Shown: positions 1 through 64,000 of the stretch, piece after piece
How the letters are laid out: the number at the start of each line of letters is the position of its first letter
Numbering within the stretch: the stretch's first letter is position 1
Origin: Botryllus schlosseri
Lineage: Eukaryota
Assembly: GCA_051294905.1 (NCBI GenBank)
Contig: CM119372.1
Coordinates: forward strand, 6,512,001-6,576,000
Reading direction: 5' to 3'
Length of the DNA stretch: 64,000 nucleotides
Notes under the pieces: model-generated
Told to the model about the DNA's origin: nothing
Databases searched by the model: none
The model's input: only the letters and a program-made list of their open reading frames with translations
Made by a program: the position numbers and the translations under genes

Positions 1-314
1 GGCACTTGGGTGAAAAAGGTATAAGCTAGCTATCATTGTATCACATTATGCGCTCGAATCCTAATGCTGCTGAAAATATGTAGCTCAGACTGCATGGAAT
101 GTAGTCATTTAGCAACAAAAACTCAGCTCTCACGTATTTATGACTGCTTTTCAAAACCACTTGCTTACTTGAACAGTTTTCAAATACAGCAAATTATACT
201 TATACTTTAATTAGTTTGGGGCTGCTTCGGAAAACACTACGTCTACTCGTACTTGAGTAAAATATTGCGTCGATATTAGTCGAGTAGCTTACTCGACTAC
301 TTTGACCACCTCTG
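1..314. mobile_element. Right end of a hAT-type MITE (CAGAGGTGGTCAAAGTAG family)
   Basis: Ends in ctactttgaccacctctg with tacttgagta/ctactt subterminal motifs. The same terminus occurs at about 3873 and at 28236/28796. Confidence 0.6.
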
Positions 315-1049
315 ATTACAAGATATGGAGGAAGGCCTGTTTTTGATTGAGTTGAAGTCACTGCTACGACCCTACCACAGATCTAATCTGATAGGGCTGG
401 GGTGGGCAGACCTGCTTCATGTGCGAGCCGCATATCAAAATCCAGAGTTATGAAAAAGCCACAACATAAAAGTTTAAGGAAGATTTCCGCTCTGTAATAT
501 TGGCAAATATTTACAGATAAGGCACATTGGCGTACCACCATTATCACTGCATGCAGACTATCCCTCCCATTCTGTCATAAAAGTTCTATTTTCCTGTTCA
601 TACATTCTTTTCTTGCAATTATCGCTCAACAATATTTTCTTGGCCAAACTCTGCAGTTATTGCTAGTTAGCCTTTACAATACAAATGGAAGAGCCCTATT
701 CACCAATTTAGCCAAGGAATGATCGTGTGTGTGTGCTACTGTGATTAATTATCAAGTTCATTGTAGATCAAAATGATTTATCATCGGTTGAGAACCATGC
801 ACCATTACTGTGGGTGAAACGAAGTGAACTCGATTCGAGTTCTAACTCTCTAGTGCCCCTCCTCCTAAATTTGTTACGTAAACGATAAGAAAAGAAATAA
901 CACGATAGCAATACGCATATAGCCCACTCCTGTGATAAAGGAATGTTTACGATTACGAGCATCGTAATACTACGAAGGCTCTCAAACACGAAATCCCGCG
1001 AACAGCATACTCTCGTTAATTTGTGACGTGTTGCAACATCCCTGTGTTT

Positions 1050-2110
1050 CTAGATTAGGTTTACCACATTTTTGTGGATCAAATTCCGGACACTCTTTAG
1101 CGCCCATTAGCAGATTTTACAATGAGGTATGAACACATTGTCAGTTAATATGACGTTACAATAGCAAAGATTCGCCTGTCGACTGTATACAGGAGTGGAG
1201 TGAAATATAGGTTTTGAATTGAGTCTTCTCTAGTGTGAGCTCTGGTGATTGCCTGATGGGTCTGCAACAGGTTTCTTCACGGGCCGGATGAAATCATCTG
1301 GTGAACCTTATCCGATCCGCCGGTTGAATGTCTGACAGCCTTGCTATACTGTTAATTCGGCGCGGTTATCTGGTTGCGTGTTGTAACCAAGTCCGAAAAA
1401 ACATTTTTTCAGCCCTCTCCCGCCAATAAAAGCACTATTATTGGGCCCACCGTGGGGTAATCTATACAACATCTTGCGAACATACTATATGCATCTGCTT
1501 GATAAAATTGGTGAAAGAATTCTGTCAACAGTATTGATTCTTCCATATATTACTACAAAATACACCATAGATTGCACATCCGGTGGTTTTCAACCTCTTA
1601 GCCCCGTGAGCTCATTTCCAATTTTAAAATGTTTCGCAGTCCAACTCAAAAAAATGATAGGCTGATTAATAAAAATTAATGAAACAAAAGTCAGCTTGCC
1701 CAGACTTACTTACGGCCTATTTTGGAAGCTGATAACGTCCAACATCTTCGTGATCCCCAGAATAAAAGCAAACGACTCCCAGGTTTGACTAAACTAAAGC
1801 ATCCAAACGGCCTTAACCAACGCTAGGAAAATACCGTTATCTTATAATTGTGATTACTATTATTTCACTAAATGATGGTTATTTTTATTTGTTGTTGATT
1901 GCAATTTTTGCGAGGGCGGTACGTGGTCCCCATATTAATATCAATATACGTTATAATAAATCGCGCGCAACACGAAGATAATTTTAAATAGCATAAATTG
2001 GCTTAAAAATAATATTATTTATGTTGATTTACGAAACAAATTTTGAGCCTACTTCAAGCCTTCAAAACTCCGGACATTTAGGCATGCAGGCATTCCTCCC
2101 GGACGCAGTA
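1050..2110 (-). mobile_element. Degenerate MITE, inverted copy of the 37570-38650 element
   Basis: 1081-1118, 1694-1820 and 2041-2107 match the reverse complements of about 38595-38630, 37925-38070 and 37626-37697. Ends are approximate. Confidence 0.6.
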
Positions 2111-2204
2111 TTTTTTATGAATGCATTTCTTACTCGAACACATTCCGTGAATTGGGAAAATTGTCAGTGTACCAGCGATAAGATACGATGGGAATACACA
2201 GCAG

Positions 2205-2480
2205 AATAATTATTATTATTATTATTATCAATTCAAGGCCTTACAGTGACGCTTATAGCCTTTTTTAGGCCTTGTGCATCACGACATGGATATTGTACAG
2301 TTCATTGTCATTGTCTTTTTTGTATCTTTCAGTATTGTTGACATTTGCATCGTTCTCCAAGCGCTTCGCAATCGTTCACTTTCATTTCACCCTCCCATTC
2401 ATCCAACTTAGTGTCTCGGATGCCAACTTTTTGCAGCGTGGCTTACTGTGTTTCTGGGCTTTTTCAACACATTGTTTGTA
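2205..2480 (-). mobile_element. 3' end of an RTE-like non-LTR retrotransposon with a (TAA)n tail
   Basis: The minus strand ends in a (TAA)n microsatellite tail (2205-2228). It is preceded by a decayed frame (KPRNTVSHAAKSWHP...RSAWRT) reminiscent of RTE C-termini. Confidence 0.4.
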
Positions 2481-3699
2481 AAGCGGGGTCAGCGGTGAGA
2501 AGCACAGATAAACCTCCAACAGAATAATTAGAGACATTACAAGAAACCGAATGAGACAGCGACCGCACTTTACTATACCACTCCACTCTCAAATCAGAGG
2601 TTGTGGGTTTGATTGGCGCTGACTGGCTCACAAGACCCCAGCCGCTGGTGAGAGAACCAGTCCGGGTCTCAAGCCAATGGAAATGGATTGGTTTTTCGCA
2701 GAAAATGTGTCCACCTATAACTTTGTGTGGAAAGCTGGGTATTTTATCGACGCCACAATCGCTAGAAGCCCCCTCTCTCTCTCTCACTCTCTCTCTTTTT
2801 CTCTCTTATTCATTCATGCAAGAATGTTGTGCTTATCGGATCAAACGAGGTTACTGATTTTTCGTAGATAAATTTCGGGGCTGATGTATTCACGAAATAT
2901 CAACATTTAATTTTCATAAAAGTTGAGTTAAAGCCCGGAATTTTCGTCGAGCTTCGCGCACAGTGGATATGGAGTGAACAGTATGCTTTCACAAAAGTAT
3001 CAATGAATATAATTTAAGTAGCGGGTTGCATGGTTCCGTTCACACCGCATTTGAAACTGATGTTTGGCAATCTAGCATTTACTTATCATATCGTAATCTA
3101 GCAGTCCTAGACGTGTCCTAATCTGGAAAAGTGAACTCTGACCTTTTTCTAGCTTTAGACCTGTTTTAACATAAAACCTTTGAAACTTTTCTGGACTAAA
3201 GACATGAAATACATTTACCGCTTTTAGAAGTAGTATATATAATTCTCTTTCAATTCCTAGCATCATACTTAGAGTTTTAATAAGTTTCACTTTTGGCTGG
3301 AGAGCATATACATGTTGAAGTATAGAAGAACTTACGAAATAAAGCCACACAATATGGCATTTTTACGATCCATCATATTTTTTATCAACGTTTACTAATT
3401 GTGTAAAGTGTCTATAAAGTATCCTATACAACTTCTCCGTATTGCTCTCCGACTAAACTATACGGGCCTTATAATATGGGGGACGGCGCCATACCATGAT
3501 ATTTTCTAAAACGGGCTGTTAGAGTAAACAGATAATTAGTATATCGCCTTTACATATCAATCCTAGCATTTTCATCCCATGATGTGGACGAATGCGTATG
3601 ATGTCGAAAATTGGATACCTGCTGGTATGCTTAAATATGAATCAAGCTCTGCACCTTTCGCATAGCTCAACTTTGCAGGTTTTGACAATCCATGCGAAC

Positions 3700-3873
3700 G
3701 AATTACAATCGTTTTCACAACTACTTACTTACTTGAGTAGATTTAAAGTCAGTCAATTCTACTTCTACTTCAAGTGGTTTTAGGTTGCTCTTCTCGTACC
3801 TGAGTATATTTTTTTCGTCGCTACTTCTACTTCTACTTGATTAGCTTTCTTGACTACTTTGACCATACCTCTG
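3700..3873. mobile_element. Partial hAT-type MITE (CAGAGGTGGTCAAAGTAG family)
   Basis: tacttacttacttgagtag repeats and the terminus ttgactactttgaccatacctctg, as at 298-314. Confidence 0.5.
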
Positions 3874-4012
3874 GATTACCACGATAATAATCGTATTATC
3901 GACGTTAAATGTATTACTATAATCCGAAGTCGATGGATAAAATCAGAAAACTTAGCAGTGCAAAGGCCATATATGCTATTTCATCTCATTTATCATTTCC
4001 GATTAAATAAAT

Positions 4013-7000
4013 TCACGTTTTCTTCGTTTTGCCGCATCTGCAAACTTTTCGAGCGCAGAATTGCACGATCTCTACCGCAGTAATGATACTCATCCCAAGC
4101 CACAATCCCAACTGGCCACCTGAATTCAAAGTCAATATATCATTGCGATAGGCCTGATAGGCCAATAATCATACCAGGGATATCTAGATATCCCTGATTC
4201 ATACATGCAGAAGAGGTGTCTCAATCCCAATCGTTTGGTACGATTTATCACGCACTAATACAAGTTAGTCTGGGTTTTTCGTCATAATAGTCTCTTCGGA
4301 GACTTGGAACACAGAATTTCCAGAAATATCACTAATACCGGTATAAAATGGGACACTCTTTCATTACGGAAGCTGGATTTGATATCATGTTTACTCACCT
4401 ATATCACTGAGCAAAGACGATTCGTCGATTTTTTTCGACTGCGTTAGCTTACTATAACTCATCGCTTTGAAATATAAATCGAATTCCACAACGTTTTGAG
4501 ACGCTTCAGTTTCTGGAATCTCCCAAATTTTCTAGAAGTATATATTCAAAGTTGATGTATACCTACATGGTTACACCGTACTTTATTTGGAGTTTTGCTA
4601 TACTTACGGCTAACGCACCAGTTGTTGGCGGGTTGGGAAACGTCGCGTACGAGATTGTACTATGGAAGTCGGAGTGGGAGCATGGAACTGTGCAATTGCA
4701 TATATCGGCAGAGTGCTAAATCAGAAATGGCCAGCTAAATAAACTGTTATATACCAGAACATTTGTGTAATAGAAATATATCTGCAAGTTTTGAACTTTA
4801 ACTAGTGAATATTCATCGCAAACAACTGGTATTAAGGAATTTATATTGTATAGCTATCTAATTGCAATGCAAAATAATAAAAAAGAAACGATTAGATAGC
4901 TCCACCACAATGGGAATTACAGCGATGCTTCCAAGAGCAAAGCTGTTGTTGACATCTCTACATTAATTCATCAACTGTGCAACATACACAATTCATGCCC
5001 TAGGCCAGTGGTTCTCAACCTTTTTGGCTTCGCGGACCCCTTTTGACCGTCACGGACCCTCGCGGACCCCCTCAAGTTTTAGTTCAATTTTAGCCCTATT
5101 ATGGTGTAACCTTAATTTGTCTGGTGCAAATATTATCTGTAGGCTTGTGATAAACAACAAAATAGTGATTTTTCTTGAAGATAACATCATACTATTTCTG
5201 TAGAAATTGGTGGAATTTTATTATTTTAAAGCTAATTTTTCTGCTGTACTTCTTGAAGTACGTGGTCGTGTCTTGAAAATCCGCGTATTCGTTTTGATAT
5301 AAACGAGGAGTGCCGAAAACCATTTCCGTAAAGATAGATGGAGGCTAATGCAATATTTACGTATAACGCTTCCGACGATACTTTTGGTGTGATCGCAACA
5401 TTTATGGCACCAAAATGAAGAAACAAATATTTTATGAACATATGACGTCCCGCATCCAGTGCAGGGACGGGCAACATACGGACCGCGGGCCGGATTCGGC
5501 CCGCGACGGCATTTTGATCGGCCCGCAGAGAGTTTCTACAGTCGAAGTGAAATCCTAATCTAAAAGTATAGACAAATTTTATGCTCCAGAGAATGGATCC
5601 AAGTTTTCCAACCAGAGACTGTCATGAAACGACTTGTTCTGTTCGGGTTAAATATATATTTATGAGCAAACAGTTTCGACCATGAACAATTGAACATTAA
5701 CAAGAAGAGGCTGCGTACCAAGAAAACTAGGGATATGAATTTCAGAGTTGGGGCGTAATGCTTTGATAGCAACGCAACACTCCTTGTTCATCAAAAAATC
5801 AGCCTTGTCGATAGGGCATCCGCAATAAGAATGCTTCAAATGTGATAGCCGAGCTTTAAGAGCAGGTATATCATTGTCCGATTTATGACGAGTGTCAGCC
5901 GAGAATATTCGGGTTCATTTCAATATGAATATGCTATTCCATTTTATATCAAAGTTCTGTACCTCCAAGAAGCTTTTCCCTGCATTGGAACAAATTATGG
6001 AAATACTTCGGATTTTTTTTAATTTCAAACGACTGCTCACTAACTTGATGAGACTGACAACTTCAAATCGAGAAGGTTTCGTAGACATTACGAAGTCACC
6101 CTGATTGACGTTACTATCTCCGTATTTTTTTTTTCCACAAACCTCAACAAAACGTCTCTAAAGAGCAATATGTTTGTATCAGCAGGTTATTCGAAAATTG
6201 GCAATGAAAATGAGTTTCCACACTACCATCGTCCATGTCAGACGATTATTATTATGATATGAGTCACGGGGTTTTAGCAGTTGAGGTGCGAAACTCCCTC
6301 AAGCTTTCTCAAATGAAAAAATACAATAAAAATTTGGTTATCAACCATTTTAAAAATTTAGAGGTCTCGCGGACCCCCTGAAATTGCTTCGCGGACCCCC
6401 GGTTGAGAACCGCTGCCTTAGGCCCCAGTGTTGGGATGACTCGAGTCATGACTTGACTCGAGTCACCTTTTTCGTTTGACTTGACTTGACTCGAGTCACT
6501 TTGCTAAAGTGACTTGACTTGACTCGGCGTATCAGAAATGTGGATTGACTCGTGACTCGGAGCAAAATTCACGAGTCAATTTCAAGTCATAATATTTTCG
6601 GTGTCGATGAAAATCAATGAATCTAGCATATGTTCGCGAAACGCTGGTGTAACCCGCGAGAGCGACCAATCATTCAATTATGGTGCGTTTTACTGAGCCG
6701 TCATTGTTTACTCACAAATAAATTGACCACAAACGAAGTGTTCGAAGCTTACAGCGTTGTCGTAAACAAGTAATTTAATAGCAAAATGTCTATTTCTATT
6801 CTCTGTTCTTACCTTAACCAAACATCTTGTTTTATTGAAAATGAATTGGAAGATAGTTTATATACTCCTCACCCATTGGCGCCGACTCGAATTGTATCAT
6901 ATCAGTATGTATAAATTGGTAATGTATTGCATCTTATCAATTCGTCTCTCTATTCTCTATTCTCTATTTTGGCTGGTAACTATAAACTGAGGCTATGCAA

Positions 7001-10000
7001 TTACTTACGTAGTTAAATAGTTCTACGTATATGTAAGCGATACAGCACCTTCTTGCGTGTATATTTATATTCGTTCATCGGATCAGAAATAATGACCACT
7101 TAATCTGTATTTCAGACAGCTAGCAAAATGCAATGACGTAATCATGCCTCATAATTCTAATAGGCAACTTGACTTGAATTGTGACTTGACTCGTGACTTG
7201 ACTTGACTTGACTCGACTTGACTCGAGTCACCTTCAAAAATCGAGTGACTTGACTTGACTCGAGTCACCTTTGGAAATCGATTGACGTGACTTGACTCGA
7301 GTCAAAATGTGCAATGACTCGAAATGACTCGTGACTCGAAGGTAGTGACTTGATCCCAACACTGCTAGGCCTATCCGCACGTCATTTTGCCAAAATATAA
7401 TGGGATACATTTGGGAAGGCTTGTTACAATGTGAGGGGAAAACAATGACTGTTCATAAGCAAGGTACTTTTGTATTACTTTTCCGGTGACTATACCTTTG
7501 ACCCGCTCCAGCCGAAAATATTAGGGTTTATTTCAATATGAATGTGCTATTCAAAGATATTATAAAGAAACTTACATTTACAGGTCTGTCATGTTTGGTG
7601 TGGATTCACCCACAACCTACCCCATCTCCTCACATTAAAATAAGGAATAAACTTATACTTTTAATCGTCCAATACCACAAAACACATACTCAGTATATCA
7701 TATTGTTAAATATAAGTAATTGCCTCACAGTTCGCTGCACATGAATTAGGTATTCATAAGCGCAGTCTTGCATTTCCGACATAGTACATTGTCGGCCATA
7801 TTCCTCCGCCCAGTATTGCGTGAAAATGTAACATCCGCAACGGTCAATCACAGCATTGGTGTAGCATTCTGGAAATGAATGCATTTTCAATGTATAATGT
7901 ACAATGTGTGATGTGTGAACCATTTCGTATATATTGAAATATGTTGAAAATACGCAGACCTTGGAGGCAATTGTTCAATGTGTAAACGGGAAAGAACTTT
8001 AAGTTTTCGTTGGATGGGTCACATATTCCCCACGGCTTGTACATCAAATTGAAGTCCTGACGGGTTACTTCGATAGACGCTTTTCTTCCGACTGGTATGG
8101 ACATGCCCAAGCTTCCTACATCGGGTGTTTCGCCACGCTGATGGACCTGATAAAATGTGCTGCCTTGTCTTATCATTGTGATATCCGTCTGACAAGCCTT
8201 TGGGAAGCATTTTGCGACGCTCCATTAAATCTCATTCAGATGCGAATTTATATACCCACAATTAGCGAGGATGCCAATATATACAATCACAATAATGTAA
8301 TAAGTGGATGCTGTCACTTAACAGCGGATGATATGATAAACTCACGCAAGATGTAATAATAATGTTGACTACATCTTTTCACCGGCTTTAATCAAACAGA
8401 ATAGCTGTAGTTTGAAGCATGCTATACAAATTTGTTCGTAATAGAAGTATATCCGTAAAATATTCATGCCTGTATTCTCAATCCCGCATCCCGTAAACCA
8501 AAAACGGGCTCCTCCGTTATGCCGTCTAGCTGCACATTCAAGGTCACAGAAAGACCGTTTCCCGCTCCGGGTATGTTCTGAATTTTACTGACGTTATCAG
8601 CGTTGAAGGTATGACAGACGCCCATCCACGACAGGACTTCAGAAAAATCTTCGGATGAGCAATCCTCGTATTTGAACCTGCAAGTATGAATCTTGTTGAT
8701 GCGGTCTGGTTGTACAAAGGAGTCGTTTCTGAATACGATTCTCGACAATATATTTAAAAAGTACTACTATTGCAACGTTCCTATTTAATTGAAGCAGAGT
8801 GTAGGTCTGTACGTGTAATAATAAATGTGTTGCTAGCTGGTTCTAATTGAGAATGCTATCATCATATGTTTACAGCGATTGCCGTAGTTTGAAACTTATT
8901 GTTAGATCGAGATTCATGCCCAGATCAGTCATCCACGAATAGCTAGGGATATTTTACACGGACTATAGGCCGAATTGTCTCTTTCTGAGAAGAGGTGGTA
9001 CGCAGCTAAAGGAAATTCTGTCAGTATAAAATTAAATATTATATTCAAATTGAAATCAAACCGAGTGCCAAAATATTAACCCGTGTGTCAACCAAAAATA
9101 TTCGGGTTGATTTTATAGGGATATATTATTCAGATATTGAAGCTCTCTAACCCCAGCAATCTCTTTAAATTTATCAGGCAATACCAACAAAGGATGTGAA
9201 ACACTGCCTTACTATGATTGCAGCTTGACATAATAATTGTTAAATATTTTATTTCACGAGATTGATTTGATATACTCGATATGGTTTGATATTTCTTCGG
9301 GTTCAATGGTTTGATATACTTCCTACGGTTCAATGTCTGTAATCAGAAGGGCGATATTTTTGACATTGAAAAAAAAGTCAAAATTTTGTCAAAATTGTAG
9401 CGTTAGGTCGAAAAATTGTTTACAAGGTCAAAATTGTTTGCAACCTGCAGTTCGTTTGTATCGTAGATGATTGTACTGTCGGTGAACTTATAATTTGGAA
9501 TCTTGTAGGCATTCCGTTGTAGATGGCCCATTGTCTGCTCATCGTGAATCATAAACAGTCAAATGAAACAAATATAGGTCTACATGGTGTTATGCTCCAC
9601 ATTTTTCGTCAATTCTTGGCCCGAGAATGCAGGAAAGCATCTTTCGTTGCACTACAACAAATTTTAATTATTTCCACCATAATGCGTGATGTAACTACTG
9701 GAATTCTTCATAGGTGCGGATTTCGTTAAAATAAAGTTTTTTTCATGTGAAAATCTGTCCGTTTTTAAGAAACAAAGTTTTTTCAGGCCAAAGTACTTCG
9801 TAAAGACATACAGTTCCAACCAGAATAGAAGATAACTAGTAAAATTATAACAATATGTGCTAAAACGCCTATAATTTACATACATGAGGGCAAAGTTTGC
9901 TAAAATTAAGTTTTATAACGTAATGAAATGTCAAAATTTTATTTTTTAGTCAAAATCTTCTTCTGGGGGTAAAATATCGCTCTACTAATAAGTAAAATGT

Positions 10001-13000
10001 CGTAACCGCTCCCCAGAACCGGTCGCGGAAATGATAAGCACGAAACTTTTTGCAATAGATAATAATTGAGTGGTATAATCATATAGAAATGAAACCCGAA
10101 TATTTTCGGCTGACACTCGAACATTTTATATTAACAATCGTGACGTCATATTTTGTGATAGGATTGTTGATATACAATGTTCTTTCCAATTCTCTACTAG
10201 TTCCTGACGAATACCCCTGACGAGTGTCAGCCGAAAATATTCGGGTTTCATTTCAATATGAATATACTATTCAATTGTATACTGAAGTTCTGTACCTCCA
10301 GAAGAAGCTCTTCAAATAGATGATAATAAAAATAATGAGAAATGACATGCATGCTTACACGCAACGTGGCATCACTTTTCCGGTGAGGTAAAATCCGTGC
10401 TTCCTCAGCAATCTTCTGATATTCAATTCACTGTCCAGTAGATCGGCCACCTCACTCAAATTAGGTCTGTGATTTCTGATTCCGTTTCTCCCCACGTTTG
10501 TCGGAGTTATGAGCTGATTGAACACGTGAATCGCGTCGATCAATGGCGATGCTTGCGATTCCATATAAAATCTTAAAACAGGAAAAAGTCGATTGGATAT
10601 GAAGCTACATCAAGTGTTTATATTAAAGTATCTATTCGAGTTTTTTTTCTGGTGCATTAAGGAAGAAGAAAGCGTGATGGTTTGCATTCATGATACAGTG
10701 GGTAAGGCTGAGCAAAATCGAGTACCTATTGCATTTCACTTTGTGACAATGCTGTGGTTTGATTATGACGTCACAGACATGTCATTTCACTCATGTGCGT
10801 AGCTTTGTACGACTTGTTTCGTATACTGCGATACGCCCAATCGAGGTTTACAGCCTTCCGCAGTAGATATCATTATCGAAACTAAAATTGCGATTAAGAC
10901 ATTAACTCTTAATGGCAAAGGTACTCGAATAACTCATATTTTACTATAGTCGTCTCGAAGCATTAGAATTGATACTCTATTCAGATTCGAGTAGGCCTAC
11001 TCAAATTATTGTGTCCAGCCCTAACAGATGCATCCACGTTAGCCAACCATTGAAACATGCGTTGCTCGCAAATTTCATTTGATACTTTACAAGATTGCAA
11101 CTAGTATGTGCGCCGTGCGGTTAGACATAGGAATTACCTATTGAATGTGCATATCGTTACTGCTGGAAATGGCATCTCTACCACAAACTCCTGAATTATT
11201 GATGTATTCGTTTCGTAATCAAAGTACGCGACAATGCGATCAACGACTTGATATGTCAACATGGCACCCATACCTGAAAGGAAAATACCTTGCAACCGTG
11301 CGCTAAAACAGTCTGCGCCAATAGCCTGCCTGTTTCGATTCCTAATCACAGGCGCGTATAGCAATACATAAGCATATTCTAACCCAGAGGTCTCAAACAC
11401 GCGGCCCACGAGAACATTCTGTGCGGCCCGCGATGGCATTAGGGAATTTCAAGTATTCGGACATTAGATTCAAGTGCCATATATCTTTTTTAGATTTAAG
11501 AAATTAAAGTTCACTATAAAACTACTACAAAACCTTAAATCTCCACAGACTTCACTATCACATCACATTTAAAAGCTACCAGGCGGACGAAGATCAGGTC
11601 ACATTTCTGGTTCATGATGATAAAACACGACCCGTTGATGATTCGTGCCTGAAAATTTTGATTTGGTTAGGTGGGACTTTTCGTAAAATTACTCGATTAC
11701 GAATTGACTGAGTGAATAAATAAAAATGACCCTAGTTGAGTCGGGTCAAACGTTAAAATCAGAGAAGGGCTTGTGCCCCGGAACGGTGAATTGGTGTTCG
11801 TACAGGCGCAACAATCTATGAAACGGTCATAGGGAATAGCAATATATCGAAAGGTCGTAGCTTGCGCTGCGTAGGATATATATCTATCTAATCAGATCAG
11901 TATGGCAACAACTGGCATTCTGTGACCCCCGCGACGTGGTTATACATCCTGGGTGTTGTTTGTTCTCTTTATCCATGTTATTATCGGTGGCGAGTAAGGT
12001 AGTGGTACCCTACACAGCTGTAACACCAATGGATTGGCGATTGGATATTTCTACTCCAGTGATCCTTAACCAGAGTTCCGCAGACCCCTTCGAGATACGA
12101 AACACCACATCAGAGGGTACGAGATGTATTGTTGAATAAGTCCTCTATGCCGTGGAATATTTTCTTGGCTAATTTATTGATCTGGAAAGTATTTTTCGCG
12201 CTATGCGTGATTTTATAAGAATGGGCTTTCTGATTTAAATATAGGTACCATCAGAAATTATGTTGAAAACGGACAGAGATGTGAGAAATCTTCTTGAAAG
12301 GACAATGGGTACGATCGCTAAAAAGGTTAGGAAGCAATGCTATTACCATGGTGCAATAATGATTATATTTAGGTTGTTATTGATAAGTTCCAATAATATT
12401 CGAAGGTATATCTGACGCTGATTAAATTTGACTTTGGCAGTGACAGTAACAATAGCCTACTTATCACGACTATATCAAAAAAACGGAATAGGCTCCGCTG
12501 CTCAAATGCTCTGACATCAGGCCAATCTTCAGTAAATTTTAAAATATTCTACATAAAATTGTGACACGTCAAAGGTCCACTAGCTGCAATATTATAACCC
12601 GACAGCTTTTACGATGTCATGATGCGTCCTCCCGTATGATGTCTATATTAGCCTACTCATTTTTTAAATTATGCACGACACAAAAACAATTTTATTCAAA
12701 TATTTCAAAATGTGATTTTTCCGTGCCAGCGTGAACAGTTCAATAGTAAATTACATTTCATGATGTTTGTGGAATGCCTGCCTGCAAGGTCCCGTCAAAT
12801 AAGGCCTACTTGTAAATTATACGCCCGCAGCGTCATCAAGACTATAAGAAATGGGCACGGGAACACATTTGAGTTTGAGGCCTCTGTTCTAACCAACTAA
12901 AAGAATGATCCAGAAGGCTTTGATCGGTTTTGACTTGCTGTTGTAGTAAAACGAAACCCCGTGCATTGTAGTTGTTGAAGCAAAGTTTTCCAATGGATCT

Positions 13001-13212
13001 TCATGCTTGCCATCTCTGGCCATATCGATTTCCGCAACATTCTTCTTGGAGATATTGGAACGCATGTTCGGCGATCCTAACTCTGTCTCATAGTTGGATT
13101 GAAATGGTTTGCCTGACATACTATCCATCAACTGATAATCATCCAGATCTGTCGTTCTTTCTCTATGATCGTTCGAATCGGGATATACTTTCCCACTATA
13201 AACGGGCAGCAT
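4013..13212 (-). CDS. DEG/ENaC/ASIC-superfamily ion channel subunit, paralogue A (9 exons, about 516 aa)
   Basis: Exons (minus strand): 13212-12894, 11273-11138, 10571-10359, 8677-8470, 8146-7960, 7868-7729, 4715-4608, 4531-4399, 4119-4013. They total 1551 nt and every phase is compatible. Motifs: FASTTTMHG (HG motif), TM1 FWIILLVG, MPFPAVTICTFNR, GVCHTFN, GAGNGLSVTL, KPWGIC, Cys-rich thumb, SSLLSDIGGQLGLWLGMSIITAVE (TM2). All introns are GT-AG except intron 4 (GC-AG). Confidence 0.93.
4175..4196. repeat. 22-bp perfect palindrome with near-identical 8-bp flanks (micro hAT element or footprint)
   Basis: CAGGGATATCTAGATATCCCTG flanked by aatcatac / attcatac. Confidence 0.7.
5006..6415. mobile_element. 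hAT MITE (CAGTGGTTCTCAACC TIR) with a nested Buster-type fragment from 5462
   Basis: TIRs cagtggttctcaacc / ggttgagaaccgctg, TSD ccctaggc/ccttaggc, gcggacccc subterminal repeats. The nested cagggacgggcaac end at 5462 is followed by decayed LVLFG...EQTVSTMN..INKKRLRT. Confidence 0.85.
6426..7364 (+). mobile_element. hAT MITE family A (CAGTGTTGGGAT TIR, GACTTGACTCGAGTC arrays)
   Basis: TIRs cagtgttgggat / atcccaacactg, degenerate TSD ttaggccc/ctaggcct. Homologous to 23349-24356 and 39913-40884. Confidence 0.9.
9342..9990 (+). mobile_element. Internally deleted hAT-like element, same family as 56150-58290
   Basis: Ends agggcgat / atcgctcta. Shares the blocks gtgaatcataaacagtcaaatgaaacaaat and ccataatgcgtgatgtaactactggaattcttcatagg with the 56-58 kb copy. 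Confidence 0.7.
10703..11023. mobile_element. MITE (TAGGGCTGGGC-like TIR), related to 31327-31806
   Basis: Ends taaggctgagcaaaatcgagtacc / tgtccagcccta. The left end is the reverse complement of ggtactcgattttgcccagccca at about 31783-31805. Confidence 0.6.
11385..12886 (+). mobile_element. hAT MITE family D (CAGAGGTCTCAAAC TIR) filling intron 1 of paralogue A
   Basis: TIRs cagaggtctcaaac / gtttgaggcctctg, perfect TSD ttctaacc. Homologous to 49241-50415. Confidence 0.9.
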
Positions 13213-13915
13213 GAATGCGATCTCGTACTACTCGCCTACACTGAGTCCACATATATAGGTAAACCATTTATATCTATTCAAGTTAGCTGACCCAGAGAAA
13301 ACTTGGTAGCTGTTTTTCGGAATCTCTTTGAACGGGTGATCTATTTTACCTCATAAAATCGAGAGAAAGCAAAGCTCTCTCACTAGTGCAGACTTCGCAG
13401 AGAATAGAGGCGGGCACATAATCTTGCTTCACCGAAAATAACCAAGTTATACCCTTACTAAACATATCGAATATCCTGATATATATCTATCAACTTACAG
13501 CACCTAACAAGCTAATCGGACTATGCTGGTCCGAATTTCGGGAGAGTTGATGGCAACGACATACTTGTACTTGACTGCACGCTCTGGATGAAATAGTATA
13601 TCACCTCGGTGTAATTGCCATTAATCTGTATGGTGACACTGACAAACCTTTAGTGACGATGAGCCAGGTAGCTGGGAACTTTCTAATTCTAATAATCCAG
13701 TACATTACCTGATCGAATGTGGGCTGTAGCTCCTTTACCAGCCAGAAACAAGCAAATTAGTTTGACTTGACTGCATACGCCTATTTCACAGGCATAGAAG
13801 ATGTGTCAGTCATGTGAAGTCGAAACCGGCTCGGGCTAGCATTATTACTGGCTATTATATGTTCCCCGACGTTATTGTGACAACTAATTATTACAGATTA
13901 AGGTGGTATTAATAC

Positions 13916-14339
13916 TAGGCTTACCATATTTTGGAAATCTAAAAAGAGGACACTTTTTCAGAAATTTGAGACTTGCAAAACCGGAGAGGAATTCTCAAAA
14001 TTCGGTGAAATTTTTCCCACTTTGTGATCGGTTGACTAAAAAAAAAAGGTCAACTTTCCCGCTCAGAGCCCAAAATACCGTTTCTTCCTCCACATTACCG
14101 GGTGGTTGACACTGAAAAAAAAGGTCATCTTTTCGCTCAGAGCTCAAAATACCGTTTGAGCGTCACTGCTGTGCTAAATTACGGCATATCCCTCGTATTT
14201 TGCTCTAAATATGACCTCAATTTTCAAAAAAGAGGACAAAATCTCAAAAAAGAGGACAAAAGGGCGTCCTCCAAGGACACTTTCAAAAAAGTCAAAAAAG
14301 AGGACAAATCCTCTCAAAAGAGGACGTATGGTAACCCTA
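13916..14339. mobile_element. hAT MITE (TAGGGTTACCATA TIR, AAAGAGGAC repeats)
   Basis: TIRs taggcttaccata / tatggtaacccta, perfect TSD attaatac. Confidence 0.85.
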
Positions 14340-14637
14340 ATTAATACGAGCATGATCATTGCATATGACAATAACAATGAGACTATATCTATCGCGAACG
14401 GCGAACTCCGTATCTATCGCCAACCAAACCAGCCAGAGACGCTTATTTCTCTTTCTAATTAACGAAGCCCGCGGGAATATCATTCAATACATTTTATTGA
14501 GCAAAATGAAATGAAATCAGTTATCCCGGTACGTTAAAGCAAATATCAAGCATATATTACGTTAACCGAAGCAACTTTGAAAAACTGTGGAAATACATGT
14601 CCAATTTTCCATGCACTGTGCAATATACACGTCTGCA

Positions 14638-17600
14638 TCATTTTTCGACTCTTTTTCTCCGACATTGCGACAACTTTCTTGCACAAAATTGTATCACCTC
14701 CACCACAGTAATGACGCTCATACCGAGCCACAATCCCAGCTGCCCGCCTACATTATGCAAAGAAAAAAACTTTCATCATATTATCTTGGGATGTAATAGA
14801 TACTACTACTACCATATGTATGTTTTTGACGCCTATATACAAGTTCTAGTTAGCGTCGAAGCATGATTTACTGGACACGTACAACGCACCGAGCTCATGA
14901 AACGTCATGAATGACTTGAGTTCGAATTCTGGTGCATGTCATTTGAATCATTTTTGTTTTGTTATTTCCGATCGGTTCCAATCTATATTTCTTTCGTCAA
15001 ACAATAATAACTATATTGAAATATTCGTTGGTGCAATTCAAATCCATATGCCCGTTTCTTGTACCATTCATTTTAACATTCACAGTTGAAATAGCGTTGA
15101 AATATTGATATATGCTGAGAGTGGATGAAACGCAACTTCCAGTCAGAATTTTCCGTCGGAAAGCGCCCGGCCGCACGTCACTAATGGAAATAAGCGGCTC
15201 GGCCATATCAGTTGAATTCCCCTGTTTTCTGTACAATAAAATTCCGAAAACTTCATGTTGCGTAGCCGAGCAAAGCATGAGCACATACCGATTACAGCCT
15301 ATGAGCATTAATAAGTGCTTACGGTTTCCATGGTCGGCAGATGCGATTGATGGCTGGACATAATGGTAAGATCAAATATTTTAAAGTAATACAACTGCCC
15401 TTCTGTTTGCGAGGGTAAATTGGGACTATTTCGTTCTATTCTTTTTGTTATCTGACAAAGATGAAAGGCAATGACTTTTATTCTGGCGCCTGCAGATAGT
15501 CTTCAACGGTGACCAGGTCTTTATCCGGCAATTTATGACGTAACACTCACTGGGTATGGAAGTCTTGCTAAAGCGGTTTATTATGTGTCGCCTTATGTAT
15601 AAATGCACACATTATTTGTTTTGAATAAATAATTAATAAGGTAATATCAACCGCGATGTACACTAAAGTAACCATCGGATCTAATTGAGTCATATGTGTA
15701 AGGATCAGAGGTCGACCGATATTGATTTTTGCCGGCCGATACCGATACCAATTATCGACACACTAACAAGGCCGATACCGATATCATAGGCCGATATTAA
15801 TACGGAAGGAGCAGAGAACCATTTCGCCAAAAAATATTAGGCAAGGTTTCACTTGAACATGCCACGGAAAGCTGAACAACTGATCAGAAAACTGAAATTG
15901 AAAAAAAGTACTTCCTAATTGTGCACGTTCATTGAAATTTGGGATAACCCAAAAAGCAAAACGTGATACAGCATTGCAGATCAGTCCAGTAGAGGTAATA
16001 CAGGAAACATAGTTTCTCTGCATGATCACACAGTGCAACTCGTCCTACAAGGGTAAATATATCACGTATCGCCCTCTGTGTCGTCGATTTCTTGAATTTC
16101 CAATATTTTAGAATTTTTTTTAGATGCAAAATAGCAGCCGCGATATCGGCCTTCACAAATTTAGATTATGAGCTGGCGCTATAAATGTATTGCGACGTAA
16201 CAAATGACGATTTCCAAAACTTTTTGTCTCTAATCGTATTCATGCATTTCCCATTTACTCAACCGTGTATAGTCGCCATGAATATATCTTGGCATCAAGA
16301 AAGCGATATAAATGCAATGGTGAATAATCATGTTGACTATTCCATATGATCATTATCGATTGTTATTGCTTCATTTTGCTGTAGTCGTATTCGTAATCGC
16401 CTATATACATTAGGGATGTTCAAAAATGACTTTTTGTTTTCAAATTGTACTGGCTACTTGATAAAATTGTTAGGTTAGGGAATTAAAGGCTGCATACCAA
16501 ATTTGGTTCAAATTCCAATTTACGGTGGCTAATTCTCGAACTGGCCACCGTAAATACTATTTTATTCAAATCAAAAATTTTCTATTGCAATAACTCCGCT
16601 TCCACCGTTTGGAATTGAGCCAAATTTGCTGAGCATCGTTTCTATAGGCAACCTAACAATTTCCAAGGGTGAGCATAAAATTTTGTATTTATTTATTTTT
16701 ATTTTTATGTATAATAAATAAAAAACTTTCTTCTCTTGTAACAATGCGGCTGCTGGTTGGAATTGAAACAAATTTGGTGTGAAACCTGTAATTAGGTAAC
16801 GTAACCATTTTATCAAGTCGCCAATACAATTTGAAAACAAAATTCATTTTTGAACGCCCCTAATATGCATTAACGCAGCTCGCAGCATGCCTGGCCAGTG
16901 GTCGGTATGCACTCAGCCAGCCTGAACCTAGTTGGTCAGTTATACAGTGACAGTATACGATTTTGAGTATCCATAAATAGTTTGACCAAAGACTTATATA
17001 AGTGTTTTTAACTATCAAAATCATATTATAAAGTGCCCGAAACACAGAAAACGCTTTCCCACCTATGTCACTGATCAAACTGGAGCCATCAATTTTCTTC
17101 GATTGCGTATACTTAGTGTAGCTCATTCTTGGGAAGTAGACGTCGAAAGCAATGTAGTTCTGCGAAGACTCTTCCGACGACAAGTTGTATGCCACCTATT
17201 AAATTGTCAGGAGGGCATGCTCAAAAGAATGCGATTGGGAAGACACACCTTTATTAAGTATTCTATGCACACATTGCACAGGTCGCACATCACTAGAGCC
17301 GATAGGTCATCACATCATTGAAAGCGATACACCTTGTATGTTGCATATTTCTAAAGACAACGCAGAGAGTCTAATATTAAGGTGTTTTCAATAGAAATAC
17401 ATCTCCGATTGAGATCGAGAAGAAATATAATATTACGTGTTCAATAATTGACGTCAACGGTTCGTCTAATGAATCTCACAATCTTGCATCATGTGCTGGT
17501 GAGTATAATGAGATTGATCCCGCATTCAAACAAAATATGTTCGACAATTTCATGTAACATATAACAACAGAGCTTCGCGTCCACTGTGCAGTGAAAATCC

Positions 17601-20600
17601 ATAATTTTAGTAAGCGTGTACAATAAATTTTCCAAATGGCCAACTCGACATATACTATTAGGGCAAGCCTGGAAACAAATATCCTGAATTCGCATCACAC
17701 CTGTAGATATTTCATGGTGGACGGGTTCGGATATGCAGAGTACGACACTGATGTGTGAAACTCTGCGAATTTGCATGGTACCGGGCATCGGCAAATAAGA
17801 GATGAATGCTAAATGTAATAAATTGAATATGTCATGTAAGCATATGTATAGAATAGAACAATATTTATATAATGCTGACAGTCAAAGTATAGCCGTAGAC
17901 TATATATGTAGAACTTATTTACTTGATTATAAAATACTTTTCGTATACAAACTTTTCGCAATATCAGAGATACAAAGTACGGGTTAGCACAATACTGCAT
18001 TTCGTGCAGGGTGCATTCGCGGCTGAATCCGGCCGCCCATGGCTGTGTGAACAGATAACAGCCACAGCGCTTGATGATGGCGTCAGTGTAACACTCTGAA
18101 AAATGACAATTACAGACACGATGTCGGATTCTATATCTGCTGTGGAAATCAGTGGTTCTTAACATTTTCGATCTTGCGGCACCCTTGGAAAGCGAAAGTT
18201 AGTTCGCCGTACGCATACAATTCCGAGTATACCATCAGTGTAAGATTTGGGAAGTTCGTGACTTCATGACTAATGACATGTCATTAACTTACGTCAATTC
18301 TGATGGTTGCCGAGGTACGAATACCGTGGCTTTCTATCAACTTTAATTTGAGACTACATCATGTTAAGAGCGCTGTGACCGTCTACTTTTTGTCTCATGT
18401 CGACAGCAATCCTTATTGCTTTACCTCATTTTCTCGAGGCACCGCTGATCAGTCTAATCGGCAACTCCAAGGTGACGCGACACTCCGGTGGAGTACGAAC
18501 GAGTTAAATAGTCAGTAGTACACGAGAAAAATTATTCTTATTGATTCGCGAACCTTGTGCGCAATTGTACAGGGTGTAGTTTGAGAAGTACTTGAGTTTT
18601 TCTCGGGAAGGTTCACACTGACCCCATGGCTTATGCATTATGTGAAAATCGCTACGGCGCACTTCGATAGAGGCTTTCCTTCCAACAGGAATGGATATTC
18701 CGAAGCTGTTAACATCAGGAGCTTCTCCTCTATCGTGAATCTGAATATTTCGATTAATTGATTACATAAGTCGAGGTTACATTTATATAGAGTACAGTGA
18801 AGTCGAGGATCAAGAAATTCCTGGGCGCGTCATGCTTTCGCCTGGTTCAACTCCCCTGAACTCTTAGTCCATAGTCAAGAAGGCCGACTAAAGGCTGCTC
18901 CGTAAAGTTTTGCAACGGTGAGTATATTAACACACTCAGTCCGTTTCCCGAACCAGGTACATCCTGGTGAATTTCCGTAATAAATGTGTGGCACAGCCCC
19001 ATGAAGGACATAGACTTTGAAAAATCATCTGCGGTACAGCGTTTGTAGTTGAACCTGGTGACAAAACGAAAAAGATCCATAACCACATTGATATGGTTGG
19101 GTCGTAGATTCTAAACGTGCTACGAATAGAGTTTCGACGAGATGGATCAAAAGACTGTGAAAGTGCTGTAGAGGGTGTACCGGTGTAGCAAGTGATTCCG
19201 CCGAGGACTGGACACGAAATTAAGCGCCCTCTACTTCATTTATACAAAGCAAAGTACCACAGGCCCTGACTGCGAGTGCATTTATAAAAATTGGTATCCA
19301 AAAATCGTAGCGATTTTATGAGCGATTAGATTTTCTAAAAGTGACAATATATATCAGCCCTATTTCAGATGTTTAATTTATACCAAGGATCCGCATTGAA
19401 TCGCGATATATGCTAATTTATCTCATAGTTATACAAGACCGATCAATCCGATCTTAAACCAAGCATGTGTAGCCTAAACTGATCCGGATTCGTAAATAGC
19501 CCACGTTACCCACTGGAACATACCAAGTTACTCTTATTTTGGAGATGACAACCAGGGATGGCGTGAACGTGAGGTTCACGTTCGCGTTCTTTGTGTGAAC
19601 CTCTGAAATTTAGAGGTTCACGTTCGCGTTCTGTGTGTGAACCTCAGAAATTTAGAGGTTCACGTTCACAAACGAAGCTTGGTAGGTTCTGCACTGTGAA
19701 CCTTTTTCATGTGTTACAATTTTTCGCGTCATTATAACATATACTTGGTTTAAATTCTTTGCATATCAACTTCGGAGCACTATATGCAAGGTGCTGGCAG
19801 TATAAAAATAATCAACAATAAACGAGGATGCACCTTGACAATCTCAAAATTTTTACTTGCTTTGTTACACAGGTTTGCTTGAAATATTCAACTTTCCGTT
19901 TGTGAATATTTAGTGACTCTCTGCTGTGAGCTTGACCCGCAATCACACAACATCAGGAACGAAATACACTACATCCTATACATGTAGGTAGTCAGCGAAT
20001 GATGCTTTTTCAACCAATCATTAAAATTGATATATATTCTAAAATATTCAACAGGCGTACGGGATCCATCTTAATTTGATCACAATATTGTATCACAAAA
20101 ACCAAATATGTACGATTGGGGTGTTGGTAACGGGCAATAACGGTAGCAAGTATATAGAAACACGTTTTACACTCTCCTCGATATCAATGTAGTAATAGTC
20201 AGACGCCTAATACATTGTCCGGTCTGGCCTCGACCGTTAAGGCGTGAGCTTATATTTCTTTGCAAGTCCTCGTCGAAATTGTTGGCAGAGCGACAGACGA
20301 TATTGATTTTATGGGATTATTATACCATTTGATTGCTTCAGTTGATACATTTGGTGACGTTTAATAAGTCAGCCTGTACTGAAAGCTCAACATCGTGGCA
20401 TAATGTGGCCTGAGTCGTCGCTATAGGTATCGTTTACTCAATGTACTGTACATTAATACATCATTTCACTGAAATATAGGGTTGGAATTAGTAAAATGAT
20501 GTCACATGACGTCACAAGGTTCACGTTCGCGTTCACACAGAACCTTTCAAAAAGATTCGTGTTCACACAAACCTGAACCTTTCAGGGGTTCGCGCAATCC

Positions 20601-21834
20601 CTAATGACAACCACTGTTATTCAACAACTCACCAACACTTACGCGCAGAAAGCCAAATGTTTTTTGAGGTCAAATCCTCGAGTCTGTAGCAGCCGTGTCA
20701 TGTGCAATTCGGGATCCAAAACAGTCACAGACGACACGTTCAGGGTTATGTTATTTAGCACGTTATGTATGATCATTTTCGGAGATATAAGCTGGTTAAT
20801 GACGTATGTCGCATTAAGGACATCGGGATCTTTGGTATCCATGTAAATTCTGAATACAGTCACAAAATGTGTCGTTAACCAGTTCGTCGCGTACGGTAGC
20901 CCACTGCGTCACCTGTTGAAACTGCATACGGTCACAGCAGGAAACGACATAGGTGTTTGGTAATCCTGAAATATCTCTGTTGTTGTATCGTGTTGCAAAT
21001 AAGCACCGACTCGGGCAGCAATGTGATAGGTCAAAGCAACAATCATTCCTGTGAATGATCAAGACGTTAGTCAGTCAATGTATAGTCACTATATATCAGC
21101 AAGGATACACAACAGGTTATCGACTATATACCTGAACAGCCACCGAAATATCTCACTAGCTGCAATGATGTACGTGGTACATGCACATTGCACAGCGAGT
21201 AATATATTTATGGAAGCGGTTAACAAGACCCTATGAACTACATCTATCTGCATTATACTTCTCCGCCCTTGAAAACGAATAATACTCCACTTAGGTATCG
21301 AAGCTCTCAAGATTACCGGACCACAATCTGAAATATCGACCTTGCCTACTGACACACGCAGCATTCATTTTTGTCGCTTCCTTTCATGTTATCCTTTATT
21401 AAATCCAGTGTTCATGTCCCATATTTACATGCTGAAGGCCAAGGTGAGTATCTGATCAAAAGACTACTCCAAGTCAATTCGGCACCCCTATTTTTCATTA
21501 TATCGTAATCTTCCGGTATATTGATTTGACATATACATTTTAATAAAATGATGAGGAAGAGGCGATTATGATAATGATGGTGAACTTGGATGATTCGCAA
21601 TTTCTTTATGTCGGACTCATAACTGTTGAGTGTACAACTGTACAAGTGTACATGGAGAAACGTACCAATTATAAGACAAATCCAGAACCATCTCGAGTTG
21701 GTAGATCGACTTTTGTGACAATTCAGCACACCATGCATTGTTGTTGAATTCGCGAATTCGTCTACAACTGCGTCAAATTCATTTTCCGTTTCTCCTTCGC
21801 TGCTGCAACGTTCTTTCGTTAGCTCGAAAGTCAT
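14638..21834 (-). CDS. DEG/ENaC/ASIC-superfamily ion channel subunit, paralogue B (9 exons, about 463 aa; intron-4 donor non-canonical)
   Basis: Exons: 21834-21666, 21048-20913, 20849-20643, 19054-18856, 18740-18554, 18095-17953, 17808-17701, 17195-17063, 14747-14638 (1392 nt, in frame). Motifs: FANSTTMHG, SFPAVTVCSFNR, GLCHTF, GSGNGLSV, KPWGQC, SSLISDIGGQLGLWLGMSVITVVE. The start codon is uncertain. The exon-4 donor reads GGGAGT. Confidence 0.88.
15707..16155. mobile_element. Degenerate MITE with CCGATA repeats
   Basis: Starts cagaggtcgaccgata with gccgataccgata repeats. The right end is decayed (gatatcggcc). Confidence 0.45.
16411..16862. mobile_element. Foldback hAT MITE family B (TAGGG..TTCAAAAATGAC TIR)
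   Basis: Long imperfect TIRs, TSD atatacat/atatgcat. Related to 22712-23327 and 46233-46631. Confidence 0.85.
19553..20603 (+). mobile_element. hAT MITE family C (AGGGATGG TIR, GTGAAC/GTTCAC repeats)
   Basis: TIRs cagggatggcgtgaac / gttcgcgcaatcccta, perfect TSD atgacaac. Inverted homologue at 48291-49230. Confidence 0.9.
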
Positions 21835-22711
21835 CTTGTAGGCTACTGTCACCTGCTACGTTTTGAATGCAATATTTGAAACCCTCCCATTTTTGTACGA
21901 GTTATTATCTTTTGTTCGTGACCAAATTTGATTGAGGAGATTTTGAAGATTACGTGTTGACCGCATAGTGCATTTCCTTGCCCTCCGCAGCTGGATGCCA
22001 GGACTATCGACGAAATTCCAAACACCATGATCAGTCATACTTGGTGACAAATTACTTGATTATCTGATTCTTCTGTGGTACACAATATGGATGGAATCGA
22101 TCGAATAAGACAATAGATTGGCTCGTGATAATCTTGACTAATGATATGGTATAGAAATTCCATTTTATGGATTGGAAAATCAATTTCGATTTAATCTGGA
22201 ATCAAAAAGCAGCCAACGAAATATTTTTCACATCGGCAGCTTACTTAATCTAGAAGCCATTATTTTTCACTGTTAAATATATTGTCAGACGACCACGATC
22301 CCTCTCCAAAGCACACGAACCGTTTGTATATCGCCATAATGCCACTATATAAGTTCTACTTGTTGGCCAAACAGAGTTTTACGGTTGTGTGAATTTCGAT
22401 ACTTTGCTAATGCCCTTGTCTGCATGGTTTTGCGCGGAATATGGTAACGTGTTTGTTTTTAATGGGGGCATGAAAAAATTTGAAACCATTTATCATCTCC
22501 AAGTTAACTATAACAAAGGAAATAAATTAAAATTTAATGAAATACTCTGAGTAGAGCAATAGGTCTCTTCTCGGACTTGAGTTTGCCTTGTTCCTTCCAC
22601 CATCACACCAGAAATTAATACATTGTCACAGCAAAAAAATAAGCTCAAACATCACATCAACTGTATATGTAATAACTAAGTAATGTATTATCATGTTTAT
22701 TGAATGTACAT

Positions 22712-23327
22712 TAGGGCTGTTCAAAAATAACTTTTTTTTTCGGATTCCAGCCATTCACTGATTAAATTGTCAGGTTACCCTAAAAAACGCTGCACACCCA
22801 ATTTGGTTCGATTCTAACAAGTATAGGACTCTGCAGATCCAATTAAAAATTTTAATTTATTATGGAAAATTTAAAAAAAAAATTTCCAAATTTTTCTGCC
22901 AACCCCATGAAATTGTTGAGCTGTCTTCAAAGACGTTGCAAAACAAATTTGAGTCAATTCCGACCAGTAGAAGCGGAGTTATGTGAGTTTTTCGTTGATA
23001 AATCGCGGATTATCCACCAATCAAGGATAATCCGAAAAATTTCAACGAAAAACTCCAATTACTCCGCTTCTACTGGTCGGAATTGACTCAAATTTGTTTT
23101 GCAACGTCTATGAAGACAGCTCAACAATTTCATGGGGTTGGCAGAAAAATTTGGAAATTTTTTTTTTTAATTTTCCATAATAAATTAAAAATTTTAATTG
23201 GGTCTGCGGAGGCCTTTACTGGTTGGAATCGAGTGAAATTTGGTGAGCAAGGTTTTCTACTGCAACCTGACGATTTAAGAGGTGACCGGCTTGAATCGGG
23301 AAAAAAAGTTATTTTTGAAAAGCCCTA
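22712..23327. mobile_element. Foldback hAT MITE family B, 616-bp near-perfect palindrome
   Basis: tagggctgttcaaaaataac ... gttatttttgaaaagcccta, perfect TSD atgtacat. The inner arms (about 22835-23000 vs 23035-23205) are almost exact reverse complements. Confidence 0.92.
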
Positions 23328-23348
23328 ATGTACATTGGACGTAAAATG

Positions 23349-24356
23349 CAGTGTTGGGATGACTCGAGTCATGACTTGACTCGAGTCAACTTTTTAGCAT
23401 GACTTGACTTGACTTGACTCGAGTAACTTTGGAAAAATGACTTGACTTGACTTGACTTGACTCGGAGCTTCAAAAATGTGCATTGACTCGTGACTCGGAG
23501 TAAAATTCACGAGTCAATTTCAAGTCATCAAGTAAACGCTGTCGAATAAATCACCGTACCTTGTGTATGTTCAGTATTGTTTGAGATACGCCAGTGTCAC
23601 TTGTGAGAGCAGCCAGTCATTCACTGATTCTCGTTACACTGATCCTCCATTGTTACATCACAAATAAATTGACCGCAAACTAAATGATCACAGCTTATAC
23701 GTTGTCGAAGTAGTAGTAGTAGAAGATTAATCTAAATAGCAATGTATCTCTGTTTGTTAGACGACTCAATGCTTACGTTGCGCAGTGCTCACATTTACCA
23801 ACCCTCCTGTATGATTTAAAGGGAACTATTATAGTTTATGCGTTTATATTCTCAAGGATATGTAGACGGGTAGTGTAGGGCCAGGCTATTGTACCTTATC
23901 AATTTGTTTCAACTTCTCGAAGCTTCGCATTAGGTTCTATATTTTGGCTGATGATAACTGACTGTATCATGTTGCTCTACAGTTACTCCCGTACTTTATT
24001 AGCAGTTCTACGTGTGCGTGAGGTATACAAGGTCTTTTTGCATGTATATTTAACTAGATATTCGTTATTTCAATCAAGATGAATGATCAATTAATCTGTC
24101 TTTCACACAGCTAGCAAAATGTATTGACTTTGAATCATCACTTGTCCTTCAAAAATTCAATTTGACTTGAATTGTGACTTGACTCGTGACTTGACTTGAC
24201 TTGACTCGACTTGACTCGAGTCACCTCCTAAAAACGAGTGACTTGACTGACTCGAGTCACATTTGAAAATCGATTGACTTGACTTGACTCGAGTCAAGCT
24301 CTGCAATGACTCGAGATGACTCGTGACTCGAAAGTAGTAACTTGATCTCAACACTG
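23349..24356 (+). mobile_element. hAT MITE family A
   Basis: TIRs cagtgttgggat / atctcaacactg, perfect TSD gtaaaatg. Confidence 0.92.
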
Positions 24357-25274
24357 GTAAAATGCAAGATTTTTATAAAGGAAAGCTGTCTGGACCGAAA
24401 AGGTGTCCATAGTTTATTTGCCTCTCTCGTGGATTGGCACAGTTTGTAACAAGTCTGAAAAACAAATTAAGTCCTCTGTGAGTCATTGTTTGTCACAGCA
24501 AGCCCCGTGTCATATAATCATATTAACTTATACGATATCTTTACTACCCGCAACGCTAAATGATGTGCTACCTACGATGATTAGAGTAACATATTTATTG
24601 TGTGTAGTAATTATATCATTTTTGTTCATTCCAACTACAGATCACTGTATAAATCAGTTTTTCAATTGAAATAATGTTTCTTACTTTTTCAAAACGGCTT
24701 AAAGATTGTGTATTTGCATTGACTTTTCAAAAAGAGTCTCCGTGTAAAAAAGGTTGAGAATCCCTGTACTATAAATAGATAAAAGACAGAATATCAAACA
24801 ACAGTGGCGTCCGCTTAATCCGCCCGCTGCCTAATTGTACAACAGCATCTTTAAATTATACTGTAAGCTGATGGTGCTGGGCTCTGCGAACAGCGGGTCC
24901 ATAGTTTAAACATTGGCTGCTGTGTCAAGTAAATACATTTTATTCAACTTTTTTCATTTACTGTACGCATTTCTACATAACTCCACAGTGTACGATTCTC
25001 TAGCCACTTTGCGCTTGCGGTTCTGTTATACAGTCTGTTACATCCGTATCTAGAATCTACTAGCGCGCTTTTGATACTGATTATATGCCGTAACAATCTT
25101 GAATCAAGAATTTTTATTCATTATTCAACGCCCATATTCATTATTCATTCGTTGCATGACATGACAGATCAGCTCTGAATTTGACGGCGAACGTCAGCAA
25201 CATTACACAGATAATAATCCATAACTGTGTGTATATATTTGATAACTGACAACGAACAAAGTTGGGACATTGAA

Positions 25275-28200
25275 TTAACCGCTGACACTGTTCCTTCTTG
25301 TCTCTCTACGCCTTTTCCGTCCACACTCCGTCAATTTTCGAGCACAGAAACGTATCAATTCTACAGCTGTGATGGCGCTCATGCCGAGCCATAGTCCGAG
25401 CTGTCCGCCTGCAACATAGTTGAAAGGAAGTGGAAATTGTCACATGATGACTGAGAATATAGTTTTGCGATTACGATTATAGGCAAACTTCACATAAGAC
25501 ATAAGACCCTACGTGCGTGTTGCATAGCTTACTTCCTTAGAGGATGATCGCCATATGTTCACTTGTAGTCTACTGGATATTTCGCCAACTAGCCCATAGA
25601 AGAATGATGGATTCAGTACATTTTTCCACGGGTGCAGCCAAAGTAAAACGAACGATGGAGATTTTGATAAAACGTCAAATTCCTAACAATTTTAGCCACT
25701 CTCGTAAATCTGCCCCAGTAAATCGTTATATTCCACATTTACTTGGAGTAGTCAGGATCAGAATAGGGATTTCCGTCTATTATCTAAAATCGAGTGCAGC
25801 AGTTATTAACATTAAATGTCAATTGGAACTTGAAGGGTCCGTTCACCTCTTCAACATCCATATAACAGCTGCACCAATAAATTATGCGTTGGTAATTCAC
25901 AGCAGTATAAAGCTTGTGTATTGTGTACGCATCATGCACTGGTTCGCTTTGATTGGTTCACATTTAAGAAACGGTAGTTTGACAAAGCGATCGCTCCTAA
26001 CGTGGTGCTTTACCTATGTCACTGATTAAACTTGACTCATCAATTTTCTTCGATTCCTTATATTTCGTGTAGCTCATGGTTTTGAAGTATACATTGAAAC
26101 GCATGAAGTTTTCGATTGACTCTCTCTCGCTGTAGTTATATCGTTCCTGTGTGAATAAATTGAATCACAGATTACACTGTGTTATTCTACACATATTTTT
26201 CCACCATCACCGCACTATAAAGAATTGTTACGATATAAGCTACTGAAACGCAGCACCCCGAAAGAAATAACCAGGGTTGCAAAGAATCGCAATTTACCGT
26301 TGACTCGACCTGTCTCGACTAGTTGTATTCAAAATGGAAAATGAATCGACTCGACTTGAGAACTTTGTGCATTGACTAGACTTGTACTCAGGATTAAAGA
26401 CATTATATATGACTTGATTCAGGACTGATACTTGACAAATAGGCCAAGAAACTGAATAACCACATTTAGGGCGCAGATAATAAAGTTGGATTAGCAATAA
26501 AGTTGATTATCGCGTTCATCAGGATTTATCAACCCAGGATTAAGGAGACCGGTCCATCGCAGCGCATAAAGTTGTTGTTAATCTCATGATTTAACAAACC
26601 GGAGAAAAATTATAGATAACTAGTTAAAGTTATCTATAAGAGCTGCGTACACTGCGTACCATTCCTACGCTCAAATATTCCCGATAACGACCGTGCCGAT
26701 TGTCTCCAGGTATTACCTTCACTAAACAATCAACGAATTATGTACCCGCCATTGCAGATCGATATCAATATTCTATAATCCGTTTCTTTGCTGTACCGTA
26801 CGAATTGGACACGACTTTCATTTCGCAATGATGATAATTCGACCTATCACAGTGGCAGTATCGCTGTCAGCAGGCTGCTGTTTCATTCAACTAATTGATA
26901 AATGATGCCTCTAACGCGTTTTCGTATTATGACGCAACAGATAACGTCACTTGATTGAAAACTCGGGACACCTCGACTCAGCCTCGACTAACCATCGCGC
27001 GTAACCTTTTCCAACTATATGCGTCGCGATTAGTAGTATTTAATCACACGATTACCATTCTTCCGGATCAGCAGACTTTATTATCTCCGCCCTGAGAGTA
27101 AGACAATACAGTAAAAATATTAATCCGAGGCCTTCGATACAGGGTTGTAATGACTCGAGTCATGACTCGACTCGAGTCCGACTCGAGTCACGATTATCTG
27201 ATGACTCGACTTGACTCGAGTCATTTTTTCAAAATACGGAAATGACTCGACTCGACTTGTACTCGAGTCATTGCCCATGGCTCGATCCAAGTCATTGACT
27301 CGAGAGACAGACGGCCAAGACCGACATTTCATTGTAATTCCGAAGCCAACACACTATTGGGATTTCGTCTGTGGGTACTGGTACTTGAATATGCGACCAG
27401 AAACTGCTAAAAGTGAGGAAAATTGGTATATTATAAACGTGAAACATTCGATATCACCAAACAGAGTTATAAAAAGTGGGTGTACCAATACTTTAACTGG
27501 CGACTGAGCAGTCTATACAGTGACTTGGACTCGGACTCGAGTCATAATTCCATGACTCGGACTCGACCCTCTGCTCGCTGACTTGGACTCGGACTTGACT
27601 CGGTGGTGAATTAAAATGACTCGACTTGACTCGAGTCAAAACTATAAAAGTGAGATTGACTTGTGACTCGGAGCCTTGTGACTTGGTTACAACCCTGCTT
27701 CGATATCACCCAAGTGTTTTCAAAAAAGTGAGACGAACGCGACTCGATAATGTACACCACGACTCGGTCTCGAATCCCAACAATATGACTAGGACCCGAC
27801 CCTTTGCTCCCTGCCTTGGACTCGGACTAGTCTCGGTGGTGGGTAGCAAATGACTCGACTTGACTTGAGTCAAAACTATAAAAGTGCGATTGACTTGTGA
27901 CTTGGACCTTGTTACAACCATCAAAATTACCGCTGTCAGTTCCTGTGAAAAATTCATTGTCTGTTATAAATCGACGTAGCGAAACGATTTCACTATAATT
28001 TAGATTCCCTCCAAACATTTCGATATTTACTCCTCTGGTGATTGACGAATACATACAACATATACACCTTGACGTAATCAGCGGTCGGTGGGCTTGGAAA
28101 ACCAGCATACGACAGTGATGTCTTGTATTGGGTGTGTTTGCACGGTACAGAACATCCACAAGTCCTAGCAGACGACTAGAAAATAAAATAAAAAATATAT

Positions 28201-28711
28201 TATCTTCGCCTTCCTCTCCCTTGCATAGTGTGACACGGAGGTGGTCAAAGTAGTCAAGAAAGCTACTCAAGTAGAAGTCGAATTAGCGACTAAAATCTAC
28301 TAAAGTACGAGTAGAAGTGGTCCTTTTAAAAGCATCCTAAAGCTAATTCAATTAGAAGTAGCTACGCTAAAATCGACTCAAGTAAGTATGTATAGTTGTG
28401 AAAAGCAGTAGATACGCTCGCATGGGCTGTCAAAAGTAGGAAACTGAACGCATCGGGCCATATTGACTGTGGTGAAACGTGTCATATTGGCGACAATACG
28501 GTAGAAAGGAAACCGTTATACCTCAATGATACTGAATATAACTTTTGCGGAAACATAATACATCTTTTGCATTCTCTACGAGTTGCCGACGATTACCCCT
28601 GACGCGTGTCAGCCGAAAATATTCGGCTTCATTTCAATGTGAATATATACCATTCAATTGTATATTGAAGTTCTGTAGCTCCAACAATCTCTTGAAAGTG
28701 TACTTTTCACT

Positions 28712-28757
<46 letters not shown>

Positions 28758-31700
28758 GGAAGAATAGTAGAAGTATTTCGTTGCTGACCACCTCTGTGTG
28801 ACAACATCGTAATGAGACATTTGCGATCAATGGATCTTCAACACCCCCAGCGATATTCTATAATTTTTATCATCCTGCCTACTGTGGCATTGAATGGCAG
28901 TCCTAAAAATCACCGGCGACCTCCTGCATTTTACCGTTAGCAGTTGCACACATTGTGTTGTCTTACTTCACTTACCGCCCTTTGTATTCTAATATAGAAC
29001 TCTCCAGCACAATCCTGAGTCTCTTCAAGGGTGCACTCGCGACCAGACCCCGCGGCCCATTGTTGTGAGTATAGGTAACAGCCGCAATGCTGAAGTATAG
29101 CATCTGTATAACACTCTGCACAAGTGAATTTCGTGAGGTAACGAGGATGAAATATTGCTAATATATTTGGTATACCATGAAAGCAATTGCGCAGAGTGTA
29201 GTGCTCGAAGTATTTCAACTTTTCTCGTGTCAGGTCACAACGTCCCCACGGCCGCTCCATCAGTTCGCAATCCATGCGATCCAGCTCGATCGATGCCTTC
29301 ATACCGGCTGGAATGGATATACCGAAGTCTTCAACATCTGGCGTGTCCCCGCGTTCGTGGACCTAAATTACATGGTCATGTTTGTGACGTATTGTGAAAG
29401 ATAGAAGTGATGACCCGGGTAACATCTTTCTAGAGCAGAGGTTTCCGGTCTTCCACAATGGGGGTTCCGCGAGTCAATCTGAGGGGCTTCCTGGATGCAA
29501 ATACCCACGCACATATCTTGCATATGATTTGGGCTGGTACGACCGTCTTGACCATGACAGATTGGTGGAGAATATAGTTCCCATTTTGGCCCAAACAGTA
29601 GTCGAATTGTAATTGTTGGGGTCTCGTGCAGTGCCGCATATGCAGGGGAGGTTTGGGTCGAAATCTAAACCTCGTCCTTTTAAAATGCCAATTATATGTC
29701 CAATACGTGTGGCGTAAGCTCATCTGTAATATCACGCTGCTACATTTCGACCGAAAAATATAGACGATGATCTTTTTTCAAGGTGACGCCTCGCATTTCG
29801 GAATCCTTGCAGAAGTCTGATTTGCAATAAATATTCATCATGTTTTTGTTTTGTGTGGTAATGTTTATGGTAATGTAATGTAATGGTGAACTGAGTCGGA
29901 GTCGAAGTCGGTACGTTTAAAGACCCAGGAGTCGGAGTCGGTAGTTTAGAGACTCACACTGTAAAAAATAAAGGTGGGCTAAAATGGAGGTGGAAACCAC
30001 AATTACCACTTTCATGAGAGGTGGGTACATGCCATACACCTCTGAAGAAGGTATAATACCATAATCCCTTTCTTTACGAAAGGTGGGTACATGCCATACA
30101 CCACCGAAGAAGGTATATTATTCTTCCCACTTCCAACAATACATCTTCCACCTGCCTAAACCCTCCTATAGAATGAAGTACTAGCTTTTGTTGCCTCCTC
30201 ACACCCAAACTCCATGGAGCTGTAACGGCGGACGCTCAAATTTATAAGCCGTGGAATGCATATTTTCAGTTTTCACCTTCTTATTAAAATCGTTTTCAAT
30301 ACCAAGCTATTATTGTTGTTGTGACAGTATATATCTTCATCATCATTTGTTTATTAGCAATGAGCTATGAATTCAGTACACCACAAAAATGAGATACAAT
30401 GAAAAGACAGCCGTATAAAGTTTATTCCAAAGTTCTGATATTGTTATGCAGGGTATCGACATAATATTATACTAAATTATGCAACGCATCAGTTATTTGC
30501 GCGGCGATTCCGCGAAGTCAGCTGAGTTTCCACGGGAACCACATTCTCAAGGGAAACCCCGTTCAACCATCGAGTTTCATAAACACCGATGAGCTTATGG
30601 TTCGACTTACATCTTACTATCCTATTCAGTCAATTTCTAGTCTGTACTCGATAATGATAAATATAATATTTATTTGGTGTACTAATTAGTAAGTCGAACA
30701 CAAAAAGCGAAGATATTACTATCTCTATGCTGAGTGATCAGCCATGTCGGTTACGCTTTAATTAATCAGCGGTCTAACCTCGAAGCAGACAGATCGAAGA
30801 GACCGCGTCGGCGGCGCATGTCTTCTCTTGTAGTTCATTGTGAAGCTAATTCTTATGAGTTGTGCCTATTCTTACTACACATGCAATAGTTATACGTTTT
30901 TTAATATGAACCGTTTCTTCCTGTTAAGGAATGCGGTATGAATGCATTCTGTTCTCGCTAGCATATACCCGTATATATAGTTGCTCAACTGTTCATGTCG
31001 TTGTCGGCTGTCTGACGACCGGCCGCCATATTGGAGAATGGACATTACATTACGCCACGTGCAGAAATGGAAGGTGAGACGATAATGGACTAATAAATGG
31101 ATTTTGCATGCTTCAAACTTGCCTTTTCAAACTTACATGCCTAAGTCAGAGTCAGCTTCAAATGCTCAGTTCAGTTGAATTAATTGTTTGAAAATTTTAG
31201 AAGTACCGGTAACTGCAATTTATGGTCATTTTCTAATATGAAACCATGCTATATGGTATATCCAGTAGGGAATTGGTGTATACGCAGCACACTTAGGCGA
31301 CTGACTGGCTGACTATGACTAGTAGCTGGGGCTGGGCCCAATGATTCGAGTAATCGAACCTGAATAGAGGATTAATTCTTATGATTCGAGTCGAGTAGGA
31401 AAATACAATATTTTCAATTTATACCCGAAAATTATAGTTTTGATACTTATTTTCACAGTTGAAGACTTGAAATCTTGATTGGCGTTATCGTAGCCTACGA
31501 AACCAATAGTACAAAAGCTACCAAGGTTACTGGACGTAGCATATTTCCAAAATCATGATCACCCGACAGCATTTTCACCAAGTGGAATGAAATCGGTGAA
31601 GTCGAAAAATACCAAAGCATCTTTCATGTGATGGATAAAAGGCATTAAATTCTTGGTGGTGGCATAAACGGTACATATTTCAACTTTGACATCTAACATT

Positions 31701-34700
31701 CTGTTATGACGTCATAATAAGTGATACTTGATTACTTAACTCGACTCGAAGCATATTACGTGATTCAGAATTGAATCACTCTGGTACTCGATTTTGCCCA
31801 GCCCAACTAAGCATGAAAAGTTCGACTGGCTCACAAAAGCAAAGTAAATCCTATAAATTCAAATCAGCTTATTTTTGCTGCTTCACCTGTTGAAAAAATG
31901 ATTGAGGTTCGGTTTCACAAATTTAATCTCCCAATGAAATTTTTATTCTGTCTCACTGCATATTCCAAATTTCGGCTGCTTTGCAGAAAACTGTTTCGTC
32001 TTCTGTCCCTGAAGACGAGATGAGCAAGATTTCCCATCAACGCGGAATTGGTTGAAAATAGGATTGATAGGATGAAGCGCAGAAGCTGACATCGATGTCC
32101 CGAAGACAAAATGATGGATTGTGATTGGTATGTTTTTCACTTTCTGCTATTATATCTATTACCTGTGTTGTAATAAAGCTGTTGATTTTGACATAAGCAG
32201 TGATCTCTTCAAATAGTGGTATTGAGTATCTAAATTCCGCCTATTAATTGCCTCTCGTGATATAGGCCTATAGAGCGTTCTTCAATCATGTTGCAATTGC
32301 ACGGCATCAATTTTCGCACTGTTTTTGATCTATACTAATACGTCATTACGAAGCGACACGTTGACGCACTCCACTTTGTTGTCTTGTAATGAGTTAATGT
32401 TGACCTGTATGTATTCAGTGATCAACTTGGACTTATAATATATTTTGTTTTACAGCATCTCAATATCTAGACCGGATTGTTTCCATACCTACAATTTTTC
32501 ATAAAGGATATGGCAACTTCTTCCAGGTTGAACAGGTACGGATTTTTATCAAAAACATAAGTACCTGTTTGCTTGAAATTTGGGATGGGAAAAACTATTC
32601 CACTACTGCCACAAAATCGAGCTTCAACTGTGGTTGAGTGGTGGAGATTCGGAGACGATTTGAATACTGAAAATTACGTTTTATAATATCAATTATTGAA
32701 TTATAGTATCAATACATTTCTCTCAATGTGGTGTATGAGTATTGAACCTTTTTTAGTGAGGTGCAAACCTAAAACCGGTGTTTACAAGCCCATGCTCCCT
32801 TTTTCAGCTCGGTCGCATAACCCGCAGTTCTAACTCTGAGTCCGTGAAGCACATCTTTATGGTGTTTGCAGAGCTCTAAATTTTTAACCTGAATGATAAT
32901 ATAATTTGTGATTTTCTGAGCTTGAGTAAAGCATCACTTCGGATATTTCTAGGTTAGTACAGTGTAGAAGTAGTAATTTCAAATCCATGTCAAAGCTACT
33001 TCAAGTGGAAGTAGGAAATGAAGGTCTGCAAAGTACTCGAGTAGTTTGAAAAAGTAAATATCAGCAGTTATCCGAGGTTGCTACTTCAAACTCGCCAAGA
33101 TGTACCAAACTTGCGAAAATGGACTATTGACACGAGGTGGATGGCGGTTGCACTATTATTGAGCATGACTCGGACTAAAACTTGAGGGTGTCTGCACGGA
33201 TGCCTTGATGGTTAAAAAAGGGGTCCGCGCCGACAAACAAAATTGACAGCCACTCTACTGAAGGTTACCGTTCACATTAGCTGATGACTCAAAATGGTCA
33301 TCACTCCCACCTGGCCAAGTCCGCATATGCATTGGCCTATTTGCTATTTGATATCATATGTTGACTGAAAATACGATCCGCAGTGCCCTGCTGCCGGTAT
33401 ATTTCATAAGCTGATTACTGAAAGAACATCAATGTGTATGTTGTGTGTGTGTGTAGGGTATGTTTGACCTGATGTTTCTATCACATAATAATACATTTCT
33501 TTGAGACACCCACATCCGCGTGTCCTACAATTTACTTCGGTACAATGAAGAAAGAGTGGACCGTCTGGTTTGATGTTGAAATGGTGAAGAATATCGAGAG
33601 GCATTTGCAGTGATGCTAGAAATTCATTGGATCTTCGAAATGCAGTTTCTGACTGTCATTTCAGTTTTTCTGGCTCGTTTGCCAGGTGTAAAAGACATCA
33701 GTACTGCAGCTTATGCCAAACTGGATCACATTCGTGACTAATTTGCAAATAAAGTCATTGGAATGAAGGTGATTTAGTGCTTAAAGTGTGGTATATGCTG
33801 TACCTCGAGGATATCCGGGTAGGATGAAGTGGAATCCGGATAGGGCAAGGTGGAAAGTCGCCCACCTCATCATGAGGTGGGAAAATAACCACCATAGGTG
33901 AAATAAGGTGGATAATCTCCCTCCTCTTTTGAAGGTTTTTTTGGAACACCTTAAAAGGTGGGCCCAGTTTTTAGAGTGCAGGAGTCGAAGTCGGTATATT
34001 GAAAATGTGTGGAGCCGGAGTCGGTGGTAAAATTTACCGACTTCACACCCATGGTTATCCCTAACCTGAATCTGAACTCACGCTTAGAGCTAAAGCGGAA
34101 AGAATGTATGTATTCATAACTTAAGGTGGTAATCGAAAACTGAACAACATTTCCTTATTTGTGTGTTTAAAACTGCAACCATTTTTAGCTAATCATCTTT
34201 ATCTACCGAAATTTTTTACAGTATGTGTATATATTCAGTCGATAGCTTAGTTTAATTCATATCGTGGCATACATCCGCAGATATAGTACTGTTTCCGCGT
34301 ACCACCTTTAGGGTGTTATTACACACTCTCTTCGCTAGAGGTGTATCCGAATCGTAACTTGTTCGCTACCTGTATCCTCATTCCGTAATCAAGGATCCCA
34401 TGTATTGGCTCCTCCGTGAATTGATTCGTATGCGCGAATATTGTCACTGACAAGCCATTTCCAGACCCGGCGATGTCTTGGGTCAAAGCTTCATCCCCGA
34501 TGTTGAACGTGTGGCATAATCCAAGGCGAGATAAAACCGGCGTGAAGTCTGCGCCAGTGCAGTGCCTTCCATTGAAGCTGCCAAAAGTCAAGAGGTGAGA
34601 TACCCGGGTTTGAGCTGGAGCCACGTTTTACGAATGACTTGGCGCCACTCAATCACCAACAAAAGTGATCCTTTCAGGGTCATTCCGACGAAGTTTGATT

Positions 34701-37700
34701 GCAAATTGCTTATAAAGTCTGAAAAGTCTCAAATATTATCTCTCCTATATAACAATATAGCAACATCGTTTACATTGAATTATACTACCACACCACTACT
34801 GAATGCCACGTGAACAGATTTATTGAAAGCATATGCGTAATATACACCCGCGCTCAAAGGACTCAAATGTAAAATATTTTATGAGTTGAAATTGACTCGA
34901 AAACGAAAAATTTCAGGTGCTTTGAAATTACACAAGTCACGTTGAAAACCTGGATTACATCTTGACTCGAAATTGTTTTTGAAATGACATGGCTTGACTA
35001 TAGATTCAAACACCCAACTCGAGGTTAGTAAGTGCAATCACAAGATAACCTCAATTTGACTGTAGGGAATCACACTGTCAGGGGCAGTTGTTTACAAGGT
35101 TCGAGTCAATCATTTATCTCAATTGAAAATCGATGATATGGTTCAGAAGTGACATGTAGCCTACTACGCCGTCACGGAATCTAAGCGATATACGACCTTC
35201 TGGCATGAAGCCACAGCACCTGCAGATTTGCTATAAACCGATGCCTTGAAGTTCAAGACCATAACATGCGTCGCGGACAACTTTTTAAATATCGTAGAGG
35301 CCGCGTGAATTCAATATCGAGATAAAATAGGCCATACAGTTTAGCAACCATATTTTAAAACTTTACGTCAATACAGCGCTGTGCTCTCTAACATGGGCGA
35401 CGAGGATAGTTATTACAAAATAAATAATATTTTACTAAAATACAAATACAACAACAAAATATCTTGATCATCGCTGTCATTCAATTTTAAACTATGTGCT
35501 GCGCACGATACTCAACAACACTTTTCAGCGACCAAAGAATCGATATTGTGGTTAGCTAGACACGTTATTTTCAGGAAAACGACCTCCTCGTAAATCCTGA
35601 TCCTGTGGGAAAGCCCCAAGTCGTTTACGAAGTGTCTCGGTCAGGGGTGGCCAACCTTTCTGCCATTCACGGCCGCATTTCGAATACTCATGTAGCCTAC
35701 CGTCGCATTCCAGGACATATAGTCGTAATGAACTAACTGGACGCCATATACCATGTAAAGTGTATATGTACATTTCTAGTGAACTCCGGAAATATTTATC
35801 TACCCTATAGGCTTACTATACGCACCGAAATCGCGTCATGTTATTGGAAAAATTTTCTGATTCACCAATAAATTTCGTCATTAATAGCCTATTCGTAGCA
35901 TTACAAATTACAATAAAAAATTTATCCTTTCTCAGCCCATGTGATCAGATTCACCGGTAAAGTTGATGAAGGGGGCGTTTTCGAAAATTTAGGGCAAGTA
36001 ATAAATGATGATGTATCTTCGGGTGGGTCAATTTTATTAGTCACTTTGTTGCATGCTGTTATTTATTGATCTCTCATCAGGATTGTAGGTAAAGGGATGA
36101 GCACACGATTCCGAGTTAGTTTCTATATCATTTTGTATATTATCGCATCGTTTTCCTCTGCTCTTTGCATCGGTACTGTGGGGCTCTGATTGAAAAGGGC
36201 GCTATAACATATTAAAATCGGAAAATGAAGTCCTATTGAAACCCGCGCAGCGGGAAAAAAAATTCAAGGTTAGTTAGATTCTCTCAAGAAATCAGAAGTC
36301 AATTCGTAAATTCAAATTGTATGTCGACGGCCGCCAACACATACTAATTGTATACAATAATATATATATATTGAAGTTATGTACCTCCAAGAAGCTCTTC
36401 TAATTGAATTACGTGTCCATGGTCGCACGAATTGCCTTTTACGGCCGCAAGTTGGCCGCCCCTGGTCTCGGTCTTGGCAGTGTCTGGGCCATTGCACGCT
36501 AAGGCAATATGCCCAATTGCCCATTCATATCCTCTAATTCTTCCTCTATGGAATGCAATTACCATCGCCGAAGCCGTATCAGCTCGTGAGGAATAATGAT
36601 GTTGAGCACATCAGAATAGCTCGTTTTGAACAACAACAATATTTTGAAACTGAAATACACATCAGCATTTCAAAATGCTTTACTATTAAGCGTTCTCCCG
36701 AAATCTCAAATCGGGTCGCGGGCTGTAAAATATGACCTCGCGAGACGCGTGTTGGTGACCCATAGCTTAGAACTTATGTTCAGAAAGATGGTGATATTGA
36801 AAACATCGTAACTCACCTGCAATAAGGCATGGAATATTGATCGATCCTGAATCCCCGCGTCGTTAGCAATCGTGTCGTATTCGCATCTGGATCTAAGAGA
36901 GTGACTTTGGTGACGTTGAGCGTAATGTTCTGGTGTAAATTTTGCGCGATCGTCGCTGGTGATATCAGTTGATTAAAAGTATGTATCGACTCCAGGACTT
37001 GCGGATCATCAGTGTAACTGTAAATTCTGAAGCAAGTTCAGAAGAGTTATCGCCGTGACGGTAGTATAATTAAAAATCACCGACTCCCATTACCTGTTAA
37101 AACTGCACATTGTCACGGCAGGAAACGGCATCGACATTTCGTATTCCTCAGTTATGGATGTGACGGTGTCTCTGAGAAGATATTCCCCTACCCGCGCTCC
37201 GACGTGATATACCAATACGAACGCCATCCCTGCATATGAGAGAGCAATCATATATCAGAAACATATCATGTGACTCCGGTGCTGCCAGGGTTACGGCATG
37301 TTGAATTCGGCACTTGGTTAATCAGGCATTAGAAATGTGTAACTATCATTATAATGAAAGTACTGCATCAATATTATATTCAGCAATTAGAAGATCAACC
37401 TTTCACTGACTATGAGAGGTATTTGGTGACATAGGCTACGGTACTTGGTAATTCGGCATGTTGACTTTGGCAATTTGTATACATTTATTGAATAATTGAA
37501 TAATTAATATATTCGGGTTAGATTAGTATTTAGGTTATGGTTGGTTCAAGCATTGGGGTTGGTATTTGGTAGGGTTGCCATACGTCCAGAATTTCCCGGA
37601 CCTGTCCGGAATTTCACTGTTCAAACTAGCGTCCGGGAGGAATTTCTAAAATATGGCAAATGTCCGGAATTTTGAAGACTTGACGTATAGGCTCATAGTT

Positions 37701-39642
37701 TTTTTGTAAATCAGCATAACAACAATATTTTCTGGGAATGTTTATGCTGATGCATGATATTTTTCTTCGAGCTGCGCGCGATTTACTATCACATTTATTG
37801 ATTTTAATATGGAGACTACCATCCCTCGCAAAACTGCAATAGGATATAAATAAAAACAACCTTCGCCTTTACTGGAGCAAGCCTTATTGTAATCGCAATT
37901 ATATAGGAGAACGGTACATTCCTAGAGATCGTTAAGGCCGTTTAAATGCTTTATTCAAAGATAGTGGTTGCAAACGGGGGGGGGGGGGTCGTTTGCCTTT
38001 ATTCTGGGGTTTGCGAATATGTTGAACGTAATCAGCTTCCAAAATAGCCCGTGAGTAAGTCCGGGCAAAGGTACTGACTTCTTTTAGTAACCATAAAAGG
38101 TTAGAAACCACAAGACGTGGGGTGTTTATAAAGCTCCGTGGGGCACACCGGCATAAGACTGATAAACAGTCTTATCGGTAGGACATGAGCATGACTTAAC
38201 GATGTGCAATTACGCTCCCAGTATTTTCGAACTCATCATCGTCCACCAACTCTACCGCTAACTCTGATCAAGTGGGCGGAGAGTGGTATCTATAGTAATA
38301 TATGGAGCATCCAATATTATTGACAGAATTCTTTCAAATAATTTAACGACCAGATGTATATAGACACCAGATTCATATAGAAAGCAACCCCCCCCCCCCC
38401 CCCCCCAGAAGTTGCATCGATCACCCTATAGTGTGGACTCAAAATCATTGTTTATTTGGGAGGGAAGTGGGCTGAAAACGTGTTCTTTCGGTCCCGGTTA
38501 CACGACACACAACCACATACTCCTGAACCGGATCGTGACCACCTCTGGTCGATGAGCAAAGCTTTGCTATTATGACGTCATAACTCATTTTGAAATCCAC
38601 TAGTGGGCGCTAAAGAGTGGCCGGAATTTTGGTTGCAGAAATATGGTATTTGGGCTGGGACCGTAGCCAGAGGGAGGCAAAGTGCACTCTTGTCGTCAAA
38701 CGGTTTTATATGTCCCGTACCAACCCGTACTGCATTGCTGGAATAAATGCACCAGACGGTTTATCATTTTGCTTGCATACGGTATGGTTTGTTTATGTTG
38801 ATATTAGGAAGCTATGATCACACGCAAATCATGCGTATCGTCCGTACCAGTAAAAACAGTTATTGTCACACTTACACATTTCATCACAGGTAATTCTACT
38901 ATACTTTGTGGCGATTTGCTATACAGGGTTGTGATATGTTTTGTTAGGTAATATAGAGTAGGCCACGACTTCCCAACCTTCTTGTCTCTGCGGACCCACC
39001 CACGAGTGAAGACGATCCTATCAAAGCACTCATTTGAACCTGCATTCAAAATGAAATAGTTTCATCTGGAACGAATTTACGAGGCGATCGCTAGATCAAG
39101 GAGAACCCTCGGCTTGTTTTATGAAAAGCAATGAGAAGGCTCAATGGTGGATTACTTTACTAGTAGATTGAAGCAATACATTCCACTTCGCACTCGATTA
39201 GATAGGTTTATCACAATTTTAAAGATGCAGCATGAGAACAGATGGAGCGAAATATTTTACGTCGCCTTGAGTTTTAACTTGTGCCCACAAACAACTACTG
39301 CGAGCCTCAATTCGGAATACAGGCATTAACCGCACAGTTGTGAATATTCCTGCCCAAAATTCCCTGCATTAACCAGATTGACGAAAAACACTTATGCCAC
39401 AAACCGATTAGGAGAAAAATCCACAACCATTTTGTCGTCCGTGATTTGCTACTGTAGCAAAATATCACCCCGTGCATTGTTGTCGATGTCGCAAACTCTT
39501 CCGTTGCATCAGGCTCATTTTCGCCATCGAAATCTGCATTTTCATCGGAGTCAGATGGCCGTTGCTGCGACTGATCTTTCACGTTGGAATAAAAATCACA
39601 TTCCAATTTGGTTTCTGGTTCCTTCATGTTCTCACACACCAT
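25275..39642 (-). CDS. DEG/ENaC/ASIC-superfamily ion channel subunit, paralogue C (9 exons, about 497 aa)
   Basis: Exons: 39642-39405, 37229-37094, 37026-36817, 34577-34370, 29362-29176, 29115-28976, 28175-28068, 26146-26014, 25408-25275 (1494 nt, all GT-AG, in frame). Motifs: FATSTTMHG, MPFPAVTMCSFNR, GLCHTFN, GSGNGLSV, RPWGRC, SSLISDIGGQLGLWLGMSAITAVE. Confidence 0.93.
26469..27092. mobile_element. PIF/Harbinger-like (Tourist-type) MITE
   Basis: TIRs gggcgcagataataaagt / actttattatctccgccc flanked by tta / tga (TNA-type 3-bp target). Confidence 0.65.
27140..27697. mobile_element. hAT MITE (CAGGGTTGTAA TIR, GACTCG repeats)
   Basis: TIRs cagggttgtaa / ttacaaccctg, perfect TSD cttcgata. Confidence 0.9.
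28236..28796. mobile_element. hAT MITE (CAGAGGTGGTCA family) containing (TC)20
   Basis: cggaggtggtcaa / tgaccacctctg with tgtgaca on both flanks. Confidence 0.75.
28715..28754. repeat. (TC)20 microsatellite
   Basis: Read directly from the sequence. Confidence 0.95.
29957..33978. mobile_element. CACTA/EnSpm-like non-autonomous DNA transposon (about 4.0 kb) nested in a GGAGTCG-repeat MITE
   Basis: Termini CACTGTAAAAA / TTTTTAGAGTG with 2-bp TSD CA. AGGTGG-rich subterminal repeats at both ends, including a duplicated aggtgggtacatgccatacac..gaagaaggtata. It splits a ggagtcggagtcg MITE (about 29893-29956 and 33979-34052). Confidence 0.75.
31327..31806. mobile_element. MITE nested inside the EnSpm-like element
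   Basis: tggggctgggc / gcccagccca inverted ends. Related to 10703-11023. Confidence 0.65.
35642..36464. mobile_element. hAT MITE (CAGGGGTGGCCAAC TIR)
   Basis: TIRs caggggtggccaac / gttggccgcccctg, perfect TSD gtctcggt. Confidence 0.9.
37570..38650 (+). mobile_element. MITE (TAGGGTTGCCATA end, TCCGG repeats) containing G13 and C19 runs
   Basis: Left end tagggttgccatacgtcc. Homologous to the inverted copy at about 1050-2110. Poly-G at 37976-37988 and poly-C at 38388-38406. Confidence 0.65.
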
Positions 39643-39912
39643 TGTCACCCTTTGTTATAGTCATTACAATTAATATTAATTGATATCAACTGTGTGGCGC
39701 AGCGACATATGTCAACATCTCAGTGTTCAATCTGTTCATTTACCCTATCGATAATAATTTCTAGACTGCTGACCAAGTATATATTCATGGATATGAAGAT
39801 AGTATGCTATAATCTAGCAACTCTGCAACTGCAGGCGGCTGAAAGCTATACGCTTCGTTCTTTCCATGTCAATGCTAGCAAAGTATGAAATATACAATAC
39901 ATGTATAGTTGC

Positions 39913-40884
39913 CAGTGTTGGGATCGAGTCACTACCTTCGAGTCACGAGTCATTTCGAGTCATTGCACATTTTGACTCGAGTGAAGTCAAGTCAATCGAT
40001 TTTCGAAGGTGACTCGAGTCAAGTCAAGTCACTCGAATTTTGGAGGTGACTCGAGTCAAGTCGAGTCAAGTCAAGTCAAGTCACGAGTCAAGTCACAATT
40101 AAAGTCAAGTTGCCTTTTGGAAGTATGAGGCATGCTTACGTCATTGCATTTTGCTAGCTGTCTGAAATACAGAGTGAGTGGTTATTGATTCTGGACCTAT
40201 GAACGAATATAGAGTTAAATATAAACGCAAGAAGGCGCTTTATTACTCACATATACGTAGAAATGCATAACTACGTAGGTATAATTGCATAGCCTCTGAT
40301 TATAGTTACCAGCCAATATAGAGAAACGAGTTGATAAGATGCAATACATTACCCATTTACAAATTAATATGATACAATTCCAGCCTGCGCCGATGGTTGA
40401 GGGCTGTATAAATTATATTTGAATTCAATTTCAATAAAACAGGAGGCTTGGTTAAGTTACGATAACAGAGAACAGAAATATACATTTTGCGATTAAATTA
40501 CTTTACTATACTAGTTTACGACAACGTAAGCTGTAAGCTTCGATCATTTCGTTTGCGATCAATTTATTTGTGAGGGAACAATAGAGGCTCAGTAAAACGC
40601 ACGATCATTGAATGATTGGTCGCTCTCATGGGTTACACCATCATTTCGCGTACAATCCGAACATATGCAAGATACAATGATTATTATCAACATAGATTGC
40701 TTGATGACTCGAAATTGACTCGTAAATTTTGCTCCGAGTCACGAGTCAATCCACATTTGTGATACGCCGAGTCAAGTCAAGTCAAGTCATTTTAGCAAAG
40801 TGACTCGAGTCAAGTCAAGTCATACGAAAAAGGTGACTCGAGTCTGACTCGAGTCAAGTCATGATTCGAGTCATCCCAACACTG
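39913..40884 (-). mobile_element. hAT MITE family A, inverted, between channel C and FoxH1
   Basis: TIRs cagtgttgggat / atcccaacactg, perfect TSD atagttgc. Reverse-complement homologue of 6426-7364. Confidence 0.93.
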
Positions 40885-40992
40885 ATAGTTGCTATACAGA
40901 TACACATATATGCCTGCATAAACTCATTTCTACGGCCTGTCTAATATCCATTTGTCAAGATTTAGAAAAGGTTGAACTGTGGGACTGTTGGA

Positions 40993-42698
40993 ATGAGGTA
41001 CCGACGACCATTAATCATATCACAATCGTATGCCTATAGTACGAAAGTCTCTGAGGAAACAAATTTCAACAAAGAACATGTAACTACTACTGACCAATTC
41101 GGATATGGTAAATCAAAATTAGGCCGCAATGGAATGATCCAGGATGGAGGAGGCCACGAGAGCATTCCCCTGGTTTACGCCGGTTTACCATTGATGATTA
41201 CAATGATTGAGTGCAACTTAACTAAACAGAATTGGCCCATAGAAATGCGGCGATTATCGTTCGGTAGCTCGAAGCTCAATCTCGTCAGACCATGATACGT
41301 TCTCTATCGGAGCAACATATATCAAATGAGTATTCATTTCGGTGTTATTTAGCAAAATTGTATTTTATTTACACTGTATGTGATAGAAAAGGACGATAAT
41401 ATACATTGGCATATATGAGGTCGATAGAACTTGTCAATGCGGTACAGATCGTCGAAATGCAGCTGCAGATTATGATCTCTATGCGTATGGCTATGGTCTA
41501 GTTATATTGCGAATTGAACTCCAAGGATTTACGGATCACACGAAAATCGCGAATTTATTTGCGATCGCAAAATTGATGGGGTACCTGAGCCTTGATCAAA
41601 TAAGCGACCGTACTCGATTTGTCACAACGACTTCAATTTTACATGGTCTAAAAAGGATACGCGCAAATTGCCATCATTTCAGAGATAATCAAAACCCCAA
41701 GAATCCGACAGCCTGACACCATCTGTCACCGTCGGCAGGGTCAATGTTGTAAGAGGTTCTGAACAGCGCAAGTCAAGCGGTAATTGATTGCAATCAGTGA
41801 TTAAAAGCGAAATGATTTGAAGCACTGACTTAATCGCTAATAACTACAAATCTGTCGAGAAAATGTCATGCACTCATTAGATATCTAATTACCCACAAGT
41901 CCCGTATTGAACAGCAAATGAAAGCACAGGGTCTTTGATCGCGTAGTTGATTTTATTAGCGCACCGCAAGTTTGCAGTCTGCTCTATGAACCTATCGTGT
42001 GAATTACCGATCATCGCTGCATCGAAGATAGAATACTTATCGGCGCTAATGCCCGACAAAACAAAAGAATTACCGTAATCCAAGTTAGTGCTTGTAAGTT
42101 AAAGGCGATTAGCGCGAGAGGGAGAGCGAAATGGTCGTGATCCTGCTAATTGCAGGAGTTGCCTTTGCGCCAACTGGATCGACCATCACAAACTCTGCAA
42201 ATGAGAAAGACAGTTGTTGCGTAACAGGGGATGAGATACGAAATGATTGTGACTCGTTCACGGCGAAGTTCAATACAGCCCGGATTACGAATAGCGACAG
42301 TTGTTCCTCGGAAATTTTCGAATTCCCTTCTTACCTTCTCACTTGCGGAGGGGAGAGTGAATTGATTCAGGACAGCATCGATCGGCTAATCTTCGATAAT
42401 ATTCCGCTGCTCAAGGATAGCGACAGCCCTTCTAAATGCTCGACAGATACAGTACAGAGGCGCCAGCTAGACGAATTTCTCGGTTCCTCAGACTCCACAG
42501 ATAATAGTCGGGAACAGGATACGCGTCGTTCTGTCGAATACGGCGAATACGTGACTACAGCTCACATCTCACAAGAGGGCGTGGTTGATCAGAGGGTGAT
42601 CTCGCATTCACTTTCTCGTGATTGGAAACCTAATCATCCAAAGGTGGACGTTCACATTTGCAGGGAAGGAGACTCACCGTTATGTCGAGAAAATGTAT
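40993..42698 (+). CDS. Putative upstream coding exons of FoxH1 (40993-41107 and 42156-42698)
   Basis: The exon from ATG 40993 ends G|gtaaat (phase 1). The acceptor ctaattgcag|42156 is phase 1 and opens a 543-nt Ser/Asp-rich open exon ending T|gtaagc (phase 1). That fits the pyrimidine-rich acceptor ttttcaacttccctcaag|47050 (phase 1). No recognisable domain; support is phase consistency only. Confidence 0.5.
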
Positions 42699-44145
42699 GT
42701 AAGCTAGCTTGCTATGCCTTCTCTGTCTTACTCTTTGCATGCCTACAAATGCTGCGTCAAACGACCGCAATTTGCTACACTATGGGTTTTACTGGAAATT
42801 GATTGGATTCCTGGATGTGTGACGATATGGATAATTTTACAGCAACTCATGGTGGATTATACTGCGCCGTATTTGTCACAAAATCTGGCACGGCGGTCGA
42901 CATATTGCAATCCGAGACCAAGTTTTACAAACGGCAATTGGGGCGGGAGGATTCCAAATCCAATGAGCAAGGTAACTTTTTCGAATTTTTGTTCCGAATC
43001 TGAGTATGGATGATATTGAGCGTATTTATGTCGGGTCAATGTAAATGCATGTAAATGCCAACTATGGAATCCATTGTATTGTCATTTGCCCGCTCGTATC
43101 CGACCGAGTGTAGCTACCTGACCCGGAAAAGCATTGGTCAGTTGAAAATAGTATGTTTAATTTGCTCTTCAGATGTGTGTCACAAAAGCATGGCCTCAAT
43201 AATAAAACGTATTGTCAAGCCATTCGTAATTATGCCCCTTCAAAGTAGACGACCTCGCATGACGGTTGGTGCTTAGCGAGGTCTGCCGCAATGTTACAGT
43301 GGCTTTTAGCATGCATGTTTAAAGGCTTGCGTCTAAATACTGGACAGTGTGATTCAGCAGTGCGATGTACCGCCTACTTAGTGTTCTGTGCGATTGTTTG
43401 CAGGCAGATTAAATGGATCTGCGGTCCAATAGTTTTATTTATATCCCCTCGCTTTGAATTAGTAATCCCTGCACGCAGGAATTTCGCCTGATTGCCGTTG
43501 AGGAGCAGATTTGCTTGGTAGGTTACACTAATAAGCAGATGGCTGTGTTGGTGAAGTCAAAAGTACATCGGTACGTGTGATCAGATCCTCGTAAAATCAA
43601 AACATATACTTCTAATAGCTGTTTTATTCGTGAATCGTTACATAACAAGGTAACCACGCCATATAACCTTGTAACTTATCTGCGTCTGCAGATTGCAAGA
43701 TTTTAGTTATGCCGCGGTATGATTTCGGGGCTTTGTATTATGGTTGGTTATTATTTCTTTGTATGTTGCATCAATAAGAATATGAAATAATCTTTTATAC
43801 GCGCTAATATCAATCAAAGTGCTGACTTCTGACGAAGAACATGATGTGATCGATTCGCTTCTCAGATAGAGCTCTGTAAAGAAACGGTAGTAATTTGTAT
43901 TTTGTCAAGAGTCGTAGCGCATTAACGACATATCTTCATTCTTCACTTTTGAAAACTTTATCTGGGTCCAGACATTTGTGGCTACCGAACTTGCCTCCAT
44001 CTCGCAACAATTTCAAGTCTCGTGTGGGCAGTACATAAGCCTTTAGCCCCACATGACCACAAAACACCGACTCGCGACTGAGTGATATTCAAACCAGTTG
44101 GCATTACACTACCGACTGTAAAGTGAAAAGAGTGTGTAGGCAGTG

Positions 44146-45698
44146 CATGGTTCTCAAACTTCTTTAGACACGCTCCCCTTAATGATGGTGAAAATTTTCG
44201 CTCGGACCCGCTGATCGCCATATCAAAAAAAAAACAGTAAAAAGAACAACGAAAATGTTTGCAATCCCAACACATAGTTTGGTAGTATTTAAGTTTATGA
44301 CTGTCGAGATATCTGTCAAATATGAGATTAGGACCATACACAGAGCAATAATTATCAGCTGGAGGTAAATCGGGCGGAGGTGGAAAAAATTTTTAGATGA
44401 ATAATTTGGCCAGAATAATCATGTGCAATGGCAGCAGGTGGCATAAATACATATTTTAGCGATTTTGGTGCCTAATGACTTTATTTCCTGACTTGGACTT
44501 TGCTCAAGCGCAGGGCCGGCCAACCCGTGGCCCGCGAGAAGGGTTTGAGTGGCCCGCGAGGTAATTTCCGAAATTTCTATTATCATCAAAAATGGATTGC
44601 ACAGATTTTGAGCTTGCATGGCCAACCAAAAATTTGATTAGTCTGGCCGCAATACTTGAGATGTGATAACTAAAATATCAGTTCCAACGCATTGACAGAT
44701 CCATCAGCCATTCACATATTGGTATATCTTCGTACACTACAATAGAGCAGAATAATTTGCGATAGATCTATCAAAGGTAAAAATTTTCTACAAGCTTAGC
44801 GCAATATGTTGTCACTCGATTTCTTGTTTTTAATATTGTTGCCCATTTGCGAAAATGGAAGAACACCTAATGTATCAGATTGAGTCAACTATATTCGCGA
44901 TTACGAGACAAAGTGTCGTTCAACATATGCGACCTTGCGTTTGCGCTCGCAGTAAGACCGTCGACCATGAAACCTAGGCACGAAATGATTGACGTATGTT
45001 GGTCACAGCTTTCGATATCGATATGTCCATACGCCGAATAGCCCAGTCGTCGCAAACTTAGCCCAGCGATATACAGCAGGCCCGCAATATAGTCAAGTGA
45101 CAATAATATTGACCTATGAACTTGAAAAATTTTTCGCGCTTCGCGCGGATAGTGGCCCGCGCAAGAGTTCGCCAATCGAATGTGGCCCTTCGGCCGAAAA
45201 GGTTGGCCAGCCCTGCTCAAGCGTATCTGATCATAAGCTAAATCATAAACCAATCCGGATCCAAGCCACTTCGATTTGAATTCTAATTTCTAAGATTCGA
45301 TAAAGGGTATGTGACAAATGACATATGGCATGACCTTATAAGGAAATATTTGTTTTCTCCATAATGCTGTGTCTTACTACACGGTCTGTACAAATGCTTG
45401 ACAGACAGACCATGAGAGCATCATCTGACACCTAAACGCATTCACCATATTACTCTTAATTCTGAGACATATTATGATCGGTGCGTGGTCCGGTATCAGT
45501 CACAATCTAGCATCGTTGTATGGTATGGTATGATACGATGTAACTATGGCATTTAAAGTTGTAGTATAATTCGGATTACACCCGTTGTTTCAACTTGGAA
45601 GTTTCAGCACATATTAAACTCATTCCAAGTTCAAAAAGCCACACATCAGTTTCTTTTACGCCCCCAAGGGGGCGCGCCCCCTAGTTTGAGAACCACTG
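44146..45698. mobile_element. hAT MITE (CAGTGGTTCTCAAACT TIR), host of a nested MITE
   Basis: catggttctcaaact / agtttgagaaccactg, degenerate TSD aggcagtg/atgtagtg. Confidence 0.6.
44511..45215. mobile_element. hAT MITE (CAGGGCCGGCCAACC TIR)
   Basis: TIRs cagggccggccaacc / ggttggccagccctg, perfect TSD ctcaagcg. Confidence 0.9.
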
Positions 45699-46232
45699 AT
45701 GTAGTGCATTCATGTCCAAAAGGTGGTACACGAAGACAGAACCGACCTCAGAATTCATAAACCTCGTTCTCGTGGTGTCGATCGAATATTTCACCTAGCT
45801 CGTTAGCGACTGAAACGCATTCCCTTCTTTGCGTGTTTTAATTTCATTATTGCGCGCTTTGAGCAATCGTAATTAACAATCTGCGTTTTTTTCTCTGTAT
45901 GTATTCAATCGCTGGCTTAGTGCCTTTGGTTACTTTACGAAAGACACGGTTCTGAATGATTCATGCTGTGTAGCATTGTTAAAAATCCTATGCGCCTACG
46001 TTCCGCTGGACTCCATTTGTGCCTGTTTTTTTATTGTCAACTATTATTTAGTTTAAATATTGTGTTTGATTTATAACACGGTATAATTGTGAGGTAAGTT
46101 CTATTTTCGTGTAGCGCCCTTTGCAGTGTTTTGTCTTCCTTTTTCAAGAAATCGAAAATGGCCTCCTTTTTGGCAATTCGTCCTCCTTTATAGCTTTGGA
46201 AGTCGGGCGATTGTACACTGTACAGTGTACAG

Positions 46233-46631
46233 TAGGGGTATTCAAAAATGACTTTTTTTCTCAAATCGTACTGGCTACTTGATGAAATGGGATTATGAAT
46301 AAAATAGTATTTACGGTGACCAATTCTTCTTTTATTCAAATCCAGGTTTTTCGACGGCAATAACTCCGCTTCCACTGGTTGGAATTGAACCAAATTTGGT
46401 GAACAGCGTTTCTATAGACATCCTAACACTTCCATGGGATGAAGAGAAAATATTTCAAATGTTTTGTTATTTATTTTTATCTAATAAATAGAAACTTTCT
46501 TCTCCTGTAGCAATGCGGCTGCTGGTTTGAATTGAACCAAAATTGGTGTGTAGGCTTGAATTAGGTAACCTAACAATTTCATCAAGTAGCCAGTACGATT
46601 TGAGAAAAAAAGTCATTTTTGAAGACCCCCA
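46233..46631. mobile_element. Foldback hAT MITE family B
   Basis: taggggtattcaaaaatgacttttttt / aaaaaagtcatttttgaagaccccca, TSD gtgtacag/ctgtacag. Confidence 0.85.
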
Positions 46632-47049
46632 CTGTACAGGGACAGCTGAAAGACGCCATAAATGACGCGGAACTGGATTTCGACGGCAGTGACGGCAACG
46701 TTGACTAAAAAAAGGTCAAACCCAACCGATTCTACGATAGAGCGAGCGTTTCGGGAGTCGAGTCGGAAAAATGACATTTTTTCAGTAAAAACAATACTTT
46801 TCGTAAAAATTCTCAAATTATCCGATTTCTCGTCCGCTATTATATCTTTTGTGGCTTCTAAAAAGTGTCGTCTTTTTCATCTCTCAAAATATGGTAACAC
46901 TACCTTTTGGTTCTGAACATCATTTTGTTATTTTTGTGTACCGTGTATGGTCACGTCGGTTACGCGGACTCATCTTCCCTCTGGGCAGAGTACTCCGAAC
47001 CTCGAAAACCAAGCCGTCTTCTGTCGAAACCTTTTCAACTTCCCTCAAG

Positions 47050-50000
47050 ATCCGTCGCCCGCGGTGTGTGGCAAGAGGAAATCAACAGAACGTTGTCAAG
47101 CAGGGTCGATGAAGAAGAAAAAAGTTCCAGACAAGAAGTAGGAATTGAGCATCGGCGGGTGATGGCAAGAAATACATGTTTCGCGAAATATCTAGGTATC
47201 ACCGACACGCCAAGCCTCCGTACTCCTACGTCGGCTTGATCGCCCTAGCGATTCAAAGCTCGCCTACTAAGATGTTAAAGCTGTCGGACATCCTCAACAA
47301 GATTAGCACCATGTTTCCGTTTTTTAAGGTATTCTAGCATTTTGTTTGCGGTCCAATACAGTCAACACTTATTTTACTAATTCTTGTTGAAGGGGGAATA
47401 TCAAGGTTGGAGGGACTCTGTGCGCCATAACCTCTCACAGAACGCGTGTTTTACAAAGGTGAGCTCTATGGTTGCAAGCTGCACTACGAAAAACGATTGG
47501 ATTACATTAATGGGCTCTGCGATATGGCTGAGCGCCGCAATTACGAAATATGTAACTCGCGAAATGCTTTTTCACATTTGACGTCAATAATAGATAGCGT
47601 ACAATGTTCTTGTAGCCTTCCTGCTTTCAAGCGTATGCAAGAACATTCCCAGTGCTTTGGGCGTTACATTCGCGGCGTTTCGACTAAACTGGTGGTACGA
47701 TTGTTGATATGTTCTTTTCAATTCTCTACCAGTTCCTGACGATTACCCCAGAAGTATTCGCGTCTCTCTCAGTGTGAAAATATTATTCAATTGAATAAAC
47801 TAAGCATACCTGTTTAAGGTATTGCCAGACCCCGCACGACCGCATTCCAAAGGCAATTTCTGGTCCGTCGACATCTCTAAAATACCTCCCGATAAACTGA
47901 AAAGACAGAATACAGCAGTGTCGAGGAACGTGGCCCCTGGCTTCACTTATGCGAGGTAACTTGTGTAGTATATTGTATAGTTCTCATCATTGACCGGTAG
48001 TGCTGAGATTAACGCCCGCCTTTTTTTGCCAGGGACTTGAATGAGATCTTCGATCTCGAAACCGGGCAGTTACGGATATTTTCGCATCCTCGGAACGACA
48101 CAGCTGATGCTTCACCTGATATGGGAGTTCTTGACGAGGCTCATCAATACCTTGCGCGGCAAAACTGTCAGTACAGCGCGTCGTCTCTGCCATCCGGCAG
48201 TCAAGCGCTGACTCCAGGCAGTGTCTCTCTACCAGAAGGTGGGATTGGTACACATTATACTATGCGAGTCCTGTGGATTTCACTATTTAGTAGGGATGGT
48301 GTGAACCTCTGAAAGGTTCAGGTTCGTGTGAACGTGAACCTTTTTGAAACGTTCTGTGTGAACACGAACGTGAACCTCATGACGTCACGTGACGTCATGT
48401 TGTTAATTTAAACCCCATATTTCAATTGGGTGATTGCCTATATTAATCTACTGTACACGATACCGAGCGACGACTCGGGGCCACATAATAGCTCGGTACT
48501 TAAGTACATATTAACGTTTGAAATGTCGCCAAATGTATCAACTGGGGCAATCAAATGATATATTATTCCAATAAAATCAGTATCTTGCGTCGCTTTGCCA
48601 ACAATTGCGACCTGATCGGACAATGTAATCGGCGTCTGAGTATTGCCACATGCATATTGAGCAGAGTGTAAAATGGGTTTCTATACTTGCTACCGATTAA
48701 CAAGTTATACAGCAGTATAGCCAACACCCCAGTCGCACGAATTTGGTTTTTATGATACAGTATACATATGTAGTCGAGATTGACCCCGAACGCCTGCTAG
48801 ATTTTTACATCAGAAGACGATATCAATCTCATTTATTGGTTGGATAAGGATCATTTGCAGACAAAATACAGAGAATTTCGCTCTTGATGCCATGTGATTG
48901 CGGGTCAAGCTCACAGCACAGAGACACTAAATATGCACAAACGGAAGGCTGGATATTTCGGGCAAACTTTTGTAACAATACAAGTAAATTTTTGAGATTG
49001 CCAGGGGCATGCTCGTTTAGTGTTGTGCTGCCAGCCCCATGCATATAGTGGCCCGCAGTTGAAAGTCAATAAATTTGAACCAAAGATGTTATAATGAAGT
49101 GAAAATTGCAATATATGAAAAAGGTTCACAGTGCAGAACCTACCAAGGTTCTGTTGTGAACGCGAACCTCAAATTTTCCGAGGTTCACACACAGAACACG
49201 AACGTGAACCTCACGTTCACACCATCCCTACTATTTAGTACAGAGGTCTCAAACACGCGGCCCGCCAGAGCATTTTGTGCGGCCCGCGACGACATTTTAG
49301 ATTTTTAATACTTTGAAAATATTTTAGTGTCACATATCTTTTCAGGTTATAAAGTCAAAATCCCCTCTTAAATTGCCCCGAAAGTCTGAAACTATTCATC
49401 AAACTTCACCATCACATCAATTGCAACTGCTACCATGCAGTGGAAGATTCACTATTTCGCCACATTTCCAATTCATGATGACAAAAGCTGACCCTTAGAC
49501 GATTCCTTAGACTGAAATTTGTGAGTTGGACTTGGACGCGATGTTTCTTAGAATTACTCAGACTCGGGCTAACTCGATGGCAAAATGAAAATGACTCGAG
49601 TGGACTGGGAGTGACTCGGAATGCCGTGAATTTGTTAGAATCATGGACGCAACAAACTAATCGCGTATCCGGGGAATAGTAATAGAGCAGAAGGTCGCAG
49701 CTTGGTATTTCACTAACTAAGCAAGTAGTTATGACAACTATTGGCAATCTGTCAGTTACATCTTCGGTCGCTAAACCAGGTTATTAGGGCCACTTACAGG
49801 TACCGAGTACCGTTGTGGTACGCTCCAACGATGTAACAACAATGGGCCGTTCGGCGTTCCGACATTTCAATCACTAGGACACATTCATTAATATATTTAT
49901 ATTATATTTATATTTGTTTCTGCTCCTATATTTGAAGATATTTGGCCATGAGATTAATAGCCTACTTAAGCTGATTGGAATTACAATGGTCAACCTAAAA

Positions 50001-53000
50001 ATGTTTTGATATCAGATCAGTCTCTATTATCAATCTGTTAAATTCAAAATATTCATAGTAGCTGCAAAATTATCACCCGATAGCTTTTATGATGGGATCA
50101 TACATTTGTCCGCCCATATGGTGTCTATATGTTATAATTAATATATATCAAGTACAACAACAATTCTATTCAAATAGTTATAAATGTGATGATTCTTTTC
50201 TTGCCAGGGCTAAATTTATAGCAGAGGAAATCACATTTTGACGATGTATGTTTACTGATAGTCTGCTGGATCGGCTCACTTTCAATAGGACAATTCATTC
50301 CCGCCAAATAAGGCATACTTGGAAAGACATAGACCACCCCTATAAATGCTGCGGCCCGCGGCGGCGTCAAAACTGGAAAACTGGCCCGCGAGCACATTTG
50401 AGTTTGAGACCTCTGATTTAGTATATTATACGATTATCATAGGTATACTCGTTAAGTTATTCATGATGGGAATCAATAGTTTCGCCGAAACGTTTCGGCA
50501 TGTCTATTATCGGAGACTATATTATCTGGTTCGAGCCCGACTGTAATATGGTGAATTGTCGAGTTTGGGTACCATACCGACGGTTTTAGACCCAATATAC
50601 GCGACCTCATTCCACCCTACTTCACTGAGCTTTCATTATGTTACTCTGGCCATCAAACCCGACTCTCTTCGGTGTCCAGGGGAGGTGTATTCATTGACAA
50701 AAGAGATTTTATTCAACATAGAACTGAAATATACGGATCCGGTATTGAAGCGTCAAGATTCCAGATTCAATTACCGCCTGAGTATGCCTGTGGACAACTT
50801 TTTGCTATTGCAGTCGTAATATAGCTTAGTTGCATCGGCCGAGGATGTCCTGACCACGCTCACGGTTGTTGTGTTAGTTTTGAATTTTGATGGTGTTCCG
50901 TCATCACGTCATGTCATTTTATGACATGGAATCAACACCAGGCCAATATTCTTTTATGATCTTGAACTGCCGACTTTGATGAACTGCCCAATTTTGTTCT
51001 AGACTTTTGTGTAAAAGAAGGCGATTTGGAGCCTGGATAACCCTCCACCATTAGAGCTGACCTCGGTCGGAGTCGACCCCGCGACCCATTGGTGTTGCAG
51101 TCCATGGTAGTACTAGCCACCAGATAGGCTACGTTCCAAATCTGCAATAGGTTAAGTTTGAGCGCGACCTGGGTCGACACCAGAATTCCTACCAATGTGT
51201 TGCGGTTTTTGGCAGGCTCCTCCTCGGATGTGGCCAAAGTATCTATCGATGGCACTCCAGAATTACAAGTAACATCGTAGATTTCTACTCGAGTAGAAGT
51301 AGCGATTCTCGAGTAAGTAGAAAGTGAGTCGCCTCGACGAAGTTTTGCGTACAAAACTGAAATCTGTCAAGTAAAAGTAGGAGTAGTCTAAAGTTTACGC
51401 GGCGTCTTTCAAAAGCTCGGAAAAATAGTGGGCCGTGCTAAAATTAAGCAGTTCTGTGATCACGAAAATGAATACAAGAGTGGTGTATGTAGCTGAAACA
51501 CTATACAACAACCTGATATCTACGTCCGCCATAATGACTGAAATTCATGTAGGCTACCTCATCATGGTGGCCTGAATTGATGGTCCTCCTCCGTGCTGTT
51601 GTTGAAATACCGGCACTGCCGAGTTGTATTATTCAATAACTCTATTATCACGACACATTGTAGAAACCTGCGCGTCGTGTGGTAACGACGGCTGCTACGG
51701 ATGTAATCGCGGACGCATCACTTCAAGGGCCTCATCGGTACCGCAAGATGTCGCCATCACGCAATATCGCATCTCGGACCGATCGCGTACGCCAGCCGAC
51801 GATCTTCACGACTGCGAATTGTAAGTCCGCTTTTCTAAACTTTGAAGCAGAGGTTCTCAACTTCACATGTAAAACGGGTCAACATATACTCAGAACATTA
51901 TTACCATATGTTTGCACCATTTGGTTCATCAGTCTTAACAGACTTGTAAAAACTAGGCTGCTGGATTTTCAAAATACGCAACTAGAAGTAGAACAAACGC
52001 GCAACTAGCTAGATTCAATTCCTAACCAACTCGTTATTTTTTATTCTATCGGAATCAGATCGGTATTCCTCATGAACATCAGTACAATACGTGGTTTCGA
52101 CCCCCAAACTAGCTACACCACTGCTGGTAGTGTGATGACTCTGAGCTAGCAATGGCCGCAAGAACATCACACAATAGAACATCAGTATCACGATTCGCGC
52201 GGTATACCGACGATATCTGTTTTCTAGTTGTTAGCAGCTAATATTTTAAATGCAGTTAACAGGGCGCCGACTAATTATAGATGGGTAGTTTGTACAATTC
52301 CTAGTCATCTAATGATGGCTACGTGACTTTCCAACTGTTTAACGCGATACATCCTTATCGCAGGGTACAACGATCGGTGGAATACGGTTTTCATGGCAAC
52401 CGAACGAATGCCGACACCGCCGATCTCGAAACAAGGCGTTATTCCACCGAAAGTCCAGTGCCGACAGACAGCTCGACAGACATTGACAGTAAAATCTCTC
52501 CAGACAACTGCAAGGCGAGTCCGAATCACTCGTCTCGCCGTAAATGCGGCAAAGCCACCCGGCAAAGAAGAGTAGACCACGCCTACCGCCGGGACCGAAG
52601 AATCGCGGGTATCGACGGAGACGAGGCGCCGTGCTCGTGCGCGGGTAGCGACAGCAGCCGCTTGTCCCAGACATCCTCGAATTCGACAGACAGAGCACGC
52701 CACTCTGGCGTATCAGGATCAGAGCTATTGTCGAACCAAAGAGCGAACACTCTAAATCGTGTCGTGGACGATGAAGTTAACTTAAAGGAAGTACTCCACT
52801 ACGGTGGATGTAAGTCAACCTCGGACCCAACCCGCCGTCGGTCGAAATCGAACTCGAATTCCCCGTCTCCGATTTCCGTTTCTCCTCTGCCCGCTTCCTA
52901 TTCGGAAGCGGACTCGGCTCCACCGAACCAATGCCCGTTCGAGACGACCCGAACTCGCGACAAAACGCTCGATTCGAATCGAGACTCGACCCACAATAAC

Positions 53001-53663
53001 ACGAACTCGTTCGAACCAGTCGGACCGCCGAATATCACTCTCCCGGTCTCGAGACTATCAGGAAGCTGCGACAGTCGTTCCGCGTCGAGCGCTCGCCATC
53101 CGAATCGAACCGAATTTACGAGTTCGACTCCCGTGAGCGGAGTTACGAAACTTGCCTTCCCGGATCAGTTCGAGTTTATAAAAGAACAGGCGTCGATACT
53201 TAGTGGTCACCGGCCCGGTGTGACTTTAAATAATAACTACCAACACGCGACACGTTGCGAACACGCGTCGAATCTACGCATCGCGATTAACGGGATAAAT
53301 TGTTACAATAACGCAAGGGCACTGACGTCAGAAATTCCGCCTTCGCTATACCGTCCTCGACATTATTGGGATAGCGAAATCGCGTTGCGTTCCGGTAACG
53401 TACTCCCCGCCCACTATCAATTTAATTTGCCCTACCCGGCCAATGCCCAAACGCGTTTTTACCACCCTAACCACAATATTTCGCCTGAATTTCGGCCCAC
53501 GCGCGACCGCATGTTACCGTACGGTCACGCGCTCACGCAGCGAAGTCCACGTCCCTTCAATTACTACTCATCCGCACCATATGCACATCCGCACATGCAC
53601 AGAGCGAACACGTACGGCACGTCCGTTCCGTCCGACTTGGACGCGCGCGATTTTGACGGCTAA
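47050..53663 (+). CDS. FoxH1: Forkhead box H1 (FAST-1-like) transcription factor, core exons
   Basis: Exons 47050-47137 (or from ATG 46947), 47196-47328, 47393-47458, 47819-47955, 48033-48238, 51664-51820, 52364-53663, all GT-AG and phase-compatible. The spliced forkhead domain reads [104 protein letters not shown]. LKLSxIL, FPFFKGxYxGWxDS and KGNFWxVDxxxIPxxxxKxQNT are FoxH-class signatures. Confidence 0.9.
48291..49230 (-). mobile_element. hAT MITE family C in a FoxH1 intron
   Basis: TIRs tagggatggtgtgaac / gttcacaccatcccta, perfect TSD ctatttag. Confidence 0.92.
49241..50415 (+). mobile_element. hAT MITE family D in a FoxH1 intron
   Basis: TIRs cagaggtctcaaac / gtttgagacctctg, perfect TSD atttagta. 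Confidence 0.92.
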
Positions 53664-54507
53664 CGTGACAATAGCCGGTTATAATAGGCGCTGTAATTGA
53701 GATATGGTATCTCATGCTACCTCGCGCGTCTAACGCGGCCGCTGGATTTTTGTAAATACCTGCGGTTCGCTGTGATCACACAAATATTTTTGCACTGTTA
53801 GCACTGACCCTTAATCAACCGTTATTTCCTTCTTTGCGATGCGTACTTGAGCAGTACTTGAGGAAAAGCACCTCGGAAGCTAGTTTCGACACCGCACTTG
53901 TTATGCAGTGATACTTTTCTCGATATCGCGGTTTCGATGCTACGCCAGGATACGCTACTATTGAATATTATCGGGTTATTTTGTGTATAGTTTATGGAAA
54001 ATTCACACGCATCCGCGTTTTGCCGCCGTCCGCACATTTCCCGGGCGTGTTTGTGTTCGCTAGCGATGATTGTTTCGGTTTGGCACTTTATCGCTAAACT
54101 GTCGTCAGGCGCCGGTGACTTTTCTCGCAGCTGCGGGTTTTGTTTGTTTCTGTTCGTATTTTGTTTTGATAATATTTTCCTAAAATATCTCCTGCGTTCG
54201 AAAAGTGTTAGTGTTGATAATCTGAAAACGGATGATGATCAGAATTCAGGGTGTGTTAGCGAACGAGGATTGGATGCAGGTGTTGTGACGTTTCGCATTT
54301 GCAGTGGCCGTGTCAAAACTACAAATTTCTGGCCAGTTCTGCGATTTGCAGTCTTTTGATGTGGTGATTCGCGGTGTATTGATGTGGCAAGGGTAAGGGC
54401 CGCCACTGTGTGTATGCATGCAAGGCAGTTCAGCACCCATGCTATACGCGTTCACAAAGGTTGGTAGAGCAGCGGCTACAGATGATATTATGCCGGAACA
54501 GCATCGG

Positions 54508-55847
54508 CAGGCCGTGTTATTTTTGGCATTTCAGGAGCCAGATGCCAAAAATAAAAATTTGAAAATGCCAAAAATAAGCAATTTTTGGCATATGCCAAAA
54601 ATAACACGGTCTGCCAAATAGTGTATTTCGTTCATGGTGTTGTGTTAACAGGACCGCGTTACAAGCGAGAAGACCGTTTGTGAAAGGCAGGTTTCTTAAT
54701 CGGGGTCCAGCCCACCCATTAGGGGTGAAAGCATGGTGTCCTAAATGGTGTGGGCACAGCGTGATTGAACGGCTGACTGCATTTGGTTTACGTCATACTT
54801 TCCATTTATCCAAAGGCAATTTTACGACCATTTTTGACCGCCTTGTCGAGCGCTAAATTTGATAAAACGGGTATCAATGAGAAGCTGCCGCAGTACCGAT
54901 TATTAAAATATAAATTATATTCTGCTCATGGAGCTGGAACCCCCAAAATCAACCACGATTTTTGCATTGTGATCGAGTTGAACATTGTGACGCAACAAAC
55001 TGTCTGGCTATTTCTGAGCTGCATAGTCTAGTTTTGCCAGACAGTCTTGTTGCGTCAATGTTCTTAAACAAGCTAACATTCCCAGGACTCTTCAATGCGA
55101 GTTGGTAATATTAAAGCCACCTGAAGTGACAAAAGTCCTCCGAAAATATATCGGTAGACTGAAGGAGAAATGATAGTCGGGCTACTAAATAGAATGTGTT
55201 GAGAGACAACACAGGAAACTCCTGGAAAAGGATCGGGAAGAAAATTATTTCAGCGATGAGATCGATGGCACTGGCGAAGTGATCTCTTTTCATGATGCAT
55301 GGAAGACGGTTCGGCCCTCCAAAGATTTTGAAGCTCGGAAAACTTTTTGTGGATGACTGGCAACATTCTATCCCTCAACGGCTACTGTTGAAGCCGATAT
55401 TTCCCAGATTCGCTTGGCGAGAAATGAATTTAGGAGAAACTTAGCTGGCCTGAGTTTGGAAGCACTGTTACAGTGCAAACGATTTAAGTCTATTCAACAG
55501 CTGTAACAATCAGCTGTTGAGCGTGTTTGTTAGGCTTTTTTTTGCTTATTGGCATCGATTCCGATGGATACTGCACATTTTGTGGTTTCGTTTGATATTA
55601 TTATCCTATGAAATCGTTAGGTTTTTTCTTCTTCTTATTGTTTGTTGGCACTGATTATACGTGGATGCTGCACATTTTGTGGTGTCTTTTGACAAACTAG
55701 CCCAAATAAAGCGTTTTCGTGACTTATTCGAGGCTGAAACCATCTATTTAGAGGACGATGTCAAAACTGCCAAAAATAAAAATCGAAAAATGCCAAAAAT
55801 AAGTTATTTTTGGCAGTTTTGGCATATGCCAAAAATAACACGGCCTG
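54508..55847 (+). mobile_element. Internally deleted hAT-superfamily element with a transposase C-terminal fossil
   Basis: TIRs caggccgtgttatttttggcat / atgccaaaaataacacggcctg, TSD agcatcgg/agcatcgc, tgccaaaaataa subterminal repeats. Confidence 0.88.
55081..55506 (+). pseudogene. Decayed hAT-like transposase C-terminus (in-frame stops)
   Basis: Single frame PRTLQCELVILKPPEV...IECVERQHRKLL...SFHDAWKT...FCG*LATFYPSTATVEADISQIRLARNEFRRNLAGLSLEALLQCK. PSTATVE(A/S)D(F/I)S corresponds to the hAT catalytic-Glu/dimerisation segment. Four internal stops. Confidence 0.7.
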
Positions 55848-56149
55848 AGCATCGCTCACTGGTTGCTAATTCCGGGCTCCACCCATAGCACTGCGCTAGC
55901 AACACTGTATCGCAAATGAAATTTCACTATGGGACAGCTCTTGTCCTTCGAGATGTTTTCATCACTCTGAGAGCAACTTCAGGTATGGGCGGATCTGCTC
56001 TGTCGACTTACCTATACGCCATTGGACGATATTGCTTATTACGGATCGCAAAACAATAGATCTTCAGCAGCGACAGTAATTTCACAGTAGATCAATTTAT
56101 TCATTTCTGCAGTGTCGTAACAACCACGCCTGTCCCGCTAACTTACGTG

Positions 56150-58290
56150 ATCGGTAGGGCGATTTTTTTTTTGACTTGTCAAAATATGTCAAAATTTTCT
56201 CAACATTGTAGCGTTGGCTCAAAAAATTGTCTACAGAGTCAAAATTTTTTTGCAACGTGCATTTCGTTTCATTGTAAATGTTTGCACTGTCGGAGAACTT
56301 ACGATTTGGCATTTTACAGCTTGACTTTACTGCTTACAGCTTCACTCATTGTGAATCGTAAACGGTCAAACGAAACAAATAGGTTGACATGGTGTTATGC
56401 TCAACGTACCACAATATCCTAACTGAAGCAAGACTGCGTAGGCATTGGTTCTGATATCAAGAAGTGCATTATGAAAAATTGTGATTTAGACCAGTGGTTC
56501 TCAACCGCCGGTCCGCGGACCGGTGCCGGTCCGCGACGACATTCCTGCCGGTCCGCCAGGTATATTATAATTTTATTCTTTAATTTCAAGATGCAATGTT
56601 GAACGCTGGTCCATTGATAAAATATATAAAACATCAAATTTTAAACTCATTCATAACTTCGTGAGGTAACATTAGGGCTGGAAACATGTTCGATTTGACT
56701 TAAAGTTCAAGACGTTTTATTTGACGACATGCGAGCGACAAATACAGAACAGATACGAGCTCACTCATCGCTAAACAGCGCAGTTTGATCATTGGTTTTC
56801 GATTCATTCATTTTGTGCAGGAACGTAACTGGGGGATCGCAAACCGCTTAATTAGAGAGGGGCCAAGCTTGAAAAGGACCCAAAATTATTTCGCCAATGA
56901 ACATAAATCAGCGTATTTATTTGAAACTTTTTCCAGCATTTTTCAATTTCTTTTCGCGCTTTGCACGAATTAGTGTGCCTAAATGTCTTGCTTAATAGAC
57001 GACCTGATTTATAGGCATTTCGGCGTCAGCCATTACCGCGTCACGACGCACCAACACATAATGAGGTTTAGGTTAACATGGGACTCCTAAAGGTGGACCA
57101 AAAATTCGGCCGCGAAAAACCGCTTCGGTTGTGAATGATCGAAAATTTTAGCCATTGGCGCGATCAGTTACGTAAACTCTCTGCTTACGCTGAGTAGAAT
57201 ACATGTGATCACAAGTACAGGTGAAATATCCACCCAACTGTAGGGTCTGGGGGCGAATCCCCCGGAAGTTTGGCTTATCGCCCTGTAGGGGTCCCAAGAC
57301 CAACGTTTTTGGGGGTGGGCTGAAGAAGTGCTTTTCGGCCCGGATTTGTGGATGGCCGGTATAGCTGCTGTAATGTGTTTTCTTGCGGCACGCATTGTAT
57401 TCGTAGTTGGCAGAGTAGCCTTGGTCTGGTGGCAGTGGGTATGAGCAAGGTAGCACGACAAGATGCTTGGTTCGACTCCGATACGCTTCTTCTCTCGATA
57501 TTATCAAAGAGAAGAATATTATTGGAGTTGGCGTGGTCGCTTAATCCAACGGCCTTCGGCGCGAAAGACTGTAAACGAATCTCGGCGGTAGCACGTTTAT
57601 CTTGCAAGGCAATTTTACCTCGACTCGGAAGACTCACTACCATAAAATCACATGGATGCCATCGTGAATATAATTAACTACGATCAAAACCCTCTAAATG
57701 TCACTCTATAGCACCGTATAATTGCAAAAAAACGGTTGCATTCTTTACATTTTGGCCTCATTTTGAAAGTTCACCGGTCCGCCAGACATTTTTTAAAATT
57801 TTACCGGTCCGCGAGGCGAAAAAGGTTGAGAACCATCGATTTAGACAACATTATCAGAATGAAGCAACACGGTGTGCCACCAGCAGCGTGTACACAACTT
57901 CAGTGTTGCCGTGCCAGCCAACAACTGCTGCTGTAGGACGATCTTTCTCCATTCTTGGCAAGCTACTTAGTAATGAAAGACAATTTCTACCAGAGAATGT
58001 AGGAAAGTATCTTTCGTCGTAATACAACAAATTTTAGTTATGTCTACCATAATGGGTGATGTAACTACTGGAATTCTTCATAGGTCCAGATTTCGTTAAA
58101 ATAAAGTTTTTTCATTTAAAATTTGTCAGTTTTCAAGTCGAGAGTTTTTTCGGACCAAATTACTTACAAAGGTCAGACAATTCCAACCAAAAATGAAGAT
58201 AAGTAGTACAATTATAACATTATGTGCAATTTTTTTGATTTTTTAGGTCAAAATCTGCCGTTTTTAGGTCAAAAAAATCGCCCTAGTGAT
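56150..58290 (+). mobile_element. hAT-like element with a transposase C-terminal remnant, split by a nested MITE
   Basis: Ends tagggcgattttttt / aaaaaaatcgcccta. Removing the nested MITE gives ...IMKNCDLDNIIRMKQHGVPPAACTQLQCC/QPTTAAVGRSFSILGKLLSNERQFLPENV, a hAT VERSFS-type motif. Confidence 0.75.
56492..57838. mobile_element. hAT MITE (CAGTGGTTCTCAACC TIR, CCGGTCCGC repeats), nested
   Basis: TIRs cagtggttctcaacc / ggttgagaaccatcg, perfect TSD atttagac. Confidence 0.88.
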
Positions 58291-58583
58291 TAGCATTATG
58301 ATAGGGCAAAATAGAGTACCTGAATGATTCGATTCTGAATCGTATCGCTGGTTAAGTGGTTCTGATGTCGCGACGATATGAACGATGCGTAGAAAGCTCA
58401 AATATGTATCTTTTCTGCGACCAAAAGGAACCTAATACCAGTTCCATACCACATTATTATTTGTTATTTTTCGACCTTTTTATCTATTTTATTGCACTTT
58501 GTGACAATGTTGTCATTGCTGTGGGTTGATCGCGGCCTCACAGATATGTCTTTGCCACAAATGTGTGCAGCTTTGTCCTGCAT

Positions 58584-59970
58584 CAGGGGCAGGTTACCTC
58601 TACGGTCGGCGGGCCGGATTACAGAATCGATACAGTAATCACGTATTTATCCACCTATACAAGGAATAAATCGTATTTAATGTAAACTTTAAGTTTAAAG
58701 CATAGAGACAAAAACAGCATTTAATGAGCTACTGACCTAATGTACTTCAATAGCCGTTGAAGTCAAACAGACATCTGTGGTGGATCAACGTTGTCAACAA
58801 GTTCTTTGAACTCTGGCTACATGTCGGACGTAGGAACCACCCTGACCAAAGAATGCACGGGGACATCAGTAATATTGGAACGCAGCCTTGTCTTGTTAAT
58901 GTTCATTGTTCATGTTGGTCGAAAATGTTAGCTCGCAAATGTATGTAGACCCGAACAGAACAAGTATTTTCAAGAGCATCTTTCTCAGGTTGGCAAACCT
59001 AGATTCATTCTCTGACGCATAAAATCATTAGAAATAATGCCTAGTCCTGCTCATGAAATTACGGGTGCCCATTATTTCATAAGAACAGCGGCTTGAACCG
59101 AGATTTCTCCGGCAAAAGATATATTCTTCCTATCACTACTTCGAAGTCAAGTTTCTCAAATACGAGCGACAGACCCAACACTAAAAAGCGCGCACTCTAT
59201 ACTGATGATCAGACACCGTCTGGCATATTAAGTTTACGGTTATTTGTCTCTTTGAGTCACTGAAGTGAAGTAGCATGTAGCAAGTCGCAATATCAATTCT
59301 TCCGACATGAGCAATCCTTGACCAAATGAAAAGAGTAAAGCTGTTACTCAGAAAAGCGGCCACCACCGTGCCAGTACCCATTCAATTCTGCGAATACCAG
59401 AAAGAATCTACGAGTGCCGGCGAAAATTGTAAATACGGTACGTATTCGGCTCACTTTGTTTTCGCCGACTAATACCCGTTCAACGAGTATGAATATATTG
59501 TCATACAGTCCTTATTTATACTATACATGTTCTTATTTCGGAGGGTGATGTCTTCAGAAATGTATTGTCTTTATTGTCTGTCATATTTTCCAAAAATAGC
59601 CTGCATAACTTTCATCATTCCACTCCGATGCTATTTTTGTGGTCAATCTGTAATATTGCAACTCAACTTTGACATGATGTCATAGCACAGCATTTGATGC
59701 CACTCTCATCCAGAAATTATACCAACCCAGCGTACACGAATACCTCCACAAATGAAACTACATTGATGTTAGGCTAGACAACTAAATGATTTATAGTTTA
59801 ACACACCACACACAGGCTTACAACATACGGCTCGCATGCGGGATGACTGAATCTGTGAACCTCACAATGGAGTTTTGACGTCATACCGCTGTGGGTTTCC
59901 CCCAGTCATCGTGCCAATCAAATGACATATATTACTCATCAATATCAGGCTGAGAAGTTGCCCGACCCTG
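58584..59970 (-). mobile_element. Decayed Buster/Charlie (GTF2IRD2/SPIN-like) hAT element with a transposase C-terminal remnant (about 58760-59000)
   Basis: The minus strand reads RFANLRKMLLKILVLFGSTYICELTFST/MNINKTRLRSNITDVPVHSLVRV..TS..PEFKELV; FGSTYxCE is the Buster signature. Ends caggggcagg / gttgcccgaccctg. No TSD found, so the limits are uncertain. Confidence 0.7.
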
Positions 59971-62900
59971 GATTAACACAATTTAGGGATTATTACAAAG
60001 CTAAATCGACAAAAAATAATAAATTTTGAAAGGATTTTCGTGTGAATCATTTCAAGTAATTTAACTGCATCAAAATCAGGGGGAAGGGAGAGTGCCTCGT
60101 GCACTGCAATGTTACATTAACTTAGAAGCCATCTAGGTGAGGGAATCTAGACTATACTTACAGTCAAATTAGTATCCAAAACCACTAAAAATGCGTCTGA
60201 TAATGATTATGAAAATTTAGGTTTTCAGCCGTCCTTGTTTTTGGAGGTGTGTCGATGGCAACCTCGAGTATAGGTTTCTCTATTCTCTCGGGATTCGCCG
60301 TTTCCATGCACCTCAGACTCCTGTGATTTAAAGTTCAAGGCTTAAGTATCGTAGGCCACGTTCGATCGTATTACAATATCATAGAAAAATCGAAATCCTA
60401 CACTGTAGCAGTAAAGATTTATTGAGTTGAATTTACACGCGTATGGTGAAACACGGCCCGAATTGGCGTATATAAACACTTGGTGCGGGAGTAAGGTTTA
60501 CAGATTTGATGCGGTCTGACGTCTTGTAGCAGCGAGAGAATCGCAAGGCTTGTTCGATGTTCATTTTTAAGTCGCATGTATCGGCGCGATGAGGATTGTA
60601 TAAATATATCATGGTCTGCCAATACGTGTCTTACCGCTCCATTCAGAAGAAAGGCAAGCGTCACTGTGTAAATTCACGGCGTGAGAACGCGTATTTTGCC
60701 GTTACGGAAGCCTACGTTCCCCGTAACGCAAAGCAAAAGATCCGAAACGCGTTCCGTAGGTATGTTGTTGCGTTGCGAGTCGAGAAATTACAGGTGTGCG
60801 ACACGGCATCACCGACATGCTAAGTGCAAGTAGATCGTGCGAGGAAGCGCGCGGGTCACCGAGAGGTCTTGATGGGGCCAGAGCAGTCTCGAGATGCGGT
60901 TACGATTGCGAGCTTGGCAACGTTAATTGTCCCTCAAGCGAATAAGTCGTTCAAGATCAGTTTGACGCATGTTTCGCGTCTCGGCCTATTTAGACAACCT
61001 TGCGAACAGGTGTAAATGTTTTCGAAGGGTGGAAATGAACTTTGCCTATTGTAGCGCATTTTCGGTGCCCGTCATTGCTTCTAGACACTTGATTCTCAAC
61101 AGACCGTTGACGATTTCAACGACGGACGTCAAAATACCCCGGTTTCTCTTACGATAAACTGTAAACGTGAGACGAATCTCAAGAGAATATTTTAATGTCC
61201 TCCAAAATTGAAGAGGATGGATTTATAATTCGATAATCCGATCATGTTCTCTGCGCAAGTGCCCGGAGCAAAGAGTCAAGTGTGAATTCTCGAGGGTATC
61301 TTGGTTATGTAAGAGATTTTGGGTGAAATGAGGAATATGAATTTAACTGAGCAATAATATTTGGGAAATTGTGACATTGCATACGGCTCTGAAATTGGCA
61401 GACGCGTGCTATTTTTGCTTAGTGAAAGTATCGTGTGTGAATATTTACGGTAAAAGCGCGTCAGCACACGTTGAACCGCGGCGAGAAACCGAACCGTGTA
61501 TTCGTCGACAATCCGGCGAATGCAGTCAGTTTGTCCTCAAACTTGATCGAAGTGTTTCGTATCAGTTACAGGTGTTGATGCCAACAGGCACGCTACTCGT
61601 GTAGTGTGAATTTCAAGTACACAGCGTTTTGAAAAGGGCGGTTTTCCATCAAACAAAGACGCGCTGCTGCGCTGGTGTCATTTGCCGCACTGGAATCCTA
61701 GGATTGTTAATCGTCTTTTGCACGACACATTATATCCTTGATTTGAGGTAATTAAAACGGTGCGAGTTACATAAAAACCAGTGAATGCACTACTCGGATG
61801 CAGACGAAACTGGGATGGAAAGGGGCGCCAGTACCGTGGAAACAAGGCGCATGCTGACATCGAAATTCTGGCGACGTATAGTCCTTTATTCAGAGATTGT
61901 ATAGGCGAGAATCCTACTCCGTCGCCAATTAGCTAGTAAAGCAAGTGAGTTTGAGAAATTCGCGCTAGATTGTATGATGATAAGGACCTTTAACGGTTTA
62001 CTGTTTTGAAATTTTGAATCACTGCACTTCAATGCTGGAGAAATATATTTTAGAAGGCGAAGCGTATATATATAATGTGGTGTATCGTTGCATCATTCTG
62101 GTTACATAGGACTATCGAATTCGTGCAATAGACGTGATAAAAATACGACATCCAGAAAACATTCTATAGCAGCTGGAAGATTTGTACGAATGTCGGGAAT
62201 AATTATCTAATCCTATTAATGCGCTGACCCTTCAACCAAGGTTTTAACAGAGTTTATCGATTGATTCGAAATCAGACACTATATTCACGCTTTTGCTCCG
62301 TTTCGGCACCAATTTCATTATGAATGTTATTTTCCCACGTTCGGCAGAGGCAAGCGTGTTTGCCGTGTCCAGGTGTGGGGAGATTCAGTGACAAAAATTT
62401 TTGACGCGCATTGAATATAAGTTTGCAAGGCGAGGAAGCAACATACAACTTTGATGCGCCGAACGGCCGGTAAATATTTTAAAACATTCGAAGGAATTTC
62501 AAACGTTCCACCATTTCTTCCTAGAAAATGGCTCGTACCTAAGCACGTGCCTAAACTTGGACTATAAAATGAGCAATGGGCATACGGTGAAATTCGAAAT
62601 TTGTAAAAATGGCACGGTGTAAAATAGTTCCGAAGTGCGCAGCGGGTGCGAATGAAATCGGTTTACGCGGGTCGTTGCATATTTAAAGACCGAGTAATTG
62701 CGGTTATATTTGTGGTTTGTCACGTATCACGTAATTTTATATCTAGAGTAAAATATATCATAAGCAAGCGACAGCGTCCACAATCACAGCAGGACTGAGT
62801 CTAGTATGTTCACTAGTTATTTGGTTGTGTTTTACAATTGAGATGCCGGGCTATTGTCACTATATTGTTACATATGTGTTTGTGTGATTTTCACATTCAT

Positions 62901-64000
62901 GTATATACCATGGTGTGGATATTCGTATCGAGCAGACAAGTCTGTCATGCACATGCCGTGGACTATTCAGTATTCAGTTTCCTGCTACATATATCCATCT
63001 ATGAATCCTCTATGCTTTAGCCTATCTTAATCTGGAGTACAATTGTAGAGACATTTGTAGTTCTCAGATTTAGCTTGGTCAAGAGTCTAGTAGCAGAGTA
63101 ATAATATATTCGAAGCTGAATCGCGAAAATTTGCAAGTATCTGGGATATATCTATATGAATATCAACTAAAACATACATAAATACGTGAATTGCAAATTA
63201 CCGGCGACACAACATTTACTTTTCACATGTCCTGCAATTCATTATGAAACCGTGAAATGAAATATCTTGTAGTAAAACTGAAATAGTTTAGAGTCGTATT
63301 TCAATCAGCTAATCCGTTCCGCTTTTTGTTTATCTTGCGATATCTCAGACAGCATATTGATATAGTGATACAAATGTACAACTGAGAAAACCATACTTTT
63401 GACACGCAAGCGCTCTCGACGGCCTGGTAAATGAAGATTTACAAGCAAACACCAATTTATGTTCTGCTAGCGAGTTTCGTATGGAGTTGGAGCTCATTAC
63501 TCGTCAGTGCTACATGGTGGTGAGTGAATAGTTTATAATTAAGGAGTTGATATCAAAAGTATATTGGGATTTTCACCTGTTGCTCTTGCGAGAAACAAGC
63601 AAAAAATAAACAATTGATTTTGCGTCAATGATAACAGGTAATTCGTAGATACCCATTCCCACACTATATGACAGTGCATCACTGCATCATGGTGGCATAT
63701 AGACTGTAATCACAATATCATTCAATGCAGTACCATGATGGGCCTGTATCCATTACAATTATATATTCCTTTGGATTTATAACAATGCTTTTTTAATACT
63801 TTTGGTTTTCCAAAAGTGATGATGTCGGTTTTGCATGCGATTTGTAATTTTTCTGTTAAATGTCCGATGTTCAAGTGCATGATGGTGGAAATAAGGGAAA
63901 ACGATACGCTTTAAGTACATGTATTCAATGTATAATGCTTCAACAATAATTAGATATATCATATGTGGCTAATTTCATTGATCAAGCATTGCGCAAATCT

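Follow-up and report, generated by a model that had tools for sequence, protein, structure and literature searches.

The three DEG/ENaC genes on the minus strand of the 64-kb window (the whole stretch of DNA that was analysed), most likely from a sea squirt, are best read as encoding BASIC-like Na+ channels that have diverged ligand domains and are able to act as homotrimers, and not as fixed alpha/beta/gamma parts of one channel; we give this reading a probability of roughly 0.6. BASIC is called the least understood mammalian DEG/ENaC channel in PMC12283945, and a 2023 paper (PMC9949801) treats BASIC-clade genes outside mammals as uncharacterised. A search of the open-access literature found nothing on the function of tunicate BASIC-clade members. 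Because tunicates are sister to vertebrates, the trio is a ready set for asking how BASIC channels were gated before bile acids and before the E440 ring. As material, three paralogues with a nearly identical pore and differing outer domains are useful but ordinary.

Gene organization

In order of transcription the genes are A, B and C. Gene A (39642-25275, 497 aa), assigned as a BASIC-clade DEG/ENaC subunit by its gene model, Pfam ASC matches and trees, has exons at 39642-39405, 37229-37094, 37026-36817, 34577-34370, 29362-29176, 29115-28976, 28175-28068, 26146-26014 and 25408-25275. Gene B (21834-14638, 463 aa) has exons at 21834-21666, 21048-20913, 20849-20643, 19054-18856, 18740-18554, 18095-17953, 17808-17701, 17195-17063 and 14747-14638. 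Gene C (13212-4013, 516 aa), whose model is partly backed by splicing in contigs of run X2, has exons at 13212-12894, 11273-11138, 10571-10359, 8677-8470, 8146-7960, 7868-7729, 4715-4608, 4531-4399 and 4119-4013. Each gene thus comprises 9 exons with a frame open to a single terminal stop. The start codons are predicted, being the first in-frame ATG in each case, and the bounds given in an earlier note on this DNA (4013 to 39642) run from the first ATG of A to the stop of C. The proteins are 47-56% identical (A/B 257/461, A/C 228/483 and B/C 228/461).

When pieces of gene A were compared with Pfam PF00858 (ASC), six of eight matched at E<=1.4e-4 and a seventh at E 0.85, while exon 3 was unmatched; an ESM Atlas search gave only a weak ASC lead. 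The ASC domain, two TM helices, a Cys-rich extracellular domain, HG ahead of TM1 and G-x-S in TM2 together place the trio in the DEG/ENaC superfamily. Rfam returned zero matches across the window.

The intergenic gaps are 3440 nt (A-B) and 1425 nt (B-C). Candidate poly(A) signals (AATAAA, minus strand, identified by consensus match only) lie about 155 nt past the stop of A (25113..25118) and about 140 nt past that of B (14493..14498). This spacing, together with the candidate signals, does not support an operon-like arrangement.

Introns, splicing and expression

All eight introns of A, B and C fall at identical alignment columns with phases 1,2,2,0,1,0,0,1, so that the earlier description of three same-strand paralogues with eight shared intron positions and phases is borne out in every gene model. 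A related gene from another ascidian-like genome has the identical layout over exons 2-9, and the shared introns are therefore attributed to descent.

GT donors are present in 22 of the 24 introns, and both exceptions are at intron 4: a GC donor in gene C (8147..8469, minus strand, 323 nt), where depth arithmetic implies that the intron is absent from X2 record 10, and a predicted GG donor in gene B (18741..18855, minus strand, 115 nt). The latter raises the question of whether B is decaying or mis-assembled, with the GG being either an allele that disables splicing or an error in the sequence, and only A and C working. GG donors are rare (about 0.014% of human introns according to PMC5714493), retention of the intron would bring a stop at its third codon, and a contig comparison in which repeats crowded the tables of joints and variants showed no splice junction for B. 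However, the remaining seven positions of this donor all fit the consensus, tying it for best of the 24; copepod GG donors are likewise preceded by exon-final AG; and use of an in-frame GT 6 nt upstream (18861) would remove two residues only. The frame of B is also open, with dN far below dS. We consider decay or mis-assembly of B very improbable. The exon before intron 4 ends on the same Gln in A, B, C and four other ascidian-like genes.

Expression was compared using contigs and bulk runs (4 of 24 listed runs, none single-cell). In contigs of run X2, which is presumed to be RNA, exons 1-2-3 and 5-6 of gene C are joined. Nothing falls in the X2 bins over exons 8-9 of A and exons 6-8 of B, a weak indication as contigs do not show absence. 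Run X1 (also presumed RNA) has low depth over bins of A, B and C, and exons are barely covered in the bulk runs X5 and X9 (6% and 13% of which were examined, respectively). The expression of A cannot be ranked against the others because only two of its nine exons lie inside the stretch that was compared.

Sequence motifs

Each of A, B and C encodes a complete subunit. As reported previously, all three have the TM2 sequence SDIG/GQLGLWLGMS (the slash marks intron 8, which splits the motif); the G-M-S filter codons, aligned to G444-A445-S446 of human ASIC1, are at 25377..25385 in A, 14716..14724 in B and 4088..4096 in C (all minus strand). The trio retains HG, D434 (the gate Asp), G437, G440, G-x-S, a small Deg-site residue, acidic residues at the hASIC1 E427 and D434 positions, and all 13 of the Cys common to human ASIC1 and horse BASIC. 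An outer-pore Glu is found in A, C and 11 of 12 tunicate-clade references and is replaced by Gly in B.

The GMS filter had been put forward as distinctive, but W..GMS and the exon layout are common to other ascidian genes. Among 195 collected proteins (>=400 aa, isoforms included), W..GMS occurs in 21: 14 tunicate-clade, six amphioxus ENaC-like and one mussel. Likewise, the TM2 Trp had been taken as an ENaC/FaNaC-type sign, whereas structure scores and trees place the trio with BASIC. The His pair of ASICs (hASIC1 H72/H73) is kept in none of the genes, which read YFDYET, YLQHDT and YLLRDT at this site, and no PPxY motif was found in A, B or C, with ENaC-gamma as a positive control. The earlier note was correct on both absences, although both are ordinary for BASIC proteins. 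C-terminal PPxY motifs and extracellular furin sites are features of ENaC. No R-x-K/R-R (furin) site occurs in the extracellular part of the trio, the ENaC-gamma control again being positive.

The trio also lacks K211, E413, E418, D347 and D351 of ASIC (human numbering), as well as H73 and the palm/wrist residues D78, K211 and E411/E416 (rat numbering, PMC9949801). The BASIC E440 position is Ser in A, B and C; it is Glu in seven of eight vertebrate BASIC rows (lamprey has Val) and in none of 12 tunicate-clade rows.

Phylogenetic placement

Trees were built under LG+G4 (46 rows) and LG+C20 (41 rows). In both, the trio is monophyletic (100/100) among BASIC-like genes of Styela clava, with A and B as sisters (100/99). 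Nested supports are 100/97-99 for the Styela-containing clade, 100/99-100 for the tunicate clade and 100/99 for the BASIC clade, which excludes ASIC. When the tunicate clade was joined to other groups in AU tests, vertebrate BASIC gave p 0.36, whereas ASIC (p 0.008) and ENaC-gamma (p 5e-6, represented by one row) were rejected. A direct sister relation with vertebrate ASIC5, the arrangement with p 0.36, is absent from the best trees. Because the trees were made without named HyNaC, FaNaC, PPK or tunicate ASIC sequences and the base of the BASIC clade is unresolved, orthology to vertebrate BASIC is given here as not rejected. The phylogeny, which had been proposed earlier as a check, does not make the trio 1:1 orthologues of vertebrate genes. 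The earlier interpretation stands, on trees and AU tests, as far as it described a locally expanded clade that is neither classical ASIC nor ENaC; what it drew from Trp and GMS does not, and its heterotrimer is overstated.

Solved structures (PDB) ranked in the same direction: BASIC 319 bits, ASIC1 272, ENaC-alpha 156, FaNaC 145 and PPK26 81, with FaNaC and PPK compared by this score only. Vertebrate BASIC/ASIC5 (human 9MKY and 9MKZ; PMC12283945) is therefore the best structural match. The extracellular part is 342-346 aa long in the trio and 346 aa in vertebrate BASIC, and the two have in common Thr at the ASIC H73 site, HG, the gate Asp, the Gly gate and G-x-S. They differ at the E440 ring, in the filter (W..GMS vs F..GAS), in the beta11-12 linker (M-S vs L-N) and in the presence of three tandem copies. 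ASIC1-4 (Group A ASICs) are the sister clade in the trees and share the fold and the acidity at E427 and D434, but not the His pair or the other ASIC residues listed above. ENaC alpha/beta/gamma and FaNaC share with the trio the superfamily fold and Trp at the TM2 Phe site, but score half as many bits as BASIC and have Asn, not Asp, as gate residue.

In all trees the nearest relatives are ascidian BASIC-like proteins: XP_039267894, XP_039260984 and XP_039261001 (Styela clava), XP_009861518 (Ciona) and XP_076810463 (Clavelina). These share with the trio the W..GMS filter, a DES-like stretch ahead of the gate Asp and the presence of several paralogues per genome; the trio represents a separate expansion, with Leu/Val at hASIC1 position 193 where the relatives have Lys. 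When the read-through of exons 5-6 of A was the query, a word-based search for homologues gave zero matches, after which profile searches succeeded. Of five Ciona rows in the PMC9949801 supplement, three match tunicate-clade proteins by eye. An AlphaFold model of one relative (P0001), built from a fragmentary alignment, was poor (pLDDT 57.6).

Selection and duplication history

As far as substitution rates indicate, A, B and C are under purifying selection (dN 0.34-0.42 vs dS of 1.87 or saturated between copies). TM2 identity between the copies is 82-85%; three pairs of BASIC-clade proteins taken as controls reach 68-71%. Recent gene conversion was rejected as the source of this similarity because four-fold third positions are near chance in every exon (in exon 9, matches of 3/11, 4/12 and 3/8 across the three pairs).

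It is highly probable, judging from the alignments and trees, that the trio belongs to the BASIC clade and arose from one BASIC-clade (ASIC5-like) stolidobranch gene by two successive tandem duplications, the first giving C and the second A and B; these would postdate divergence from the Styela clava lineage. Other BASIC-like expansions are seen among the matches from Styela, Ciona, amphioxus and echinoderms. Within this subclade Styela carries three paralogues, spread over two contigs, and four related genes come from another ascidian-like source. Duplications of this kind occur often in the family, and the special-looking features of the trio are clade-wide.

Subunit assembly

The heterotrimer proposed in the earlier note was based only on there being three genes and on their lying together, and none of the tests run supported it. 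In its strict form, A, B and C would co-assemble 1:1:1 in the manner of ENaC alpha/beta/gamma or HyNaC2/x/y as a lineage-specific channel. The preservation of three tandem copies by purifying selection, a TM2 similar enough to keep a mixed pore compatible, the outer-pore asymmetry of B and the X1 depth over all three genes are consistent with such a channel. HyNaC (Hydra, peptide-gated), likened to the trio by published description, shows that local expansion can go together with heteromers, since this clade neighbouring BASIC includes the three-subunit HyNaC2/4/6 (PMC9949801). On the other hand, pore and gate motifs are intact in every subunit, and human BASIC, the closest characterised relative, yields oocyte currents by itself and was solved with C3 symmetry (PMC12283945). 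Spliced C occurs in X2 with empty bins for A exons 8-9, a weak point, and three is not a special number given the Styela and other ascidian-like counts. Furthermore, trio members were paired with Styela paralogues in four ways, each of which was rejected (p<=3.3e-4). As no trio member has a single Styela partner, no conserved alpha/beta/gamma-like triad is seen among the three genes tested from Styela, the closest relatives compared. An obligate heterotrimer is therefore doubtful. Equally doubtful is its fuller version, in which an ascidian peptide or sterol-like ligand would gate the channel and the GG-donor intron of B might control subunit supply. If true, this version would give the BASIC clade its first heteromeric, ligand-gated channel, and three-subunit assembly of the ENaC kind would have arisen independently in the sister group of vertebrates. 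At hASIC1 Q276, Asp in A could pair by charge with Arg in B, but horse BASIC has Arg at this site too, and the pairing was discarded as a sign of heteromers.

Intact pores are not proof of homomer function, as most pore motifs are likewise retained in all three subunits of ENaC. One or two trio subunits might be silent alone and modify a conducting partner (e.g. A or B acting on C), in the way of ASIC2b or MEC-10. The longer paths of A and B than of C from Styela, the outer-pore Gly of B and the clear spliced RNA for C would fit this arrangement, but neither A nor B has lost a pore motif, and the two exons of A in the compared stretch do not allow expression to be ranked. We regard it as unlikely, if less so than the obligate heterotrimer.

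Predicted gating

Under the homotrimer-capable reading, every paralogue could build its own trimeric cation channel, like vertebrate BASIC, and subunits may mix where they are co-expressed. The gating details are tentative and are drawn from aligned residues. Opening would not be by protons in the ASIC manner; NeNaC and TadNaC acquired proton activation without the ASIC histidines (PMC9949801), so some other form of proton activation is conceivable for the trio. The channels may be kept mostly shut by extracellular Ca2+ at the conserved ring of Asp residues that lies above the Gly gate. In vertebrate BASIC, which is activated by bile acids or Ca2+ removal, E440 provides a second carboxyl ring for high-affinity Ca2+ block. 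The E440G substitution in human BASIC lowers Ca2+ potency about 100-fold (PMC12283945). Since this second ring is Ser in the trio, the proposed block would be of low affinity, which would fit seawater-level Ca2+. The channels might open in response to membrane-active amphiphiles, a drop in Ca2+, or a ligand at the diverged finger, knuckle and beta-1 surfaces, and the copies were probably retained for differing sensitivities or cell types.

Gene models and integrity

An all-against-all comparison of minus-strand frames gave three sets of matching exons, whose boundaries were then read from the sequence. The resulting tandem genes, named in order of transcription, are A (39642-25275, minus strand, 497 aa), B (21834-14638, minus strand, 463 aa) and C (13212-4013, minus strand, 516 aa); each has nine exons and an open frame, with the start codons inferred. 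Rebuilding reproduced the motifs and coordinates of the earlier note. The eight introns occupy identical alignment columns (phases 1, 2, 2, 0, 1, 0, 0, 1), protein identities are 55.7% (A/B), 47.2% (A/C) and 49.5% (B/C), and Pfam ASC was found in six of eight pieces of gene A (E ≤ 1.4e-4). All 13 cysteines common to human ASIC1 and horse BASIC (the bile-acid-sensitive channel, ASIC5) are present in the three proteins, which also retain HG, the gate Asp, both TM2 glycines and G-x-S. By the Nei-Gojobori method, dN is 0.34 (A/B), 0.42 (A/C) and 0.41 (B/C); dS reaches 1.87 in the A/B pair but is saturated in A/C and B/C, and no sign of recent gene conversion was seen among the three. A, B and C are old duplicates under purifying selection.

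As modelled, the intron 4 donor is GT in A, GG in B (18855-18741, minus strand) and GC in C (8469-8147, minus strand). At the other seven positions the B donor is consensus, making it joint best of 24 donors; an in-frame GT lies 6 nt upstream, the use of which would remove two residues, and retention of the intron would give an early stop. The Gln that closes exon 4 in the trio also does so in four other ascidian-like genes, each of which has a GT donor. PMC5714493 describes GG donors as very rare among human introns but common in one copepod, where they are preceded by an exon-final AG, as in B. Intron 5 of gene A (29175-29116, minus strand) is 60 nt long, in frame and without a stop, and its donor is among the weakest (3/7 consensus positions); if retained, it would put 20 extra residues into the thumb.

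Placement in the BASIC clade

A profile built from the trio and three close relatives, scored against solved structures, gave 319 bits for human BASIC, 272 for ASIC1, 156 for ENaC-alpha, 145 for FaNaC and 81 for PPK26. The best full-length database matches are ascidian "ASIC5-like/BASIC-like" proteins (Styela clava, Ciona, Clavelina) and the transcript P0001, the top two at 35-44% identity. FastTree (62 and 72 rows), IQ-TREE LG+G4 (46 of 72 rows, 26 dropped) and LG+C20 (41 rows) agree on the placement, in trees where ENaC is represented by gamma only and which include no named HyNaC, FaNaC, PPK or tunicate ASIC. In these trees A, B and C form one clade (100/100), in which A is sister to B (100/99), and this clade is nested with three Styela genes and P0001 (100/97-99); the whole lies within a tunicate clade (100/99-100), itself inside the bilaterian clade containing vertebrate BASIC (100/99), and ASICs fall outside (98/93-94). 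In AU tests (40 rows, without L001, LG+G4) on groups picked after the trees were seen, tunicate+ASIC (p = 0.008) and tunicate+ENaC-gamma (p = 5e-6) were rejected, while tunicate+vertebrate BASIC was not rejected (p = 0.36), the base of the BASIC clade being poorly resolved. The earlier view of a locally expanded clade, neither classical ASIC nor ENaC, is thus borne out: the three genes are real and intact, and they represent a tandem expansion, specific to their lineage, among the BASIC-clade channels of ascidians. Their placement makes a stolidobranch ascidian the probable host. Two of the Styela paralogues (P0069 and P0224/P0225) may be a separate tandem pair, because they share one 22.5-Mb contig and have close accession numbers.

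The features once thought special to the trio are features of the clade. One is the filter W..GMS (Trp at the ASIC Phe site of TM2, then G-M-S): Trp occurs in 12/12 tunicate-clade references and GMS in six. Among 195 stored proteins of at least 400 aa (isoforms included, 20 unmatched by the search pattern), 21 carry W..GMS; because these include a mussel row and six ENaC-like rows from amphioxus, it has arisen more than once. The ASIC His pair is absent from the trio as claimed, but vertebrate BASICs lack it likewise, with the same Thr at H73.

A metagenome scan yielded 10 loci (L001-L010) among 256 pattern matches, representing four BASIC-like genes on contigs carrying animal DNA; these group with the Ciona/Clavelina subclade, and two are close sisters. 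The eight-intron layout predates the trio, because exons 2-8 of L008 (136, 216, 211, 190, 140, 108 and 139 nt, AG/GT-bounded, in a search that imposed the window's intron phases) match those of the window (136, 207-213, 199-208, 187, 140-143, 108 and 133 nt).

Within the trio, identities in the finger (38-58%) and thumb (54-59%) are similar to those between horse and elephant-shark BASIC (36% and 54%), whereas the trio has diverged further in beta-1 (31-44% versus 62%) and the knuckle (34-42% versus 53%) and less in TM2 (82-85% versus 68%), with domain boundaries taken as approximate.

Gating

The proton-sensing residues of ASICs (H72/H73, D78, K211, D347, D351, E413 and E418, the key ones being named in PMC9949801) are missing in A, B and C; proton activation by a non-ASIC route is possible. 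Human BASIC, according to PMC12283945, is potentiated by bile acids and binds Ca2+ through E440 and D444 above the Gly gate, with block about 100-fold weaker in E440G. The trio keeps D444, but E440 is replaced by Ser; this site is non-Glu in 12/12 tunicate-clade rows and lamprey. Six residues before the gate Asp, Glu is found in A, C and 11/12 tunicate-clade references, and Gly in B (exon 8, 17063-17195). From these residues we infer a Ca2+ block of low affinity, which would still be able to act in seawater (about 10 mM Ca2+) and might be aided by an acidic pair one turn higher, where B has the Gly. By analogy, the channel may be opened by amphiphiles, lower Ca2+ or some ligand.

Expression and subunit composition

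Four of 24 listed runs were examined over 6301-26250 (B, C exons 1-6 and A exons 8-9). Contigs of X2 (presumed RNA, like X1) splice C exons 1-2-3 and 5-6 together at the modelled junctions, so C is transcribed and spliced. In X1, repeat-free bins of A, B and C are all covered, though thinly and partly by intron-containing pieces, and coverage is close to nil in the bulk runs X5 and X9. Expression of the trio is therefore low or confined to rare cells, with spliced RNA seen for C only. Depth arithmetic implies that C intron 4 is absent from one X2 record.

A heterotrimer is a possibility with modest odds. The three clustered copies, well-conserved TM2, the outer-pore position at which B differs and the precedent of HyNaC2/4/6 would suit an obligate A-B-C channel, which is nevertheless improbable: pore motifs are intact in all three subunits, BASIC functions as a homotrimer (PMC12283945) and, a minor point, X2 has C but not A exons 8-9. 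Furthermore, pairings of C, or A+B, with Styela paralogues were rejected in 4/4 tests (p ≤ 3.3e-4), and therefore no deeper conserved triad is seen; Styela's three paralogues are spread over two contigs. A partial heteromer of the modifier type is unlikely, though less so. A, B and C look like separate transcription units. No functional studies of tunicate BASIC-like channels were found in the open-access papers searched. Pre-TM1 His-Gly is Gly-Gly in Ciona P0003/P0043 (XP_009861518, XP_078489747) and Asn-Gly in L008/L010 (L008 4019-4117); by sequence these, more than the trio, look like candidates for subunits silent alone.

Surroundings of the trio

Several long plus-strand frames at 42113-53660, among them ones of 229 and 452 codons, could form part of a multi-exon gene that is divergent from the trio; Pfam searches of seven pieces gave no credible match, and there was an Atlas lead of 0.76 only. 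An inverted repeat between A and B (22724-23316; 292 nt, 86%, 9-nt spacer) and numerous short repeats dispersed through introns and gaps are probably non-autonomous transposons.

Follow-up and report, generated by a model that had tools for sequence, protein, structure and literature searches.

The window analysed here, a stretch of 64,000 nucleotides of the Botryllus schlosseri genome (GenBank assembly GCA_051294905.1, contig CM119372.1, positions 6,512,001 to 6,576,000), contains three tandem genes, A, B and C, of the DEG/ENaC family, which resemble BASIC/ASIC5 and have a nine-exon layout in common (Table 1). The Pfam domain ASC (PF00858) was found on five of the six exon peptides tested in these genes; the peptide of B exon 4 alone gave no match to it. 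Furthermore, an HG before TM1, an FPAVT after TM1 and a G-x-S in TM2, which we take to be the signature motifs of DEG/ENaC channels, are all present in the predicted proteins. Among solved structures the best match was BASIC/ASIC5 (PDB 9mky, 9mkz), both for exon 4 and for exons 5–6 (E-values of 4e-11 and 1e-7), and by this match, rather than by a tree, A, B and C are tentatively classified as BASIC-like. B and C form the closest pair with 57 % identity, against 52 and 51 % for the other pairs. The synonymous sites of the three genes are saturated.

Table 1 Features of the three tandem DEG/ENaC genes and of their intron 4 junctions. Positions are those of the window; junctions are predicted from exon models
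Feature	Position	Strand	Properties
Gene A, DEG/ENaC (BASIC-like)	4013..13212	-	9 coding exons, 516 aa model; open frame; Pfam ASC on exons 4 and 5
A exon 4	8470..8677	-	ends ATA CAG (Gln codon CAG)
A intron 4	8147..8469	-	323 nt, phase 0, GC-AG; donor CAG|GCATGA, 6/9 consensus matches
A exon 5	7960..8146	-	starts VHQRGE
Gene B, DEG/ENaC (BASIC-like)	14638..21834	-	9 coding exons, 463 aa model; frame open provided that intron 4 is spliced at GG; Pfam ASC on exon 5
B exon 4	18856..19054	-	ends GLRVQ, GTT CAG; weak in-frame GT 6 nt before the end (AGA|GTTCAG, 3/9)
B intron 4	18741..18855	-	115 nt, phase 0, predicted GG-AG; donor CAG|GGGAGT, 8/9, +2 the sole mismatch
B exon 5	18554..18740	-	starts IHDRGE
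Gene C, DEG/ENaC (BASIC-like)	25275..39642	-	9 coding exons, 497 aa model
C intron 4	29363..34369	-	5007 nt, phase 0, GT-AG; donor CAG|GTAGCG, 6/9

With two exceptions, intron 4 of A (GC-AG) and intron 4 of B (GG-AG), the introns of the three genes are GT-AG (22 of 24); the exact position of the B intron 6 donor was picked by us among neighbouring GT sites. Two forkhead donors were also checked within the window and both are GT. GG is thereby found at one of 26 inspected donors, which is a small sample. A scan of the window against Rfam gave no matches.

The homologous intron 4 thus starts with three different dinucleotides in the three paralogues, as an earlier note on this DNA had claimed from the letters, and the exon models agree with it; the phase-0 junction that the note considered necessary at this point is found in all three genes. 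In C, exon 4 ends with ATA CAG at 34370 and the next exon starts with VHERGD at 29362. No AG other than the acceptor of B intron 4 at 18741 lies in the 40 nt preceding exon 5, and this acceptor is in frame with the exon; in A another AG is located 13 nt upstream of the used acceptor, the use of which would shift the frame. With a GC behind an exon-end AG, an AG acceptor and a kept frame, A intron 4 as modelled is an ordinary member of the GC-AG U2 class. Reading through into intron 4 meets a stop after one codon in A and after two in B, as stated previously, but the GT paralogue C also stops, after 16 codons. Retention of intron 4 places this stop in each of the three genes upstream of further exon junctions, with four introns downstream.

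Four of 24 listed sequencing runs were examined over positions 7600–21100, a region with abundant repeats. Contigs of run X1 cover 8445–9384 and 18565–19038, both donors included, without a differing letter or a gap; they confirm GC in A and GG in B and show no GT at either donor, and an assembly error is thus excluded at the contig level. X1 is possibly the source sample of the window itself, so that it tests the assembly and not the population.

Apart from position +2, the donor of B intron 4 fits the consensus MAG|GTRAGT at all eight positions and is the best among the eight donors of B; only one of the 22 GT donors, that of C intron 3, matches all eight of these positions. With both strands of the window counted, the pattern MAG-GG-RAGT occurs a single time, exactly at the B intron 4 junction. 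The sequence features of a U2-type GG-AG intron are found together at this site, namely G at +1 and +2 in the DNA, AG at the exon end, a U2-like context and an in-frame AG acceptor. Position 66 of the 69 positions of the exon-4 profile corresponds to residue 217 of the human ASIC5/BASIC chain 9mkz_C and exon 5 begins at residue 221, hence the junction behind CAG leaves no gap in comparison to human BASIC. Sliding of the intron to another canonical pair was rejected, as no GT-AG register preserves both frame and residues. U12-type donors carry an extended consensus of the RTATCCTT kind, and the donors GCATGAAT, GGGAGTTG and GTAGCGAA are without it.

With the GC donor rate of Ciona (556/113,879), 24 introns would include one or more GC donors with a probability of 11 %, and with the human rate of GG donors (0.014 %) one or more GG donors with a probability of 0.3 %. 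If A and B have one odd donor each, both fall on the same intron with a probability of 12.5 %, or of 20 % if the choice is restricted to exons ending in AG. GG itself is rare; the positional coincidence of the odd donors of A and B is not significant. Two separate departures from GT, as assumed in the earlier note, are not a preferred history either. Given the close pairing of B with C and the saturation at synonymous sites, two steps are enough from a GC ancestor as well, with GC turning into GG in B and into GT in C.

A search for transcript-derived or annotated orthologues gave one match among six candidates, the protein P0001, which shows 89 % identity with exon 4 of B and, beyond it, colinearity with intron 4; in further orthologue searches 0 of 1104 and 0 of 6 candidates matched. 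Two proteins from an orthologue search with three matches (P0002 and P0003) were unrelated by inspection, and the single locus obtained from 174 candidates of a metagenome scan was a chance match in bacterial DNA. P0001, a single protein of a single contig, was selected for its open frame and could represent a different species, a deep allele or an additional duplicate. At the position of the B donor it reads RVQ-G-S (Gln-Gly-Ser), i.e. GGN after the Gln codon, and thus apparently has GG as well, as deduced from the codon and not from DNA. Its reading frame extends through 30 codons of the intron and lacks the early stop of B. Between B and P0001 the exon differs in 7 of 66 codons and the intron in 9 of 21 (Fisher p = 0.002), or in 9 of 23 with the two donor codons included (p = 0.004). 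For the intron a divergence of about 0.2 changes per site is implied, the lower bound being close to 0.10, and in a neutral simulation at 0.10 (uniform substitution, without indels) seven or fewer exon differences occurred in 1.8 % of 3000 cases. To judge from these codons, GG is apparently common to B and a diverged copy under purifying selection.

We consider it fairly probable that the major spliceosome uses the GG of B as a tolerated, working donor, which would give rise to full-length B protein, probably at reduced efficiency. GG is likely still spliced because the splice signal is otherwise perfect. Donors are recognised by pairing with U1, and U6 pairs at +4 to +6. The Gln codon CAG at the end of exon 4, constrained by the protein, would offer in A, B and C alike all three exonic bases for pairing with U1; the intron of B would supply G at +1 and GAGT at +3 to +6, and U1, together with U6 at +4 to +6, could set the cut despite the mismatch at +2. 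Such a strong context would allow variation at +2 of intron 4, and selection on the protein would purge alleles unable to splice. Molecules left unspliced would contain a premature stop, and nonsense-mediated decay (NMD) would likely remove them as waste rather than as a switch. Productive use of GG by B intron 4 would make it a rare known kind of donor; it is not a new type of splicing. Precedents in favour of a working GG are the GA/GG donors of Eurytemora, the GA donor of Trema SYMRK and two human ATM variants, all described below. What counts against it is that, among the joints listed, no spliced read or contig crosses intron 4 of A or B, that B has G at +3, unlike nearly all GA/GG donors of Eurytemora, that four of five new +2T>G variants in PMC12805630 yielded no normal transcript, and that FlyBase has no GG-AG introns.

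It appears doubtful that selection keeps the non-GT donors as such, with intron 4 removed slowly or conditionally in A and B and the retained RNA entering NMD, which would limit a possibly leaky sodium channel. In favour of such a control are the non-GT donors at the same intron in two of three paralogues, the apparent persistence of GG over about 0.2 intron changes per site and the stop with four introns downstream which retention yields; 76 % of human non-canonical sites are involved in alternative splicing (PMC4176328) and mammalian BASICs can be constitutively active (PMC9949801). Run X5 points in the same direction: two of its contigs lie at A intron 4, both extending into the intron and neither joining exon 4 to exon 5. 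The contig 8371–8590 crosses the GC donor of A unspliced, and the other one contains the last 15 nt of the intron on a molecule whose intron 5 appears to be spliced; an X5 contig end lies exactly at 7960, the edge of A exon 5, and the bin depths are compatible with a splice to exon 6. However, X5 also includes fragments of GT introns in unspliced form (intron 1 of A, introns 3 and 8 of B) and is rich in repeat sequence, so it contains nascent RNA or DNA. The depth that remains on B in this run (1037 and 225 depth-letters) is equally compatible with a spliced or an unspliced piece. The shared position has the chance of 12.5–20 % given above, and folding of 18700–18900 revealed no unusual RNA structure around the B donor (z = 0.2). 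As a premature stop upon retention arises in A, B and also C, the stop does not discriminate between the donors, and its position in B is not kept in P0001. Moreover, a donor that is maximal apart from +2 fits compensation better than deliberate weakness. Where the earlier note had suggested a tolerated or regulated weak site, the tolerated part is thus favoured by the context, the GG of P0001, the intact gene and the gap-free register, and the regulated part, with retention coupled to NMD, is disfavoured by the stop in C and by the loss of B's early stop in P0001.

Improbable as well is a GG that is disabling or nearly so, which would make B a young pseudogene or a strong hypomorph with a frame still undecayed. 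In subsamples of the two bulk RNA runs X14 and X18 (6 and 13 % of the runs read) the depth over B exons 4–5 is zero, which is a weak sign and not evidence of silence, A being barely seen there either (in X14 about four reads' worth of letters on A exons 5–6). Part of the seven differences between B and P0001 in exon 4 is located where A and C agree, and +2T>G abolished normal splicing in four of five new variants (PMC12805630). Against a loss of function stands the exon, which has been constrained relative to the intron since the split of B and P0001, with GG on both sides. Under neutrality, again simulated with uniform substitution and without indels, retention by B of its start, its frame and all 15 remaining splice dinucleotides was seen in 1.1 % of 4000 runs when each lineage had changed by 5 %, and in none of 4000 when it had changed by 10 %, so that intact frame and splice sites would be unlikely at this divergence. 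Furthermore, the branch of B is not longer than those of its paralogues (0.27 vs 0.39 for A and 0.30 for C; beyond the junction 0.22 vs 0.31 and 0.29), and a random mutation at +2 would strike a perfect context in only about one of 22 donors.

Quite unlikely is the use of a nearby canonical site by B, either the in-frame GT 6 nt upstream, with loss of Val-Gln, or a GT 4 nt downstream combined with a shifted acceptor. Most non-canonical sites of the fly have a similar canonical alternative close by (PMC4528330), and splicing from the upstream GT to the same acceptor would keep the frame. However, the fit to the consensus is poor for both (3/9 for the upstream GT, 2/9 for the GT at +4 nt), and use of the upstream GT would remove two residues from a stretch that is gap-free in comparison to human BASIC, A and C. 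Val-Gln and Ile-His are kept as if they were coding, and Val-Gln is found in P0001 too. The GG is embedded in a stretch of G, a context in which long reads often err, and the depth of X1 over B exon 5/intron 4 is about twice that of the listed contig (26 vs 13), implying that a second haplotype or copy exists; nevertheless, it is most improbable that GG or GC arose in the assembly or is private to one haplotype. The identical X1 contigs over both donors refute an assembly error, and P0001 shows GGN at the B donor as well.

If the tolerated GG is the sole productive donor of B intron 4 and is kept between diverged copies, this intron would be a clean natural example of GG among otherwise ordinary introns. 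The series GT, GC and GG behind an identical CAG is suitable for minigene tests of the compensation of +2 mismatches, which bears on the judgement of human +2T variants, and predictors limited to GT and GC donors will split or drop gene B. If, on the other hand, selection kept the non-GT donors for control, intron 4 would be the rate-limiting splice, and a natural three-allele series of GT, GC and GG would set the dose of the channel in a chordate whose other introns are canonical. In the mostly non-subscription literature searched, no paper described GG donors from ascidians or from DEG/ENaC genes.

GG-AG introns belong to the rarest splice classes. Among tunicates, appendicularians possess GV-AG introns genome-wide: in Fritillaria borealis just 5 % of the introns are canonical (PMC13326754), and Oikopleura dioica has about 10 % minor non-canonical introns (PMC7072748). 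The earlier note had referred to these animals, but the comparison fits poorly, and a genome-wide system of this type was rejected, since here 22 of 24 introns are GT-AG and both forkhead donors are GT. A intron 4 is of the same ordinary class as the GC-AG U2 introns of Ciona intestinalis (556/113,879; PMC2760879); a GG-AG category is absent from the table of that paper. FlyBase lists no GG-AG introns, and for human 32 GG donors (0.014 %, as cited in PMC5714493) are given. Human GG donors can be used by the major spliceosome with partial efficiency, for example in two +2T>G variants of ATM with 13 and 24 % full-length transcript in minigenes (PMC12805630). They are mostly alternative sites or disease variants, whereas GG in B intron 4 is the predicted sole productive donor and apparently kept between diverged copies. 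The copepod Eurytemora affinis has GA/GG donors in about 10–12 % of its introns, with an obligate exon-end AG and nearly always A at +3 (PMC5714493). They resemble the B donor in the G at +1, the exon-end AG, the ordinary AG acceptor, the occurrence in ion-channel genes and the manual modelling. In contrast, the introns with such donors in Eurytemora were apparently gained recently, whereas here one of 24 introns has GG, at a position common to three old paralogues, and the A at +3 is replaced by G. A close precedent is intron 12 of SYMRK in Trema and Parasponia, which has GT, GC and GA donors, the GA donor of Trema being spliced to about 95 % (PMC10668435). Likewise, one homologous intron there has three donor dinucleotides across gene copies. 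SYMRK, however, concerns plant orthologues with GA, a stated path from GC to GA and a tested function, whereas the present case consists of animal tandem paralogues with a GG predicted from sequence.

Genes A, B and C are three tandem DEG/ENaC channel genes, whose exon models were built from an all-against-all comparison of open frames together with three-frame views. The intron phases are identical in all three (1,2,2,0,1,0,0,1), the Pfam amiloride-sensitive channel domain was found on five of six exon peptides, and human ASIC5/BASIC is the top relative among solved structures. B and C are the closest protein pair (57% identity versus 52% and 51% for the others), synonymous sites are saturated (pS 0.74-0.84) and the protein branch of B is not longer than those of A or C. 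The TM2 segment contains G-M-S at the selectivity-filter position, where ASICs have G-A-S.

Coordinates of the channel genes, their intron 4 donors and other features
Feature	Position	Strand	Description
Gene A	13212-4013	minus	nine coding exons, open model, 516 residues
Gene B	21834-14638	minus	nine coding exons, open model, 463 residues
Gene C	39642-25275	minus	nine coding exons, open model, 497 residues
A intron 4 donor	8469	minus	CAG/GCATGA, phase 0
B intron 4 donor	18855	minus	CAG/GGGAGT, phase 0
C intron 4 donor	34369	minus	CAG/GTAGCG, phase 0
Exon 9 of A, B, C	4013-4119, 14638-14747, 25275-25408		TM2 GGQLGLWLGMS in all three
B exon 4	18856-19054	minus	lacks three codons relative to A and C
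GC site in B intron 4	18841	minus	CAG/GCGAAA, 6/9, 14 nt in, behind the stop
Hexamer in B intron 4	18835	minus	GCATGA, 20 nt in, identical to A's donor
B intron 2			63 nt, in frame, one TGA only
C intron 5	29116-29175	minus	60 nt, in frame, no stop; retention would add 20 residues
Inverted repeat	~22860-23180		near-perfect, between C and B; opposite-strand frames 88-97% identical
Open frame	42113-42802	plus	229 codons, hydrophobic start, several cysteines, no Pfam match
Forkhead gene	47200-47470	plus	presumably FoxH1-like; possibly extends to 52305-53663; PF00250 on two exons
Open frame	52305-53663	plus	452 codons; may be last exon of the forkhead gene

The GC, GG and GT donors described in the earlier note for A, B and C were recovered, as were its early read-through stops, after one codon in A and two in B; in C the stop follows after 16. 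GT-AG borders are found in 22 of the 24 introns of the three genes, and two further donors in the neighbouring forkhead gene are both GT. At the Ciona rate of GC-AG introns (556 of 113,879 in PMC2760879) a GC would turn up in a set of 24 introns with a probability of 11%, and at the human GG rate of 0.014% (cited in PMC5714493) a GG would do so with a probability of 0.3%. Odd donors of A and B would fall in the same intron by chance in 12.5% of cases, or 20% if only AG-ending exons are counted. The GG is the rare feature, and the position common to A and B requires no special cause. Since synonymous sites are saturated and B and C are closest, a GC ancestor is as short a path as two separate departures from GT, and the latter, proposed earlier, loses its preference. 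The GC site and the GCATGA hexamer inside B intron 4 are probably due to chance.

On balance, the GG of B is predicted to be a tolerated, working donor. The rules of donor pairing are well established. The conserved Gln codon CAG would give full exonic U1 pairing in A, B and C, and the intron of B supplies a full match from +3 to +6, so that cutting by the major spliceosome would be possible despite one mismatch, at +2. Of the 22 GT donors, that of C intron 3 alone agrees with the consensus at each of the eight positions besides +2; such a context would therefore seldom be struck by a chance disabling mutation. Strong context of this kind is expected of a tolerated non-canonical donor (PMC5714493, in part).

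Further evidence comes from P0001, the sole relative found (one match among six candidates), a frame called on unspliced sequence from one Logan contig. It matches B exon 4 at 89% identity and shares the shortened exon, which ties it to B. Past the exon border it reads G-S-W-N-R-R-K-H, which is colinear with the G-S-stop-T-R-R-K-H of B intron 4; as Gly is encoded by GGN, P0001 would have GG at +1 and +2, provided that the border is free of indels. Codons differ at 7 of 66 positions in exon 4 and at 9 of 21 in the intron (Fisher p=0.002), a comparison with a single protein-level sequence of unassigned source, picked for being open. Intron divergence is about 0.2 changes per site (lower bound about 0.10), and in simple neutral simulations at 0.10 seven or fewer exon differences occurred in 1.8% of 3000 runs. 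We infer that exon 4 was under purifying selection while the GG was already in place. That B is a young pseudogene or hypomorph is accordingly unlikely: in equally simple simulations (4000 runs) the start, the frame and the remaining splice dinucleotides of a neutral B all survived in 9%, 1.1% and 0 of cases at 2.5%, 5% and 10% change per lineage, and the branch of B is not long.

There is likewise little probability that the non-GT donors were selected for slow splicing, with retained transcripts passing to nonsense-mediated decay (NMD). Retention of intron 4 would place a stop upstream of four introns in all three genes, so NMD would act on A, B and GT-donor C alike, and the early stop of B is absent from P0001. 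From the earlier suggestion of a tolerated or regulated weak site the tolerated donor is thus retained, whereas regulated retention is unproven. Of the 24 listed runs containing the stretch, none of them recorded as RNA, four were examined; a further one, outside these four, is a seawater metagenome with a small share. Over B exons 4-5 the depth was 0 in X14 (6% of the run read) and X18 (13%), and A exons 5-6 had letters worth about four reads in X14. No spliced piece across intron 4 of A or B was seen among the joints listed, which were repeat joints only. In run X5, record 9 covers 7960-8161 and ends at the A exon 5 border. The bin depths of 5.56, 3.48 and 0.55 fit a record that also lies on exon 6 (5.58, 3.49, 0.55) and not a genomic piece (10.9), which suggests transcription of A and splicing of its intron 5. 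The 3'-terminal 15 nt of intron 4 are also part of record 9, reflecting either retention or use of an acceptor 13 nt upstream; the start of the record coincides with the AG of such a possible, frame-shifting acceptor. Record 10 spans the GC donor unspliced, and both records speak weakly against efficient splicing of this intron in X5. That run also yields unspliced fragments from A intron 1, B intron 3 and B intron 8 together with many repeats, so it contains nascent RNA or DNA, and its residual depth over B is equally compatible with spliced and unspliced pieces. The start of X5 record 15 (16827-17062) falls precisely on base 1 of B intron 8, which may be a coincidence or may mark an excised intron.

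Splicing of B at a nearby GT is improbable. Among candidate donors from -40 to +60 scored against MAG/GTRAGT, the GG site reaches 8/9, versus 3/9 for the in-frame GTs at -6 and -33 and 2/9 for a frame-shifting GT at +4. On human BASIC (chain 9mkz_C) profile position 66 of 69 of exon 4 falls on residue 217 and exon 5 starts at 221, so the three leftover residues fill 218-220 without a gap; the AGA/GTTCAG site at -6, named earlier as an alternative, would remove two of them. The modelled acceptor is the sole AG in the 40 nt upstream of exon 5.

An artefact or private allele is hardly credible, and assembly error is ruled out at both donors, since contigs of DNA run X1, which may be the source sample of the assembly, cover 8445-9384 and 18565-19038 with zero differing letters. 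Over B exon 5/intron 4 the X1 depth is 26 versus 13 for the listed contig, which suggests that B, unlike A, is represented by a second haplotype or copy; non-repeat bins show 19-26 over B exons 4-8 (17071-19325) versus 9-11 over A exons 4-6.

The intron 4 donor of B is thus real, rare and probably functional, and that of A is an ordinary GC. In the article texts searched, no GG donor was found described for an ascidian or for a DEG/ENaC gene, and FlyBase has 0 GG-AG introns according to PMC4528330. GG donors are already known as a class, of which B is a further case; by its sequence, its intron 4 passes as a putative U2 GG-AG intron. A Fritillaria-type system was rejected, with 22 of 24 introns GT-AG here versus 5% canonical there (PMC13326754, in part). 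Human non-canonical sites are described as 76% alternative and 28% conserved in mouse (PMC4176328, in part). The donor of B is predicted to work in the manner of Eurytemora and human GG/GA donors, but it differs from the usual Eurytemora form in having G, not A, at +3 (PMC5714493). It may be spliced efficiently, like the GA donor of Trema SYMRK (about 95%; PMC10668435, in part), or poorly, like leaky +2T>G variants of ATM (13% and 24%; of five new +2T>G variants, four yielded none; PMC12805630, in part). The closest likeness is SYMRK intron 12, a single intron with GT, GC and GA donors across species (PMC10668435), beside which intron 4 of A, B and C forms a useful natural GT/GC/GG series.
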